A DNA stretch of 64,000 bases, taken from Gemmatimonas sp. (GTDB lineage Bacteria > Gemmatimonadota > Gemmatimonadetes > Gemmatimonadales > Gemmatimonadaceae). Positions within the stretch are counted from its first letter, which is position 1. The number at the start of each line of letters is the position of its first letter. This document shows, one piece after another, positions 1 through 64,000 of the stretch. The DNA lies in contig JANNVQ010000045.1 in NCBI GenBank assembly GCA_031414535.1, positions 1 through 64,000 on the forward strand, written 5' to 3'. The position numbers were made by a program, and so were the translations under genes. The notes below the pieces were generated by a model that was not told the origin of the DNA, did no database searches, and saw nothing but the letters and a program-made list of their open reading frames with translations.

Positions 1-17
1 GACGGACGCTGAAAGCG

Positions 18-56
18 ACTGCGGGGCGAACCGATCGCTCGGCCGCCCCGCAGTTT
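18..56. terminator. Intrinsic terminator-like hairpin downstream of gltA
   Basis: ACTGCGGGGCG (18-28) pairs with CGCCCCGCAGT (44-54); short T run on +; lies 3' of the gltA stop. Confidence 0.65.
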
Positions 57-80
57 GCATCCGTCATCCGTCTTCCGTCC
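57..80. repeat. Heptamer array (GACGGAW family), locus 1
   Basis: GCATCCGTCATCCGTCTTCCGTCC, 5 nt past the gltA stop; 57-85 is identical to 8048-8076; GACGGACG at 1-8 may be the truncated partner arm. Confidence 0.85.
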
Positions 81-85
81 AGTTC

Positions 86-1426
86 TTACTTGAGCACCTT
101 ATGCGACAGGTTGATTCCCTTGCCCGGATAATCCCGCGTCGTATACCCGGTATAAATCTGCCGCGGCCGCGCAATCTTCTGCTCCTTGTCGAGCAGCATC
201 TCTTCCCACTGCGACATCCACCCAGCCGTACGCGCAATCGCGAATAGCACCGTGAAGTAGTCCGTGGGGAAGTGCATCGCGCGGTAAATCAGACCCGTGT
301 AGAAGTCTACGTTCGGGTAGAGCTTGCGCGAGATGAAGTACTCGTCGCTGAGCGCAATGCGCTCGAGCTCCAGTGCGATCTCCATGTCCTTCGACATGCC
401 AGCGACCTTGAGGACGTCGTCGCAGAGGCCCTTCACGATGCGGGCGCGCGGGTCGTAGCTCTTGTAGACGCGGTGACCGAAGCCCATCAGGCGCGAGGCG
501 CCCTTGCCGCTCTTCACGCTCTCGATGAAGGCCGGAATGTTCTTCACATCGCCAATCTCGTGTAGCATGCGCAGCACGGCTTCATTCGCGCCACCGTGCA
601 GCGGGCCGTACAGCGCGGCTACGCCAGCGGCGACCGCCGAGTAGGGATCCACGTGCGAGCTACCCACGGCGCGTACGGCGTTGGTGGAGCAGTTCTGCTC
701 GTGGTCAGCGTGCAGGATGAACAGGATATCAATGGCGCGGGCGTACACCGGATGCGCCTCGTACTTGGGCTCCGACATGCGCGCAATCATCGAGAGGAAG
801 TTCTCGGAGTACGATAGCGAGTTGTCGGGATACACATACGGCAGGCCCTTCACGTGACGATACGCGAACGCGGCCATCGTCGGCATCTTGGCGAGCAAGC
901 GGATGAACGCGATGTCGCGCTCACGTTCGTCGTAGATGTCCTTGGAGGTCGGGTAGAACGACGAGAGCGCCGCGACGCCGGCCGTCAGCATCGCCATCGG
1001 ATGGGCGTCGTAGCGAAAGCCCTCCATGAAGCGCTTGATGTTCTCGTGCACGTACGTGTGGTACGTGATGTGGTGCTGGAACTCGTCGTACTCGGCCTGC
1101 GTCGGCAACTCGCCCTTACGCAGTAGCCAGGCGACTTCGAGGAAGTTCGAGTGCTCGGCGAGCTGTTCGATGGGAAATCCGCGGTAGCGCAGGATGCCCT
1201 TGTCGCCGTCAATGAAGGTGATCGCCGAGCGGCATGACGCCGTGTTCATGAAGGCCGGGTCGTACCCCATGATGCCGAAGTCGTCGGCATTGACCTTGAT
1301 CTGCTTTAGATCGGCGGTGCGGATGGTCTCGTCAACAATCGGGGCGTAGTAAATCTTGCCCGTGCGCGAGTCTTTGATTTCGAGATGGTCGCCGGCAGGG
1401 GCGGCCGCGTTAGGAGTGCCTGCCAT
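86..1426 (-). CDS. gltA: Citrate synthase
   Basis: Motifs ILHADHEQNCST, GPLHGGANE, GFGHRVYKSYDPRA, YPNVDFY. Confidence 0.97.
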   Translation of the reverse strand: MAGTPNAAAPAGDHLEIKDSRTGKIYYAPIVDETIRTADLKQIKVNADDFGIMGYDPAFMNTASCRSAITFIDGDKGILRYRGFPIEQLAEHSNFLEVAWLLRKGELPTQAEYDEFQHHITYHTYVHENIKRFMEGFRYDAHPMAMLTAGVAALSSFYPTSKDIYDERERDIAFIRLLAKMPTMAAFAYRHVKGLPYVYPDNSLSYSENFLSMIARMSEPKYEAHPVYARAIDILFILHADHEQNCSTNAVRAVGSSHVDPYSAVAAGVAALYGPLHGGANEAVLRMLHEIGDVKNIPAFIESVKSGKGASRLMGFGHRVYKSYDPRARIVKGLCDDVLKVAGMSKDMEIALELERIALSDEYFISRKLYPNVDFYTGLIYRAMHFPTDYFTVLFAIARTAGWMSQWEEMLLDKEQKIARPRQIYTGYTTRDYPGKGINLSHKVLK

Positions 1427-1590
1427 TGTTCAGTTCCGGCTTGAGGTTTAACACCAACTGAGCCCTCGCATCGCTCGGACTCCGGGCGCGGACTCCGTTG
1501 TCGCGCCGCAGGAAATCTATCTCAGGAACCTGCCCAAATGGGTGGGCGGCCCGGACCTGTTTCCGTAACAGGCTGGCTTAAGTTCGTATC

Positions 1591-2382
1591 ATGGAATCCC
1601 CCGCCTTTCTCATCACTGTGGCCCTGGCGGCGGGGCTCGGCGCGATGATGAACGCCGTGGCAGGCGGGGGTACTCTGATCACCTTTCCGGCGCTTGTGGC
1701 GCTGGGGATTCCTCCCATCCAGGCCAACGCCACCTCCACCGTGGCGCTCTGGCCGGGGACCATGCTCTCCATGTGGGGCTACCGGAAAGAACTCGTCGGG
1801 GCACGCCGCTGGGCGATGGCTTTTGCGGTGCCATCCTTTGCCGGCGGAATCGTGGGCGCGCTGCTGCTGCTCCAGACTCCCGAGAAGCGCTTCGCCGCGC
1901 TCGTGCCCTGGCTGATTCTTGGCGCCACGGCCTTGTTCATCGCGCAGCGGCCGTTGATGGGGCTGCTCGCTGAGCGGGGGGGACTGAAGCGCGAAATCTC
2001 GGGGGCGGATGGGCACCTGCTCCCGCCGACGGCCACGTTTCTCGTCTATCAGTTTGGCGTGAGCATTTATGGCGGCTACTTCGGCGCGGGTGCAGGCATC
2101 TTGATGCTCGCCGCTTTGGGCCTGATGGGCCTGACGAACATTCATCAGATGAATGGCCTCAAGAACTGGGGCGGCGGCGTGATGAATCTCGTGGCCGTGG
2201 TCATCTTCTCCATCTCTGGCGTGGTCAACTGGCCGGTGGCGCTGGCGATGGCCGTGGGGGCCGCGCTCGGCGGCCTAGGCGGATCCTTGCTGGCGCAGCG
2301 TGTGGGTCAGGCGTGGGTACGCCGTGCCATCGTGACGATTGGCCTGGGCTCCGGGCTCGCGATGCTGTTTGGGCTCATCTAG
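1591..2382 (+). CDS. TauE/SafE (TSUP) family membrane protein
   Basis: NAVAGGGTLITFP and YGGYFGAGAG motifs; multiple TM helices. Confidence 0.9.
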   Translation: MESPAFLITVALAAGLGAMMNAVAGGGTLITFPALVALGIPPIQANATSTVALWPGTMLSMWGYRKELVGARRWAMAFAVPSFAGGIVGALLLLQTPEKRFAALVPWLILGATALFIAQRPLMGLLAERGGLKREISGADGHLLPPTATFLVYQFGVSIYGGYFGAGAGILMLAALGLMGLTNIHQMNGLKNWGGGVMNLVAVVIFSISGVVNWPVALAMAVGAALGGLGGSLLAQRVGQAWVRRAIVTIGLGSGLAMLFGLI

Positions 2383-2404
2383 CCGATTCGCCGCAAGCAT
2401 CTTC

Positions 2405-5308
2405 CTAGAGGAAGGGTTGGTAGCGCGGCTTCCACAAGCGGTCGTAGGTGATTCCAACGCGCAACTGGCTCGCCATCCCCGGCGCGAGACTTCCGGCCAC
2501 CTTCCCCTTGAAGAACATCAAGTCGGCGGAAACGGCCAGCGACAATTCGTCCACAAGGGGCACGACCACCTCGTGAATTTGGTTGTAGCGAAGTGCCAGA
2601 TTCGCATCGGTGTCGCGCGAGGCTGGAAAGAAATACGTCAGGTCGTTCACCAAGCGATAGCGTACGCGCCCGAAGTCCCGAGCCCCCGCCGCCCCGCCAA
2701 TCTGCCGCTCGTAGTCGCCTCGCGCCTGCACGCCGATCTGGGGATTGGGTCGCCCGTAATCGTTCTCCACGACAGCCGCGAGTTCCGTGCGCGGCCAACT
2801 ATCGGTTGGCGTGAGGAGGAGCCCCAAAATCCCGCGCAGCGAAAGCTGACGAGGATTCGGCAGTGCGGTGGCGGTGTTCTTCGTGGGACTGAACTCGGTA
2901 TCGAACAATGTGCGCACGAAGGGCTGGACGCGGCGCTCCTGCCACGCGCTCGACGGACGCAAGGTCAAGTCAATGCGGATGTCGTCCGCGGTCTCGACGA
3001 CGCGGTTGCTGCCCCCCGAAGTGAAATGCTGCTCGGCGAACGCGAGTCCAATGCCGAGGTCAGTCGCGACTCGGGCGCGGTCCTGAGACACGACAAAGCG
3101 TCCGCTCGCCCCAGCTACCCAGGCATTGTCGCCGACGATGCGGCTCTCGGGCACGTTCTCGTACCCTGTTCGCGTGGACACGGTATTCGTGGAAATCCAC
3201 AGCGTCGGGCGCTGGAAGATGAACGAGAAGAGCGGCTCGTATGGGGAATCTGGCGCGAGCATCGCGGCAATCGAATCCAGCTGCGCGGTTCCGCGCGCAA
3301 CGCTCCGCACCCTCCGCAACTCCGCAAGAACCCACGGCTTGATGGCCAATGCTTCACCACCGCGCGCTTTCGCCTCGAGCACCCCGCCTGCCCCAATCTC
3401 GAAATGCCGTCGGACCCGTCGCGCTCTCTTGAAGAATCGCGAACGAGCCCCTTCGTACAGCACGTCACTTGTCGCCACCCTATAAAAGGTGGCGCCATCG
3501 ATCTGGCGGCCGTTGATGGATGCAGCGGCGAAGTCAATGCCGCTGGTGGCAAGCTCGCCGCCCACATCGTCGCGCAAGAGGGCGAGCAGATCACTTCCCG
3601 GTAGATCCACGATGATGATCTCGTCCTCGGTCCACAGCCACTGACCGATCTCATTCTCGTGCAGCTTGCCGATGAGCGGTGGAAACTGATCGAGACGGCG
3701 AATCACCGCCGCCTCGGCACGGCCGCGCTGACGCAGCAGCCGTGCAAGGAAAGCCTCCCACATCGGCTTTGAAACCCGTCCCTGCGCGGTGACGGCATCA
3801 AAGTCCCGGAGCGCGGGACGTCGCTCCGCGAGATCGACGAAGGCTGGGAACATGAGCTCGCCTCGTGGCACTCGGTCTACGCTCACCAGACCCCGCAAGC
3901 GCCGGACGAAGGCCGTATCACTCGGCGTGTCATCGGTGACCATAGACAGCCGATGTTCAACCGCCGAGAGGAAGGCAGGTCCGCCAGTTGGTGGCGCGCG
4001 GAACTCCATATCCAATCGCCCGACGCCGATTCCGTTCGCGGCGCTGCGCGCGACGATTGCCGGCGAGCTCGGTCGCACGAAGGGACGGCTAGGAAGCTCC
4101 ACCCGCACGCGCCGATCTTCTGGCGCCGTGGCTGAGGGGAGGTCGGCGACGATGGCATCAATGCCCGGTACCTCCTCGGCGACCAGCGCGTTCTCGGATC
4201 CCGACATGTTGGAGAGGACCACGATTGCCGTCGCACCCTCCGCTTGGAGCGCGGCAACCTCTCGCCTCGCCGCCACTACTGGAGACTCGAAGGTGAATCC
4301 AGCCAGCGCGCTACGCGGCAGACGATCACGCACGGCGCGACCGACGAGGCCAAGGAACCCGATGCGCACGCTTCCTCGCTCGACGATGAGGCGCGTCCTG
4401 AACAGCGATGAATCCAGCGTCGCGACATTCGCAGCGAGCAGCGCAATCTCCGGAAAGGCCGTGGTCAGTTCAGCAAGGCCTGCGGCGCCGAGCCCCAGCT
4501 CGAATTCAAACGGCACGAGCATGGAGTATCCCAGTTCGCGGAGTGCGGTGAAGTCGAGACGGGCGCGGCTTGCACGCCCGAGTCCCACATCCGCGTTCTG
4601 ATGACCGAGGTCCACGGTGATGACATGGGAGGCTGGCCCGGCATCGTCAGCACGTAGTCGTGCGAGCAATGTGGCGCGGGGGCCGAGCTCACCGAGGTTG
4701 AGGGGAAGCTCAAAGAGCCGCGAGTCGAGGAGATCGAGGCGGTTCATCTCTCCGGTCGTAAATCCCGAAGTATCGAGCGGCCACACCGCGCCGGGCCGCT
4801 CGATGATGATGGCTCGGTCACCGCGAGCGGTCCGCAACCGCGATGCCCGCACGGTGGTGTGCACGAGATCGCCGAAGTCGCGCTGGCGACGGGGGTTGCG
4901 CTCGATCATCGCCAAGAGATCGGGCTGCGGGCGCCACGGATCCTGAATCAAGAGCACGTTGGCCGAGATCATGGCCGGCACCCGCGCGAGTTCCTCAGCC
5001 TGCGCCCGCTGGGCAATAATCTCCGCGAGTTCGTCTCCAAGCGGCTCTTCCGAGGGCAGGAAGATCACGATGCCAGGAGCGCGCCAAGCCAGATGCGATA
5101 CGAGCTTGAAGGGAACTGAGTCCGCGACGGCGACCTCGGCGAGCAACTCGTGCTCGTCTTGCGCACGCCGTGCCCCCATCGCGCCCAGCGAACGAGCCGT
5201 GTAGACGACCGAGACGCGGCTGGGTGGCGACTGTGCGCCGAGTCCCGAGCCGAGCTGAGCCAGCAGGAGGAGAAGGAGTCCGAGGCCGTTCACGTACCGG
5301 ATTGCCAT
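2405..5308 (-). CDS. Exported protein: degenerate 5'-nucleotidase (metallophosphoesterase plus C-terminal domain) fused to a probable outer-membrane beta-barrel
   Basis: Start trimmed to signal peptide MAIRYVNGLGLLLLLLAQ; UshA-like segments ALLAANV, VRIGFLGL, EVPGIDAIV, INGRQIDGATFYRVATSD; amphipathic beta-strand C-terminus. Confidence 0.7.
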   Translation of the reverse strand: MAIRYVNGLGLLLLLLAQLGSGLGAQSPPSRVSVVYTARSLGAMGARRAQDEHELLAEVAVADSVPFKLVSHLAWRAPGIVIFLPSEEPLGDELAEIIAQRAQAEELARVPAMISANVLLIQDPWRPQPDLLAMIERNPRRQRDFGDLVHTTVRASRLRTARGDRAIIIERPGAVWPLDTSGFTTGEMNRLDLLDSRLFELPLNLGELGPRATLLARLRADDAGPASHVITVDLGHQNADVGLGRASRARLDFTALRELGYSMLVPFEFELGLGAAGLAELTTAFPEIALLAANVATLDSSLFRTRLIVERGSVRIGFLGLVGRAVRDRLPRSALAGFTFESPVVAARREVAALQAEGATAIVVLSNMSGSENALVAEEVPGIDAIVADLPSATAPEDRRVRVELPSRPFVRPSSPAIVARSAANGIGVGRLDMEFRAPPTGGPAFLSAVEHRLSMVTDDTPSDTAFVRRLRGLVSVDRVPRGELMFPAFVDLAERRPALRDFDAVTAQGRVSKPMWEAFLARLLRQRGRAEAAVIRRLDQFPPLIGKLHENEIGQWLWTEDEIIIVDLPGSDLLALLRDDVGGELATSGIDFAAASINGRQIDGATFYRVATSDVLYEGARSRFFKRARRVRRHFEIGAGGVLEAKARGGEALAIKPWVLAELRRVRSVARGTAQLDSIAAMLAPDSPYEPLFSFIFQRPTLWISTNTVSTRTGYENVPESRIVGDNAWVAGASGRFVVSQDRARVATDLGIGLAFAEQHFTSGGSNRVVETADDIRIDLTLRPSSAWQERRVQPFVRTLFDTEFSPTKNTATALPNPRQLSLRGILGLLLTPTDSWPRTELAAVVENDYGRPNPQIGVQARGDYERQIGGAAGARDFGRVRYRLVNDLTYFFPASRDTDANLALRYNQIHEVVVPLVDELSLAVSADLMFFKGKVAGSLAPGMASQLRVGITYDRLWKPRYQPFL

Positions 5309-5424
5309 GCACAAGAATGCAGGTTTCGCCTCAAATCCGCGATGCGCGTGATTGAGGGTGGCCAACCAGCGGTAGCAGCAAGCACCGAGTCGCCTTTTGG
5401 CGGGCAAACGGGCAATCATTCCGT

Positions 5425-6894
5425 ATGACAGATTCGCCCGACAGCCCCGCCCCGCTCGACCCATCCGACTGGGAAGCCTATCGCGCCCTCGCCCACCGGA
5501 TGCTCGATGAGTCACTCGATCATCTGCGCGGCGTGCGCACGCGTCCCACGTGGACGCCAACGCCTGACGCAGTACGCGCCGAGATCAAGAACGAATCACT
5601 CCCGCGCCAAGGAATGGGCGACACCGCGGCCTACGATGACTTCGTGCGCCTTGTGCGCCCGTATCCCAACGGCAACATCGGCCCGCGTTTCTGGGGTTGG
5701 GTCATGGGCACCGGTACGCCGCAGGCGGCGATGGCGGACTTTCTCTCCTCGGTGATCAACCCGCAGATGGGCGGCCTCGACCACGCGCCCGTATACGTGG
5801 AGCAGCAGGTCATCCGCTGGTACTGCGAATTGATGGGATTCCCCGCGAGCGCTGGTGGCATTCTGATTAGCGGCGGAACGATGGCCAACGTGCTCGGCCT
5901 CGCCGTCGCGCGTCGGCAGCGCGCCGGCTGGGACGTGCGCGTGAAGGGGGCCTACGGTGGTCCGCCGCTGCGCGTGTATGCCAGCCAAGAAGTACACAGT
6001 TGGCTCAAGAAGACCTGCGACTTCCTCGGGCTCGGCGAAGAAGCCTTCCGCAAAGTGCCCGTGCACGACGACTACACGGTGAACGTTGCGGCAATGGAGC
6101 AAATGATTCACGAAGATCGCGCCGCCGGCTTGCAACCATTCTGCGTGATTGGCACCGCCGGAACCGTGCAAACCGGCGCGAGCGACGACTTCAACGCGCT
6201 CGCTGATCTCGCCGCACGCGAGAAGCTCTGGTTCCACGTGGATGGCGCATTCGGTGCCATGGCGAAGCTCGCACAGATTCCTGAGGCGCAGGCGGCGGTA
6301 AGTGGAATGGACCGCGCGGATTCCGTCGCGTTCGACCTACACAAGTGGGGCTATCTGCCCTTCGACGTCGCAATGCTCATCACGCGCGAGGACAAGCACC
6401 TCACGGAGACCTTCGCGAACCAAGCGCCCTACCTCACCTCGATGCCTGGCGGGCTCAACGCCAGCGGTAGCGTCTACTTCAACGACCGTGGCATTGAGCT
6501 CACACGCGGCTTCCGCGCGCTCAAAGTTTGGATGACGATGCGCGCCCAGGGCACGGATCTCCTCGGCGCACACATCGCGCGAAACATCAAACAGGCGCAG
6601 TATCTCGCGGGTATCGTCGCGAAGGAGCCTCAGCTCGAACTGCTGGCTCCAGTGCCGCTCAACTTGGTGAACTTCCGGTACAAGGCGGCGGGCCTGGATA
6701 CCGATGCGCTGAACGCGTTAAACAGAAACATCCTCGTGCGTCTGCAGGAGGATGGAATTGCGGTGCCGAGCGGTACGGTGATTCGTGGACAGTTTGCGAT
6801 TCGTGTCGCCATCACGAATCATCGGTCGGAGCAGAGTGACTTTGACGCGCTGGTGGCTGGCGTCCTCGACCTCGGACGCCAGCTGACCAAGTAG
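5425..6894 (+). CDS. Group II PLP-dependent (aromatic L-amino acid type) decarboxylase
   Basis: SGGTMAN, HVDGAFG, DLHKW (PLP lysine), RGFRALKVW. Confidence 0.92.
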   Translation: MTDSPDSPAPLDPSDWEAYRALAHRMLDESLDHLRGVRTRPTWTPTPDAVRAEIKNESLPRQGMGDTAAYDDFVRLVRPYPNGNIGPRFWGWVMGTGTPQAAMADFLSSVINPQMGGLDHAPVYVEQQVIRWYCELMGFPASAGGILISGGTMANVLGLAVARRQRAGWDVRVKGAYGGPPLRVYASQEVHSWLKKTCDFLGLGEEAFRKVPVHDDYTVNVAAMEQMIHEDRAAGLQPFCVIGTAGTVQTGASDDFNALADLAAREKLWFHVDGAFGAMAKLAQIPEAQAAVSGMDRADSVAFDLHKWGYLPFDVAMLITREDKHLTETFANQAPYLTSMPGGLNASGSVYFNDRGIELTRGFRALKVWMTMRAQGTDLLGAHIARNIKQAQYLAGIVAKEPQLELLAPVPLNLVNFRYKAAGLDTDALNALNRNILVRLQEDGIAVPSGTVIRGQFAIRVAITNHRSEQSDFDALVAGVLDLGRQLTK

Positions 6895-6901
6895 CCGCAG
6901 T

Positions 6902-7414
6902 CTAGAACTTGAAGCCGATGCCGAGCGCGAACCAGCTGTACTGGGGACCGCTCAAGCTCGACGTGTACGACAGCGTGGCTTCAAGATTCGGAATTCCGAA
7001 CGAAACCACCGGCACGAGCCCGAGCTTGTCCGCTTCCGTGATAAAGGCGCCTTCGAGACCGACGTCCAGTCCCGGAATCAACGTAAGATGCGGTCCGAAC
7101 TGAAGCGTGATGATGTCGAGGTCGTCGAAGAGGCTGGACTTGGGCGCGAAGCGCGTCCAGGTCGCGGCACCCATCAGCGACAAACGACCGACGCCCATCG
7201 GCGCGCCGATGCGGGTGTAAAGGCCAAACCCGTTGTCGTAGCCATTACCGAGGCTGTTGGTCGGCTCGGCGGTCTGGACGCCGATGCGGATGTCCATGCC
7301 TGGCATCTGGGCCTGAAGAGGCTGCGCGAGCAGCAAGAGGGCGACGACGGTCGCGGAGAGAGCTTGCGTGGCTCGCGTGCCGAGCTTCGCTGAGGTGCTG
7401 ATGTGGTTTTCCAT
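6902..7414 (-). CDS. Hypothetical exported protein, probable small outer-membrane beta-barrel
   Basis: Signal peptide ending LQA-Q, alternating beta-strand pattern, C-terminal LGIGFKF. Confidence 0.65.
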   Translation of the reverse strand: MENHISTSAKLGTRATQALSATVVALLLLAQPLQAQMPGMDIRIGVQTAEPTNSLGNGYDNGFGLYTRIGAPMGVGRLSLMGAATWTRFAPKSSLFDDLDIITLQFGPHLTLIPGLDVGLEGAFITEADKLGLVPVVSFGIPNLEATLSYTSSLSGPQYSWFALGIGFKF

Positions 7415-7497
7415 GCACGGATGTTACGCCGCGTCTGGAATGAGTTGGTATCGCTCGTTCGGGTGAGAAAGGATGGGTGTGGGGGACTACTACAGGC

Positions 7498-7968
7498 TCA
7501 GGGCTCGACGCCCGCGTGCTCGCACACGATTGCCCATTCCTTGGCGCTCACCGGCTGCACGCTCAGGCGCGAACCTTTCTGCAACAACACCATCTTTTCG
7601 AGGCCCTTGAGCTTCTTGAGCTCGGCCAGGCTGATCACCTGCGGCATCGCGCGCACCGCCTTCACATCCACCATGTACCAGGTGGGCTTGTCGGCGTCCG
7701 ACTTCTCATCGAAGTGCTCATGCCCTTTCTCGAAGGCAGTCCAGTCGGGATAGCCTTCCTTCGCCACTTCGCACACGCCGGCGATTCCACTCGGATCGGC
7801 ATTGGAGTGATAGAAGAAACAGCGGTCGCCCTTCTTCATTGAGTCGCGCAGCGTGTTGCGCGCCTGGTAGTTGCGCACGCCGTCCCAATAGGTGGTCTTC
7901 TTGGGGGACTTTTCGAGATCGGCGTAGGAGCACATCTCGGGCTCAGACTTGAGTAACCAGTAATTCAC
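7498..7968 (-). CDS. EVE domain protein
   Basis: YWLLKSEP, WDGVRNYQARN, FFYHS, RLSVQPV. Confidence 0.93.
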   Translation of the reverse strand: MNYWLLKSEPEMCSYADLEKSPKKTTYWDGVRNYQARNTLRDSMKKGDRCFFYHSNADPSGIAGVCEVAKEGYPDWTAFEKGHEHFDEKSDADKPTWYMVDVKAVRAMPQVISLAELKKLKGLEKMVLLQKGSRLSVQPVSAKEWAIVCEHAGVEP

Positions 7969-8005
7969 AGTTTAGAGCGTATTGAAAGAGTGGTGGTTGA
8001 TTCTT

Positions 8006-8071
8006 GGACGGATGACGGATGCTGCACGGTTATCGCCGTAGCAGTTAGCATCCGTCATCCGTCTTCCGTCC
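8006..8071. repeat. Inverted pair of heptamer arrays, locus 2
   Basis: GGACGGATGACGGATGC (8006-8022) and GCATCCGTCATCCGTCTTCCGTCC (8048-8071). Confidence 0.9.
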
Positions 8072-8091
8072 AGTTCATAAACGCGCAACGT

Positions 8092-9402
8092 TCACGCGAT
8101 CCCGTGCCTGATTGCAGTCTTGACCGCATCCGCGAACGTATCAATCTCATCCAACGTCGTGTAAATACTCGGCGTGATCCGAATGCCCTTGAACTCCGGA
8201 TGCACGATTGGCGTGTTCACGATGCGGTACTTACTCAGCAGCCACCCGCCGAGCTGCGCGGGGTCGAGGCCTTCAACATTGAACATGCAGATGGCACCGG
8301 CCTTGTCTGGCCCAAGCTCGGTGAGAATCTGCACGCGAGGGCTCGCAGACTTGAGCGCGTTGGCCCAGCGGTCACGGAGATAGCGCAGACGCGCGACCTT
8401 TCGTTCCACGCCGACTCCGCGGTGGAACGTCAGCGCCGTGGAGACCGCATTGAAGTTGGCCTGCGGATGCGTACCAATCTGCTCGTACTTACGGATGTTG
8501 TCCGTCTGGTTCGCATCGGCGGCCATAAGCGGCCAGAGGCCGGGGATCTTGTCTTTGCGAACATAGAGGAACCCAGCTCCAATAGGGGCGTGCAACCACT
8601 TATGCAGCGAGGTGCCATAGTAGTCGCACTCAAGCTCGTCACGCGTAAATGGGAAGTGCGCGAAGGCGTGCGCACCGTCCACGAACACGGCAATTCCGCG
8701 CGGCCGCGCGAGGCGCACCACGTCACGAATTGGTAGGATCTGACCCGTGAGGTTGGTGATGTGCGGCAGCTCAATGGCCTTGGTGCGCGGCGTGATCTCG
8801 GCCTCGATGGCGCGCACGAGCACGCTCGGATCCATAAGCGGCACCGGGAAGGCCACCTGCTTCAGCACGATGCCGTCGCGGCGCACCCGCTGATCCCAAG
8901 TGGTGATCATGCGCCCGTAGTTCTGGTTGGTGATGATCACTTCGTCACCGCGACGCAAATCGAGCCCAAGAATCATCGTCTCCAGCGACTCCGAGGCGTT
9001 GCGCGTGACCGCCATCTCCTCGGTGTCGCAGCCAAACTCCTTGGCGAGCTCTCGGCGCGTGCTTTCCATCCGCGGCTCGAGGACGCGCCAGTTGTGCTCC
9101 ACCGGCAACTCGTTCACGAACTGCAAGTCGCGCACCATCTGCTGCAGCACGTGCGTGGGCGTGGGCGAGATTCCCCCGTTATTGAGGTTGATCATCGTCC
9201 GGTCCATGTCGAACGCGCGCTGGATCTGACTCCAGTACGTCTCGTCATCGGCCAGCGCGCTTGCGTTGCGTTCGCCGGCGATGAGTTCCGCATCAAACAG
9301 CCGCTTCATCGCGTGCTCGTTAAACACGGGGAGCGCGACGGCGGCGCCAGCGGTGGCGCTACTGAGTCCTGCAAGGAAGCTGCGGCGAGAAGTCAGGGGC
9401 AC
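8092..9402 (-). CDS. Tat-exported class V PLP aminotransferase-fold enzyme (isopenicillin N epimerase-like)
   Basis: SRRSFL Tat motif; NLNNGG, VDGAH, SLHKW. Confidence 0.85.
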   Translation of the reverse strand: MPLTSRRSFLAGLSSATAGAAVALPVFNEHAMKRLFDAELIAGERNASALADDETYWSQIQRAFDMDRTMINLNNGGISPTPTHVLQQMVRDLQFVNELPVEHNWRVLEPRMESTRRELAKEFGCDTEEMAVTRNASESLETMILGLDLRRGDEVIITNQNYGRMITTWDQRVRRDGIVLKQVAFPVPLMDPSVLVRAIEAEITPRTKAIELPHITNLTGQILPIRDVVRLARPRGIAVFVDGAHAFAHFPFTRDELECDYYGTSLHKWLHAPIGAGFLYVRKDKIPGLWPLMAADANQTDNIRKYEQIGTHPQANFNAVSTALTFHRGVGVERKVARLRYLRDRWANALKSASPRVQILTELGPDKAGAICMFNVEGLDPAQLGGWLLSKYRIVNTPIVHPEFKGIRITPSIYTTLDEIDTFADAVKTAIRHGIA

Positions 9403-9427
9403 CGCGATTCTCCGGTAGGGGGCAATC

Positions 9428-10588
9428 TCAAGGTATCACGACCAATCCGGCTTCGCCGCCGAAGTCGTCGCGCACGCGGGCGAGGTTGCGCGGGGCGCGC
9501 CACTCGCCGCCATTCACCTGCACGGCTACACGATATTTGCCCGTGGTCAGGCGCACGCGTGCCACCCACACGCCGTCCACGCGCTCCATCCTGATTGGCC
9601 GCCACTCGCTGAAGTCGCCCGCGATGACGATCTCCAGCGCTTCGCTGGCCAACACGCGCACTTCGAGCACTGCGCCGCCGAGCGGTTGCAGCTCCAGAGA
9701 CGCACGAGCGATCAGCGAGCGCTCAAGCACCGGAAGCGGCTTCGGTCCTAGCGACACTCGCACCGATGCCGTCACCACCTCCGCCTGAGGTAATCCGCGC
9801 AGGGGATCTGCGAGCTGTCGGCCAGCGCTGCCCACGAGGGCCACACGATCCGCAATCTGCAGGGTGCCCGTCCACGTGAGTGCGGCAAACGATGCATCCG
9901 TCTCGGCGGTGCCGGCGCGCGCGGTATACGTCACAGCGATATCGTGCGGGCCATAGCGCAACTGGGCGGTCAATTGCGCGTCGTACAGATCGAATACGAG
10001 GTCATCGGGATTTCGGGAGACACCAGAGGCCAACAGGAGTGGCCAGTCCGCTGACTGTAGCCTCGTCGCGACGCCCGAGAGATACAGGGGGCCCCAACGT
10101 TGCCAGAGTCCGATGTCTGCTGCGTAGGAGCGGGCGAAGACACCATCGCGGTTGGTGGCGCCTGCAGTCGCGCCAAACCACGCACCGTAGTTGGCCGCTA
10201 CCACGTGCTGACGTACAAAGGTGTTGCCGTTACCACCGCGACCTTCTCGACGCAGTGCGAACGACGCGCCGGCCACTCCCGCCTCGGTGCGTAGATGGCT
10301 GTTCCATTTCCAAGGCACGTCAACGGCCGCGACGCCTTGTGCCGCGGCGAGTGAATCCTGCGCGTAGGTAAGATTCGCGCTGGTGACGAAGCCAAGCTTC
10401 TCGGATGTGGGCCGCCACAAAATGGCCAACAGCGCAGCATCCTCAGATGAGAAGCCGCGCTGCGTGATGTAGGCAAATCCACCTTCGATTCTCAGTTCCG
10501 GCTGGCGCTGTGCGCGCGCCACGTCCGCTACGAACGCCAGGGCGGCGCCGAGCGCGAATCCAAACGCCGCAATGCGGCGGCGATTCAC
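9428..10588 (-). CDS. Exported beta-strand-rich protein (probable OM barrel) with C-terminal CBM48/AMPK-type glycogen-binding domain
   Basis: Signal peptide; C-terminal IAGDFSEW...GVW...GKY...VNGGEW...DDFGG. Confidence 0.75.
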   Translation of the reverse strand: MNRRRIAAFGFALGAALAFVADVARAQRQPELRIEGGFAYITQRGFSSEDAALLAILWRPTSEKLGFVTSANLTYAQDSLAAAQGVAAVDVPWKWNSHLRTEAGVAGASFALRREGRGGNGNTFVRQHVVAANYGAWFGATAGATNRDGVFARSYAADIGLWQRWGPLYLSGVATRLQSADWPLLLASGVSRNPDDLVFDLYDAQLTAQLRYGPHDIAVTYTARAGTAETDASFAALTWTGTLQIADRVALVGSAGRQLADPLRGLPQAEVVTASVRVSLGPKPLPVLERSLIARASLELQPLGGAVLEVRVLASEALEIVIAGDFSEWRPIRMERVDGVWVARVRLTTGKYRVAVQVNGGEWRAPRNLARVRDDFGGEAGLVVIP

Positions 10589-10596
10589 GCCGTCAC

Positions 10597-11262
10597 TTAG
10601 GGCCTCGGGCCGCGGGGAGCGAGCGCGGCGGCAGCGGCAGGTGACGGAAGGAGCGACATCACCCCGCGCGCCCGCACTTCCAACGCCGCATCAGGCGTCA
10701 GGCCAGCCGCCACGTCGGATTGCACCGACGCGCCGACTCCGGCGATATGCGTCGGAGTAGCACCCCGTCGCATCAGTTGCGTGATTTGTTCAAGCGCGTT
10801 CGACGCAGGGACCCCGCGCGCGACGAGTTCCGTGAGCACGTCGAGTGGCATCGCCACCGACTGGCCCGCCGGATACGCCGAGCGGATCTGTCGCAACATC
10901 GGCGCGGGAACACCGACCGCCAGTGCATCCGCACCGGCAATCATCTCCGCGTCCGATGGCGAGGGAGCGAGAAGGTCCCGCGCCTGTTCTAGGCGCCTGG
11001 CCAACGAAGTGACGGCAGCCCGGATGCGCTCCCCGGCCGCCTGCTTCGTGACCCCTTCTTGAGCTTTTGCGACTAGGGCCCGTACGGGCAACCCACGCGA
11101 TGCCGCGCGATCAATCTCTCGCGTCACGGCTTCACGGGTCCGCGCATCAGCAATGGCAAGCACCGGCGTCCCCGAGTGCGCTTGAGCCTTCAGCGCAACT
11201 GGAAGAACCGACGCACTCATCACGAGTGCGGCGAGCAATACGGAAGCTCGCGTCTTGTTCAT
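10597..11262 (-). CDS. Hypothetical exported Ala-rich helical protein
   Basis: Signal peptide ending LKA-Q; 4-bp overlap with upstream gene; repeated RGLP/GVP/RGVP/RGAT helix-turn units. Confidence 0.7.
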   Translation of the reverse strand: MNKTRASVLLAALVMSASVLPVALKAQAHSGTPVLAIADARTREAVTREIDRAASRGLPVRALVAKAQEGVTKQAAGERIRAAVTSLARRLEQARDLLAPSPSDAEMIAGADALAVGVPAPMLRQIRSAYPAGQSVAMPLDVLTELVARGVPASNALEQITQLMRRGATPTHIAGVGASVQSDVAAGLTPDAALEVRARGVMSLLPSPAAAAALAPRGPRP

Positions 11263-11858
11263 CGGGCGAAGACCATCACGACACTACCCTCGCGGCCATA
11301 ATCGGCGTCCCCGGATTTGGGGGCGCGTGGATCGGCCACGAGTAATGTACCGTCCACCACGAAGGCGTACACGTGCCGGCCCGGCGCCAGCGGCACGGTG
11401 GTCGTCCAGACGCCGTCCCGCACGCGCGTCATTGGCAGTTCGTCCACTTCCCAGTCATTGAACTCGCCCACCACCGAGACGCTCTTCGCCTCGGCGGACT
11501 CAAACACGAACTGCGTGGGGACCAACCGTACGGTCGCGTCGTCGGCCGCCAATTGAACCGGGAACTCGCCCGTTGCCGGACCCGAGGCCACGGTGGGTTC
11601 AGACGCCGAGTTCGGGGTTACGGCGCCACGCGAGACGAAACCGATCATCAGGGCCGCCGCCGCAATCGCGCTGGCACCAAGTCCCGAGAGCGCCGGGAGG
11701 CGCCATGCGTCCAAGGCCCTCCGCCAGAACGACGGGCGCGGAGAGGCCCACACCGTTTGGAGCAGTCGGGCCACCGCCTGTGGCTGTGGCGCAACACGGC
11801 GCTCGTCGCGCAACGTGCTTCTCACGCGATTAATCAGTTGATCTCGTTCATCCGTCAT
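11259..11858 (-). CDS. Putative anti-sigma factor: one TM helix plus C-terminal CBM48 (isoamylase early set) domain
   Basis: Directly follows ECF sigma; TM ASAIAAAALMIGF; VSVVGEFNDW, GVWTTTVPLAPGRHVYAFVVDG...ADP. Confidence 0.8.
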   Translation of the reverse strand: MTDERDQLINRVRSTLRDERRVAPQPQAVARLLQTVWASPRPSFWRRALDAWRLPALSGLGASAIAAAALMIGFVSRGAVTPNSASEPTVASGPATGEFPVQLAADDATVRLVPTQFVFESAEAKSVSVVGEFNDWEVDELPMTRVRDGVWTTTVPLAPGRHVYAFVVDGTLLVADPRAPKSGDADYGREGSVVMVFAR

Positions 11859-12408
11859 CGCGCATTATCTCCGTGAGCCGCACGCGCATGGTGTCGCAAG
11901 CGCGCTTTACGCGCATCCTGAGGGCCGAAAGGCCAACACCCGTCACCGCAGCAATGTCTTCGTATGCCATATCCTCGACGTGTCGCAGCAGGAACGCCTC
12001 TTTCTGCTCCTGCGGCAACGTGTCGAGCAGCTTGTACACCTCTTCCGTCCAGTCGCGTTCCTCTTCCGACACCGCGCCAATTCGATCCGGAAACTCCCCG
12101 TATTGAATGACCGTGGTATGACGAGCGCGCTTGGCAGTCAGCGTTCGGCAGCGGTTGGCAAGAATGCGAAAGAGCCAAGGCTCAAAGCGCGCATCATCGC
12201 GAAAACGCCGCAGGTTGTGATAGACCCGCACGAAGGTGTCCTGCACCGCTTCCTCTGCGTCCTCGCGACTGCCAACCATATGGAAGGCAAAGCGCAGTGC
12301 GCGCGGATACATAACATCCACCAACTGGGCGAACGCCTGCCGGTCTCCCGCCTTGGCCCTTAGCGGAAGTGTCGGATCGATTGAGGGCGCGCTCGAGGTT
12401 TCGCTCAT
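11848..12408 (-). CDS. ECF RNA polymerase sigma factor
   Basis: GDRQAFAQLV, DAEEAVQDTFVRVY, WLFRILANRC, region 4 HTH; start at MSETSS is uncertain. Confidence 0.92.
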   Translation of the reverse strand: MSETSSAPSIDPTLPLRAKAGDRQAFAQLVDVMYPRALRFAFHMVGSREDAEEAVQDTFVRVYHNLRRFRDDARFEPWLFRILANRCRTLTAKRARHTTVIQYGEFPDRIGAVSEEERDWTEEVYKLLDTLPQEQKEAFLLRHVEDMAYEDIAAVTGVGLSALRMRVKRACDTMRVRLTEIMRDDG

Positions 12409-12566
12409 AAGGGAGATCTTGGGAGGATATCCCTTGCGCTCCCCTCCTCGCCACGGCGCGCCGCCAACCAGCGACTCGTCCATTGTGTCGTCCTTCACGT
12501 TCTCCAATACCCCGGGGAGGTCGCGGGTGTCACATTTCATGGCATCCCGCACCCGAAACCATCCCG

Positions 12567-13154
12567 ATGGGCGAACTCATACTCTGGCTCCAACAGCTTC
12601 AGACGCCGCTGCGCATCGGTTTGGGCGTCGCGCTCGGCCTCGCGAGCCTTTTGGCGCTCATCGCCTGGGCGGAACGCACGCGGCGCGTGAATGCGTTTGG
12701 GGCGCTCGCCCGCTTCGCCCGCCGGACACTTGACCCAGCCTTGGCCCCGGTGGAGCGCATTGTGGCGCGCACGGGCGGGCGGCGCACCAGCACGCCTTGG
12801 TGGGGCGTGTTCCTGATTCTCGTCATCGGCGCCGTGTTCATTGGCTTCGTGGACTTTGTCCGCGAACTGCTCACGTTTGCCTACTACGCCTCGTCGCAGG
12901 GTCCTCGCAGCGTAGTCAAACTGGTTTTCAGCTGGAGTTTCGGACTCCTGCAGCTTGCCATCATGGTGCGGGTGGTGACCTCATGGATTGGCGGTGCGTA
13001 CTCGTGGATTGGACGCACGGCATTCAAACTCACCGAGTGGTTTATGGGGCCGTTGCGCCGCGTGTTGCCGCCGATGGGGATGATGGACCTCTCACCAATC
13101 GTCGCGTACTTCGGCATCTCCCTGCTCCGCGGCCTCGTGATGGGTGCCATCTGA
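12567..13154 (+). CDS. yggT: YggT family membrane protein
   Basis: LTEWFMGPLRRVLPPMGMMDLSPIVA; second degenerate YggT repeat in the N-terminal half. Confidence 0.85.
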   Translation: MGELILWLQQLQTPLRIGLGVALGLASLLALIAWAERTRRVNAFGALARFARRTLDPALAPVERIVARTGGRRTSTPWWGVFLILVIGAVFIGFVDFVRELLTFAYYASSQGPRSVVKLVFSWSFGLLQLAIMVRVVTSWIGGAYSWIGRTAFKLTEWFMGPLRRVLPPMGMMDLSPIVAYFGISLLRGLVMGAI

Positions 13155-13699
13155 TGGCGCTCACCGCCACCGTCTACACCCTCGATGTCGCGCTGAGCAA
13201 TGTTGACTGCGGCGTATATGAGCAACTCAACATCAAGGCCGCGCGCCATCCATCAGAGAGTGAGGATTACTTCCTCACGCGGCTCCTGGCTTACTGCGCC
13301 GAGTACACGGAGGGCATCGCGTTCTCCAAGGGCGGTATCTCGGACCCTGACGATCCCGCCATCGTGGTGCGCGATCTCACGGGGGCGTGGAAGTCGTGGA
13401 TCGAGATCGGCTCTCCCGACGCGGCACGCTTGCATCAGGCCAGCAAAGCCAGTCCTCGCGTGGCGTTGTACACACACAAGGAGCCACGCCTGCTGCTGCG
13501 CGGGTACGAGGGGCAGAAGATCCACCGCGCGGAACGGATCGAGTGCTACGCGGTTCCGCGCGACCTGCTGGAATCGCTCAACAGACATCTCGAACGACGG
13601 ATGACCTGGACGCTCTCGGTCACGGACGGCGAGTACTTCGTGGATGTGGATGGCGCGTCCTACCAAGGCGCGGTAGAACGCTTTGCGCTAACGGCTTAG
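13154..13699 (+). CDS. yaeQ: YaeQ family protein
   Basis: MALTAT start, ARHPSES, RLLAYC, WIEIGSPD; TGATG coupling to yggT. Confidence 0.92.
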   Translation: MALTATVYTLDVALSNVDCGVYEQLNIKAARHPSESEDYFLTRLLAYCAEYTEGIAFSKGGISDPDDPAIVVRDLTGAWKSWIEIGSPDAARLHQASKASPRVALYTHKEPRLLLRGYEGQKIHRAERIECYAVPRDLLESLNRHLERRMTWTLSVTDGEYFVDVDGASYQGAVERFALTA

Positions 13700-13702
13700 G
13701 GC

Positions 13703-14176
13703 TTGCCCACGCTCGACGTCTCCTCGCCGGCTCTCGCGCTCGGCTCCGCCGCTCTATTGGGTTTCGCCACGGGCATCATTCCCATCGGGGCGGCCGAAGC
13801 CGCAGCGCTCGCCATTGGGTTGGTGTCGCCGCGCTGGCTCGCTTTGGCGATGTGCTTGGTTTTCACGCTCGCCCACGTGGGCGCCAAAGTGCCGTGGTAC
13901 TGGCTGGGCTCGCACGCTGAGCGGGTGAGCGGCGGGAGAGGAGCTCGCTACTTGGCCCGAGCGCGTCAGATGCTCGTGGAGCGTCCGCAGTACGGCGGCG
14001 GCATCTTATTGATGAGCGCCGTCCTGAGCGTCCCGCCCTTTCATTTGGCGGCGATTGCCTCCGGGCTGACGCGGATGGCGTTTTTGCCCTTCGTCACGGC
14101 CTGCCTCGCGGGACGCTTGATACGCTTCGGGGTACTCGTGACGGCGCCCCAGCTTCTGCGTCATCTGTTTGGATAG
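13703..14176 (+). CDS. DedA/VTT-like membrane protein
   Basis: Hydrophobic; SVPPF...ASG..RM.FLPF....GRLIRF. Confidence 0.7.
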   Translation: MPTLDVSSPALALGSAALLGFATGIIPIGAAEAAALAIGLVSPRWLALAMCLVFTLAHVGAKVPWYWLGSHAERVSGGRGARYLARARQMLVERPQYGGGILLMSAVLSVPPFHLAAIASGLTRMAFLPFVTACLAGRLIRFGVLVTAPQLLRHLFG

Positions 14177-14225
14177 CCACGCTCGGCGCGTTGCGCTCCT
14201 AGCGTCCCCTTCAGAGACTTCTCGT

Positions 14226-15539
14226 ATGCGTCGTCAGCCTCCTGTAATTGCCAGCGCCGTCATGGGCGCCCTGCTCCTCACCGCCTGCGGTGACGGCGTC
14301 GTGGCCCCCACCTGTGTGGCCTCCGGCACGGGAAACCTCACGGTCACCATCACGGGATTGCCCGCCGGTGTGACCGCTGCGGTTTCCGTCGCGGGTCCGA
14401 GTGGCACCACGGTGCTCACGGAAACTTCAACACTCACGGGTGTCGCGGGCGGGCTCTACACCATCACCTCAGCGCCGCGTGCCGTCGCTGACTCAACAGT
14501 GAGCACATACTTGCGGGGCGCGGTGCCCGCGGCTGGAGTCTGCCTCCTCAACGGCGAGACCCGCACAGTGGCAGTTCCGCACTCGGCCATCGCGTCGGCC
14601 GGAAAGGTGTGGGTGGGCAGCGCCATCTCGTCGCTTGCCTTCAGCAACGCCCAGCTCGCCGTGACGGCCACGCTCGCGCCGACGGTGGCGGCGGTTACGC
14701 GTGGTTCCTCTGCTGCGGTGTTTGACCGCGACGGCAACCTCTGGGTCCGTGGTCAGTCAGCGACGGAGCCCTACCTGATGCGCTACGCGGCGGCCTCGCT
14801 TGGGAGCACCGGCAGCCCACTACCTGATCGGTCCATCAACATCAGCGGTGTCACGTGCGAAGGCGGCGGAGCGATGGCCTTCGATGAAAGCGGAAATCTG
14901 TGGGTGAGCGTCGGCTGCCAGCAGCGCGTGCTGCGCATCAATGCCGCGCAATTGGCGTCAACCGGCGTGGTGTCGCCCGTGCTCCAGATCGTCGGCCTCG
15001 TAGGTCCCGAAGGCCTCGCCTTCGATGCTGCGGGCAATCTTTGGGTAGCTGACGAAACGCACCTGCGACGCTTCAACGCGGCGCGCTTGTCGGCCAACAT
15101 CAGCACTGCTGCCGACCTGCGCGTGGCGTTTACCACGCCGTCGCCAGGTGGGAGCGGGCTCGGCGTGAATCATCTCGCGTTCAGCCCTTCCGGTGAACTC
15201 TGGGTGAGCACCTATACACAGTTCGCCGTGTTCCGTGTGGAGCCCGCCGTTGTCGCGGCCACGGGTGCGCAGAACACGCAGGCGACCCGCATCCTTCACT
15301 TCAGCACCTTCACGCAGCCCCGCGGCTTCGCGTTCGACAATTCGGGTGGTCTGTTGATTGGCTACTTGGCCTCCTCGTTCGCACGCCTCTCCCCGACGCA
15401 ATTGCAGAGCAATGTGTTGCTTCCGAACACTGTCACGCCGGGGAAAATTTACGCCTCTGCGAATATCGTATCGTTCGCCGAGAATGTGGTGCTCTTCCCC
15501 GCCCCTGCCACGACGCCGATATACTCGCGCGTGCGCTGA
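14226..15539 (+). CDS. Lipoprotein with NHL-like beta-propeller
   Basis: Lipobox LLLTA-C; repeated FD..GNLWV blades. Confidence 0.75.
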   Translation: MRRQPPVIASAVMGALLLTACGDGVVAPTCVASGTGNLTVTITGLPAGVTAAVSVAGPSGTTVLTETSTLTGVAGGLYTITSAPRAVADSTVSTYLRGAVPAAGVCLLNGETRTVAVPHSAIASAGKVWVGSAISSLAFSNAQLAVTATLAPTVAAVTRGSSAAVFDRDGNLWVRGQSATEPYLMRYAAASLGSTGSPLPDRSINISGVTCEGGGAMAFDESGNLWVSVGCQQRVLRINAAQLASTGVVSPVLQIVGLVGPEGLAFDAAGNLWVADETHLRRFNAARLSANISTAADLRVAFTTPSPGGSGLGVNHLAFSPSGELWVSTYTQFAVFRVEPAVVAATGAQNTQATRILHFSTFTQPRGFAFDNSGGLLIGYLASSFARLSPTQLQSNVLLPNTVTPGKIYASANIVSFAENVVLFPAPATTPIYSRVR

Positions 15540-15575
15540 ACTGGTGCGCTGAGCTGGTGCATTGAGCGGGTGCAC
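15531..15575 (+). repeat. Degenerate 13-bp tandem repeat spanning a stop codon
   Basis: GTGCGCTGAACTG / GTGCGCTGAGCTG / GTGCATTGAGCGG / GTGCAC. Confidence 0.6.
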
Positions 15576-15583
15576 ACAGAAGA

Positions 15584-15621
15584 CAGAGCGCCCCGGCCGA
15601 TTCCTCGGCCGGGGCGCTCTG
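15584..15621. terminator. Hairpin terminator between convergent genes
   Basis: 17-bp perfect stem CAGAGCGCCCCGGCCGA / TCGGCCGGGGCGCTCTG with TTCC loop. Confidence 0.85.
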
Positions 15622-15638
15622 ATTGTGCGTGTCGCGGT

Positions 15639-17033
15639 TTAGAAGCCCGAGACGTTTAGGCGGCCATTGGTGAGCACGCGACCGTTAAGCGAGGTCGTGG
15701 CTGTGGCGCTGCTGAGCAAGGCGCTCTTGATCTGCGCAGCAGAGGCACCTGGATTGCGAGCGGCATAGAGCGCCGCGGCGCCAGCCACGTGTGGAGTTGC
15801 CATCGAGGTGCCGCTGTAGCTGGCATAGCCCGAGGAGATTCTGTTTTTGGTACCGGTCGGCACTGTGGACCAGATCGCCGAGCCCGGCGCACCAATGTCG
15901 ATGGTGCTTGAGCCGTAGTTCGAGAAGGAGCTCATCGCGCCGGTGCTGGTAATAGACGCCACCGCGATCACGTTAGCGTTTGCGTACTCGGCGGGGTAAC
16001 AGGCGCTCGTCTCGCAGTTGAGGCTGCTATTGCCGGCCGCTGCGATGAAGAGGATGCCGGCTGCGTCCGCACGACCGATGGCATCAGCCAAGGCCTGAGA
16101 GAATCCGCCGCCGCCCCACGAGTTGTTGGTCGCGACGAGGTTGATGCCGTGGCGGATTTTGAGATCCGTGAAGTAATCCACCGCCTTGATGGCATTGGCC
16201 GTGGTGCCGCCGTTGCTCCCGAGGAACTTGGCGTTCAGGAGGCGGATGCCGGACTGGCAAACGCCGGCAACGCCAGCGCCATTGCTGCCCACACCGCCGA
16301 TGGTGCCGGCAACGTGCGTGCCGTGGTCGTCACCCACGCCGTCGAAGACTGACGCGTTGTTGCCGGCGAAGTCCCAACCATACACGTCGTCTACGAGACC
16401 ATTGCTATCGTCATCAACGCCATTGCCAGCGACTTCGCCGGGGTTTCTGCCCACGTTAGCTGCGAGATCCGTGTGCTGGTAGTAATAGCCTTCGTCAATG
16501 ATGCCGACGTAGACGCCGGTGCAAGAGGTGCCGCGCGCCCAAGCGGCTGCGGCTCCGCTGCCGAACTGGTTGGTGGGCGTGGTGGTGCCGCTGTACATGC
16601 CCCAGAGCGAGCCGTTGGTATAGTAGGTGTCGTTGGACGAGGCGTGCTGATAGATCCAGTTCGGCTCGGCGAACTCGACGTTGGCGTCGCCACGCAGCGT
16701 TGCGATTGCGGCTTCGACCGATCCACCCGTGCGGGCGACACGCACACCCTGCTTGCGGCCGGCAGCACGCATGCGCGCCGTCAGAATGCGCTCGGCGGCA
16801 TTGGAGTTGGCGCGACCGAGAGCCTTGGCCACATCGTCGTCGCTGGTGCCTTCCTTGAATTGGACGAGCACTTCGCCCGGCACGTACTCCGGACCGCTAC
16901 TGCGGATGGCGGCGGGGACTTCGGTGCCGAGGCGCGCATCCGTAGCATCGAGGGCCAGGGTGGCGGTGTCAGAGCAGGCACTGGTGAGGAGGGCAAGAAC
17001 GGCAACTGCGGAAGCAACTCTACGCATTCGCAA
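15639..17033 (-). CDS. S8 subtilisin-family serine protease, lipoprotein
   Basis: Lipobox LTSA-C; triad IIDEG, HGTHVAG, GTSMATPH. Confidence 0.95.
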   Translation of the reverse strand: MRMRRVASAVAVLALLTSACSDTATLALDATDARLGTEVPAAIRSSGPEYVPGEVLVQFKEGTSDDDVAKALGRANSNAAERILTARMRAAGRKQGVRVARTGGSVEAAIATLRGDANVEFAEPNWIYQHASSNDTYYTNGSLWGMYSGTTTPTNQFGSGAAAAWARGTSCTGVYVGIIDEGYYYQHTDLAANVGRNPGEVAGNGVDDDSNGLVDDVYGWDFAGNNASVFDGVGDDHGTHVAGTIGGVGSNGAGVAGVCQSGIRLLNAKFLGSNGGTTANAIKAVDYFTDLKIRHGINLVATNNSWGGGGFSQALADAIGRADAAGILFIAAAGNSSLNCETSACYPAEYANANVIAVASITSTGAMSSFSNYGSSTIDIGAPGSAIWSTVPTGTKNRISSGYASYSGTSMATPHVAGAAALYAARNPGASAAQIKSALLSSATATTSLNGRVLTNGRLNVSGF

Positions 17034-17074
17034 CCTCGTGGGGTGGGGGCCGTGGTCCCGTGGGGGAATACGCG

Positions 17075-17103
17075 ACGTTACGATTTACCAAAGAGACGCG
17101 CAA
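17075..17103 (-). promoter_or_regulatory. Putative sigma70 promoter of the S8 protease gene
   Basis: TTGCGC-N17-TAACGT on the minus strand about 40 nt upstream of the start. Confidence 0.45.
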
Positions 17104-17149
17104 GACCTAATTCATTAGACTGTGAGCGGAGTCACGAGGGTAGGACCCG

Positions 17150-19828
17150 CTACTGGCGGCCGCGGCGCTCGAGGGACTCCACCAACTGCGGCAGGTGTTG
17201 AATGATCACGACGCGCCCCGACGGATTGCGACGCACCATCGCGAAGCGCTTCCCGTCCGGCGAGATGTCGTAATTGGTGTGCGGTGTGGACGACGCCATC
17301 TCCGTCACATCGAAGAGCGTGCGACGATCGGACACCGCGGGAGCCGCGCCGAACGAGATTCGCGCGGCGACTAGCGACGTCTTGCCGCCCGTCAGCGCGC
17401 GGTAGAAGAGTTCGCGACCATCCGGACCCCAGGTGGGCTCACTGCCACCATTCGCTGAGACTCGGATCTCGTCACCGTCGCGTCCAAGGGGGCGAAGATA
17501 TATCTCCGAAGTCCCCGTCTGATCAGACGTATACGCGAGCCAGCGGCCGTCGGGTGACACCGCGGGGTACGACTCCTCGAACGGCGTCGAGACGAGCGGC
17601 TCAATCGGCCCGCGACCACCATTGCGAATGATGGCGATGTCCGTCTTGGACCCTTGGCTCAACCCAGTGCCGGCGGTGACGATGGCGCTTTGGTCGGGCA
17701 GCCACTCACCGGTGTAGCCAATAAGCGGCGACGATATCAATGAATCGGCGCCCGATGAGCGTCCTGGCGCTGTGCGCAGGAGCGTCAGCGTGCCGGGCGC
17801 TCGGCTCGCGGTGATGAAGATGATGCCGCGTCCGTCAGGATCCCAGTCGGCGTCGTGGCCATCGCGCTCGAAGCTGACGCGCGTGAGGGTTTGCGAGGCC
17901 AAGTCGAGCCGCCACACGTCGCGCCCATCGATGGTCGCGAAATCCGTGAGCAATGAACGACCGTCTGGCGAGAAGCGGGGCATATGGAAGGTGCGCCCGT
18001 CACTCACCGCGGGACGAGAGGCACCATCACGGTCAATCAGCAGCAGCGATCGCGGCGCCTCGGGCACAAAGGCGAGCGTGCCGTTCGCGGACATGGCGAA
18101 GTTGGCACCACCACCACCCGAGAGCGACACGTCCGTGGCAATCTCGACTGGCTCGCCAATCGTACGTCGCGCACCAAGGTCGAAGCGGACGGCCTCAAGC
18201 GTGCCGCTCCCAACCACGTAGGCGAGGATTCCCGCGGCGTAGCGGACTTCTACGACGTCCGCTCCGAGAATCGGCTCCGACTCTCCGGTACGGAGATTGA
18301 CGATAAAGGCCTGCCCAAAGCTCGTGCCCAGCGGGCTGCGCACAGCAAGTCCATACCTGCTACCCGGTAGGACCTGCTGCACGGCCAAGCCTGGGTCAGC
18401 AGCGAGCGGATGCGTGATGGCGCCATCAGCAGCGACGCGCGTGACGCCCTCTTGAAATCCGTTGAGCGGCGAAATCCATATCGCACCATCATCGCCCCAT
18501 GCCGTGTACGACGAGGCGCCAAGCTGCTGCGGCAGTGCCACGCCGCGTCCGCCCTCCAGCGAGAACTTGAAAACCTGCGCTGCGTCAATGTTTGACGCGA
18601 CGACGCTGCGGCCATCCGGGGAAAATACGGGCGACGAGAAGTTCGCTGGAATGTGGGCCAAGGGCCGCGAGAGTTCTTCGTCGAGTCGGTGCAATACGAG
18701 TTGTTCGCCTCCACCGGCACCCTGCAGATAGATGATGCTGGTGCCATCGGGCGAGATGTCGAGCATCTTCTGCAGGAAGGTGGCAGCACCTCCGATACTA
18801 GGCGTTGAAAGCGCCAGCCGGGTCGAAATCGGCTTGGGTGTCGGACGCATCCAACCCCAGGCGGCGAGCGCAACTGCGGCCGCGAATGCGAGTGGCCAAG
18901 CGGCACGTGCGAGGCTGTTGCGCCATCCTGTCTTCACTTCCAGCCGCAAGCCGGAATTGTGCCGCCGCGTGATCGTCGCATGACCGCTGCCTGTCAGCGC
19001 CGACGCAAACAAGGCCGCCGTCGCAAAGCGATCCGCCGGCAACTTCGCGAGTGCGGTGAGCACCGCGTCCGAGATGTACTCCGGCACCGTGCGTCGCGTG
19101 GCCGACACAGGCTCCGGATCATTGCCCAGCACACGGGCGATCACGGCCTGCGCGGTTGGCCCACTAAACGGCGGCTCACCCACGAGCATCTCGTGCAGCA
19201 CACATCCAAGCGCGTACACATCCGTGCGCGCATCAATGTTGCGCTCACCGAGTGCCTGCTCGGGACTCATATAATGAGGGGTCCCGAGTGACATTCCCGT
19301 TTCGGTGAGGCGGCTCCCGCCATCCGTTCGACTGGCTGCCAACGCAATGCCGAAATCCGCCACCACCGCGCGTCCATCGTGCAGCAGGATGTTTTCCGGC
19401 TTGATGTCGCGATGGATGACGCCTTGGCGATGCGCGTAGTCGAGCGCGCTGGCCACTTCGCTTGCGATGCGCACGGCGTCTTCGATAGGAAGCTGCTTTT
19501 CGCGATTCAAGCGGTCGCGCAGCGCTTCGCCCTCCACAAAGGGCATGACGTAGTAGACGGTCCCTTCCACCTGACCCGAATCGAACAACGGCAGAATGTG
19601 CGGATGCTGCAGATTCGCCGTGGTGCGGATCTCGACCAGAAATCGCTCGGCGCCGATGATCGCCGAGAGCTCGGGTTTGAGAACCTTGAGGGCGACGGGC
19701 CGGCTGTGGCGGAGGTCCTGCGCGAGGTAGACCGTGGCCATTCCGCCCGCCCCGAGGACGCGGTCGAGGCGGTAACGGTCGGCGAGGGCGGCGGCGAGCG
19801 AGGCGGGGACGGGCTGGCTTGAGGTCAC
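17150..19828 (-). CDS. Hanks-type Ser/Thr kinase with TM helix and PD40/TolB-like beta-propeller
   Basis: GAGGMATV, VALK, HRDIKPEN, DFG, YMSPEQ; repeated SPDGR; start set at GTG of VTSSQ. Confidence 0.92.
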   Translation of the reverse strand: MTSSQPVPASLAAALADRYRLDRVLGAGGMATVYLAQDLRHSRPVALKVLKPELSAIIGAERFLVEIRTTANLQHPHILPLFDSGQVEGTVYYVMPFVEGEALRDRLNREKQLPIEDAVRIASEVASALDYAHRQGVIHRDIKPENILLHDGRAVVADFGIALAASRTDGGSRLTETGMSLGTPHYMSPEQALGERNIDARTDVYALGCVLHEMLVGEPPFSGPTAQAVIARVLGNDPEPVSATRRTVPEYISDAVLTALAKLPADRFATAALFASALTGSGHATITRRHNSGLRLEVKTGWRNSLARAAWPLAFAAAVALAAWGWMRPTPKPISTRLALSTPSIGGAATFLQKMLDISPDGTSIIYLQGAGGGEQLVLHRLDEELSRPLAHIPANFSSPVFSPDGRSVVASNIDAAQVFKFSLEGGRGVALPQQLGASSYTAWGDDGAIWISPLNGFQEGVTRVAADGAITHPLAADPGLAVQQVLPGSRYGLAVRSPLGTSFGQAFIVNLRTGESEPILGADVVEVRYAAGILAYVVGSGTLEAVRFDLGARRTIGEPVEIATDVSLSGGGGANFAMSANGTLAFVPEAPRSLLLIDRDGASRPAVSDGRTFHMPRFSPDGRSLLTDFATIDGRDVWRLDLASQTLTRVSFERDGHDADWDPDGRGIIFITASRAPGTLTLLRTAPGRSSGADSLISSPLIGYTGEWLPDQSAIVTAGTGLSQGSKTDIAIIRNGGRGPIEPLVSTPFEESYPAVSPDGRWLAYTSDQTGTSEIYLRPLGRDGDEIRVSANGGSEPTWGPDGRELFYRALTGGKTSLVAARISFGAAPAVSDRRTLFDVTEMASSTPHTNYDISPDGKRFAMVRRNPSGRVVIIQHLPQLVESLERRGRQ

Positions 19829-19906
19829 GGGCGCATTGTACGGCTTCTGGGCGTCAGAATCCAGCATCCGGCAGGGATTCCCCGAGGCCGGGCGGCCGCG
19901 CCCTCC

Positions 19907-19935
19907 TTGCCATCCGTTCATCCGGATGCTAGGAT
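19907..19935 (+). promoter_or_regulatory. Putative sigma70 promoter of metF-metH
   Basis: TTGCCA-N17-TAGGAT with extended -10 TG, just upstream of the riboswitch. Confidence 0.6.
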
Positions 19936-19949
19936 ACAAGCACAATCGA

Positions 19950-20003
19950 ATTCGTGGCGATTTCGAGGCAACTTGCGGCCACGTAAAACATTCAGCTAAA
20001 GCG
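19950..20003 (+). ncRNA. SAM-II (SAM-alpha)-type riboswitch
   Basis: P1 CGTGG (19953-57) / CCACG (19979-83), conserved GATTT and TTGC, A-rich linker, 3' GCTAAA; leader of metF-metH. Confidence 0.85.
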
Positions 20004-20054
20004 CCGGCCCGGTGTGCCTCCTCGCTCCGGGCCTTCGTGCTTTCAGGAACCACA

Positions 20055-20972
20055 GTGCAAACGAATCCCGCGCAGAATCCGGCGCCGTTTCAGATTTCGT
20101 TCGAGTTCTTCCCGCCCAAGTCGGAAGAGATGGAAGCCACGCTATGGCGCTCCATCCAGCGATTGGCTCCCCTGGCACCGCACTTCGTATCGGTGACCTA
20201 CGGCGCCGGCGGCTCCACTCGCGAGCGCACGCACCACACGGTGCATCGCATTCTCCAAGAAACGCCCCTCGTGCCCGCCGCGCACCTGACCTGCGTGGCC
20301 GCGACGCGTGAGGAGATTGACGCCGTCGCCGACGACTATTGGAACGCCGGCGTACGGCACGTGGTCGCGCTGCGCGGTGACATCCCCGGCGGCGACGCGC
20401 CCTACTTCCCCACGCCAGGCGGCTACTCCTACGCCACAGAGTTGGTGGAAGGCCTGCGCAAGCGTCGAGACTTTGAAGTCTCTGTGGCCGCGTACCCGGA
20501 AGTGCATCCTGAGGCAAAGTCTGCGCAGGACGACATGGACAACTTGAAGCGCAAGTTGGACTCCGGTGCGACGCGCGCGATCACGCAATTCTTCTTCGAC
20601 AACTGGGCCTATCTGCGATTCGTGGACCGCGCACGGAAGGCTGGCATCACCGCGCAGATCGTCCCTGGCATCATGCCGGTCACGAACTTCACGCAGACGG
20701 CCAAATTTGCGAAGATTGCCGGCGCAACCATTCCCGCCACCTTCGCGAAGCACTTTGAAGGCCTTGAGAATGATGCCGAGACGCGGAAGCTGGTGTCCGC
20801 GTCGCTCGTCGCCGAACAGGTCACCCAACTCGCGCAGTCGGGCGTGAAGGAATTTCACTTCTATACGTTGAATAGGGCAGATCTGACCTATGCTATTTGC
20901 CACTTGCTAGGCTTTCGGCCAGGAAGTGGACGGATGACGGATGACGGAAGCGACCAGCGGGTGGGCGTATGA
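20055..20972 (+). CDS. metF: 5,10-methylenetetrahydrofolate reductase
   Basis: [44 protein letters not shown] start after AGGAA. Confidence 0.96.
20928..20950 (+). repeat. Heptamer array inside the metF 3' end, locus 3
   Basis: GGACGGATGACGGATGACGGAAG, translated GRMTDDGS. Confidence 0.85.
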
Positions 20973-23900
20973 CTTTCACGCGCACTTCCCGCATTGCGGC
21001 GCTCCACACTGAGGCGGCTCGCCGCCTGCTCATCATTGATGGCGCAATGGGCACCATGGTGCAGACCTATGGTCTCACCGAGCGCGACTACCGCGGCACG
21101 CGCTTCAATCATTGGCCCAGTGACTTAAAGGGCAACAATGACCTGTTGATTCTCACGCGTCCGGACGTCGTCGGCGGCATTCACCGCGCCTACCTCGAAG
21201 CGGGAGCGGACATTCTCGAGACGGCGACGTTCAACTCGACGCGCGTCGCGATGGCCGATTACGGCATGCAGGAGCAGGTGCGTGAGCTCAACGTCGAGGG
21301 CGCGCGGCTCGCACGTAAGCTCTGCGACGAGTTTGAAGCCAAGGACGGACGCCCGCGCTGGGTGGCAGGTGTGCTCGGGCCGCTCAATCGCACGGCCTCG
21401 CTCTCGCCGGACGTGAATGATCCGGGGGCCCGTAACATCACTTTCGCGGAGTTGGTGGAAGCCTACGTCGAGGCCACCGAGGGCCTTCTCGATGGCGGTG
21501 CGGACATCATTCTCATTGAGACAATCTTCGACACGCTGAACGCCAAGGGCGCCATCTTCGCGGTGGAGCAGGTGTTTGAGCAGCGTGGCGAGCGTGTACC
21601 CGTGATGATCTCCGGCACCATCACCGACGCATCCGGCAGAACGCTCACGGGTCAGACTACCGAGGCGTTCTGGAACTCGGTGATGCACGCGAAGCCCTTC
21701 TCGGTTGGCCTCAACTGTGCACTCGGCGCCAAGGATCTGCGCGGCTACGTGCAGGAACTTGCTCGCGTGGCCGACTGCTACGTCACGGTGCATCCCAATG
21801 CTGGCCTGCCCAATGAAATGGGCGGCTACGACGAGACGCCGGATTACACGTCAAGCATTCTCCGTGAATTCGCCGAGAGCGGTTTGGTGAATGTGGTGGG
21901 CGGCTGCTGCGGCACAACGCCGGCGCACATTCGCGCGATTGCCGACGCCGTGCGCGATGTGAAGCCACGCGCCCTTCCTGAAATTCCGAAGCGCCTACGC
22001 CTCTCGGGCCTAGAGCCGCTGGTGATTGGCCCCGACTCGAATTTCACAAACGTTGGCGAGCGCACGAATGTCACCGGCTCCAAGAAGTTCGCCGAGTTGA
22101 TTATCAACGGGCACTACGACCAAGCGCTGGAAGTGGCGCGTCAGCAGGTCGAGGCCGGTGCGGTGATCATTGACATCAATATGGATGAGGGAATGCTCGA
22201 CGCCGAAGCGGCGATGAGACGTTTCCTCAACTTGGTGGCGAGCGAGCCGGCGATTTCCAAGGTCCCGATCATGATTGACAGCTCCAAGTGGAGCGTCATC
22301 GAAGCGGGCCTGCGCTGCGTGCAGGGCAAGAGCATCGTGAACTCCATCTCGATGAAAGAGGGCGAGGCTGAGTTTATTCGGCAAGCAACGCTTGTTCGCA
22401 GATACGGCGCGGCGGTGATTGTGATGGCCTTCGACGAGCAGGGCCAGGCCGATACGGTGGACCGCAAGGTGTCCATCTGCGAGCGCGCCTACAAGATCCT
22501 CACCGAACAGGTGGGCGTCCCGCCAGAAGACATCATCTTCGACCCGAACATCTTCGCCATCGCGACGGGCATCGAAGAGCACAACCGCTACGCGCTGGAC
22601 TTCATCGAGGCCACGGGCCTCATCAAGCAGCGCTGCCCGCACGTGCGCATCTCCGGCGGCGTGAGCAACGTGTCGTTCTCGTTCCGCGGCAACAATCCGC
22701 TACGCGAGGCCATCCACTCCGTCTTCCTGTATCACGCGGTGAAGGCGGGGATGGACATGGGCATCGTGAATGCCGGTGCGCTGGTGCTTTATGAAGACAT
22801 CCCCGCCGAGATCCGTGAGCGCGTGGAAGACGTGGTTCTCGCGCGCCGCGCTGACGCCACTGAGCGCCTGCTCGCCGTAGCCGACCAGGCCAAGGGTCAA
22901 GCGCAGGCCAAGAAGGCTGACCTCAGCTGGCGCCAAGGCCCGGTGAACGAGCGCCTGTCACACGCACTGGTGCACGGCATCGCCGACTTCGTGGTGGAAG
23001 ACACCGAAGAGGCGCGCCATCTGTTTGACCGTCCTATTGAAGTGATTGAAGGCCCGCTCATGCAGGGCATGAACGTGGTTGGCGATCTCTTCGGCGCCGG
23101 CAAGATGTTCCTGCCGCAGGTCGTGAAGTCGGCACGCGTAATGAAACGCGCAGTGGCCCATCTGATTCCCTATATCGAAGCGGAGAAGGCGCTCAACCCA
23201 GAATCGCGGGCCAAGGGCAAGGTCCTCATGGCGACGGTGAAGGGCGACGTACACGACATCGGCAAGAACATCGTGGGCGTCGTCATGCAGTGCAACAACT
23301 TCGAGGTCATTGACCTTGGCGTCATGGTGCCCTGCGCCAAGATCCTCGCGGCGGCACGCGAGCACAACGTGGACATCATCGGATTGTCGGGCCTCATCAC
23401 GCCTTCGCTCGAGGAGATGGCCTTCGTGGCGAGTGAGATGGAGCGTGAGGGATGGACCGTGCCGTTGCTCATCGGCGGCGCGACGACGTCCAAGGTGCAC
23501 ACGGCAGTGAAGATTGCCCCAAACTATTCAGGGCCGGTCGTTCACGTACTCGACGCCTCGCGGGCCGTTGGTGTGGCCAGCTCTCTCACGAGCGATGGAC
23601 TCGCCGAACAGTTCGTGGCGGACGTGCGCACGGAGTACGAGCAGGTGCGTGTGGACCGCGCAGCGCGACAAAGGGACATGAAGCGTCAGACTATTGAGCA
23701 GGCGCGAGCCAACAAGGCGCGCCTCAATTGGGAGCACGTGCCAACCAAGCCCAGCTTTGAAGGCGTGCGCGTGTTTGATGACTTCCCACTCGAAGAGCTC
23801 GTACCGCGCATTGACTGGACGCCGTTCTTCCAGACTTGGGAGTTAGCCGGCTCGTATCCGCGCATTCTCGACGACGCCGTCGTGGGTGAGGCGGCGCGCA

Positions 23901-24682
23901 ACCTGTTTGCGGATGCGCGGGCGATGCTGGAAAAGATTGTAGATGAGAAATGGCTTCGTGCTCGAGCGGTCGTCGGGTTCTTTGCTGCGCATTCCGATGA
24001 TGCGGAGCAGATTCACCTTGGACGGAAGACGGATGACGGAAGCTTTGATCGGCTCGCGACCGTGCAGACGATTCGTCAGCAGATGGTGAAGAACGACGGG
24101 CGTGCCAACGTTGCGCTCGCCGACTACATCGCGCCGGAATCCTCAGGGGTGCAGGATTGGCTGGGTGGGTTCGTCGTCACCACGGGCATCGGTCTGGACG
24201 AGAAGGTGGCGGAGTTCGAGGCCACAAACGACGACTACTCGAGCATCATGGTAAAGGCGTTGGCGGATCGTCTCGCCGAAGCCTTTGCCGAGCGGCTCCA
24301 CGAAAAGGTGCGTCGCGAGCTGTGGGGCTACGCGCCCAACGAGCATCTCGACAACCAAGCCCTCATCCGCGAGCAGTACCAGGGCATCCGCCCGGCGCCA
24401 GGCTATCCGGCATGCCCAGACCATACGGAAAAGAAGACTTTGTTCGACATTCTCGACGCCGAGCGACTGGGTGGCGTACACCTCACCGAGAGCTACGCCA
24501 TGCATCCCACCTCGGCGGTGGCTGGTTGGTACTTCGGGCATCCAGACGCGCACTACTTCGGCGTCGGGAAGATCGAGCGCGACCAAGTCGAGGCCTATGC
24601 GGCGCGCAAGGGAGTCAGCATCACCGATGCTGAACGGTGGTTGGCACCAATCCTAAACTACGACAAGCCTCCCCAAGGCTGA
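20969..24682 (+). CDS. metH: Cobalamin-dependent methionine synthase
   Basis: [42 protein letters not shown]. Confidence 0.98.
24020..24042 (+). repeat. Heptamer array in frame inside metH, locus 4
   Basis: GGACGGAAGACGGATGACGGAAG (GRKTDDGS); exact reverse complement of 62033-62055. Confidence 0.8.
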
Positions 24683-24756
24683 CCGGGTCCGGGGCTGACC
24701 GAGGCGGTGACTGGCCGATACCTTTTAAGTAGGTCTGGCCCCTTTAAACTGTTTCG

Positions 24757-25911
24757 ATGTCCGAATCCCAACGCCGCGTCCTGATCGTAGACGACGATTC
24801 TGCTGTACTTCAGGCCTCGACTATGTTGCTCAGTCGAGCCGGCTTTGTTGTCGATGGCGCCGCTTCTGGAGAGGCGGCGTTGCACAGCATCTATGAACGT
24901 CAGTACAGCGCCATCCTTTCCGACATCAACATGGAAGGGATGAGCGGCTTGGAGCTGCTCCGCGCGATCCGCGAGCGCGACCTCGACACACCGGTCATAC
25001 TGATTACCGGCGGCCCGTCCTTGCAGACGGCGATTGATGCGATGGCCTGGGGTGCGCACCGCTACCTGCTCAAGCCTGTCGCACCGAAGGAACTGATGGA
25101 AGCGGTGACACGAGCCGTCCTCCTCTCAGACCTCGCACGACTCAAACGTGAAGCCTTCACGCTCCGCGGCTCGCACGGCCTGCCGGTGGACGACGAGCGG
25201 GCACTCGGCGCCGCCTTTAGCCGCGCCCTGCAAAAGCTGGCCATCGTGTTTCAACCCATCGTCTCGTTGAAGTTGAAACGCTCAATCGGGTTTGAAGCAC
25301 TCGTGCGCTCCGCGGAACCCACGCTTGAGCATCCGGAAGCCCTGCTGGGCACCGCGGCGCTGCTGGGGCGCTCCGACGAGCTCACGCGAGCCATCTACCT
25401 CAAGATTGCGGCCTACGCTCCGCAGCTGCCGGACGAACGCCTGCTCTTCGTCAACGTGCATCCGCCGGATCTCCTCGACCATTCTTTGCACGGTATCGGC
25501 TCACCGCTGGCGCCGTTTGCTGAGCGCATCGTCCTGGAAATCACGGAGCGCGCCAGCATTGAAAGAATGGGCAACATTTCTAACCTCGTCCGTGACCTCC
25601 GGTTGCTCGGCTACCGCCTCGCCGTGGATGACCTCGGCACGGGCTACGCGGGTCTCTCGAGCTTCACGCAGTTGAGCCCGGATATCGTGAAGCTGGACCG
25701 CAGTTTGATTGAAGGCATCGATCACAACCTCACCAAACAGCGCGTAGTGAAGGCAATGCTCTCGCTGTGTGCAGACCTCGGCATGCTGGTAATTTCAGAG
25801 GGTGTGGAGACGGCCACGGAACGCGACGCACTGGCACTGCTGGGCGCCGATTTGCTTCAGGGCTATCTCTACGGGCTTCCCGCCCCGCACCTCAATGATC
25901 CACCAATCTGA
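24757..25911 (+). CDS. Response regulator with EAL c-di-GMP phosphodiesterase domain
   Basis: REC (LIVDDD, SDINM, KP) plus EAL, EITE, DDLGTGY, EGVE, QGY. Confidence 0.92.
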   Translation: MSESQRRVLIVDDDSAVLQASTMLLSRAGFVVDGAASGEAALHSIYERQYSAILSDINMEGMSGLELLRAIRERDLDTPVILITGGPSLQTAIDAMAWGAHRYLLKPVAPKELMEAVTRAVLLSDLARLKREAFTLRGSHGLPVDDERALGAAFSRALQKLAIVFQPIVSLKLKRSIGFEALVRSAEPTLEHPEALLGTAALLGRSDELTRAIYLKIAAYAPQLPDERLLFVNVHPPDLLDHSLHGIGSPLAPFAERIVLEITERASIERMGNISNLVRDLRLLGYRLAVDDLGTGYAGLSSFTQLSPDIVKLDRSLIEGIDHNLTKQRVVKAMLSLCADLGMLVISEGVETATERDALALLGADLLQGYLYGLPAPHLNDPPI

Positions 25912-25953
25912 CTGTCACCCTGTGGCAGCGATTCCCCCCAACGCAACGCGCGT

Positions 25954-27120
25954 ATGTCGTCTGATCTCCTGAGCACCCGCCCCGCCCTCACGCAGCTTTC
26001 AGAAGAGGAGCAGGCTTTCAAATCCGCCGTCGCCGAATTCGTGAACGGCGAGGTGCGCCCCCGCATCGCGCAGATGGAACGCGAGGCCAAGCTGGATCCA
26101 GCGCTCATCAAGGCCTACTTCGAGATGGGCCTGATGGGCATTCAGGCACCCGAGGCACACGGCGGCGCGGCTGGCACCGTGATGATGGTGACGCTCGCGG
26201 TTGAAGAGATCTCAAAAGCCGACGCATCGTCGGCAATCATGGTGGACGTGCAGAACACGTTGGTGGCTCATCCCCTGCTTCACGCCGCCACCAAGGAGCA
26301 GCTCGACAAATGGATGCCACAACTCTGCTCGGGCACGGTTGGGGCCTACGCGCTCTCCGAAGCGTCGAGCGGCTCAGATGCGTTTGGGCTGCAGACTCGC
26401 GCCGTGAAGGTAGACGGTGGCTGGAAGATCAACGGCCGCAAGATGTGGATTACAAATGGCGCAGAAGCCGGCGTGTTTGTTCTCTTTGCGACCATCGACC
26501 CAGCTAAGGGCTACAAAGGCATCACTGCCTTCATTGTTGAGCGCGACATGCCCGGTTTTGCGGTCGGTAAGAAGGAAGACAAGCTCGGTATCCGTGCCTC
26601 AAGCACCACCGAGCTCATGCTCGAAGATGTGTTCGTCCCTGACTTCAACGTGCTCGGGCCGGTGGGGCAGGGCTACAAGATTGCCATCGAAACGCTCAAC
26701 GAAGGTCGCATCGGCATCGGCGCGCAGATGATTGGTGTGGCGCAGGGCGCGCTCGATGCGGCCATCGCGTATGTGAAGGAGCGCCAACAGTTCGGAAAAT
26801 CGCTCTCAGAGTTTCAAGGCATCCAGTTCCAGCTCGCGCAGGCGGCAACAGAGCTCGAAGCTGCGCGGCTCATGGTCTACAACTCGGCGCGTCTGCGCGA
26901 TGCCGGCGAGGACATCGCACAAGCCGGCGCGATGGCCAAACTGTACTCATCACAGGTCGCTGAGCGCGTGACCTCGCTCGCGGTGGAGCTCTTTGGTGGC
27001 TACGGCTACACCAAGGACTATCCGGTGGAGAAGTTTTATCGCGACGCGAAGATTGGGACGATTTACGAGGGGACGTCGAATATGCAGCTGGCGACGATCG
27101 CGAAGGGGCTGTTGAAGTAA
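25954..27120 (+). CDS. Acyl-CoA dehydrogenase (short/branched-chain type)
   Basis: ALSEASSGSDA, KMWITNG, KLGIRASST, IYEGTSNMQ. Confidence 0.95.
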   Translation: MSSDLLSTRPALTQLSEEEQAFKSAVAEFVNGEVRPRIAQMEREAKLDPALIKAYFEMGLMGIQAPEAHGGAAGTVMMVTLAVEEISKADASSAIMVDVQNTLVAHPLLHAATKEQLDKWMPQLCSGTVGAYALSEASSGSDAFGLQTRAVKVDGGWKINGRKMWITNGAEAGVFVLFATIDPAKGYKGITAFIVERDMPGFAVGKKEDKLGIRASSTTELMLEDVFVPDFNVLGPVGQGYKIAIETLNEGRIGIGAQMIGVAQGALDAAIAYVKERQQFGKSLSEFQGIQFQLAQAATELEAARLMVYNSARLRDAGEDIAQAGAMAKLYSSQVAERVTSLAVELFGGYGYTKDYPVEKFYRDAKIGTIYEGTSNMQLATIAKGLLK

Positions 27121-27122
27121 CA

Positions 27123-27209
27123 GGACGGAAGGCGGATGATGGAAGCTTGTTGGGCGCGCCTTGCTGAGCGGGGCGCGCCCTTCTTGCATCCGTCATCCGT
27201 CATCCGTCC
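27123..27209. repeat. Inverted heptamer arrays enclosing a hairpin, locus 5
   Basis: GGACGGAAGGCGGATGATGGAAGC (27123-46) and GCATCCGTCATCCGTCATCCGTCC (27186-209); the right arm contains the symporter stop codon. Confidence 0.88.
27152..27185 (+). terminator. Intrinsic terminator-like hairpin
   Basis: GGGCGCGCC / GGCGCGCCC stem followed by TTCTT, between convergent genes. Confidence 0.65.
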
Positions 27210-28635
27210 ACTTTGAGACTCCCACGTAGACCAGGATGCTCGTGACCAGCGTGAGTCCGCTTACGGTCACGCCGATCGGCAAGCTCATGAGCTTCGCGTA
27301 GGCCGCCGATTCGAGGGCGAGGGTGAGGGTAAGGCCCGTTGCCATGCTGGCGATTGCCGCCGCACGCGTGCCGCCCTTCCAGGTTAGCCCGATAGCGAGT
27401 GCGGGTACGAGCGTGCAGGCGAAGAGTCCGTAGCCGAAGATTCCCAGAAAAGCGACCAGCGTACCGCTCAACTGTGCGATGACAGTGCCGGCAACGGCGA
27501 GCACGAAAGTCCACCGGCGTCCGTCGCGGAGCTGCGTGGTGCTGTTGATCTGCCTACCGAGCGCCTTTGGGATGTCGTGTGTAAGGGCGGCCGCACCGAT
27601 GTTCAAGAATGAGTTCACGGTGCTCATGATGGCGGCGGCGACTCCGGCAAACACCAAGGCCGAGACGAAAGTTGGCACGTAACTCAGCAACAACGTTGGT
27701 GTGGCATCATCTGGCGTGGCCAAGGCGGGGAGCGCACCCGTGACCACGAGTGACTTCACCGCGATGCCGACGCCCACAAACAGGAGCTGTGCAAGAATCA
27801 TCGCGATGGTCATCAGCACTGGATACCAGCGCAGACGCTTCACGTCGCGGATCATGTAGTACTTGTGCGCGATGTGCGGCTGGCCGAGTGAACCCACGGC
27901 AAATACGAAGAAGAAACTCAGCGCTACCATTGCGCCGCGGCTTCCCCAGGGGCCCATGAAGGCGGGATCAACCGCCTCGATGGCGCGAGTGATGGCAGCG
28001 AGGCCATTGCCCGCATCGAGCGCAAATGCGAACACGATAGCGCTGGCGACGGCCATCAGCAGGCCTTGGAACACATCCACCCAGATGCCGGCGAGAATGC
28101 CGCCACCGGCCGAGTACGCGAGAAGTACAGCGGCGCCAATCCACAGTGCGAGCTCGAGCTCCACGCCGAACAGCGCGCGCACCACGAGGCCAAGCGCGAG
28201 CACATTGGTGCCGATGTAGCCAATCACTCCAACGAGGATTGCGACTGCGCTCAGGCCCTGTGCGGCGCGGGAATCATAGCGCCAACCGATGGCATCGGGG
28301 ACAGTGAGGAATCCATGCGTCGCGGCAAGATTTCGCATGCGCGGCCCAAGGACGATGACGCCGTAGGTGTTGGTTAACGCTGCGGGCAGGATGATGAAAA
28401 TCGCCGTGAGTCCGATGCTGTAGACGAGGCCCGGCCCGCCGATGAATGAGAAGCCCGAGAGCGTCGTGGCCATCGCGGCAATGGCAAAGGGCAGTAGTCC
28501 CACGTTGCGGCCCGCGAGAAAAAAATCCTCGGCGGTTTGCGTGCGACGCGCGGCCCAGAGGCCGATGAGCGCGCATATCGCGAAGTACCCGATGCCAACG
28601 CCAATCACGATTGGCGACACGCTGGTGTCAGTCAT
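27193..28635 (-). CDS. Sodium:solute symporter (SSS; PutP/PanF-like)
   Basis: DFFLAGR, SGFSFIGGPG, GQPH, AAIMST; many TM helices. Confidence 0.92.
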   Translation of the reverse strand: MTDTSVSPIVIGVGIGYFAICALIGLWAARRTQTAEDFFLAGRNVGLLPFAIAAMATTLSGFSFIGGPGLVYSIGLTAIFIILPAALTNTYGVIVLGPRMRNLAATHGFLTVPDAIGWRYDSRAAQGLSAVAILVGVIGYIGTNVLALGLVVRALFGVELELALWIGAAVLLAYSAGGGILAGIWVDVFQGLLMAVASAIVFAFALDAGNGLAAITRAIEAVDPAFMGPWGSRGAMVALSFFFVFAVGSLGQPHIAHKYYMIRDVKRLRWYPVLMTIAMILAQLLFVGVGIAVKSLVVTGALPALATPDDATPTLLLSYVPTFVSALVFAGVAAAIMSTVNSFLNIGAAALTHDIPKALGRQINSTTQLRDGRRWTFVLAVAGTVIAQLSGTLVAFLGIFGYGLFACTLVPALAIGLTWKGGTRAAAIASMATGLTLTLALESAAYAKLMSLPIGVTVSGLTLVTSILVYVGVSKWTDDG

Positions 28636-29014
28636 CGGTGATTACCTCGCGCGTGAATACCATCGCGTAGGCGATCGGCAGCATCACCAGAGGCAGGGCG
28701 CCGGTGAGCAGCAGCAGCAAGGCCGTGGCCCGCGGAAGTCCGAACAAGAGCGGACCGCCGAGTACGTGTGGCTGGAGCAGCAGTGCTGTGGCGAAGCCGA
28801 TGAACGTAAGCGCGCAAGCCGCAAGCACCGCGGCAGCAAGACGCGGTGCGCGCGCACCAGCGCCGAGCAAGCCAAGGCCCGTCAATACGAGCGTAGCCCC
28901 TATCGCCAGCAGCCACGGTGCAATACTCGTCGCACTCGCGAACGTCAGCCCATAGGCCAAGGCCACGAGCAGCGCGCCCAGAGTCAGCAGAGAAATCGAG
29001 AAGCGTTCCGACAC
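28628..29014 (-). CDS. Small membrane protein coupled to the SSS transporter
   Basis: About 4 hydrophobic helices, LFGLP motif, overlaps the symporter start. Confidence 0.7.
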   Translation of the reverse strand: MSERFSISLLTLGALLVALAYGLTFASATSIAPWLLAIGATLVLTGLGLLGAGARAPRLAAAVLAACALTFIGFATALLLQPHVLGGPLLFGLPRATALLLLLTGALPLVMLPIAYAMVFTREVITDD

Positions 29015-29048
29015 CAGCAGAAACTACCAGACCGCAGCGCGAAAACGA

Positions 29049-29106
29049 ATGACGGAAGGAGAGCGCCTTGGCTCCCCTTCCGTCATCCGCGTTCCGTCAT
29101 CCATCC
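29049..29106. repeat. Degenerate inverted heptamer arrays, locus 6
   Basis: ATGACGGAAGG (29049-59) / CCTTCCGTCAT (29076-86) plus TTCCGTCATCCATCC abutting the M14 stop. Confidence 0.75.
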
Positions 29107-31893
29107 CTATCGCGTGCCAATCAACCCATTAAACACGAGTTTGAACGTCCCCGCCGGCTGAGCACGGAACAGCGCTTCCGGTCCAATCAAACGCACCGTA
29201 CCACGACCGACCGAGGCATCGGCGGCAGCAACGCCGCCCTCGAGATACGTCTCGCCCCAAGCCCAACCGCTGCGCAGGGAAGTCGGCGAATCAAACCAAG
29301 CAATCGGCTTCACGCCACGCGCCAAGGCATCCGGCGCCAAGCGGAACACCGGCGAATTGTCGTACATCACGATAGCGCGCGAGCCCATTCCCACTGCGGC
29401 CGCCGAGGTGCTGTCCACCGCGACTTCAAGCAAGGAACCGGGAACGTAGAACTTCTCGCTGCCGAGTTCTCGCTCGTTGCCGTTGGGCATGCGCTCCACC
29501 AAGTGATTGCTCAGCGGCAAGCCTAGGTGCTCCGCCAGGTTCGTCGAGCTACCGATGGTGATCACCATGCCGCCATTCTCGGCGAAGCGCTTGATCTGCG
29601 GCACCGTACGGTCCTGCGTCACGTTGCCGAGCCAGCTCCGGAACTGCGCCGGAATAGCCGCCGTGTCCGTACCAGCACCCGCATTCCCGAAGCCTGGGAG
29701 GTTCGTGTTGCTGCCCTGCGTGGTGGCGCGCATCGCAGGGATGGCCCCATCCACGAAGATCAGCGCGTCATACTTGTTGTTGAGATTGCCTGCGTCGAGC
29801 TCCTGCGGATACACCACCGTGAACGGGAACTCGTACTGCTCGAGCAACCAACGCGTCCAACCGGACGGCATGGAGCCGCCGAACCGATCCCACAAACCAA
29901 TCCGCATCGGGCGGGCGGCGGTTGCGCCGGTCGCGCTGCCGGCGGTGAACGAGAGGCCGAGTTCCGTGGCCGCGCGCTGCACGATGGCACGGCTGGTGCT
30001 GTTGGCCGGGATGATCCAGGTGCCGTCGGCCTTGCGCAGCACCTGCGCGTTGGCCTTCAGCAGGCGATTCACAACGATGAAGGCATCGTTCTGCGCGCCA
30101 GAGAGCGCCCAGGTGTTGCCCGCTGCCACCGTGCCAGCTGCCGGACGCACGCGATTGTTCGGCGCAATCTTCTCAAACGGACCATTGAGCGCATCGAGCA
30201 CGCGCTCGTACTGAACGCCCATCTGCATCGCCAGCGTCCAACCCGCGTTGTCGTACGGCGGAGTGGGCGCGCCACCCGGCACGCGGAAGTCATTCGGGTG
30301 ATCCTGCGGCTCAAACATGTCGGTCACGTGGGCGCCAAACGCCTGGCCCACCTTCACCACATAGGAGCCAGCCGGATACTGCTTGCCACCGTGCGAGAAC
30401 GCCGCAGTGGCGCGGTGCACATCGATGCCGGCCTTCTGCAGCGCCACAATGAAACGCACGGCCGTCGGGAAGTCGCGCTGGTTGCTCGGAATGATGTAGG
30501 CACGCGGATCACGATTCTCTGGCGAGCGCATGAACGCCATCATCTGCTGCGCGGCCTCGCCGTTGCGCGAGTTGGCGGCGTTGCCGAATCCACCGAGGAA
30601 GGCCATCGGGTTCTCAGCCTGCTGCTGCGTACGACGCGCGCGGTTTTCTTCGTCAATGCGCGCCTGCGCCGAAGCGTTACGCTTGGGCCAGATGGTCCAG
30701 CTATCGCTGTTGCCCTGTACAATGCGATCGCTGCCCATCTTCCAAATATTGAAGAGGAAGATTTCACGATTGCGTGCCACCACATCCAGCACCGCGCGGT
30801 TAGCCGTCACCGAGTACTCGATGGACTGGCGGAACTTCCACGGGCCGGGATTCACCGGAAGCGGAAGGTCGGCGCTAGCAATCTGGCGATTGGCGATAAA
30901 CGGAATCTCCATCGGCGTCGGGCTACCGATGGTCTCCGTGAGCAGGCCAATCATGTTGTGGAAGTAGACTGTGGTGCGCAGGCCGCCGTTCCACCACGTG
31001 GAATAGCCAGCGCCAAGGCGCATGACCACACCGCCCTTCTCTTCCTGCACGAAGCGGTGGTGCATCGCACCGCCCACCACATCGAGGCCCGTCTTGATGA
31101 GTGGGTGGATGTTGAAGTTCATCGGATCGCGGAACGGCGGTGCGAACATCACGGTGCCAGCCGGGCCCGTCTGGTGATGGTTGTACATCACCTGGGGATA
31201 CCACTCCGTGTAGAGCACGCGGTTCATATTCTCGGTCTCGGGCTGAGCCGCGAGGTAGAAATCGCGGTTGTTGTCGTGCCCGATGTACTTCTGGTAGAGA
31301 CGTGGAATGTTGTTGTAGCTGCGGCGACGCTGATCGGCCGTACGCATATACCAATCGCTGACGAGTTCCATGCCGTCTGGATTGGCATGAACCATCACGA
31401 TGATGAGGTCGTTGCGGAAGCGCGTGGTCTCGCTGTCATCGCCGCTCACGAGCTGCCAGCTGGACTCAATAAGCTGCTGCGCGCCGAGCACCTCGGTGGC
31501 ATGCAGGCCACCGTCAATCCACACAATTCCCTTGCCCTCGCGCGCCAGCTCTCTCGCCTGCTCAGCCGTCACACCCTCGGCGCGCGCGAGCCGTTCGGCA
31601 ATCTGCCGGTAGCGCTCACGGTTGCGGAGATTCTCCGGGCTCGAGATAATCGCCATGATCTGCGGGCGACCCTCGGCCGTCATGCCGATGGTATCGAGTT
31701 CCATGCGGTCCGACTCGTTGGCGAGGCGAACCCAATATTCGTGGAACTTGCTGTAGTTGGGGAGGACGTAGTCGGCGCCTACCTGATGGCCGAAGAACTG
31801 TTCCGGCGAGGTCAGCCGCTGTTGGGCGGCGAGCGGAAGGGCAAGAATTGTAGAAAGTGCGAATGCGGAACGCATAGAACGCCAAGACATCAC
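29107..31893 (-). CDS. Exported M14 family zinc carboxypeptidase-like protein
   Basis: Signal peptide; DGGLHATE, NPDG, DNNRD, YNHHQ. Confidence 0.88.
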   Translation of the reverse strand: MMSWRSMRSAFALSTILALPLAAQQRLTSPEQFFGHQVGADYVLPNYSKFHEYWVRLANESDRMELDTIGMTAEGRPQIMAIISSPENLRNRERYRQIAERLARAEGVTAEQARELAREGKGIVWIDGGLHATEVLGAQQLIESSWQLVSGDDSETTRFRNDLIIVMVHANPDGMELVSDWYMRTADQRRRSYNNIPRLYQKYIGHDNNRDFYLAAQPETENMNRVLYTEWYPQVMYNHHQTGPAGTVMFAPPFRDPMNFNIHPLIKTGLDVVGGAMHHRFVQEEKGGVVMRLGAGYSTWWNGGLRTTVYFHNMIGLLTETIGSPTPMEIPFIANRQIASADLPLPVNPGPWKFRQSIEYSVTANRAVLDVVARNREIFLFNIWKMGSDRIVQGNSDSWTIWPKRNASAQARIDEENRARRTQQQAENPMAFLGGFGNAANSRNGEAAQQMMAFMRSPENRDPRAYIIPSNQRDFPTAVRFIVALQKAGIDVHRATAAFSHGGKQYPAGSYVVKVGQAFGAHVTDMFEPQDHPNDFRVPGGAPTPPYDNAGWTLAMQMGVQYERVLDALNGPFEKIAPNNRVRPAAGTVAAGNTWALSGAQNDAFIVVNRLLKANAQVLRKADGTWIIPANSTSRAIVQRAATELGLSFTAGSATGATAARPMRIGLWDRFGGSMPSGWTRWLLEQYEFPFTVVYPQELDAGNLNNKYDALIFVDGAIPAMRATTQGSNTNLPGFGNAGAGTDTAAIPAQFRSWLGNVTQDRTVPQIKRFAENGGMVITIGSSTNLAEHLGLPLSNHLVERMPNGNERELGSEKFYVPGSLLEVAVDSTSAAAVGMGSRAIVMYDNSPVFRLAPDALARGVKPIAWFDSPTSLRSGWAWGETYLEGGVAAADASVGRGTVRLIGPEALFRAQPAGTFKLVFNGLIGTR

Positions 31894-32024
31894 AAGCGAC
31901 TCCAGGTGGGAGTAAGGGTCAGCCGTAAGCTACGCGGGGCCGAGGCTATCCGTTGGGGCAGTTCTGGGGCTGTGCCTGCCACCTCCACTCCTCCAGATTT
32001 CACGGGTCTCCCTCCCGTGTGAAC

Positions 32025-33521
32025 ATGCGATACGCCCTGTGCCTCCTCGTCCAGTTTGCACTCGCCGCTCCACTTGCCGGTCCACTTGCCGGTCCACTCG
32101 CTGCACAAATCCCGCAAGCTGAGTTCGCGGCGCGGCGCGAGGCCTTGGTGGAAAGGTTGAACGACGGTGCGGTTCTCGTTTTGGCCGCGCCTGAGCCGGC
32201 CCTGGATTACATGCCTTGGGGCCAGTCGCGCTCTTTTTTGTATCTCACCGGATTCCGCGAACCCGATGCGGCTCTCCTCCTGGCAAGGGTAAATGGCAGT
32301 CTGCGCGCCACGCTCTTTGTAAACCCGCGCAATCCAGCACAGGAAGTGTGGACCGGTGCACGCTTGGGCGTGGACGCGGTGCGCCCGGCGATGGGGATTG
32401 ATGGTCGCGACCTTGGGCAACTACGCGCCGCACTGGACTCCATCCTCAAGTCGGACGAGAAGCTCTTTGTAATTGGAGACTTCTCCGGCGAAGCGACAAC
32501 CCTCTCGCCACACGAGCAGTTCGTGAACGCGCTTAAAGCGCAGTTTCCGAGTCGTCGGATTACAAGTGGCAACAGCGCCGTAGAGACACTGCGCGGCAAG
32601 AAGTCCGATGCCGAGTTGGAGCGTCTGCGCATCGCCGCCGAGATTTCCGCCCGTGGACATCTGGCCGCCTTCGCACTCGCACAGCCCGGAGTTGGTGAGT
32701 GGGAGCTTCAAGCGGCCGCCGAGCGCGTGTGGCGTGCGGCATCCGGTGACCTGCCAGGCTATGCGTCCATCGTGGGCTCCGGACCGAACGCCACGACGCT
32801 TCACTACAACGTCAACACGCGCGTTCTGGAAGCTGGTGAAGTGGTGGTGATGGATATGGCGACCGCGTTCGACGGCTACTCGGCGGACATCACGCGGACG
32901 ATTCCCGTGAGCGGACGCTTCTCGCCGGCTCAGCGCGAGATCTATGACGTTGTGCTCGCTGCGCAGAAGGCCGCGGAGCGTGAGGTGAGTCCCGGCGCAC
33001 GCTCCAGCCTGATGACTGCCGCTGCCACCGCCGAGCTCGCCCGCGGCCTCACGCGCCTCGGATTGATTGATTCGCCAACAGCCAGCTACGACTGCGGAAC
33101 AGCGCAGCGGCGCACGCGTTGCCCACAGCTGTCATTGTTCTATATGCACGGACTCGGCCACGGCATCGGCCTCGACGTCCACGACCCCGACCAGTACTAC
33201 GAAACTGGTGTGATTGCCGTGGGCTCGGCATTCACCATCGAGCCAGGGATTTACGTGCGCAGTTCCTTGCCCGAGATTCTTGCGAAGACGCCGGACAACG
33301 CCGCGTATCTCACGCGGACGGCGCGGGCATTCGAGCGATACAAGGGCATCGGGGTGCGCATCGAGGATGACTACCTCGTCACGGCTCGCGGCCTTGAGCG
33401 ACCCTCGGCGATTGTGCCACGCGAGGCGGACGAGATTGAACGCGTGATGCAGCAGCCGCGCGCACCCCGCGATAGCGCGAGCACGCAACGCGTGCGCCGG
33501 ATGCGAACGGGTGGAAACTGA
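32025..33521 (+). CDS. pepP: Exported Xaa-Pro aminopeptidase (M24B)
   Basis: LHY, YSADITRT, HGLGHGIGLDVHD, TIEPGIY, RIEDD; signal peptide. Confidence 0.9.
   Translation: MRYALCLLVQFALAAPLAGPLAGPLAAQIPQAEFAARREALVERLNDGAVLVLAAPEPALDYMPWGQSRSFLYLTGFREPDAALLLARVNGSLRATLFVNPRNPAQEVWTGARLGVDAVRPAMGIDGRDLGQLRAALDSILKSDEKLFVIGDFSGEATTLSPHEQFVNALKAQFPSRRITSGNSAVETLRGKKSDAELERLRIAAEISARGHLAAFALAQPGVGEWELQAAAERVWRAASGDLPGYASIVGSGPNATTLHYNVNTRVLEAGEVVVMDMATAFDGYSADITRTIPVSGRFSPAQREIYDVVLAAQKAAEREVSPGARSSLMTAAATAELARGLTRLGLIDSPTASYDCGTAQRRTRCPQLSLFYMHGLGHGIGLDVHDPDQYYETGVIAVGSAFTIEPGIYVRSSLPEILAKTPDNAAYLTRTARAFERYKGIGVRIEDDYLVTARGLERPSAIVPREADEIERVMQQPRAPRDSASTQRVRRMRTGGN
32058..32105 (+). repeat. In-frame 12-bp tandem repeat in the pepP signal peptide
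   Basis: GCACTCGCCGCT / CCACTTGCCGGT x2 / CCACTCGCTGCA, encoding ALAA-PLAG-PLAG-PLAA. Confidence 0.7.
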
Positions 33522-33550
33522 GCGGCTTTCTCGGGGACCGTCTTGAGGCT

Positions 33551-35380
33551 TCAGGGCCTTGGCAGTCCCTGTAGAATTCCCGTCCGAATGCGCCGCGCCT
33601 TGGCGCTCGCGTTCGGGTCGGGCTCGATGCGACGCTCCACACGCTGATCAATCTCCACGCGCGCGGTGAGCGTTTTGCGTTCGTCGGCGCGCAAAACTAT
33701 AAGCGGAAGCTCGGCACCACGGCGGTTGCCCCAGACGTCGCGCCACTGACGACCGAAGTCGGGATCGAGCGTTGAGCTGCCACCGATGCGCAGCAGCACA
33801 TCACCGAGTTCGACGCCGGCGCGCGCGGCCATGCCTTCGGGGTCCAAGCCCGTGACGAGCACGCCTTCGGGATGGCCGCGCATCAGGACACCAAGTCGTG
33901 GCTCACTGATGGAGTCTTCCACGAAGCGCCACCCACCCCGCGGTAACCACTGCGCCCAAGGGAAGGGCTCGCGGCCATCTATGTAGCGACGTTCAAAGTC
34001 ACCCCACGCGCGGCCCCGCGTAGCGCGCGCGACCGCGTTCCACACATCGTCGTGCGTGAAGCCGCGGCCTTTCTTATAGGTGTTGGTATAGAGGTCGCGC
34101 ATCACGTGGTCTAAACTGCGCTCGCTATTTGAGGCGTCTCGGATGAGAATGTCGAGCGCGAGGCCGGCGAGCGAGCCTTTGTCGTAGTAGAGGTCGCCGG
34201 TGCCGTCCCGCATGCCAATCCACGTCTGGAACGACGCGTCCTCAAGCGAGGTCGCAGGGCGCGCCACGACGCTTTCAATCTTGCCCAAAGTGTTGGCGAG
34301 AAATCCTGGCTCATCCATCAGGCCGCTGCGCACCAAGGCGAGGTCGGCGTAGTAGTCGGTGATGCCTTCACTCATCCAGAGCCAAGGCGTGGGCTGCGCG
34401 AGCTCATAGCGATACGGCGTGAGATCGGCTGGCCGCAGGCGCTTCACGTTCCACGCGTGGGCAATTTCGTGCGCGTGCACGCCAATCACGAAGGGCTCAT
34501 CTATGTACGAGCTCCCGACTAAGGCCAGCTCGCTTTCACTGTGCTCGAGTGCGGCCATGCCACTGACTTCATCGTGCTGCACCTGTAAAACGGTGTAGCG
34601 CTTCCACGGGACTTCGCCAAACACCTGCGCGAGCGGCTCCACGGAGCGCGTGAGTCCATCCCAAAGCGCCGCGCGACGCCGACCCTGCACACTCCCCACA
34701 GGCCAAGTGGCGAGGCGCATCCAGCGGTCGGCCACGAGGGCCGAGTCTAGGTCAAAGCGTCCGACGAACATCGGATGGTCGAGCAGGTCATCCGTGTTGA
34801 CCGCGCGGAACTGATGCGTGGAATCGCCTTGCGTCATTCCTGTTGCCACGCGCCACGTTGCGGCGCTGCGCACGACGACCTCCGCGGGGGTGTCCGGCCG
34901 CCCCTCGACGTAGAGGAAAACGTTCGTGCCATTGAAGAACGCGAAGTCAGTCGTGCTCCAACTTCCCGCCACGTCGAGGTCATCAGCGCGTACGCGATAT
35001 CGTATGAGGACCTCGCCTGTGCGGCGGGGGAAAATACGCCACGTGTCGGGATCGAGCTTGTCCCACACCAACTCCTCGCCATTCTGTGAGGCAGTGAAGC
35101 CGGACAATCCGCGGGCGTAATCGGCAATCTCGTAGGAGCCCGGGGTCCAAGCCGCCATCGAGAGCAACAAGGGACCGCCTTCGCGTGGGCTCAGGCTCAG
35201 CTGCACGTCAATCACACCCTCATCGGCCTGCTCGGGGCCCAAAGTGAGTTCGTACAGCAGCGCCGAGACCGGCGCGGAGCGAGCCGGGCGGCCCTGCGCG
35301 GGGAGTGACGGTGTCACCATAGGGACGATGGCGACCGCGAATGCGCAGAAGCTAGAAATCAGGGCGAGACGTGGCTGCAT
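33551..35380 (-). CDS. M61 family metallopeptidase with PDZ domain
   Basis: WTPGSY, ALEH, HEIAHAWNVKRLRP, EGITDYY, YYDKG; C-terminal PDZ. Confidence 0.92.
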   Translation of the reverse strand: MQPRLALISSFCAFAVAIVPMVTPSLPAQGRPARSAPVSALLYELTLGPEQADEGVIDVQLSLSPREGGPLLLSMAAWTPGSYEIADYARGLSGFTASQNGEELVWDKLDPDTWRIFPRRTGEVLIRYRVRADDLDVAGSWSTTDFAFFNGTNVFLYVEGRPDTPAEVVVRSAATWRVATGMTQGDSTHQFRAVNTDDLLDHPMFVGRFDLDSALVADRWMRLATWPVGSVQGRRRAALWDGLTRSVEPLAQVFGEVPWKRYTVLQVQHDEVSGMAALEHSESELALVGSSYIDEPFVIGVHAHEIAHAWNVKRLRPADLTPYRYELAQPTPWLWMSEGITDYYADLALVRSGLMDEPGFLANTLGKIESVVARPATSLEDASFQTWIGMRDGTGDLYYDKGSLAGLALDILIRDASNSERSLDHVMRDLYTNTYKKGRGFTHDDVWNAVARATRGRAWGDFERRYIDGREPFPWAQWLPRGGWRFVEDSISEPRLGVLMRGHPEGVLVTGLDPEGMAARAGVELGDVLLRIGGSSTLDPDFGRQWRDVWGNRRGAELPLIVLRADERKTLTARVEIDQRVERRIEPDPNASAKARRIRTGILQGLPRP

Positions 35381-35479
35381 AGGGGTGTAGCCTTGGGCCT
35401 CTTGGGGGGTGGCCGCAAGGGGATTCGTGCCGTTTTCCTCCCTTTGCTCGTCTGCTGGTCGTACCCTTCCCTACACGAC

Positions 35480-35992
35480 ATGACCGCACCCGCCTCAGGC
35501 CGTTCCCGCGCCCAAGAGAGTAAGCGCATCCACGTCGTCCTCCGCGATTCGAGCCTGCTCGAGGGCTCGATCTACATCGCCGAGGACATGGCGCTCGTCG
35601 CCTTCCTTGGCAATCGCAAGGGCGGCTACATGAACATGGTGGATGCCCGCCGGCCGAAGCTGCAGGAAGCACCCGGGCATCTCATCGTGCAGACGGACCT
35701 CGTAGTTCTCGTCTCCGCCCCCGACGCCAACGTGATAGTCGTTGGTCAAGCCGGCGCCGGTGCAGGCGAGCGTGAGGTGGACATTTACCTCATCGGCGGC
35801 AAGGCGCTGCGCGGCGTGATGTACGTCGCTCCGATGCAGCGCATGAGCGACTACCTGCATCACTGCGGAAGGTTTGCCGGACTCGCGCGTGCCGTGGTCA
35901 TCAACGACAACGCCGAGATTGGCGACGTCGCCATCAACACCTCAGCCATCGCGATGATTCGCGAATCGCGTCCGCCCAGCGCAACCGAGTAG
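35480..35992 (+). CDS. Hypothetical cytoplasmic protein with two tandem similar beta domains (DUF6812-like)
   Basis: Halves LEGSIYI..LVAFL..YMNMVDA and LRGVMYV..RMSDYL..FAGLARA. Confidence 0.65.
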   Translation: MTAPASGRSRAQESKRIHVVLRDSSLLEGSIYIAEDMALVAFLGNRKGGYMNMVDARRPKLQEAPGHLIVQTDLVVLVSAPDANVIVVGQAGAGAGEREVDIYLIGGKALRGVMYVAPMQRMSDYLHHCGRFAGLARAVVINDNAEIGDVAINTSAIAMIRESRPPSATE

Positions 35993-36832
35993 CTAGCGGC
36001 TGAGTAAGCGGCGAAGCAGGTCGGGTCGGTCGGTGAACATGCCGTCCACACCCATCGCGAGAAAAGACTGCATCGTGGGCTCGGCGTTCACCGTATACGG
36101 GTGAACCACGAGCCCGCGTGCTTGTGCGGCCTCGACGAAGGCCTGATCGATAATTTCGCGTGAGGGCCCGATGCCCACCGCATACTTGGCGATGGAGTCG
36201 AGCGTGGCAGCGAGCTGGGTTGGCGGGATGCTGTCACCAATCAGCTGTACGAGCTGCAGGCGCGGCTCGAGTCCGTGCAGCCGCAGCAAACTCGCCGCCG
36301 AAAACGACTGTACCAGCACCCGACCTTCGTTCGCCCCGCGCCCCACGAGACGGTGCCGCCGCAGGTGCACCAATAGCGAATCCTCCATGCCGGGCGCCTC
36401 GGCGGGATTCTTGGTCTCTATGTAGAAGCGGGCGCGACCAGCGTAGCGCACGAGCACAGCGTCGAGCGTGGGAATGCGCTCGCTCGTGTACGAAGCCTGC
36501 GCGCGAGCGGGATTCTTACGATTGAACCAGCTTCCGACCTCGCAATGCGCGAGTTCCTCGAGGGTATGATCGCGCACGAGTCCGGAACAGTGCGCCGCCG
36601 GGCCAGTAGCTGTGCGGTCAAGCGAATCATCGTGCAGCACCACGAGCTGCCCATCGCGAGTCATCTGCAGGTCCTGCTCGATCCAATCGGCATCACGCTC
36701 CAGCGCGAGATCGTACGAGGCGAGAGTATGCTCGGGCGCGTCCCAGGAGGCGCCGCGGTGGGCGATGACCTGCACATCGGCGGAGATGCAGCCGCCGAGG
36801 AACAGCGGGAGGTACAAGAGAAGCTTTTGCAT
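35993..36832 (-). CDS. glpQ: Glycerophosphodiester phosphodiesterase (lipoprotein)
   Basis: IAHRGAS, PEHT, EQDLQMTRDG, HD, IETK, FTDRPD; lipobox LGG-C. Confidence 0.92.
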   Translation of the reverse strand: MQKLLLYLPLFLGGCISADVQVIAHRGASWDAPEHTLASYDLALERDADWIEQDLQMTRDGQLVVLHDDSLDRTATGPAAHCSGLVRDHTLEELAHCEVGSWFNRKNPARAQASYTSERIPTLDAVLVRYAGRARFYIETKNPAEAPGMEDSLLVHLRRHRLVGRGANEGRVLVQSFSAASLLRLHGLEPRLQLVQLIGDSIPPTQLAATLDSIAKYAVGIGPSREIIDQAFVEAAQARGLVVHPYTVNAEPTMQSFLAMGVDGMFTDRPDLLRRLLSR

Positions 36833-36899
36833 ACCGGAGATTCGCGTCTCGAGCCTGCTCTGGCAATCTTTAGGCTGTCACACTCACGTTCCAATTCCA

Positions 36900-38762
36900 A
36901 TGCGCACACTTCCTGCCTTCCTGCTCGCTCTGCTGGCCGCCGCCGCCTCGGCCGCGGCACAGGCCCCCTCCGCACTGAACGAGACGCGGATTGAGATTCG
37001 CTTCCCCAACGCGGTGCATCGCGAGGCGGAGGTGGACATCAGCTTCCGTGCCGTGCCCGCTGGGCCGCTTGAGGTACGAATGGCGCGTAGCTCACCGGGA
37101 CGATACGCCGCCCACGATTTTGCGAAAAACGTGTACGGCGTGCGAGCCAGCGATGCGTCCGGGCGAGCGCTCGCGGTAGAGCGTGTGGAGCCGAATGTCT
37201 GGAGGGTGAGCGGCCATCGCGGCGAGGTGCGCTTTCATTACACGCTGTTTGCCGATCGCGCCGACGGCACCTATGCCGGCATCGACCAGACTCGGGCGCA
37301 TCTCAACATCCCAGCCACGTTCGCGTACGCCCCCGCGCTCGCCACACGCGCCATCGCGGTGACCTTCGTGCCGCCTGATTCCACATGGACAATTGCAACG
37401 CAGTTGCAGCCAACGAGCGATCCACGCGTCTTCCGCGCTCCGCATCTGCAGTACTTCATGGACTCGCCCACCCACTTGGGCGCCCTCGACATCCGTGAGT
37501 GGACCGTCGGAAGCGGTAGCAGCGCGCAGCGCATCCGTCTCGCCGTCAACCACCTGGGCACCCGCGCGGAGCTCGACGACTTCGAGATGAAGACCAAGCA
37601 GGTGGTGAACGAGATGGCGGCGGTGTTCGGCGAGCTGCCACGCTTCGACTTCGGCAGCTACACTTTCATCTCCTGCTATCGTCCCAACTGCGCGGGCGAC
37701 GGCATGGAGCATCGCAACTCGACCTCGCTCACGTCTTCCGGTTCACTGGCGACGTCTGCGGCCCAGTTGCTCGGCACTGTGTCCCACGAGTTCTTCCACG
37801 CGTGGAACGTTGAGCGCATCCGCCCGGCCTCATTGGAGCCGTTTGACTTCTCGGATGCGAACATGAGCGCCGAGCTCTGGTTCGCCGAGGGGTTCACCAA
37901 CTACTACGGGCCGCTGGTCATCCGCAGGGCTGGCATCACATCGGTTCCGCGCTACGCACAGCAGATTAGCGGTGCCATCAACACGCTCACGAACCATCCT
38001 GGCCGCCGCTTCTTTGGCGCCGTGGGCATGAGTCAGCAGGCGCCCTTTGTGGATGCGGCCGCGAGCATTGATCCCACGAACCGCCCCAACATGTTCATCT
38101 CGTACTACACGTACGGGGAGGCGCTGGGCATCGCGCTGGACCTCTCGCTGCGCGCGAGGACGCCGAACGCGACGCTCGATGACGTGATGCAACTGATGTG
38201 GCGGCGCTTCGGCCCGCAGACTTCCAATTACGCGCCCCGGCGCGGCTACACGGTGGCCGACGTGCAGGCGGCAGTCGCCGAGGTGGCGCGCGATACGGCC
38301 TTCGCGCGGGATTTCTTCCGCCGCTACGTAATTGGCAGCGAGTTGCCTGCCTACGCCCCGCTGCTTGAGCGCGCGGGATTCCTGCTGCGCCAATCGGCAG
38401 CGACTCAGGCCTTCATGGGCGATGCACGGTTATCCGCATCAGAAGGCGAAGTCGTCGTCGCTGGCCCAACCACCGCCGGTTCTCCGATGTACGCCGCCGG
38501 CATCTCGGCGGGCGACCGGCTGCTCACTCTGGACGGTCAGACACTGGCCACCAATGCGGATGTGGAGCGCGTGCTCGCGGCGCAAAAGCCTGGCGATGTA
38601 CTTCGGATGACTTGGCAGTCGCGCAGCGGCGCGCGCACGGCGGACATGACACTCACGGCAGACCCACGCGTGGAGGTCGTGCTGTTCGAAGACGCTGGCC
38701 GTACGCCGAGCGCCGCGCAACTGGCCTTCCGCGAACGTTGGCTTTCGTCGCGGCAGCGCTAG
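36900..38762 (+). CDS. M61 family metallopeptidase with PDZ domain
   Basis: Signal peptide; GMEHRNST, HEFFHAWNVERIRP, EGFTNYY; PDZ. Confidence 0.92.
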   Translation: MRTLPAFLLALLAAAASAAAQAPSALNETRIEIRFPNAVHREAEVDISFRAVPAGPLEVRMARSSPGRYAAHDFAKNVYGVRASDASGRALAVERVEPNVWRVSGHRGEVRFHYTLFADRADGTYAGIDQTRAHLNIPATFAYAPALATRAIAVTFVPPDSTWTIATQLQPTSDPRVFRAPHLQYFMDSPTHLGALDIREWTVGSGSSAQRIRLAVNHLGTRAELDDFEMKTKQVVNEMAAVFGELPRFDFGSYTFISCYRPNCAGDGMEHRNSTSLTSSGSLATSAAQLLGTVSHEFFHAWNVERIRPASLEPFDFSDANMSAELWFAEGFTNYYGPLVIRRAGITSVPRYAQQISGAINTLTNHPGRRFFGAVGMSQQAPFVDAAASIDPTNRPNMFISYYTYGEALGIALDLSLRARTPNATLDDVMQLMWRRFGPQTSNYAPRRGYTVADVQAAVAEVARDTAFARDFFRRYVIGSELPAYAPLLERAGFLLRQSAATQAFMGDARLSASEGEVVVAGPTTAGSPMYAAGISAGDRLLTLDGQTLATNADVERVLAAQKPGDVLRMTWQSRSGARTADMTLTADPRVEVVLFEDAGRTPSAAQLAFRERWLSSRQR

Positions 38763-39898
38763 GCTGTAGCGAAGCGTGAGAGACGCCACGGCGCCGGGTC
38801 CACGGGCGGCGTGGCGTCCGTTGCAAGCGCCGCGAGCATCTCGCCCGTGGCGCTGGAGAATTTGAAGCCGAAGCCGTTGCACGGACTCCCGAGGATGATC
38901 TGCGGGTGCTCGGGATGGCGGTCTATGATGAAGTGCCCGTCCGGTGTGTTGGTGTAGAGACAGACGGCGCTCTCCGCGTGCTCACCCACATGATCCGGCA
39001 GCCAATTAGAAAGCAATCGCTGCACCGGCGCGATGTCGCGCTCGTGAATGCTGCGGTCAACACCGGCGACGGTCGTGAACGCACCCGAGCCATGCGCGGC
39101 ACTTTTGATACGGCCATTCATCGTCGGGAAGATCGCGGTGGCATCGCCGTGTTCATCGCCGACGAGCAGCACCGGACCAGCCTCTCGCGGCCGCAAGGTG
39201 GCGCGCTCGGCAAACCAGTGCAGCGTGATTCGCTCCACGCGGAGATTCACGCCAAGAGGTGCGAGCACGTCGGGCATCCAAGCACCCGCGCACAGCACCA
39301 AGCGGTCGGCTACGAAAGTCTCGCCTGCCGTGCGAACGAAGACGCCATCACCGCGCGGGCCAAACTCTAGCACTTCCGTGCCGTACGAGAGCTCCGCCCC
39401 GAGCGCTGATGCCGCCTCAAGCTGATCGGCCACGATGCGCTCCGGGTGCAGGACTCCGGCCCCGGGGTCCAAAAAGCCGACCATGCCTTCGGGAACGTGC
39501 AGCGAAGGCAGCCGATGCTGAATGTCCTCGCGCGCGAGCATTTGGTACGGAAGACCGGTCGCTTCGGCGGAGGCTCGCGAATCCACGATGAAGAAGTCGT
39601 CGGGTGCACCGATGAAGAGACCGCCACTGGCATCGAAGTAGTGGTGTCCAGTCTGTGCGGCCAGATCTCGCCACAGTTCATTCGCGCGTGCAACGAGCGG
39701 CACATACTGCGCACCTTCCCATGCGGTGCACCGCGTGATGCGCGACTCGCCGTGTGTGGAGCCCCTCGTGTGGGGTGGACGCCAGCGATCAAAACCCAGC
39801 ACCCGTACACCGGCACGCGCGAGCGTGAGAGCCGTCGCGCTTCCGACGGCCCCGAGGCCTACAACGATCACAGAGAGGCTAGACACGCCCTCAAACAT
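38759..39898 (-). CDS. solA: N-methyl-L-tryptophan oxidase / monomeric sarcosine oxidase family
   Basis: GLGAVG FAD motif, GSTHGESRITR, VCLYTNTPD, GFKF. Confidence 0.88.
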   Translation of the reverse strand: MFEGVSSLSVIVVGLGAVGSATALTLARAGVRVLGFDRWRPPHTRGSTHGESRITRCTAWEGAQYVPLVARANELWRDLAAQTGHHYFDASGGLFIGAPDDFFIVDSRASAEATGLPYQMLAREDIQHRLPSLHVPEGMVGFLDPGAGVLHPERIVADQLEAASALGAELSYGTEVLEFGPRGDGVFVRTAGETFVADRLVLCAGAWMPDVLAPLGVNLRVERITLHWFAERATLRPREAGPVLLVGDEHGDATAIFPTMNGRIKSAAHGSGAFTTVAGVDRSIHERDIAPVQRLLSNWLPDHVGEHAESAVCLYTNTPDGHFIIDRHPEHPQIILGSPCNGFGFKFSSATGEMLAALATDATPPVDPAPWRLSRFATA

Positions 39899-39944
39899 AT
39901 GCGGTAGATTTCCCAAAACGCATCTCACCTCTGCACCCGCTGCC

Positions 39945-41636
39945 ATGTCTCGCTTCGCTTTTCGCGCTCTATACGCTGCCGTGCTGCTCACAGCGGCAAG
40001 CACCTGCCTCACTGCCCAAGCCGCGTCGGCCGCTGCCAGCGCCGACGTCATTGTGCACAACGGCCGCATCTACACGGCTGAGGGCGCACGTCCAATCGTG
40101 GAGGCGATCGCCATCCGCGGGGGCCGCGTCGTTTTTGCTGGCAACGCCGCCGGGGCTCGTGCCTTAGCGGGTGCCAACACGCGCGTGGTAGATCTCGCCG
40201 GTCGCACGGTCATTCCGGGCATGACCGACGCGCACGCACACGTGCTCGGGCTCGGCGACAAGCTGCAGGCCGTGGACTTGGTGGAGACGCGCTCCTATGA
40301 CGAGGTTCTCGCTCGCGTCGTCGAGCGCGCGCGCAACACGCCCAAGGGTCAGTGGATTCTTGGCCGCGGCTGGGACCAGAACGATTGGGGCAATACCAAC
40401 TGGCCCACGCACGATGCCCTCACGCGCGCCGTGCCAGACCATCCCGTGGTGCTCACGCGCGTGGACGGCCACGCGGTGCTGGTGAACGCGGCCGCGATGC
40501 GCGCCGCCAATCTCACCCGCACGTCGCGCAGCCCAGCGGGTGGCGAGATCATCAAGGACGCACAGGGAAACCCCACGGGCGTGCTGGTAGACAACGCAGA
40601 GAACCTCGTGGCCGGTGTGATCCCGAACCCCAGCCGTGCGCAAGTGAAGGAGATGATTGCGGCGTCCATCACCGAGATGCATCGCTGGGGCCTCACGGGC
40701 GTACACGATGCCGGCGCGTCGGCCCTTACGCTTGAGCTGTACGAGGAGCTCGGCCGCGAAGGCAAGCTCAACATCCGCCTCTACGCCATGATCTCTGACC
40801 ACACGCCCACAATCACGGCGTGGATGCAGCGTGGTCCGCTGCTTGGCGGCTACGATGGCACGCTCTGGGTGCGCAGCATCAAGCTCTACCAAGATGGTGC
40901 ACTCGGCTCACGCGGTGCCGCTTTGCTCGAGCCCTACACAGACGACGCCAGCGCCAACGGCTTGCTCGTCTCGCCGGCGCAGCATATCCGCGAAGTGGCG
41001 GACCGCGCGCTCGTCGCCGGCTTCCAAGTGAACACGCACGCCATCGGCGATCGCGGCAATCGGCTCGTGCTGGACTCCTACGAGGCCGCACTCAAGGCCC
41101 GCCCCACCGCAGACCATCGCTTCCGCGTGGAGCATGCGCAGATTCTCCACAGCGATGACATTCCGCGCTTCGCCCTGCTCGGCGTGATTCCCTCGATGCA
41201 GGCCTCGCACCAGACCAGCGATATGTATTGGGCCGGCAATCGACTTGGCGAAGGTCGCCTGCGTGGCGCTTACGCGTGGCGCTCGCTGCTCAACAGCAAC
41301 GTGATCATTCCCAACGGGTCTGACTTCCCGGTGGAGTACGTGAATCCGCTGATCTCGTTCAAGGCTTCCGTATCGCGGCAGGACGCTAACAACTGGCCGG
41401 TTGGGGGTTGGTACCCCGAACAGAAGATGACGCGCGACGAAGCCCTGCTCTCAATGACGCTTTGGGCCGCTTACGCTGGATTCCAGGAAGCTGAACTTGG
41501 CTCCCTGACGCCTGGCAAGCGCGCAGACTTCGTGATTCTGGACCGCGACATCATGCGCATTCCCACCGACGACATCCTCAGCACTCAGGTGCTGTCCACC
41601 TGGGTGGGTGGGCGCGCCGTCTACGAGAGGCGTTAA
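39945..41636 (+). CDS. Exported amidohydrolase 3 (YtcJ-like)
   Basis: PGMTDAHAH, DGALGSRGA, HAIGD, RVEHAQ, GSDFPV. Confidence 0.92.
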   Translation: MSRFAFRALYAAVLLTAASTCLTAQAASAAASADVIVHNGRIYTAEGARPIVEAIAIRGGRVVFAGNAAGARALAGANTRVVDLAGRTVIPGMTDAHAHVLGLGDKLQAVDLVETRSYDEVLARVVERARNTPKGQWILGRGWDQNDWGNTNWPTHDALTRAVPDHPVVLTRVDGHAVLVNAAAMRAANLTRTSRSPAGGEIIKDAQGNPTGVLVDNAENLVAGVIPNPSRAQVKEMIAASITEMHRWGLTGVHDAGASALTLELYEELGREGKLNIRLYAMISDHTPTITAWMQRGPLLGGYDGTLWVRSIKLYQDGALGSRGAALLEPYTDDASANGLLVSPAQHIREVADRALVAGFQVNTHAIGDRGNRLVLDSYEAALKARPTADHRFRVEHAQILHSDDIPRFALLGVIPSMQASHQTSDMYWAGNRLGEGRLRGAYAWRSLLNSNVIIPNGSDFPVEYVNPLISFKASVSRQDANNWPVGGWYPEQKMTRDEALLSMTLWAAYAGFQEAELGSLTPGKRADFVILDRDIMRIPTDDILSTQVLSTWVGGRAVYERR

Positions 41637-41641
41637 TCGGC

Positions 41642-42025
41642 ATGCCTTTCCGGAATCTTTTCATCATTCGGACTGCCTTGATGACGGGCGTATTTCTGTT
41701 TTCCGCGGTCGTGTTCCTCGGACCGCGATTTGGCCTTATGCCGAAGCAGGAATTGAATCCCCTGGTTGAGCAGCTGCGCTACGCGCTCTGGGGAGCGATG
41801 GCAGTGGCGATGGTGGCTGCGCTTGTGCTGCGCTCACGTGTGGAATCGGCTCGGCCCGAGCAGCAGGGCACCTTGCTCATCATCGGCTGGGCGCTCGGTG
41901 AGATGGCCGCGCTGTTTGGTGGTGCGATGTATATGGCTGGCGGCGGCTCCACGCTGCTCTCGCTGGGCCTGATGACCTTCGTGTTCACGCTGGTCCTGCT
42001 CCCCATTCCGAGGCCCCGCCGCTGA
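41642..42025 (+). CDS. Hypothetical membrane protein
   Basis: About 4 TM helices, IIGWALGE motif; coupled to the next gene. Confidence 0.7.
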   Translation: MPFRNLFIIRTALMTGVFLFSAVVFLGPRFGLMPKQELNPLVEQLRYALWGAMAVAMVAALVLRSRVESARPEQQGTLLIIGWALGEMAALFGGAMYMAGGGSTLLSLGLMTFVFTLVLLPIPRPRR

Positions 42026-42945
42026 TGCGCGTTATTTCACTACTCCCGAGCGCGACGGAGATTGTTGCGGCGATCGGGGGAATGGAGCACTTGGTGGGCG
42101 TCACGCATTGCTGTGACTACCCGCCGCTCGTGGATTCGCGGGTCCGGGTCACGCGCACGGCCATTGATGCCTATGCGGCGCCAGGAGTGGTTGATGCTCA
42201 GGTACGCGAGATTACCGCGAGCGGTGCGCCGCTGTACACGCTTGAGGAAGACCGCATCGCGGCCCTCAAGCCGAATCTCATTCTCACCCAGGCGCTCTGC
42301 GAAGTCTGCGCAGTGATGGAAACCGACGTTCAGGCAGTGGCAGCCCGCCTCGCTACCGTGCCACAAGTCCTCACACTCGCCGCCACAACGCTCGATGGCG
42401 TACTCGACGACATCTCGGCGGTGGGCAAGGCGATGGGACTGGCCGACGAAGCCGAAGAGTTCGTGATTGGGGCGCGCTCACGCATGCGAGTGGTGCACGA
42501 AACGTTGAAGGCCGCACAGGCCCCTCGCCCCCGCGTCGCAGTGATAGAATGGGGCGACCCCATCTACGCCGCGGGCCACTGGGTCCCAGAGATGGTGAAG
42601 CGCGCTGGCGGCATTGACGTGCTCGCCAAGCAAGGTGAGCACTCGGTTGTGGTGACCATCGACGCTGTGCGCGCCGCCGACCCCGAGGTAATCCTCATTG
42701 CACCCTGCGGGTATGACTTGGAGCGCTCCGTGTTGGAAGCCGAGCGCCTGCTCGCCCTGCCCGAGTGGGCGTGGGCGCGTGAGCGCCGCGTGTTTGCCAT
42801 CGACGCCAACGCCTTTGCCAGCCGCCCCGGCCCGAGGCTTGTGGATGGCGTCGAGGTGATGGCGCGACTGTTCAATCCTGATTTGTTCTCACCAGTAGAC
42901 GCGCTCTTCGCGCGCGAACTCTCTCCGGTTGTCCGCTCTGTCTGA
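42025..42945 (+). CDS. BtuF-like cobalamin/siderophore-binding fold protein without signal peptide
   Basis: MRVISLLPSATEIV, VGVTHCCDYP, LCEVCAV, RPGPRL. Confidence 0.85.
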   Translation: MRVISLLPSATEIVAAIGGMEHLVGVTHCCDYPPLVDSRVRVTRTAIDAYAAPGVVDAQVREITASGAPLYTLEEDRIAALKPNLILTQALCEVCAVMETDVQAVAARLATVPQVLTLAATTLDGVLDDISAVGKAMGLADEAEEFVIGARSRMRVVHETLKAAQAPRPRVAVIEWGDPIYAAGHWVPEMVKRAGGIDVLAKQGEHSVVVTIDAVRAADPEVILIAPCGYDLERSVLEAERLLALPEWAWARERRVFAIDANAFASRPGPRLVDGVEVMARLFNPDLFSPVDALFARELSPVVRSV

Positions 42946-42952
42946 GGCCCCG

Positions 42953-44023
42953 ATGCTGAAGCCTGCTGCCGTCTCCTTTCTGAAGAAGCTGCTCGACACG
43001 CCTGGCCCCTCTGGCTACGAGTCCGCGGCGGCCAAAGTCTGGCGCGACGAGGCCAACACTTTTGCCGATGACGTGCAGGGTGACGTGCACGGCAACTCGA
43101 TGGCAGTAGTGAATGCCAAGGGTGGCCCGACCATCATGCTCGCCGGCCACATCGACGAAATCGGCGTCATCATCACCTACATTGATGACGACGGCTTTGT
43201 GTACATCGCGCCGATTGGCGGCTGGGATCCGCAGGTACTGGTGGCACAGCGGATTCGCTTCGTTGGCCGCAGCGGTGAGGTGATGGGCGCCGTGGGCAAG
43301 AAGCCCATTCACCTGATGAAGCCCGAGGAGCGCGAGAAGGCCTCCAAGATGACCGACCTCTGGGTAGACATTGGCGCGACCACGCGTGCGCAGGCGGAAG
43401 CGGTGCTCTCCATCGGCGACGCGGGCGTGATTGATTCGCGCACGCTCGATTTTCCCAACGACCGCATCGTCTCGCGTTCGATTGACGACCGCATCGGGGC
43501 CTTCGTGGTCCTCGAGGCTCTGCGCCGCTACGCGGCCGATCCCGGTGAGGCGCGCGTGGTAGCAGTGGCGACCACGCAGGAAGAGATCGCCTATCGTGGC
43601 GGTGGTGCCCTCGTGGGCGCGCAGCGCGTGAATCCGGCCATGGCCATCGTGGTGGACGTCACCTTCGCGACCGATCATCCTGGCGTCGAGAAGAAGGAAC
43701 TGGGTCACTCGCCACTTGGCTCGGGTCCCGTGCTCACGCGTGGTTCGGTGGTGAGCCCAGTGGCCTTCCGCATTCTGCGCGACACCGCTGAGTTGGCCCG
43801 GATTCCGTTCACGCTTCACGCCGCGGGGCGCGAGACCAGCACGGACGCCGATGCCATTCACCTCGCGCGCGAGGGTGTGGCGACTGCTCTCCTCTCAGTT
43901 CCGAATCGCTACATGCATTCGCCCAACGAGATGGTCTCGCTGGTAGATCTGGATCACGCGGCAACACTCATCGCAGCCGCCTGCCGCGCGGTCACAAGCG
44001 ACACGGACTTTACGGCGCGATAA
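42953..44023 (+). CDS. M42 family aminopeptidase
   Basis: GPSGYE, GHIDEIG, DDRIG, QEE, VDVT, RYMHSP. Confidence 0.93.
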   Translation: MLKPAAVSFLKKLLDTPGPSGYESAAAKVWRDEANTFADDVQGDVHGNSMAVVNAKGGPTIMLAGHIDEIGVIITYIDDDGFVYIAPIGGWDPQVLVAQRIRFVGRSGEVMGAVGKKPIHLMKPEEREKASKMTDLWVDIGATTRAQAEAVLSIGDAGVIDSRTLDFPNDRIVSRSIDDRIGAFVVLEALRRYAADPGEARVVAVATTQEEIAYRGGGALVGAQRVNPAMAIVVDVTFATDHPGVEKKELGHSPLGSGPVLTRGSVVSPVAFRILRDTAELARIPFTLHAAGRETSTDADAIHLAREGVATALLSVPNRYMHSPNEMVSLVDLDHAATLIAAACRAVTSDTDFTAR

Positions 44024-45650
44024 CCGGGGCGCGCACGGCCATCGTCCCGCGCCGTGATGCCTGCGCGACCAACCGCATCGAACCTTCTCGCACCTCGCGG
44101 TCACGGTCATCGCGCAATACTTGAACCGCAGCCATCGCCTGCGGCGTGCGGACGAGTGCGAGCGCGGCGCAGGCTTGCAGGCGGTAGCTCGCTGAGCGCT
44201 TGCGCGGATGCTCCGTTTCACCATTGGCACAGCGCACGAGCACCTGCACGGCCTCTGGATTGCCAATCGTGCCCAGCGCCGCGATGGCGGCGTAGAGCAC
44301 TTCGCGCTCCGGCTCCCGATCAAGCAGCGTGGCCAGCAGCTTGACGGCGGCGGGACCGCGATGCGAGAGAGCGGAAACTGCGCGCAGGCGCACCGTTGCG
44401 TCTTCGTCAGTGGCCGCGAAGCATAACGCATCAAACGCAGCCGGCGACGGAAACCCGTCAAGTGCCGCCGCCACCGCGCGACGCGTTTTGGCATCGGGGT
44501 GACGCAGCTGTTCTAAGAGGAGCTGCTCCGCGCGTGCATCCCCGAGCGCAGCAAGAAGCTCAACGGCCTGCCGCACAAGCGTAGTATCCGTGTCGCGCAG
44601 GGCATCGAAAAGTGCATCGTGCGTGCGGCTGAGCGTGCGCAGCGCCTCAAGGCAAATGCGCCTTGCCTCAGGCGTACTTGCCGACGACCACTCATCAATC
44701 ACCGCCTCGGCACCGTCCGTGCCAAAACGGTACAACAGCGCCTGCAACCGCTTCGCAGTCTCGGCGTCCTCGGCGCGACGGTGCCGCATGACGGCCAACT
44801 GTCGAAGAATGACCGGCGTTGCGAAGCGGCGGATGGCTTGAGTGAATTCGCGACGGCGGTCGTCCGAGGAATCCTGCTCCAATTGGTTGTGCTCGATGGC
44901 AATCAATGCCGCCATCACTTCCACCATGCGATCAAACTTGCCCGTGCGGAAGGCAATGTCGGCAAGAAAGACCATCCGCTCGAGCGGCGACCGCAATTCC
45001 ACGAAGTCCGACGTGTTCGCCAGCTGAGTAAACACAGCGGCCAGTTCCGCGTCCGAACCCTCCGGTACCGGGAGCGCTTCGGTCAGCCGCTCCGAGCGCG
45101 CATCAACTCCGGCCACGCTGTCAGGCATCCTTACCGAGGCCGTCTCGACAACGGGTTCGAGGTCCGCGTTGGTGGCCGGCTGCGTGACGGGAGCTTCTTC
45201 CACCACGGGCTCCGGCGGCAACTCCTTCTTGCGAAGCACCCGCGGAATGGCGCGTCCGTCGATGGCCGCTGCGCGCGCCGCAAAGAACGCAGAGGGATCC
45301 GGCTGCTCCGCCGGCGTCGCCAAGAGCTTCACGAGATCGAACAGATCGGCTTCCGTTGCGCTCCCGCTTAAACTCAAATGCTCGAGGCCATAAACTGCGA
45401 AGCGCGCCGCCAGCGAGGCCAAAGGCTCCGCATTCTCCGCGTCCTCCGCGGCCAGCGGCACGTCCGATTCCCGCAGCACAGAATCGCCCGTACTCGACAG
45501 CGCCAAGGGCGTCTTCTTGAGCGCCTTGGCGATGGCGCGCACCTCCTGCCGATGCTCATTCAGCGCTCCAGGCTCCGACTGCATACGCGCCACCAGCCGC
45601 GCAAAGCGCAGGGCGAGGGGGGAAGCAGTGGTGGAGGGCAAATCGCTCAT
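44010..45650 (-). CDS. HEAT-repeat protein
   Basis: C-terminal PBS/HEAT repeats (LRHPDAKTRRAVAAAL, DEDATVRLRAVSAL, DRDREVREGS). Confidence 0.8.
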   Translation of the reverse strand: MSDLPSTTASPLALRFARLVARMQSEPGALNEHRQEVRAIAKALKKTPLALSSTGDSVLRESDVPLAAEDAENAEPLASLAARFAVYGLEHLSLSGSATEADLFDLVKLLATPAEQPDPSAFFAARAAAIDGRAIPRVLRKKELPPEPVVEEAPVTQPATNADLEPVVETASVRMPDSVAGVDARSERLTEALPVPEGSDAELAAVFTQLANTSDFVELRSPLERMVFLADIAFRTGKFDRMVEVMAALIAIEHNQLEQDSSDDRRREFTQAIRRFATPVILRQLAVMRHRRAEDAETAKRLQALLYRFGTDGAEAVIDEWSSASTPEARRICLEALRTLSRTHDALFDALRDTDTTLVRQAVELLAALGDARAEQLLLEQLRHPDAKTRRAVAAALDGFPSPAAFDALCFAATDEDATVRLRAVSALSHRGPAAVKLLATLLDREPEREVLYAAIAALGTIGNPEAVQVLVRCANGETEHPRKRSASYRLQACAALALVRTPQAMAAVQVLRDDRDREVREGSMRLVAQASRRGTMAVRAPVIAP

Positions 45651-45739
45651 ATTCTGCTGGTGCACATTGGGATGGTCGCATAACATACCCCCTTGACCCC
45701 CGCCAAGACCATAATGCGCCTCAGGCAGCAAGAGCCCGC

Positions 45740-46642
45740 GTGACGCTTCACTGTTGGTCGAGCGCCCAGTACGTCATCAATCTGCCTGAAGGCCATCGCT
45801 TCCCGATTGCCAAGTACGGTCTGTTGCGTGACGCGGTGCTCGCAGAGGGAGTCGTCCACCCAGCGGCGCTGCACGATCCCGCGCGTGCTCCGCTGGAGGA
45901 TGTCCAACGGGTGCACGAACTGGAGTACATCACGCGACTCGTGCGCGGGACGATGCCGCTGGCCGAGCAACGGGCGTTGGGATTTCCGTGGAGCGAAGGC
46001 TTGGTGGAACGCTCGTTTCGCGCGTCGGGCGGCACCCTCGAGGCCGCGGTGCATGCGCACTCGGCCGGCATCGCGATGAATTTGGCGGGCGGCACGCACC
46101 ACGCCTTCGCGACGCACGGCGAGGGCTTTTGCGTGTTGAACGATGTGGCGATTGCGGTGCACGCACTCCGAGCGCGCGGGATGATGCGTCGCGCAGCGGT
46201 GGTGGATCTCGATGTGCATCAAGGCAACGGCACGCACAGCATCTTCGCCAACGACGACAGCACCTTCACCTTCTCGATGCACGGACGCCGCAATTATCCG
46301 TTCCGGAAAGTGGCGGGCCGACTTGACGTGGAATTAGAAGACGGCACCGAAGATGCGGAATATTTGGAGAAGCTCGCCGCGGCCCTCCCGGGCGTGCTCG
46401 CCGCCTCGCGCCCGGACATGGTGTTTTACCTCGCCGGTGCCGACCCACACGAGGGCGACACCCTCGGCAGACTGAAGCTGAGCTTCGATGGCCTCATGCG
46501 CCGCGACGCGCTCGTCCTTGAAGCCGCGAGGGCGGTGGGCGTGCCGGTGACCATCGCGATAGCGGGCGGGTACGGGGCCAACATCCTCGATACCGTACGG
46601 GTGCACCTGAATACCGCCAAGGTGGCGCGCAGCTTCTTGTAG
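45740..46642 (+). CDS. Histone deacetylase-family (Zn-dependent) deacylase
   Basis: HRFP, GGTHHA, GFC, DLDVHQGNG, GADP, GGY. Confidence 0.93.
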   Translation: MTLHCWSSAQYVINLPEGHRFPIAKYGLLRDAVLAEGVVHPAALHDPARAPLEDVQRVHELEYITRLVRGTMPLAEQRALGFPWSEGLVERSFRASGGTLEAAVHAHSAGIAMNLAGGTHHAFATHGEGFCVLNDVAIAVHALRARGMMRRAAVVDLDVHQGNGTHSIFANDDSTFTFSMHGRRNYPFRKVAGRLDVELEDGTEDAEYLEKLAAALPGVLAASRPDMVFYLAGADPHEGDTLGRLKLSFDGLMRRDALVLEAARAVGVPVTIAIAGGYGANILDTVRVHLNTAKVARSFL

Positions 46643-46650
46643 CTTTCGAT

Positions 46651-47535
46651 ATGCCGCCCATTCCGCCGCCTTCGAGTTCCGGCTTCACCGCGCAGACAGC
46701 GCTACCGCTGTACTGGTGCCGCTACGATTCCCCTGCGTCCCATGGAACGCTTGTGGTCCTGCACGGTGGTCCCGGTGCACATCATGACTACTTGCTGCCC
46801 CAGATGCTGGAACTGGCTCAGTCCCATGATCTTCTGCTGTACGATCAGCGCGGGGGCGGGCGTTCCAAGACGGATGATCGCACTCCTATCACGTGGCGCA
46901 CGCACGTCGAGGATCTGGCGCGTGTGCTCGCCGAATTGCACCACGGCCCGCTGACCCTTGTTGGCTATTCGTGGGGTGCGATGCTGGCGATGCTGTATGC
47001 TGTGGAGGCGGCCGCAGGCCGTGTGGGACCCACGCCGGATCGCCTCGTGCTGATTTCGCCGGCGCCCCTGACCCGCGAGTGGCGAGCCGAGTTTGAGGCC
47101 GAGTTTTCCAAGCGCCAGAACAGTGAGGCCGTCACGGCCATGCGCGTCGAACTGCAGGCCAGCGGGCTCCGTGAACGCGACCCTGAGGCGTACAAGCAAC
47201 GGGCGTTCGAGCTGAGCGTGGCCGGCTACTTCGCCGTGCCTTCACGCACCCACGACCTCACGCCTTTCAGGGTTACCGGCCGCGTGCAGCAATCGGTCTG
47301 GGAATCCCTCGGGGAGTTTGATCTAATTCCTGCACTCAAGGGGCTCCACATTCCAGCGCTCGTCATCCACGGAAGGCAGGACCCCATCCCCCTGCACTCC
47401 GCCCAAGCCTGTGCCGCCGCGCTTGGCGCCGAGGGCCTGTGGCTGGATGACTGCGGCCATGTGCCGTATGTTGAACACGCTGAGCAGCTCTTCGCCGCAA
47501 TCGAGGCATTCCTCAAGCGGACCCAACCCAGCTAG
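46651..47535 (+). CDS. Alpha/beta hydrolase (proline iminopeptidase-like)
   Basis: HGGPG, YDQRG, GYSWG nucleophile elbow, GRQD, CGH. Confidence 0.88.
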   Translation: MPPIPPPSSSGFTAQTALPLYWCRYDSPASHGTLVVLHGGPGAHHDYLLPQMLELAQSHDLLLYDQRGGGRSKTDDRTPITWRTHVEDLARVLAELHHGPLTLVGYSWGAMLAMLYAVEAAAGRVGPTPDRLVLISPAPLTREWRAEFEAEFSKRQNSEAVTAMRVELQASGLRERDPEAYKQRAFELSVAGYFAVPSRTHDLTPFRVTGRVQQSVWESLGEFDLIPALKGLHIPALVIHGRQDPIPLHSAQACAAALGAEGLWLDDCGHVPYVEHAEQLFAAIEAFLKRTQPS

Positions 47536-47544
47536 AAAGGCCCG

Positions 47545-48000
47545 ATGGCAACGCACGACGAGATCACCCAGCCGTATGTCGCGACCATCGAGACTGAGGG
47601 CCGCCGCTACAACGTGTCGGTCCGCGTCGTCTACGATGGGATTGAGTATGTGGGCCGACTCTGGTTCGCGGACGAAGCCTGGGATGATTTGGGCCTTCCG
47701 GACCGTGGTGCCCTACCCGGCCGCTCGCGCGAAGAGGTCATTACCCTCGCCAAGCGCTTCGCACCGCAGGAACTCGTCAAGCGTCACCGACGCGCGCTCG
47801 CAGAGAAGCGCCGCTTTCTAGGGCTTCGCAAGCACACCGACGACATTCTCGCCAAGATCCGCTACCTGAATCAGGTGGCCGTGTCCATGCGCGCAGGTTT
47901 GCTCGACGTCGAGGGCGCCGCGCAGGAGATTGATCTCACGGAGAAACAGCTACACGCGTTGATTGATTCGCTTTCGGAGCATGCGGGAAAGGAAGAATAG
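47545..48000 (+). CDS. Hypothetical protein
   Basis: Operon-like position and codon usage; beta-rich N-terminus, helical C-terminus. Confidence 0.7.
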   Translation: MATHDEITQPYVATIETEGRRYNVSVRVVYDGIEYVGRLWFADEAWDDLGLPDRGALPGRSREEVITLAKRFAPQELVKRHRRALAEKRRFLGLRKHTDDILAKIRYLNQVAVSMRAGLLDVEGAAQEIDLTEKQLHALIDSLSEHAGKEE

Positions 48001-48005
48001 GTTTT

Positions 48006-48132
48006 GGACGGATGACGGATGACGGATGCAGTCGGCGCTGCGGAACTCATGCGATTCCCGAGAGTTCGTACATTGTCGCTTCCGTCTTTCCGTCCCAATC
48101 GTGCGTTAGCATCCGTCATCCGTCATCCGTCC
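48006..48132. repeat. Perfect 24-bp inverted pair of heptamer arrays, locus 7
   Basis: GGACGGATGACGGATGACGGATGC (48006-29) / GCATCCGTCATCCGTCATCCGTCC (48109-32), plus internal CTTCCGTCTTTCCGTCC. Confidence 0.92.
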
Positions 48133-48136
48133 CTCA

Positions 48137-49867
48137 ATGGACTCCCGCGCCGCCTCCCATCTCCTCCACGAAATCGTCGCCCTGCTCGAATTGCAGGGTG
48201 AAGATCCCGCCGTGCCCGCGCCCTTTGCGGATGCGGCACGCTCGCTGGCGGCGGATGAGGCTCGGCCGCTGACCGAGCTGCTGAAGCGCGATAAGCGTCG
48301 CTTTGCTCCAGAGGTGGTAGAAGTCCTCGAGCAGTTCCGCGATAACGGCGACGCCGACCTGCTCGACCGCCTGCGGGAGAGCACGCCCGAAGGCCTCTTC
48401 GAGATGATGCGCGTCCCGGGACTCGGCCCCTCGCGCATTCGGCGCATCCACGAAGGTTTGGGCATTGATACGCTGCAGGAGCTTGAGGAAGCGGCGCGCG
48501 ACGGGCGTCTCGCGGAGTTACCACGCTTTGGGGCCCGCACGGCAGAGCAGGTGCTGCGTGGCATTGCATGGCTCAAGGAGAGCGGAGCCCAAATCTTGCT
48601 ACCGCACGGCCGAGCCGAAGCCGAACGTATTCTCGCCGCGCTGCGGCGCCAGCAGGGTGTGGTGCGCGCCGAGATCGCGGGCGCTGTGCGACGGCACTCG
48701 GAGACCGTGCGAGAGATTGAGATTGTCGCGGCCTGCGTGCGTGAGCCGGAAGTGGTCGCCGCCGCCTTCGCGCGCGCGCCCGGCGTGCGCGACTCCGTGG
48801 GCAGCGGCACCGCGCACGTATCCATCCGCTTCGACGATGGCCTGCGTCTGCAACTGCACTGTGTACCCGCTGATCAGTTTGTGGTGAGTTGGTTTCGCGC
48901 CACCGGCTCGGCCTCGCACGTGGCTGAAGTCGTGGCTCGCGCCGCACTGCGCGGCCTCACGCTCAGCGATCATGATCTGCGCGACGCAACCGGCCGCGTG
49001 GTTGAGACCGCCGATGAACCGGCGCTCTACGCGGCGGTGGGATTGCCGTGGTTGGCGCCGGAGTTGCGCGAAGGACTCGGCGAATCCGAGCAAGCCTTGG
49101 GCGAGGGCTTTGGCGGCCTCATCACCATGGACGACATCCGCGGTGTGCTGCACTGCCATTCGCAGTACAGCGATGGCGGCGCCACCATCGCCGAGCTCGC
49201 GGCCGCGGCGCGCACGCGCGGCTGGACCTACCTCGGCGTGTCCGACCACTCGCAGAGCGCGTTCTATGCGGGCGGACTTACCGCCGAGTCGCTCAAGCGG
49301 CAACACGAAGAGATTGATGCCATCAACGCATCGTTCAACGATTTCCGCGTGCTCAAAGGCGTAGAGGCAGACATCCTGCCCTGCGGACGCATTGATTACC
49401 CAACCGAGGTGTTGGATCGCTTTGACTACGTCATTGCGTCCATTCACTCGCGTCTTGGAATGAATGAGACGCAGATGACGGACCGCGTCTTGAAGGCGCT
49501 CGACGATCCGCACATCTCTGTGCTTGGGCATCCTACCGGGCGCCTGCTGCTCACGCGCGAACCCTACGCCATCAACATGGACGCGGTGCTCGAGAAGGCC
49601 GGCCGACTCGGGGTTGCCGTAGAGCTCAACGCCGACCCGCATCGCCTCGACCTCGACTGGCGCCTCGCCAAGCTGGCGCGGAAGTACGGGGCGCGCATTG
49701 AGATTGGCCCCGACGCGCACTCGGTGGACGGTCTCGAGAACATGACGCTCGGTATCGGCATGGCGCGCAAGGCCTGGCTCCGCCCCGAGGACGTGATTAA
49801 CACGCGCAGCGCTGCGGAGTTCGTGGAGTTCGCCACGCGGCGACGCCGAGCGGCTGCCACGGCGTGA
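48137..49867 (+). CDS. polX: Family X DNA polymerase / PHP domain protein with non-canonical polymerase site
   Basis: HhH VPGLGP and LPRFG; PHP motifs HCHSQYSDG, SDHS, GVE, GHP, DAH. Confidence 0.9.
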   Translation: MDSRAASHLLHEIVALLELQGEDPAVPAPFADAARSLAADEARPLTELLKRDKRRFAPEVVEVLEQFRDNGDADLLDRLRESTPEGLFEMMRVPGLGPSRIRRIHEGLGIDTLQELEEAARDGRLAELPRFGARTAEQVLRGIAWLKESGAQILLPHGRAEAERILAALRRQQGVVRAEIAGAVRRHSETVREIEIVAACVREPEVVAAAFARAPGVRDSVGSGTAHVSIRFDDGLRLQLHCVPADQFVVSWFRATGSASHVAEVVARAALRGLTLSDHDLRDATGRVVETADEPALYAAVGLPWLAPELREGLGESEQALGEGFGGLITMDDIRGVLHCHSQYSDGGATIAELAAAARTRGWTYLGVSDHSQSAFYAGGLTAESLKRQHEEIDAINASFNDFRVLKGVEADILPCGRIDYPTEVLDRFDYVIASIHSRLGMNETQMTDRVLKALDDPHISVLGHPTGRLLLTREPYAINMDAVLEKAGRLGVAVELNADPHRLDLDWRLAKLARKYGARIEIGPDAHSVDGLENMTLGIGMARKAWLRPEDVINTRSAAEFVEFATRRRRAAATA

Positions 49868-50532
49868 GCCGTCCTCGAAAGCAGCGCCGGGGCGCTGAGC
49901 TGAAGGCCCACGCTGCTGAGATTCATCGGCGCTTGCTGGAGCTGTACCCCGACGCGCACTGCGAACTCGACTACCGCAATCCGTATGAACTCGCCGTCGC
50001 AACGATCCTCTCGGCGCAATGCACGGACAAGCGCGTCAACATGGTGACGCCCGAACTCTTTCGCCGCTGGCCCAATGCCGACGCGCTCAGTCAAGCGCCG
50101 CGCGAAGAGATTGAGCAGGTCGTCCAGAGTACCGGATTCTACCGAAACAAGGCGAAATCGCTCTCTGGGTTCGCCACGCAATTGATGGATCGGCACGCGG
50201 GCCAAGTGCCGGCGGTCATGGAGCAGCTCGTGGTGCTTCCCGGCATCGGTCGCAAAACCGCCAACGTGGTCCTCGGCAACGCCTTTGGGATCAATGAAGG
50301 GGTGGTGGTAGACACACACGTGCAGCGGCTGTCCAACCGCTTTGGCCTCACGCGCGAAACGGATGCCGTGAAGGTCGAGCGAGCATTGATTCCGCTGTTT
50401 CCGCGCGACAGCTGGACGATGCTCTCGCACTTGATGATTTGGCACGGCCGCCGCATCTGCGATGCGCGCAAACCAAAATGCGGGGCCTGCACGCTGGCAG
50501 ATATCTGTCCGTCTGCCGAAATTCCGGGATGA
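49864..50532 (+). CDS. nth: Endonuclease III
   Basis: LSAQCTD, LPGIGRKTA, VDTHV, C-x6-C-x2-C-x5-C Fe-S motif. Confidence 0.96.
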   Translation: MSRPRKQRRGAELKAHAAEIHRRLLELYPDAHCELDYRNPYELAVATILSAQCTDKRVNMVTPELFRRWPNADALSQAPREEIEQVVQSTGFYRNKAKSLSGFATQLMDRHAGQVPAVMEQLVVLPGIGRKTANVVLGNAFGINEGVVVDTHVQRLSNRFGLTRETDAVKVERALIPLFPRDSWTMLSHLMIWHGRRICDARKPKCGACTLADICPSAEIPG

Positions 50533-50999
50533 CTCAACGTCTCATTCGATTGCTCGTCTCACTCGCCCTGGTCGCCATAGTCGCGTTGAGCGCGGCCTGT
50601 GCAGGTACCGCACCGCCGAGCACACGCAACGCGCAGATTCTTGCCCCTCCGACCGATTCCTGCGTGCTTGCGCGCGAGGAAGCCGCGACGAACCCGCGCT
50701 TGGATGTGGAGCGCGTACCCACTCCCGTCCAGATGGTACCGCCACCGATTCGCACCCCGGTGCCCCGCACGGCGGTCCGCCGCGACGGCAGCTCCTCGCT
50801 CAAGGTGGAGGTGATGGTGGACACGCTGGGCAAGCCAGACATGGCCAGCTTTGCCGTCATCGAGTCCACCTCGGCCTGGCTCACCACGGGGGCACGGAAC
50901 GCCATTTCCCGCTGGACCTTTGAGCCGGCGCTCAGAAATGGCTGCAAAGTGCCGCGGTTCTACCAGTTTACGGCGACGTCGCCAGCGCGGAGGCGCTAA
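50529..50999 (+). CDS. Lipoprotein with TonB C-terminal-like domain
   Basis: Lipobox [14 protein letters not shown]...[11 protein letters not shown]. Confidence 0.7.
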
Positions 51000-51006
51000 A
51001 AGCGGC

Positions 51007-51098
51007 AAGATGGAAGACGGAAGGCACAAGCGAAACGCCGCCCGTCTTACTAGATTTTTCGTAGTTCCCTTCCGTCATCCGTCTTCCGTCATCTGTCC
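51007..51098. repeat. Inverted heptamer arrays, locus 8
   Basis: AAGATGGAAGACGGAAGG (51007-24) and CCTTCCGTCATCCGTCTTCCGTCATCTGTCC (51068-98), 4 nt before the PPIase ATG. Confidence 0.85.
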
Positions 51099-51102
51099 GC
51101 CA

Positions 51103-51561
51103 ATGAAGATCGCTACCTTCGAAACCAACAAAGGCACCATCACCGCCGAGCTCTATGAAAAAGACGCTCCGGGCACGGTCGCCAACTTCGAGAAGCTTGC
51201 CAACGAAGGCTTCTACGACAGCATCCGCTTCCACCGCGTAATCCCGGAGTTCGTGGTTCAGGGTGGTTGCCCCAACGCCAAGATCGGTGGCACGCCCAAG
51301 GGCCCGCCGGGCACCGGCGGTCCGGGCTGGACCATCAAGTGCGAGACGGACGGCAATCCGCAGACGCACAAGATCGGCGCACTCTCGATGGCGCATGCCG
51401 GCAAGAATACCGGCGGATCGCAGTTCTTTATGGTACTCAGCGAAGCCAATACCAAGCACCTGAATGGTGTGCACACGGTGTTCGGCCAGATTACTGGCGG
51501 CCTCGACATTATGAACACCCTCACTGATCGCGACCACATGGTCAAGGTGCGTGTATCATGA
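51103..51561 (+). CDS. Cyclophilin-type peptidyl-prolyl cis-trans isomerase
   Basis: [34 protein letters not shown]. Confidence 0.95.
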
Positions 51562-51728
51562 CCGCTGGAACTCCAATGACAGGCCGCGACACCAAGGCCC
51601 ACCTAACCGGCTTCGCCGTCGGTCTCGTCGGCATCGCCATCGTGGTGCTTGCGCTGGTTTACCTCACCAACAAGAAGTTCGCGAGTCACGCTGAAGAAGG
51701 CGCCGCGGCGACCTCAACGCAGCACTAA
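51558..51728 (+). CDS. Small single-TM protein (56 aa; not in the ORF track)
   Basis: Read by hand: [60 protein letters not shown] overlap with the PPIase stop; alternative ATG at 51576. Confidence 0.75.
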
Positions 51729-51732
51729 ACGC

Positions 51733-53646
51733 ATGAATGCCGACTCGTCGGCCACTGAGCGCCCCGCCTCTGGACACGGAGTCGGGGCGCTTTCGTTTCC
51801 GCTCCGCGCAGCCCTCCCGCCGGCGCTGACGTTTCTCGCGCTTATCGCGGGTGCAGTGCTACACCTCGCCGACCAGCATGGCATCGCGTTTTGGGTTCAC
51901 TACGGCGCGCTGATTGTACTCGGCGCACCAGTCACGTGGCGCACCATCCGCGGCATGCTGCACGGCCAGTTCGCCGCGGATGTTGTCGCTATGCTGGCCA
52001 TCGTCACGGCGGTCGTGCTACGCGAGCCAATCGCCGGCTTGGTCATCGTGCTGATGCAAACCGGCGGCGAACTGCTCGAACGCTACGCGGAAGGCCGCGC
52101 CTCGGCCGCGGTACGGGAGCTTGAGGCGGCCGCACCGCGAATCGCCCACCGCCTGCGCGGCACGGATGCCAACACCAGCGAGGACGTCCCCGCCGAGTCC
52201 ATCGCAATCGGTGAGCACATCCTCGTGCGTCCGGGCGAGATGATCCCCTGTGATGCCATCGTGCAAGACGGCAACAGTTCGCTCGACACCTCGCGCGTCA
52301 CCGGCGAGCCGCTCCCAGAACGCGTACAAATCGGCACTGCGGTGCGATCGGGCGTGGTGAATCTCGAGTCTCCGCTCGTACTGACCGTCACGGCGCCAGC
52401 AAGCGCATCGCTCTACGCACGCATCGTGGAGCTCGTGCGCACGGCGCAAGCAGACAAATCACCCATCCAGCGCCTCGCCGACAAGTTCGCCATCTGGTTC
52501 ACACCCATCACGCTGGTGGCCTGCGCCATTGCCTGGTGGATCTCCGGCGATGCCTCACGTGTGCTGGCCGTGCTCGTGGTGGCGACGCCCTGCCCTCTCA
52601 TTCTCGCAACGCCGGTGGCCGTAATTGGCGGCATCAATCGCGCGGCACGGCGCCAGATCGTGGTGCGTAACGGCTCGGCGCTGGAGTTGCTCTCGCGCGT
52701 GGATACGGTCGTGTTCGACAAAACCGGCACGCTCACCATCGGACGGCCGGCCGTGGCCTCGGTGGAATCGCTGCTTGGGTCAAACACCGACGAACTCCTC
52801 GCCCTCGCTGCCGCCATTGAGCAGGGCTCGGGACACTTGCTCGCGCGCTCAACGGTTGCTGAAGCACAGAAGCGTGGGCTGGAGATTCCGCGGGCAACCA
52901 AGATCACGGAGTACGCAGGGCGCGGCGTGTCAGGACTCGTAGACGAACGCCGCGTCACCGTGGGCGAACGCTCAATCGTGGCAGAGCGACATCCAGCACT
53001 CGCTGACAGAGTGGAGAAGTTCCTCGCCGACGCAGAGGGTGGCTTGCGCGCCTTTGCCGCAGCGAGCGGGCCCGATGGTGACACGCTCGCCGTCATTCGC
53101 TACGCCGATCAGTTACGTCCGGGCCTCGAGTCACTCGGGCCCCGTCTCGCGGCGCAGGGCCTCACACGCATCGTGCTGCTGTCTGGCGATCACGCCGATA
53201 ACGTCGCGCTTGTCGCCAAGCAGGTGGGCATCACCGAGGCGCGAGGTGATCAACTACCGGAAGACAAGGTCGCTGCGGTGCGCGAGCTTGAGAAGAGCGG
53301 TCGCCACGTACTCATGGTGGGCGATGGCACGAACGACGCACCAGCGCTTGCCGCCGCAACCGTCGGAGTGGCACTCGCCGCGCACGGCGGCGGCATCAGC
53401 GCCGAGGCCGCCGGCGTTGTACTTCTCGCCGATGACGTGATGCGCGTGGAAGAAGCCGTCGCAATTGGGCGCCGCACGGTTCGCATCGCGAAGCAGAGCA
53501 TCGTCGCGGGCCTCGTCCTCTCCGGCACCGCAATGGTCTTCGCCGCGCTTGGCTACATCCCGCCGACAATCGGCGCGCTTCTGCAAGAAGCGATTGACGT
53601 CGCCGTCATCATCAACGCGCTTCGGGCGGCTGGGGCGGGACGCTAA
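51733..53646 (+). CDS. Heavy-metal P1B-type ATPase (P1B-5-like)
   Basis: TGE, TPCP, DKTGT, GDGTND, QEAID. Confidence 0.92.
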   Translation: MNADSSATERPASGHGVGALSFPLRAALPPALTFLALIAGAVLHLADQHGIAFWVHYGALIVLGAPVTWRTIRGMLHGQFAADVVAMLAIVTAVVLREPIAGLVIVLMQTGGELLERYAEGRASAAVRELEAAAPRIAHRLRGTDANTSEDVPAESIAIGEHILVRPGEMIPCDAIVQDGNSSLDTSRVTGEPLPERVQIGTAVRSGVVNLESPLVLTVTAPASASLYARIVELVRTAQADKSPIQRLADKFAIWFTPITLVACAIAWWISGDASRVLAVLVVATPCPLILATPVAVIGGINRAARRQIVVRNGSALELLSRVDTVVFDKTGTLTIGRPAVASVESLLGSNTDELLALAAAIEQGSGHLLARSTVAEAQKRGLEIPRATKITEYAGRGVSGLVDERRVTVGERSIVAERHPALADRVEKFLADAEGGLRAFAAASGPDGDTLAVIRYADQLRPGLESLGPRLAAQGLTRIVLLSGDHADNVALVAKQVGITEARGDQLPEDKVAAVRELEKSGRHVLMVGDGTNDAPALAAATVGVALAAHGGGISAEAAGVVLLADDVMRVEEAVAIGRRTVRIAKQSIVAGLVLSGTAMVFAALGYIPPTIGALLQEAIDVAVIINALRAAGAGR

Positions 53647-53788
53647 CCCCCTCGTCGTCGTGCACCGCCCGCATCGCTGGCGTCGTTAGGTCATCAAACT
53701 GCCCCGAGCGCGAACTCCACACGTACGCGCCCACAAAAATCGCGACCAGCAGAATCGCCAAGGGAACCAGCACAAAGAGCACGCTCAC
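53612..53788 (-). CDS. ccoS: cbb3 oxidase maturation protein CcoS
   Basis: TM helix then WSSRSGQFDDL. Confidence 0.9.
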   Translation of the reverse strand: MSVLFVLVPLAILLVAIFVGAYVWSSRSGQFDDLTTPAMRAVHDDEGVSVPPQPPEAR

Positions 53789-56229
53789 GTGGCCTCCGCC
53801 GTGAATGTCCGAGCCCGCCACGTTGCAAGAATCACAGTCACTGAGCCCAAGGGCATCAGCACCGCAGCAAAGAGCGGATCAATGATGCCCATCATCGCCA
53901 TCGTCACGCCGATGGCGTTGTAGCCCAAGGCCACGACCATATTGCGATGAATCACGTTCGTCGTGCGCTTGGCGCCCGCCATCAGCTCCGGCAGTGCTTC
54001 AACACCACCGCGAGCCAAGTACACATCCGCTGCCGCCATCGACGCCTCGGCGCCACCGCGCACCGCGATACCCACCGTCGCACCAGCAATCGCGGCCGCG
54101 TCGTTCACGCCATCGCCGACCATCACGACTGCGCCATGCTCGCGCGCAGCCGCCACCGCTGCACGCTTCCGTTCGGGACTGGCGCCGCCTTCGGCTTGTG
54201 ATGCGGGAATACCCAGCGTGCTCGCCACGGCCTGCACTACGCTCGGCGCATCACCGCTGAGCAGTCGTACTTCCCAGCCTGCTGCACCCAACTGACTGAT
54301 GAGCCGCTTTGCTGAGGGTCGCAGGGGATCACCGAAGCCGGCCCGCGCGACGACGACGCCGTCTAGAGCAATGAGCACCGGTGTCAGACGCGCCTCGAGC
54401 ACTGACAACGACTGAACCTCCTCGCTCACTGCGGCCGTGCGGGCCAACACCCACTCGGGACGGCCAACCACGAGCGAGTGGCCGGCCACTCGCCCCTCGA
54501 GGCCACCGCCGAGAGTTTCCTCAACGAGCTCCGGCTCCATCGCGGACACATCGGGCCACGCCGCCGCGAATGCACTCGCTACCGGATGACGACTGGTCTT
54601 CTCGAGTGCCAGAACCCACGGACGGAGTTCGCTGGGCCCGTCATACGCTTCGAGCACCATGCGCCCTTCCGTGAGCGTGCCCGTCTTATCTAGGAAGATG
54701 ATTCCTCGTCCTGTAAGCGTCTCCAGCGAGTGCGCACCCTTGATCAAGATGCCGCGCGTGGCGGCTCGACCGACCGCTACCGTAAACGCCATCGGCGTGG
54801 CGATCGCCAACGCACAGGGGCAGGTCACCACGAGCAGCGCGATGGCAGAATCAATTGCGAAGTACATGTCCGTCTTCCACCAGATGCCGGCGGTCACCAC
54901 CGCCAGCACCAAGATCACCGCGATGAAGTGTCCCGCAATCCTGTCCGCAAGCAGCACCACCGACGGGCGTTCGCGCGCGCCCTCTTCCACATCGCGCAGC
55001 AAGCGGCCCAAGCGGCTGGTGATGCCCGCCTCTTCTACACGCACGCGCAGCGGCGCCGAGAGATTGACGGTGCCCGCAAACACCTGCTCGCCTTCACGGA
55101 TGCTCACCGGACGCGATTCACCAGTGAGAAGCGCCAAGTCGAGCGATGAGTGGCCGCGCTCCACCACACCATCAGCGGCCAGTGTGTCGCCTGGGCGAAC
55201 CTCCAGCAACATGCCAGGAAGAATTGCCTCGGTGGGGACTTCCTTCACCGTATCGCCATCCACGAGCCGCGCCGTCACGGGTGCGAGCGCGCCCAGCAAT
55301 GCCGCGGAGTCAGCCGCTCCACGCTGCGCGCGATGCTGCAGGAATCGTCCGACGAGCAGCAAGAAGATGAGTGTGGCAACGGCATCGAAGTAAATCGGGC
55401 CGTTATCGCGCAAAGTGTTCACGGCACCTTGCACGTAGCCAACGGCAAGTGCCAGCGCGATTGGCACATCCATGTGTAAACGCTTGTTCTTGAGTGCCTG
55501 CCACGCACTCGTGAAAAACACACGCCCCGGCCAGATGATGGCCGGCGTCACGAGTACAAAGCTCAACCAACGGAAGTAGCGCTCAAACTCGCGCTCCATG
55601 CCGCTGAACACACCACTATACAGAGCCAGCGCGATGGTCATCACGTTGCCAGCAATTGCCGCCGCCACGCCGATGCGCGTGAGTTGCTTGCGCTCCTCCG
55701 CTTTGCGCACTTCATCGGCGCGTAGCCCGCGGAAGGGATGTGGCGGATACCCCAACTGGTCGAGCGCCTGCGCCAAGGCGCTCAGAGCCACCTGCTGGGG
55801 ATCCCACGCCAACCGCGCCACGGCACGCGTCACGTCGAGCTCGGCGCGTACAGCGCCGGGCACAATCATCGGCATGCGTTCAACCAACCACACGCAGGAC
55901 GCGCAGTGGACGCCTTCTAAATAGAATGTCGCCTCGGCGAGACCGTCGGCTGCGTAGCGCACGTGCGCAGCGGCGAACGCTTCGTGATCGAACTCCACAT
56001 AGCTACGGCCGCTCGCACTCACGCGCACGGGGCGACGTTCGGGCAACGCATAAAAACCGCCGAGCCCGCTCTGCTTGATGATTGATGCCGCCGTCTCGCA
56101 GCCCGCACAGCAGTACACCGCGCCCGCGCTCACGCGCGTGTCTCCACTCGCAGCCTCAAGGCCGCAGTGGGCGCAGGTCAATTGCTCGGCGGCGCCGAGC
56201 GTGAACTCAGGGCTGAGCGTTGTGGACAT
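53785..56229 (-). CDS. ccoI: cbb3-associated Cu P1B-type ATPase CcoI/FixI
   Basis: CAHC/YCCAGC, HCASC, CPC, DKTGT, YFD; operon context. Confidence 0.93.
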   Translation of the reverse strand: MSTTLSPEFTLGAAEQLTCAHCGLEAASGDTRVSAGAVYCCAGCETAASIIKQSGLGGFYALPERRPVRVSASGRSYVEFDHEAFAAAHVRYAADGLAEATFYLEGVHCASCVWLVERMPMIVPGAVRAELDVTRAVARLAWDPQQVALSALAQALDQLGYPPHPFRGLRADEVRKAEERKQLTRIGVAAAIAGNVMTIALALYSGVFSGMEREFERYFRWLSFVLVTPAIIWPGRVFFTSAWQALKNKRLHMDVPIALALAVGYVQGAVNTLRDNGPIYFDAVATLIFLLLVGRFLQHRAQRGAADSAALLGALAPVTARLVDGDTVKEVPTEAILPGMLLEVRPGDTLAADGVVERGHSSLDLALLTGESRPVSIREGEQVFAGTVNLSAPLRVRVEEAGITSRLGRLLRDVEEGARERPSVVLLADRIAGHFIAVILVLAVVTAGIWWKTDMYFAIDSAIALLVVTCPCALAIATPMAFTVAVGRAATRGILIKGAHSLETLTGRGIIFLDKTGTLTEGRMVLEAYDGPSELRPWVLALEKTSRHPVASAFAAAWPDVSAMEPELVEETLGGGLEGRVAGHSLVVGRPEWVLARTAAVSEEVQSLSVLEARLTPVLIALDGVVVARAGFGDPLRPSAKRLISQLGAAGWEVRLLSGDAPSVVQAVASTLGIPASQAEGGASPERKRAAVAAAREHGAVVMVGDGVNDAAAIAGATVGIAVRGGAEASMAAADVYLARGGVEALPELMAGAKRTTNVIHRNMVVALGYNAIGVTMAMMGIIDPLFAAVLMPLGSVTVILATWRARTFTAEAT

Positions 56230-56932
56230 GAGCCGCGTCAGAAGTTGGAGCCTGAGCCGCGCTGGCAGGCGTGAAGCGGCCCGCCACCGTGAGCACGCCG
56301 AGAATCACGAGCACGCTTGCCGTCACAAGAGGCAAACGCCTGCGAAAGCGTCCAAGCAGGCGCTGTGCACCGAGACCAACGGCCGCCATCAGCGGGACCG
56401 TGCCAAGCCAGAATGCGGCCATGACGGTGGCACCGGCCAAAGCGGAACCCGCGGCAGCCGACGTCGCCACAAACGCATACAGCCAACCGCAGGGTAAGGC
56501 CGCTGACAGCGCGCCGATTGCCAGCGCGCGAATTGCTGGCGGCCGCTCCTGCACCGCGCGCACCGCTCGCGCCACACGCGACGCCAGCGCCGGCGGAACG
56601 TCGAGCATCGGAATGCGAACCCCGAGTGCCGCAGCGAGCGAAGCAACACCCCAGAGAATAAGCAGAGTCCCTGCCACCACCGCCGCAGGACGCGCCAAAC
56701 CAGCCACGGCTCCAGCGCGATCTAACCCCGCGCCCGCGGCCCCAGCCACCGCACCAAGCAGAGCGTAAGAGAACAATCGCCCGAAGTTGTACGCGGCCGT
56801 CGAGCGCAACGCCCGCGGCCCCGCGCTGCCATCACCGCCGGATGCGAGGCAGGCAAAGCTCCCGCACATGCCGGCGCAGTGTACGCTGCCGAGCAATCCC
56901 GCCACAAACACCGAACTCGCGAGCGCAATCAC
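56207..56932 (-). CDS. DsbD_2/TauE-like membrane protein of the cbb3 assembly cluster
   Basis: HCAGMCG, YNFGR, LPCGWLY, FWLGT. Confidence 0.88.
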   Translation of the reverse strand: MIALASSVFVAGLLGSVHCAGMCGSFACLASGGDGSAGPRALRSTAAYNFGRLFSYALLGAVAGAAGAGLDRAGAVAGLARPAAVVAGTLLILWGVASLAAALGVRIPMLDVPPALASRVARAVRAVQERPPAIRALAIGALSAALPCGWLYAFVATSAAAGSALAGATVMAAFWLGTVPLMAAVGLGAQRLLGRFRRRLPLVTASVLVILGVLTVAGRFTPASAAQAPTSDAAHVHNAQP

Positions 56933-57393
56933 GGCGACTCGGCCTGCTGGGTGCTCTCAAAGCGATCTGCGCCACGGCGTGCTACGACGCGGACTTCCCA
57001 CAGCCCACTCCGGTGCGCGGGCAACTCAACCGTGTATGCGCCGGCGCCCGCCGACTGGAGCGTCACCACCATCGGTGTAGACGCCTCACGATTGTGGATC
57101 AGGGTGGCCGTGACGGCGGCATCCTCAATGGCGAGGCCGCTCGAGTCTACCATCTGCACGTTCAGACTGCCGGGCGTGTCGCTCAGCGATACACGTGAGG
57201 TCCAGCCAAGCGCAACGCTCGCCGAACGCCGCGCCATGGTGCGATCCCACTCCACAGCCTTCCGGTAGTAGTCGGGCTCCACCACCGTGCCATTGGGATC
57301 CGCCTTCGCGGCGTAGAGCATCACGAAGTTCACGCCTACCGTGAAGCCAAGCGCCAGCGTCACGAGTACCGGCCACTGCCAACCACGCTTCAT
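56929..57393 (-). CDS. ccoH: FixH/CcoH family protein
   Basis: WPVL TM helix, VEPDYYRKA, GLWEV. Confidence 0.85.
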   Translation of the reverse strand: MKRGWQWPVLVTLALGFTVGVNFVMLYAAKADPNGTVVEPDYYRKAVEWDRTMARRSASVALGWTSRVSLSDTPGSLNVQMVDSSGLAIEDAAVTATLIHNREASTPMVVTLQSAGAGAYTVELPAHRSGLWEVRVVARRGADRFESTQQAESP

Positions 57394-58793
57394 TTGGGCT
57401 CCACGGAAGGCGTACGCACGGACGGTCCTGGAAGCCGCCACGAGAACTCGCTCTGGTACTTGCCAGCATCGTCGAACCTGAATCGCACGCGGCGCTCACC
57501 AGTCGCAAAGCGATCCGCATCCTGCACCACAAATACCGAGGTCGTCACCGTTCCTCCCGCTGCCACCGGCAGTGGGTTCTGCGGAGCAATCAAGGTGGCA
57601 CCCGGTTCATCGATGTACGCGATGCTGTACCGCTGATCCGCGCCCGAGCGATTGGTGATCTTGATGCGCACTTGGTTCACGATCTTGCCGTCCGCCTCGC
57701 GCGTAAATGGCGCTCCGATAGGCCCGAGGAGCGTGACGTCTGCCGCCGAGCGCGAGGCGAGGGCCAAGAGGAAGGCACCGAAGAAGCCGAGGAAAGCCAG
57801 CGGGTACAGAACCGTGCGCGCTCGCAAAAACTTTGGCGGATTGCCCGAGAGCGAGTCCTGCGAACTGTACCGAATGAGACCCGCCGGCTTACCCACCTTC
57901 TCCATGATGGAATCGCAGGCGTCGGCGCACTGCGTGCAATGGATGCACTCCATCTGCAGTCCATCTCTGATATCAATGCCCGTAGGGCAGGTGTTCACGC
58001 AGGCATTGCAGGATACGCAATCGCCAAGCCCGGGGCGTGCACCGCTGCCGTGACCGCGCGGTTCACCGCGAGTCTTGTCGTAGGCCACGATGACGGACTG
58101 ACGGTCCAGCAGCGCGGATTGCCAACGTCCGTAGGGGCAGGCCACGAGGCAGGTCTGCTCGCGGAACCACGTGAAGTCCAGAAATACCGCGAATGACACA
58201 CCCGCCATGACCAAGAATGGTGTGGGATGCTCCGCCGGCGACTGCGACACCCAGCGCATCAGGGCGTCCGTACCCACGAAGTACGCGAGGAACGTATTGC
58301 CCAGCACCACAGCCAGCACACCGTAGATCGCGTACTTGAGGAGCCGCCGCGGCGCCAAGTGCCGCTTGTCACGATCCAGCGTGCGCGAAGCATTCGGACC
58401 ACCCTCCACCAAGCGCTCGATAGGACGAAACAAGAACTCCATCCACACCGTTTGCGGGCATGCCCAGCCGCACCACACGCGGCCAAACAAGGCCGTGAGC
58501 AAGAAGATGAAAACCAGCACGCTCACGAAGAGCAGCATGAGTAGCAACGTGTCTGTCGGCAGGAATGTCGTACCGAAGAACGTGAACTCACGATGCGGCA
58601 GATCGAGCAGCATCCACGGCTTGTCGTTCCACCGCAGATGCGGAAACGCGAGATAGAACGCCATCAGCGCATACGCCACCACCTGTCGGCGAATCAGCCA
58701 CTTGCCCGGCGCGGGCTTGGGGCGAATCCACCGGCGTGAGCCGTCCTCGTTGAGCGTCGCGAGAACACGACCCGTGGCGACCGGTGCGCTCAC
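57390..58793 (-). CDS. ccoG: Cytochrome c oxidase accessory protein CcoG
   Basis: GRVWCGWACPQT, CPYG, CVSCNACVNTCP, CIHCTQCADAC. Confidence 0.95.
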   Translation of the reverse strand: MSAPVATGRVLATLNEDGSRRWIRPKPAPGKWLIRRQVVAYALMAFYLAFPHLRWNDKPWMLLDLPHREFTFFGTTFLPTDTLLLMLLFVSVLVFIFLLTALFGRVWCGWACPQTVWMEFLFRPIERLVEGGPNASRTLDRDKRHLAPRRLLKYAIYGVLAVVLGNTFLAYFVGTDALMRWVSQSPAEHPTPFLVMAGVSFAVFLDFTWFREQTCLVACPYGRWQSALLDRQSVIVAYDKTRGEPRGHGSGARPGLGDCVSCNACVNTCPTGIDIRDGLQMECIHCTQCADACDSIMEKVGKPAGLIRYSSQDSLSGNPPKFLRARTVLYPLAFLGFFGAFLLALASRSAADVTLLGPIGAPFTREADGKIVNQVRIKITNRSGADQRYSIAYIDEPGATLIAPQNPLPVAAGGTVTTSVFVVQDADRFATGERRVRFRFDDAGKYQSEFSWRLPGPSVRTPSVEPK

Positions 58794-59410
58794 TTATCAC
58801 TCGTCGGCGCCGGCGGTGCTACTGACGCCGCGGGCGGTGCCGCCCCGTCCACTGGCACCGGACCTTCCTGGGCCTTGGCGTCGGGCGGGTTGCTGCCCCG
58901 TAACGAGAGCACATACGCCGTCACGTGATTCAACTGCCCTGGCTTCAAGATGCGCTCCCAAGGCGGCATCCCCTTGGCGAGTACACCCACAGCAATCGTG
59001 TTGTGCACCTGCGAAGGCGAGCCGCCGTGAATCCACGCGTCATCCGTGAGGTTGGGGCCAATGAGGCCACCGCCGTCAGCACGATGACAGGCAGCGCAGT
59101 TCGCAGTAAAGACGGTCTTCCCCTCGGCGAGTGCATCATCATCGTCCGCCAGCTCTTCGAGTTCCTCGTCGGAGATTGCGGACGCAAGCGCCGAGGGCGG
59201 CCGCTCGGCGGCATACTTGGCAACGTCGGCCTCATACTGGGCCACGTTCCCCGGCCCCTCACCGAATGGCTCTGGTAGGAAGTAATAGAACGGCGCCCAG
59301 ATCACCGTCGCCCAAAAGATCCACACCCACCAGCGCGGCAACGGATTGTCGTACTCCTGGATTCCGTCGTAGGAGTGGTCCAGAAGCTTGTCGTCGTTTT
59401 GTTCAGGCAT
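58790..59410 (-). CDS. ccoP: cbb3 oxidase subunit III (single heme c)
   Basis: HSYDGIQEYDNPLPRWW; one CAACH; GPNLTD, MPPW. Confidence 0.92.
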   Translation of the reverse strand: MPEQNDDKLLDHSYDGIQEYDNPLPRWWVWIFWATVIWAPFYYFLPEPFGEGPGNVAQYEADVAKYAAERPPSALASAISDEELEELADDDDALAEGKTVFTANCAACHRADGGGLIGPNLTDDAWIHGGSPSQVHNTIAVGVLAKGMPPWERILKPGQLNHVTAYVLSLRGSNPPDAKAQEGPVPVDGAAPPAASVAPPAPTSDK

Positions 59411-59603
59411 TGTTGGAAGAACTCCCGTTGGGGATGTCCGCATCATCTTGGAGCGGCAGCTGGGCCGCGCGCGCCATGCGCTCACTGCTGCCAGGAGCGA
59501 GAATCATCATCACGACCATCAGGAAGGCCGCCACGAACAGCAGCAGCGCAACGATGGCATAGCCAGAGAGCCCTGAGGCACTCATCACGTCTACGAGCTT
59601 CAT
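59403..59603 (-). CDS. ccoQ: cbb3 oxidase subunit CcoQ
   Basis: Single TM then AAQLPL; between ccoO and ccoP. Confidence 0.8.
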   Translation of the reverse strand: MKLVDVMSASGLSGYAIVALLLFVAAFLMVVMMILAPGSSERMARAAQLPLQDDADIPNGSSSNNA

Positions 59604-61822
59604 GGCGTCGCTCCTGGCGCAACCGCGCTTGGCGCGGCGAGACGCGGCGTTGCCGCGGCCACGCCAGGCGTCTTGATGTCGCGACCCAAACGTTGCAGGT
59701 AAGCCACGAGCGCAATCACCTCCTTGTCAGCGAGTCCGGTGGGCCCACCCTGCGCCTCAATTCCCGCGGCAATCAGCGTCGCTTGCTCACGCGCCATCTG
59801 CGGCGCGCGGTTCACCGCCTCCCCGTAGGGCACGCCGAGCATCACCATCGCGTCCACGCGCTTCTGAATGAAGTCAAAGTCCAGTGCGTTGCGCTCGAGT
59901 TGCGAATACGCAGGCATGATAGAGTTGGCCACGATTGCCCTAGGTTCCGCGAAGTGGCGCACGTGCCAGAGGTCGGGGTACTTGCCGCCGACACGCGCGA
60001 GGTCGGGACCTATACGCCGTGAGCCCCAGAGAAAGGGATGGTCGTACACGAACTCACCTGGCTTCGAGTACTCACCAAAGCGTTCCGTCTCGTAACGCAA
60101 GGGTCGCACCATCTGCGAATGGCAATTGAAGCAGCCTTCGCGGATGTAGAGATCGCGGCCCGCCAACTCCAGCGGCGTGTACGGCTTCACGCTGGCAATC
60201 GTCGGCACATTGTTCTTGATCAAGAAGGTCGGGATGATCTCCGCGAGTGATGCAACGACCACGGCGAGCACCGTCATCACGGTGAAAAGCAACGGCAGGC
60301 CTTCCCACTTGCGGTGCCAGCGCGCCGACGTGAAGCGCGCAAACACACCACCCGTCGCGGGCGCATGCGCCGCTTCCGGATATCCCTTCGAGAGCGGCGG
60401 CGCCGAGACCACGGCCACTTGGTACGTGGCCGGCCGCGCCTTCCAGGTCATCAAGATGTTGTAGATGAAGACCAGCGTGCCGATGATGTATAGCGTGCCA
60501 CCCGCCACGCGCACCCAGTACATCGGCATCAACTTCATCACTGTCTCAACGAAGTCCGGATACGCCAAGCGTCCCGTCTCGTCGAAGGCGCGCCACATCA
60601 GCCCCTGCGTAATGCCGGCAGAATAGATGCTGGCCACATAGAGCAGGATGCCAAAGGTCGCGATCCAGAAGTGCAGTTCGGCAAGCTTCTTGGAGTGCAG
60701 CGGCGCTTGGAACAAGCGCGGCGCCAGCCAGTACACCATGCCAAAGGTCATGAAGCCGTTCCAGCCCAGCGCGCCGGTGTGCACGTGCGCGATGATCCAG
60801 TCCGTGTAGTGCGCCAACGCATTCACGCTCTTCACCGAGAGCATCGGGCCTTCGAAGGTGCTCATGCCGTAAGCCGTGATGGCTACGACAAAGAACTTGA
60901 GCACTGGCTCGTCCGTCACCTTGCTCCACGCGCCGCGCAGCGTGAGCAAACCGTTCACCATGCCGCCCCAACTCGGCATCCACAACATCACGGAGAACAA
61001 CATGCCCAGCGTGCTCGCCCAGTCCGGCAGTGCGGTATAGTGCAGATGGTGCGGCCCTGCCCAGATGTACAAAAAGACCAGTGACCAGAAGTGCAGAATG
61101 CTCAGCTTGTATGAAAAGACCGGTCGGTCCGCCGCCTTCGGCATGAAGTAGTACATCAAGCCGAGGAAGGGCGTGGTGAGGAAGAACGCCACCGCATTGT
61201 GGCCGTACCACCACTGCATGAAGGCGTCCTGCACGCCGGCGTAGATGCTGTAGCTCTTCAGCCACCCAGCGGGAACGCTCAGGTTGTTGAAGATGTGCAG
61301 CACCGCGACCGTCACGATGCTGGCGATGTAGAACCAGAGCGCGACGTAGATGTGTCGCTCACGGCGCCGTGCCAGCGTGCCAAAGAAGTTCACCGCGAAG
61401 GCCACCCAAACCACCGCGATGGCGATGTCAATCGGCCACTCGAGCTCGGCGTACTCCTTGGCCTGCGTGAAGCCCAGCGGTAGCGTCAGCGCCGCGGCGA
61501 TGATGATTGCCTGCCAGCCATAGAAGTGGAAATTGCTCAAGCCGTCGGAGAACATACGCGTCTTGAGCAGTCGCTGTGTTGAGTAAAAGATGCCCGTGAA
61601 GATCGCGTTGCCCGCAAACGCGAAGATCACTGCGTTCGTGTGCAGGGGCCGCAGGCGTCCGAAGCTCAGCCAAGGGACGTCGAAGTTGAACCAAGGATTC
61701 GCGAGTTGCAGCGCGATCAGCAACCCAACCAAGAATCCGACGAGTCCCCAGACCACGGTCGCCCATAGAAACTTGCGGACGATGGCGTCGTCATAGGAAA
61801 AGTCTTCGAGATGCACACTCAT
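59600..61822 (-). CDS. ccoNO: Fused cbb3 oxidase subunits I and II (CcoN-CcoO)
   Basis: RPLHT, WWYGHN, GPHH, IAHVH, then GCFNCHSQ and GPDL in one ORF. Confidence 0.96.
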   Translation of the reverse strand: MSVHLEDFSYDDAIVRKFLWATVVWGLVGFLVGLLIALQLANPWFNFDVPWLSFGRLRPLHTNAVIFAFAGNAIFTGIFYSTQRLLKTRMFSDGLSNFHFYGWQAIIIAAALTLPLGFTQAKEYAELEWPIDIAIAVVWVAFAVNFFGTLARRRERHIYVALWFYIASIVTVAVLHIFNNLSVPAGWLKSYSIYAGVQDAFMQWWYGHNAVAFFLTTPFLGLMYYFMPKAADRPVFSYKLSILHFWSLVFLYIWAGPHHLHYTALPDWASTLGMLFSVMLWMPSWGGMVNGLLTLRGAWSKVTDEPVLKFFVVAITAYGMSTFEGPMLSVKSVNALAHYTDWIIAHVHTGALGWNGFMTFGMVYWLAPRLFQAPLHSKKLAELHFWIATFGILLYVASIYSAGITQGLMWRAFDETGRLAYPDFVETVMKLMPMYWVRVAGGTLYIIGTLVFIYNILMTWKARPATYQVAVVSAPPLSKGYPEAAHAPATGGVFARFTSARWHRKWEGLPLLFTVMTVLAVVVASLAEIIPTFLIKNNVPTIASVKPYTPLELAGRDLYIREGCFNCHSQMVRPLRYETERFGEYSKPGEFVYDHPFLWGSRRIGPDLARVGGKYPDLWHVRHFAEPRAIVANSIMPAYSQLERNALDFDFIQKRVDAMVMLGVPYGEAVNRAPQMAREQATLIAAGIEAQGGPTGLADKEVIALVAYLQRLGRDIKTPGVAAATPRLAAPSAVAPGATP

Positions 61823-61994
61823 TGACCCGGCTCCGGCTGGGTGGGGGATTTCGCCGCGGTCACTCGACCTCCGGCGGCATGCCGCAGATAACACTCCTTT
61901 AGAGGAAGGGCTCAGGTAGTCAGCGAGATGGAGGAAGTTGGGTAGGGTATTTCCGCACACCCCAGAGCGCCGACGCTGAGCGATCTCACCTAAG

Positions 61995-62003
61995 TGCTAT
62001 ATT
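61995..62003 (+). promoter_or_regulatory. Putative extended -10 element for the HD gene
   Basis: TGCTATATT about 55 nt upstream of ATG 62058. Confidence 0.4.
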
Positions 62004-62032
62004 CCCAGCGAGTTATGAAGCAGTTGCCCGAT

Positions 62033-62055
62033 CTTCCGTCATCCGTCTTCCGTCC
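62033..62055. repeat. Solo heptamer array, locus 9
   Basis: CTTCCGTCATCCGTCTTCCGTCC ending 2 nt before ATG 62058. Confidence 0.85.
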
Positions 62056-62057
62056 AA

Positions 62058-62651
62058 ATGCCCCTACCCACCCGCACCGAAGCCCTCGCCCTGATGGAGT
62101 CGTGGACCCAATCCGACTCCCTCCGCAAACACATGCTCTCAGTAGAGGCCGCCATGGTCGCCTACGCCCGACACTTTGGTGAGGACGAGCAGGCTTGGAG
62201 TTTGGCCGGCCTGCTGCACGACTTCGACTACGAGCGCTTCCCCAACGACGCCCACGCCGCCGACGCCGAGCATCCGGCTGAGGGCGTCCGCCACCTCAAA
62301 ACCCTCGGCTACCCTGACGACATCTGCCAAGCCATCCTCGGGCACGCGCACTACACGGGTGTGGCGCGCGACACGCAGATGGCCAAGGCCTTGTTTGCCG
62401 TGGACGAGCTCTGCGGATTGATCACGGCCGCGGCGCTGGTGCGGCCCAGTAGGAGCGTACTCGACCTCGAGGCCTCCAGCGTCAAGAAGCGAATGAAGGA
62501 CAAAGCCTTCGCCCGCGGCGTGAACCGCGAAGACGTGACCCAGGGCGCCGCCCAGCTGGGCGTGGAGCTGGAGCCGCACATCGCCTTCGTGATTCAGGCC
62601 ATGCGGGAGCGGGCCGATGCCCTAGGCCTTCGCGGGAGCGTCCCCGCGTAA
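62058..62651 (+). CDS. HD/HDIG domain phosphohydrolase
   Basis: LRKH, GLLHDFD, EH, ILGH, AVDEL, KAFARGVNR. Confidence 0.9.
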   Translation: MPLPTRTEALALMESWTQSDSLRKHMLSVEAAMVAYARHFGEDEQAWSLAGLLHDFDYERFPNDAHAADAEHPAEGVRHLKTLGYPDDICQAILGHAHYTGVARDTQMAKALFAVDELCGLITAAALVRPSRSVLDLEASSVKKRMKDKAFARGVNREDVTQGAAQLGVELEPHIAFVIQAMRERADALGLRGSVPA

Positions 62652-62671
62652 CGCTGGATGGGGTACGGCTG

Positions 62672-62698
62672 TCCAACGCCGGAAGCCCCTCTCGCGTA
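62672..62698 (+). promoter_or_regulatory. Putative ECF-type (autoregulatory) promoter
   Basis: TCCAAC-N17-CGTA upstream of the ECF sigma gene. Confidence 0.4.
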
Positions 62699-62774
62699 CT
62701 TAGGGCGTGATCATTGAGCGTGTCGCTTGACCTCCATTGCTCTCTCTTGGAGAGAGGCTCCACCGGGGCGGCTC

Positions 62775-63317
62775 GTGACTGAGCGGCCATCGGATGAGAA
62801 GGATCTTGTCCTCGCCGCCCAGCGTGGTGAACAAGCCGCCTTCTCGGAGTTGGTGCGTCGTCATCAACGACGGGCGTATGCCGTGGCACGCGCCATCGTA
62901 ATCAATCACGAGGACGCGGAGGATGCGGTGCAGGAAGCCTTTCTGCATGCGTATCGCGCCATCGATCGGTTTTTGCCAGACCAAGCCTTTGGCGCCTGGC
63001 TGCACCGCATCGTGGCCAACGCCGCGCTCGATGTCACACGTCGTCGCAAGGTGCGCGATGCCGATGAGCTACCCGAGACCGTCGCGAGTCCGTTCCGGGA
63101 CCCAGCGGAAAAGAGTGAGCTTCGGCAGCGACTTACCGAGGCGCTGAACACCCTTCCCCCACGTCAGCGCGCCGTCATCGTGCTGCACGACGTGGAAGGC
63201 TATAAGCACGCGGAGATTGGGAAGATGCTCGATATCCCAGAAGGCACCGCCCGCTCCGATTTGCACTATGCACGTTCACAACTGCGCCTCCTCCTTGGCG
63301 CAATGAGGCAACTATGA
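62775..63317 (+). CDS. ECF RNA polymerase sigma factor
   Basis: GEQAAFSELV, DAEDAVQEAF, WLHRIVAN, EIGKMLDIPEGTARS; start uncertain (62727 or 62775). Confidence 0.93.
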   Translation: MTERPSDEKDLVLAAQRGEQAAFSELVRRHQRRAYAVARAIVINHEDAEDAVQEAFLHAYRAIDRFLPDQAFGAWLHRIVANAALDVTRRRKVRDADELPETVASPFRDPAEKSELRQRLTEALNTLPPRQRAVIVLHDVEGYKHAEIGKMLDIPEGTARSDLHYARSQLRLLLGAMRQL

Positions 63318-63691
63318 ATGAGATGAATCAAGGACCCCGACTGGTCCACGACGACGATGAATTAACTCGCGAGCTACGCGCGATTGTGGCGCCGCCGGCG
63401 GATGCCGCGTACTGGGACTCGCTGGAGCAGCGCATCATGGCGCGCGTTGAGCGCGGCCGTCAGGAAGGCGCCTGGTGGGTGCTCTCTGAGCGCGCGTACC
63501 AGTTTGGCTTGCTGGCCGCGGGGCTCACCCTGATCGTGGCGGGCTCGGTATTCCTGCGCGAGCGCGCCCTCGAGCGTCGCATGGCCTACGAAAACGTGAT
63601 TGTGGCCCCGACGGCCACGCCGCAGACCTTTGCACGCCGTGGATTGGTGCCGGATCGTCAGGCAACCCTCCGCGCCGTCACCGACCACTAA
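63314..63691 (+). CDS. Putative single-TM anti-sigma factor
   Basis: ATGA overlap with the sigma gene; P..AYWDSLEQRI motif then one TM helix. Confidence 0.7.
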   Translation: MNEMNQGPRLVHDDDELTRELRAIVAPPADAAYWDSLEQRIMARVERGRQEGAWWVLSERAYQFGLLAAGLTLIVAGSVFLRERALERRMAYENVIVAPTATPQTFARRGLVPDRQATLRAVTDH

Positions 63692-63706
63692 CAAACGGCG
63701 GGGACG

Positions 63707-64000
63707 ATGCGTCGAACCAACGGATACGCCATCGCGTTTTTCATCGCGGCCTTCGCAGCAGGGGCCGCGGCGGGAGTGGTGACGGACCGTGCGCTGCAAC
63801 GGGGGCGCATGCAACAGCAGTGGGGTGATCCCCGAGCGATGCGCACGCGACTGGCCGACGACCTCAACATGGACGCCGCCCAACGCGCACAGCTCGACAC
63901 CATTCTCGACACACGGAACCGCCAATCCGATTCGCTGATGTCCCCAGTGCGTCCGCAGCTCGATGCGCTGGGAAGTCAGACGAGGCAACGGATTCGGCAA
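63707..64000 (+). CDS. Exported Spy/CpxP-like helical protein (truncated by the window end)
   Basis: Read by hand: MRRTNGYAIAFFIAAFAAGAAAG...LADDLNMDAAQRAQLDTIL. Confidence 0.7.
   Translation, partial: MRRTNGYAIAFFIAAFAAGAAAGVVTDRALQRGRMQQQWGDPRAMRTRLADDLNMDAAQRAQLDTILDTRNRQSDSLMSPVRPQLDALGSQTRQRIRQ

Follow-up and report, generated by a model that had tools for sequence, protein, structure and literature searches.

Tandem arrays of the heptamer GACGGAW are confirmed as a real, genome-wide and polarised family of repeats at gene boundaries, and one pair of these arrays encloses a gene for a four-helix-bundle protein (PF05635). Across congeners, two allele clades of this gene, carrying the arm units termed E and H below, each share a unit in conflict with the species tree, and the unit prevailing in the whole genome follows the allele where the evidence is clearest. 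In the following, an array is called an arm, R when bearing the GACGGAW strand and Y when bearing its complement. The window, that is, the whole stretch of 64,000 nucleotides analyzed, represents contig C45 of a 3.70-Mb genome (64% GC, 98% complete).

Within the window, 23 matches to GACGGAWGACGGA (at most one mismatch) are present compared with 0.18 in dinucleotide shuffles, none of 100 shuffles reaching 23, and in the genome GACGGATGACGGA is matched 402 times versus about one time expected from a 5th-order Markov model. The frequency is far above that of shuffled sequence. Called coding sequences alone contain 59 matches to GACGGATGACGGA, compared with 0–2 in ten synonymous-codon shuffles. 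When the unit was permuted, 13-mer counts dropped from 403 to 3–20 for seven control units, and an eighth with 80 matches turned out to be a second real repeat family. In line with this, GACGGAT is by a wide margin the commonest tandem heptamer of the genome. Altogether, 367 GACGGAW arms were identified (183 and 184 on the two strands; 267 trimers), which sort into 128 R...Y pairs and 111 solos. Exact 13-mers are found in 305 arms, 28 of them in the interior of called coding sequences; the family is mostly intergenic. None of the arms is matched by an Rfam family. The typical arm spans about 24 bp, G-(GACGGAW)3-GC, and its ends are fixed in register, with the outer G present in 85% and the inner G in 97% of cases, the latter followed by C in 78%. 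Paired arms are no more alike than arms from different elements (2 of 83 variant bases mirrored), and 81 three-by-three pairs gave no sign of mirror copying or compensatory change between partners, with a marginal value (p = 0.04) for the inner 8 nt.

The nine loci already described by the first-pass annotation were all recovered to within 1–2 nt (Table 1); the distances to starts given there are approximate, since genes were called de novo for this genome. Its solo arms keep the polarity rule outlined below; the arm at 59–79, however, is not a solo but half of a split pair, as contig C21, when reverse-complemented, shares 54 nt with the beginning of the window and contributes the partner arm around a terminator-like hairpin. 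In the degenerate pair at 29051, the partner arm is reduced to one exact unit with degenerate flanks.

Table 1. GACGGAW arms and associated hexamers in the window.
Feature	Position	Strand	Context
R trimer	59–79	-	6 nt past gltA stop (gltA 86–1426, minus strand); partner on contig C21
R2...Y3 pair	8007–8070		29-nt spacer; aminotransferase stop (8092) 21 nt off; EVE-domain gene start (7968) 38 nt off
Solo R trimer	20929–20949	+	last codons of metF, 23 nt ahead of stop
Solo R trimer	24021–24041	+	in frame, 7 codons, variable loop of MetH
R3...Y3 pair	27124–27208		around terminator-like hairpin between convergent acyl-CoA dehydrogenase and SSS genes; provides SSS stop
Degenerate pair	29051–29105		R arm 1 nt past M14 peptidase stop (minus strand), with short partner
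R3...Y3 pair	48007–48131		6 nt past stop of 47545 ORF; 5 nt ahead of polX start
TACATT, -10-like hexamer	48069–48074	+	within pair 48007–48131; putative promoter element
R2...Y4 pair	51009–51097		9 nt past TonB_C gene stop; 5 nt ahead of ppiA-like start
TAGATT	51051–51056	+	within pair 51009–51097; kept in 19 of 19 genomes; putative promoter element
Solo Y trimer	62034–62054	+	3 nt ahead of HD-domain gene start; 30 nt downstream of TATATT (61998–62003)

The consistent polarity and non-random orientation relative to genes previously noted for the window are borne out genome-wide. Read on the sense strand of the adjacent gene, the 305 arms with exact 13-mer comprise 120 R arms after stops and 65 Y arms before starts, compared with only 18 Y arms after stops and 4 R arms before starts. 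Neighbors not more than 200 nt apart are arranged R-then-Y in 124 of 137 cases and Y-then-R in 1 of 117, so that the former statement that pairs always read GACGGA...TCCGTC applies to close neighbors with this single exception. As the R...Y order of a pair by itself results in R after a stop and Y before a start, only the solos test polarity independently. These pass, with 29 R after stops, 28 Y before starts, 16 Y after stops and 3 R before starts among 87 unpaired arms, and with the outer end not more than 20 nt from a gene end in 54 of 69 cases (null mean 27.5, maximum 38 in 5000 draws). As a rule, accordingly, an arm touches a gene end with its outer end and is directed into the spacer. 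Two pairs sit among tRNA genes in identical geometry, from which it follows that ribosomes are not required.

A four-helix-bundle gene co-occurring with the repeats, as suggested by the first-pass annotation, was indeed found outside the window, where one pair of GACGGAW arms (cassette C27:29657–30248) encloses a PF05635 gene lying antisense between hppA and ychF. The encoded protein matches the five-chain PDB entry 2GSC (E = 5e-13), which has been reported to be homologous to Avd. A second PF05635 gene in the genome is bracketed by arms of the unit GAAGAGC and a GxxExxY gene by arms of a 9-mer. Hence, three repeat families each bracket a small gene of their own, and polarity is common to all three, with 12 R arms after stops, 12 Y arms before starts, 11 R...Y pairs and zero exceptions for GAAGAGC, and 74 R arms after stops, 5 Y arms and 1 R arm before starts and 47 pairs for the 9-mer family. 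PF05635 is present in 35 of the 41 genomes searched, and most loci inspected show inverted arrays of 7–9 nt, none being evident at L050. At hppA-ychF, the cassette gene was found at 18 loci in 17 congeners (G020 shows only ychF at a contig end). Its dN of 0.06–0.22 within arm types, compared with dS of 1.1–2.8, shows purifying selection, and a terminator-like hairpin inside the cassette arms is kept across congeners. Database records with the closest cassette genes, where named, belong to Gemmatimonadaceae, and GACGGAT arms are also present around the two most similar of the new alleles (89 and 79% identical). Joints across the cassette in public sequencing runs proved to be other hairpins mapping onto it.

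The cassette arms of the congeners are built from the units GACGGAW (A), GACKTGA (B), AGGTGTR (C), TCAGGTR (D), TGAARGM (E) and AGYTGKR (H), with one further unit in G020. The A trimer was found in 7 of 24 congeners and in none of 16 other genomes of the order. In the tree of the cassette gene, B, E and H alleles are grouped with 96–100% support, and AU tests on this gene reject three of six host-tree clades, namely G010+G011 (p = 7e-5), G018+G005+G006 (p = 0.0024) and G024a+G004, the last possibly a binning artefact. G007+G015 (p = 0.063), G008+G020 (p = 0.21) and a grouping of the source genome with the B clade (p = 0.18) are not rejected, these tests giving no sign of allele exchange for the two pairs or for the source genome itself. 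In the reciprocal tests, the window region supplied unlinked host markers, which reject the arm-type clades E (p = 1.6e-5), H (p = 9e-9) and D, and rpoB rejects E (p = 7e-56), H (p = 1.5e-49) and also A, but not D (p = 0.135). Taken together, these topologies show that the cassette gene has been exchanged between species along with its arm type. All genomes compared are metagenome-assembled, with contamination up to 7%, and G024 holds two copies of the cassette locus.

Genome-wide counts of exact trimers were obtained with six patterns built from the cassette arms, so that each is found at least once by design and the counts include the cassette. The cassette unit is the commonest of the six in 14 of 16 typed genomes, with counts of A 239/B 3 in G000, A 94 in G024, B 172/A 8 in G012, B 83/A 52 in G004, C 59/E 2 in G010, E 108/C 2 in G011, C 16 in G022, C 9 in G007, D 23/C 14 in G008, D 6/H 5 in G001, E 14 in G005, E 9/H 5 in G006, H 11 in G018 and H 7 in G015. 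The exceptions are G017 and G023, which bear B arms at the cassette, yet more A than B trimers genome-wide (A 117/B 17 and A 156/B 53, respectively). As the patterns are cassette-derived, counts are low in G001, G006, G007, G015 and G018, and uncounted units occur at other sites in G007 and G015, the strong case is G011 versus its sister species G010, where the prevailing unit matches each species' own allele. The correspondence between allele and unit hints at the protein choosing which repeat gets written at gene boundaries. Seven alignment columns are candidates for unit-specific residues, confounded with allele ancestry.

Orthologous sites, including the MetH loop, carry different units in different congeners, and which sites are occupied varies widely. 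The in-frame A trimer of MetH is shared with G017, G023 and G024, and G012 possesses a six-unit B array at the same codon; the loops of 11 other aligned sequences are unrelated. This fits overwriting in place, the alternatives being independent insertion and gradual change. Likewise, at the 3' end of metF, G017 and G023 have A units, G012 has B units, G009 and G019 have still others, and G024 has none. Arrays that are A/B hybrids also exist.

Arms also lie between putative promoters and their genes. Ahead of the ppiA-like gene, 19 of 19 genomes have TAGATT, a hexamer with a frequency of 0.02 per kb over the window; it is separated from the ATG by 6–8 nt in the arm-free genomes G003, G009 and G012 versus 41–102 nt in all others. 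In the carriers, a Y arm lies between TAGATT and ATG, in some accompanied by an R arm upstream, each in the unit of its own genome. The same pattern is seen upstream of polX, where 16 of 20 relatives have a hexamer similar to TACATT 5–10 nt ahead of the start. Over the whole genome, TAnHHT is most frequent at a distance of 6 nt upstream of starts (123 of 3075), which is a leaderless-like signature, and it lies 3–30 nt upstream of 21 of the 65 Y arms found before starts compared with 1 of 120 controls. These hexamers are called -10-like, and the signature leaderless-like, on the basis of the -10 consensus and the spacing known from leaderless transcription.

We give about an even chance to a model in which host enzymes copy arms from a master, the allele specifying the unit and selection filtering the products. 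The fixed arm ends and shared flanks point to copying, and we infer protein binding and arm copying as such from the homology with Avd and the phylogenetic pattern. The dispersed arms would then be copies of the ~24-bp unit bracketing the PF05635 gene at hppA-ychF, and an oligomeric PF05635 protein would recognize the cognate strand with its 7-nt period. Host recombination or repair enzymes would use this master to write arms at new sites or in place of existing arrays, at times as the whole 51-bp hairpin and often as a single arm. A new allele would arrive by homologous exchange through hppA and ychF, whereupon its unit would spread and displace the old one. Retention by selection of copies sparing promoters, terminators and reading frames might result in the placement at gene edges and in the prevalence of trimers (21 nt, one open frame). 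Rho, which prefers C-rich RNA, is present in the source genome, and the purine-first order could, speculatively, have arisen because unpaired C-rich RNA behind a stop would load Rho and be selected against. Against the copying model, gradual point change would account for hybrid A/B arrays as well, the searches described below brought up no catalytic partner, cassette and genome-wide units do not match in G017 and G023, and whole hairpins are found inserted where relatives have short or empty sites.

Such insertions would also be expected if pairs were emptied cassettes, i.e., MITE-like deletion derivatives moved whole by some enzyme, with solos as decayed pairs. Minimal hairpins with a 9-nt spacer account for 18 of the 128 pairs, the one at C14:292722 is inserted relative to G017 and G024, and the junction occupied at window position 27124 measures only 1 bp in G020 and 5 bp in G001. 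Moreover, in other families of the order PF05635 genes occur at many places, most with inverted arrays. Nevertheless, we consider this explanation unlikely, as no cassette remnants were found in the spacers (three 11-nt hits among 87). For target-site duplication, the value is 11% versus 6.9 ± 2.2% in shuffles, without a clear signal. The pairs rather enclose native DNA matched to its context and, accordingly, are not all emptied cassettes: besides the -10-like boxes, some contain recX, an Rdx gene or a tRNA, and inner terminator-like hairpins are found in 9 of 13 convergent, 12 of 34 tandem and 0 of 7 divergent spacers. Solos, in addition, retain the boundary-proximal arm.

The position of Y arms in 5' leaders downstream of -10-like boxes and the higher codon scores of genes flanking arms (p = 7e-12) would be in line with a PF05635 protein acting as post-transcriptional regulator, the arrays being binding sites that arose by slippage and were tuned by selection to the resident allele. 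The homologous Avd pentamer is reported to bind RNA (10.1101/2023.10.23.563531), and a regulatory role of this kind has been proposed for the TAACTGA repeats of Beggiatoaceae (MacGregor, 2015; PMC4679880). However, fixed ends and shared flanks suggest copying, occupied sites differ among congeners and arms lie also between tRNA genes and inside coding sequences, making such a regulon decidedly improbable. Little credence is left for neutral heptamer satellites homogenized by gene conversion, with the four-helix-bundle gene merely hitchhiking between arms. Units are 1–2 substitutions apart, hybrids exist and heptamer excess has been ascribed to polymerase slippage elsewhere (Rehm et al., 2015; PMC4692102), but an imported cassette, being one site among hundreds, should convert to the resident unit. 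In G011, by contrast, the clade of the allele, its arm unit and the prevailing unit of the genome are in mutual agreement and conflict with the species tree. The 5'/3' long-range pairing of mRNA considered by the first-pass annotation, by which a Y arm ahead of the start codon would pair across the gene with an R arm behind the stop and so close or mark the message, is permitted by complementarity and polarity but largely refuted as a general rule and most improbable, since genes with both arms are not enriched (5 versus 2.5 expected, p = 0.11; 1 among solos), and 256 of the 367 arms have a local partner.

Arrays of this kind and their polarity are already known from Xanthomonas (GGGAATC) and Nostoc (GGGGA(C/T)T), where the G-rich strand of dispersed heptamers is either the coding strand, not more than 50 bp behind a stop, or the non-coding strand, up to 50 bp ahead of an ORF, and where convergent inverted pairs are common in Xanthomonas (Rehm et al., 2015; PMC4692102). 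Shared with our family are the over-representation of dispersed tandem heptamers, the purine strand after stops and the convergent pairs. In contrast, the preference for four units with G3 tracts is absent here, where trimers dominate and the unit contains GG only; hence, a G-quadruplex reading requiring four G tracts is not directly transferable. In the text of that article, the word "helix" does not occur, and the repeats are connected neither with a protein nor with turnover of the unit. Arms around an ORF of this type have been published for one intervening sequence (IVS), that of the Coxiella burnetii 23S rRNA gene, in which an S23p ORF lies within terminal inverted repeats and tandem GACAGAT/GACAGAA units, one base from GACGGAT/GACGGAA, occur in variable number in the stem; the authors also cite Leptospira as a case of horizontal transfer at a fixed site (Warrier et al., 2016; PMC4990558). 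A PF05635 ORF inside terminal inverted repeats is thus common to both, but the cassette described here resides antisense between the protein genes hppA and ychF and not in a 23S rRNA helix, purifying selection acts on its ORF, and there are hundreds of dispersed arms without a gene. The TAACTGA sets mentioned above end a few nt before starts in one orientation, are almost without inverted pairs, and are not connected with four-helix proteins in the text of that article (PMC4679880). REP and REPIN elements (PMC3733652) resemble the family by being abundant intergenic palindromes, by a family-specific gene flanked by repeats (RAYT, with CGTC-tagged REPs lacking a known transposase) and by rare in-frame copies. 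They are, however, self-folding hairpins of 20–40 bp with one unpaired tag (GTAG or CGTC), whereas a single GACGGAW arm is a tandem array pairing only with a second arm, CGTC lies inside the stem and no Y1 transposase was found. With MITEs, the terminal inverted repeats are shared, but the interior is not derived from an autonomous element. Finally, Avd of diversity-generating retroelements is described as a pentamer that binds RNA and supports templated DNA rewriting (PMC10053308; 10.1101/2023.10.23.563531); the cassette protein has a predicted homologous fold, but Avd works with a reverse transcriptase. In open-access full text, no report linking genome-wide heptamer families to PF05635 or four-helix-bundle genes was found.

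A dedicated writer encoded elsewhere, as envisaged by the first-pass annotation, did not emerge from the searches. RAYT or another Y1 transposase was not found in six genomes (source genome and five relatives), which lends no support to the co-occurrence with RAYT/TnpA-REP that the first-pass annotation had suggested looking for. Reverse transcriptases are lacking in all five carrier relatives searched, one of them 96% complete in 3 contigs, and the only one of the source genome is retron-like and part of an island, so that a partner for retrohoming like that of diversity-generating retroelements was discarded. A search for RNase III (TIGR02191) in 41 genomes gave a single positive, located on a contig of 1.5 kb, with no match in the source genome and 39 of 40 relatives, and the RNase III domain PF00636 was found in none of five near-complete genomes. 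For this reason, the long stems in these RNAs are probably not cut as the IVS is, and the RNA processing formerly suggested is unlikely via this route; absence of cutting may be what lets stems accumulate.

Relative to what has been published, the correspondence of allele and unit against the species tree and the presence of different units at orthologous sites appear to be new, as are the native DNA inside pairs and the failure to find RAYT, a reverse transcriptase (in the best-assembled carrier) or RNase III (in 40 of 41 genomes). We know of no function of PF05635 outside diversity-generating retroelements. Tentatively, and with doubts prevailing, PF05635 proteins might be specificity factors of a widespread repeat-writing system needing neither reverse transcriptase nor transposase, in which the allele at one locus would write its own 7-mer arm at hundreds of gene edges, overwrite older arrays even in coding loops and turn leaderless genes into leadered ones. 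If true, writing by PF05635 would explain the lineage-specific heptamer repeats of bacteria, and Avd would gain an ancestral role. The findings bear on the long-standing question why bacterial genomes carry such lineage-specific arrays, and the units A, B, C, D, E and H with their alleles represent a ready specificity matrix. A protein directing the copying would constitute a new route for spreading and rewriting repeats; one only binding would represent a rapidly reprogrammed RNA-binding regulon.

Two asymmetries concern the arms themselves. GACGGAA is the first unit in 43 of 85 arms after stops compared with 11 of 49 before starts (p = 0.002), a bias which agrees with the two ends of the cassette, although selection against AUG following a stop could produce it as well. 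Besides, spacers with a solo Y arm are only marginally shorter than those with a solo R arm (p = 0.052), which counts against the copying model.

A genome-wide count places the maximum of the hexamer TAnHHT 5-7 nt upstream of the called starts (204 of 3075 genes), which suggests that many mRNAs in the source genome G000 are leaderless. Moreover, R arms, the arrays read on their GACGGAW strand, appear to supply the start codons of recX and of an Rdx gene (see table). For metF, lying with metH downstream of a SAM-alpha riboswitch match, the start is probably at window position 20055.

Genome G024 possesses two loci of the hppA-4HB-ychF arrangement (L048 and L049), 4HB being the PF05635 four-helix-bundle gene. 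At one of these, ychF is close to that of G004, yet the allele and the arms are of the A type, indicating either contamination or a further allele swap.

Besides, a G+C-rich stretch 3' of recA, flanked by two arm pairs, is near-identical in G017 and G008. It has no match in Rfam and possibly represents an ncRNA.

An arm family with a 9-mer unit amounts to 120 matches genome-wide and shows the same polarity as the heptamer arms. Together with the GxxExxY gene, the 9-mer arms might constitute a system parallel to the heptamer/PF05635 one, with a possible nuclease. Other abundant repeats of non-tandem type are also found across the genome, for example, a family containing ATAACGACGCTTGCTG with about 46 copies, which may resemble attC sites.

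In 40 of the 41 genomes of the order, comprising G000 and its relatives and many of them 95-100% complete, RNase III gave no match, and the sole match is located on a 1.5-kb contig. A second strong Rho-like match in G000 scores under the curated cut-off.

Coordinates of features in G000 (C, contig; L, locus read)
Feature	Location	Strand	Remarks
R arm	C32:3829-3849		apparent start codon within ATGA stop/start overlap upstream of recX
R arm	C10:57783		apparent source of ATG of an Rdx gene
G+C-rich stretch	C32, about 2500-2580 (L056)		after recA
SAM-alpha riboswitch match	window 19944-20019	+	RF00521, 40.8 bits
GxxExxY (PD-(D/E)XK) gene	C24:46997-47368		9-mer arms on both sides
Retron St85-like RT	C9:45658-46524 (L053)		inside island, adjoins HTH gene
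Rho-like match	C24:27920-28987
50-aa ORF	window 51576-51728	+	between ppiA and P-type ATPase; conserved in congeners aligned
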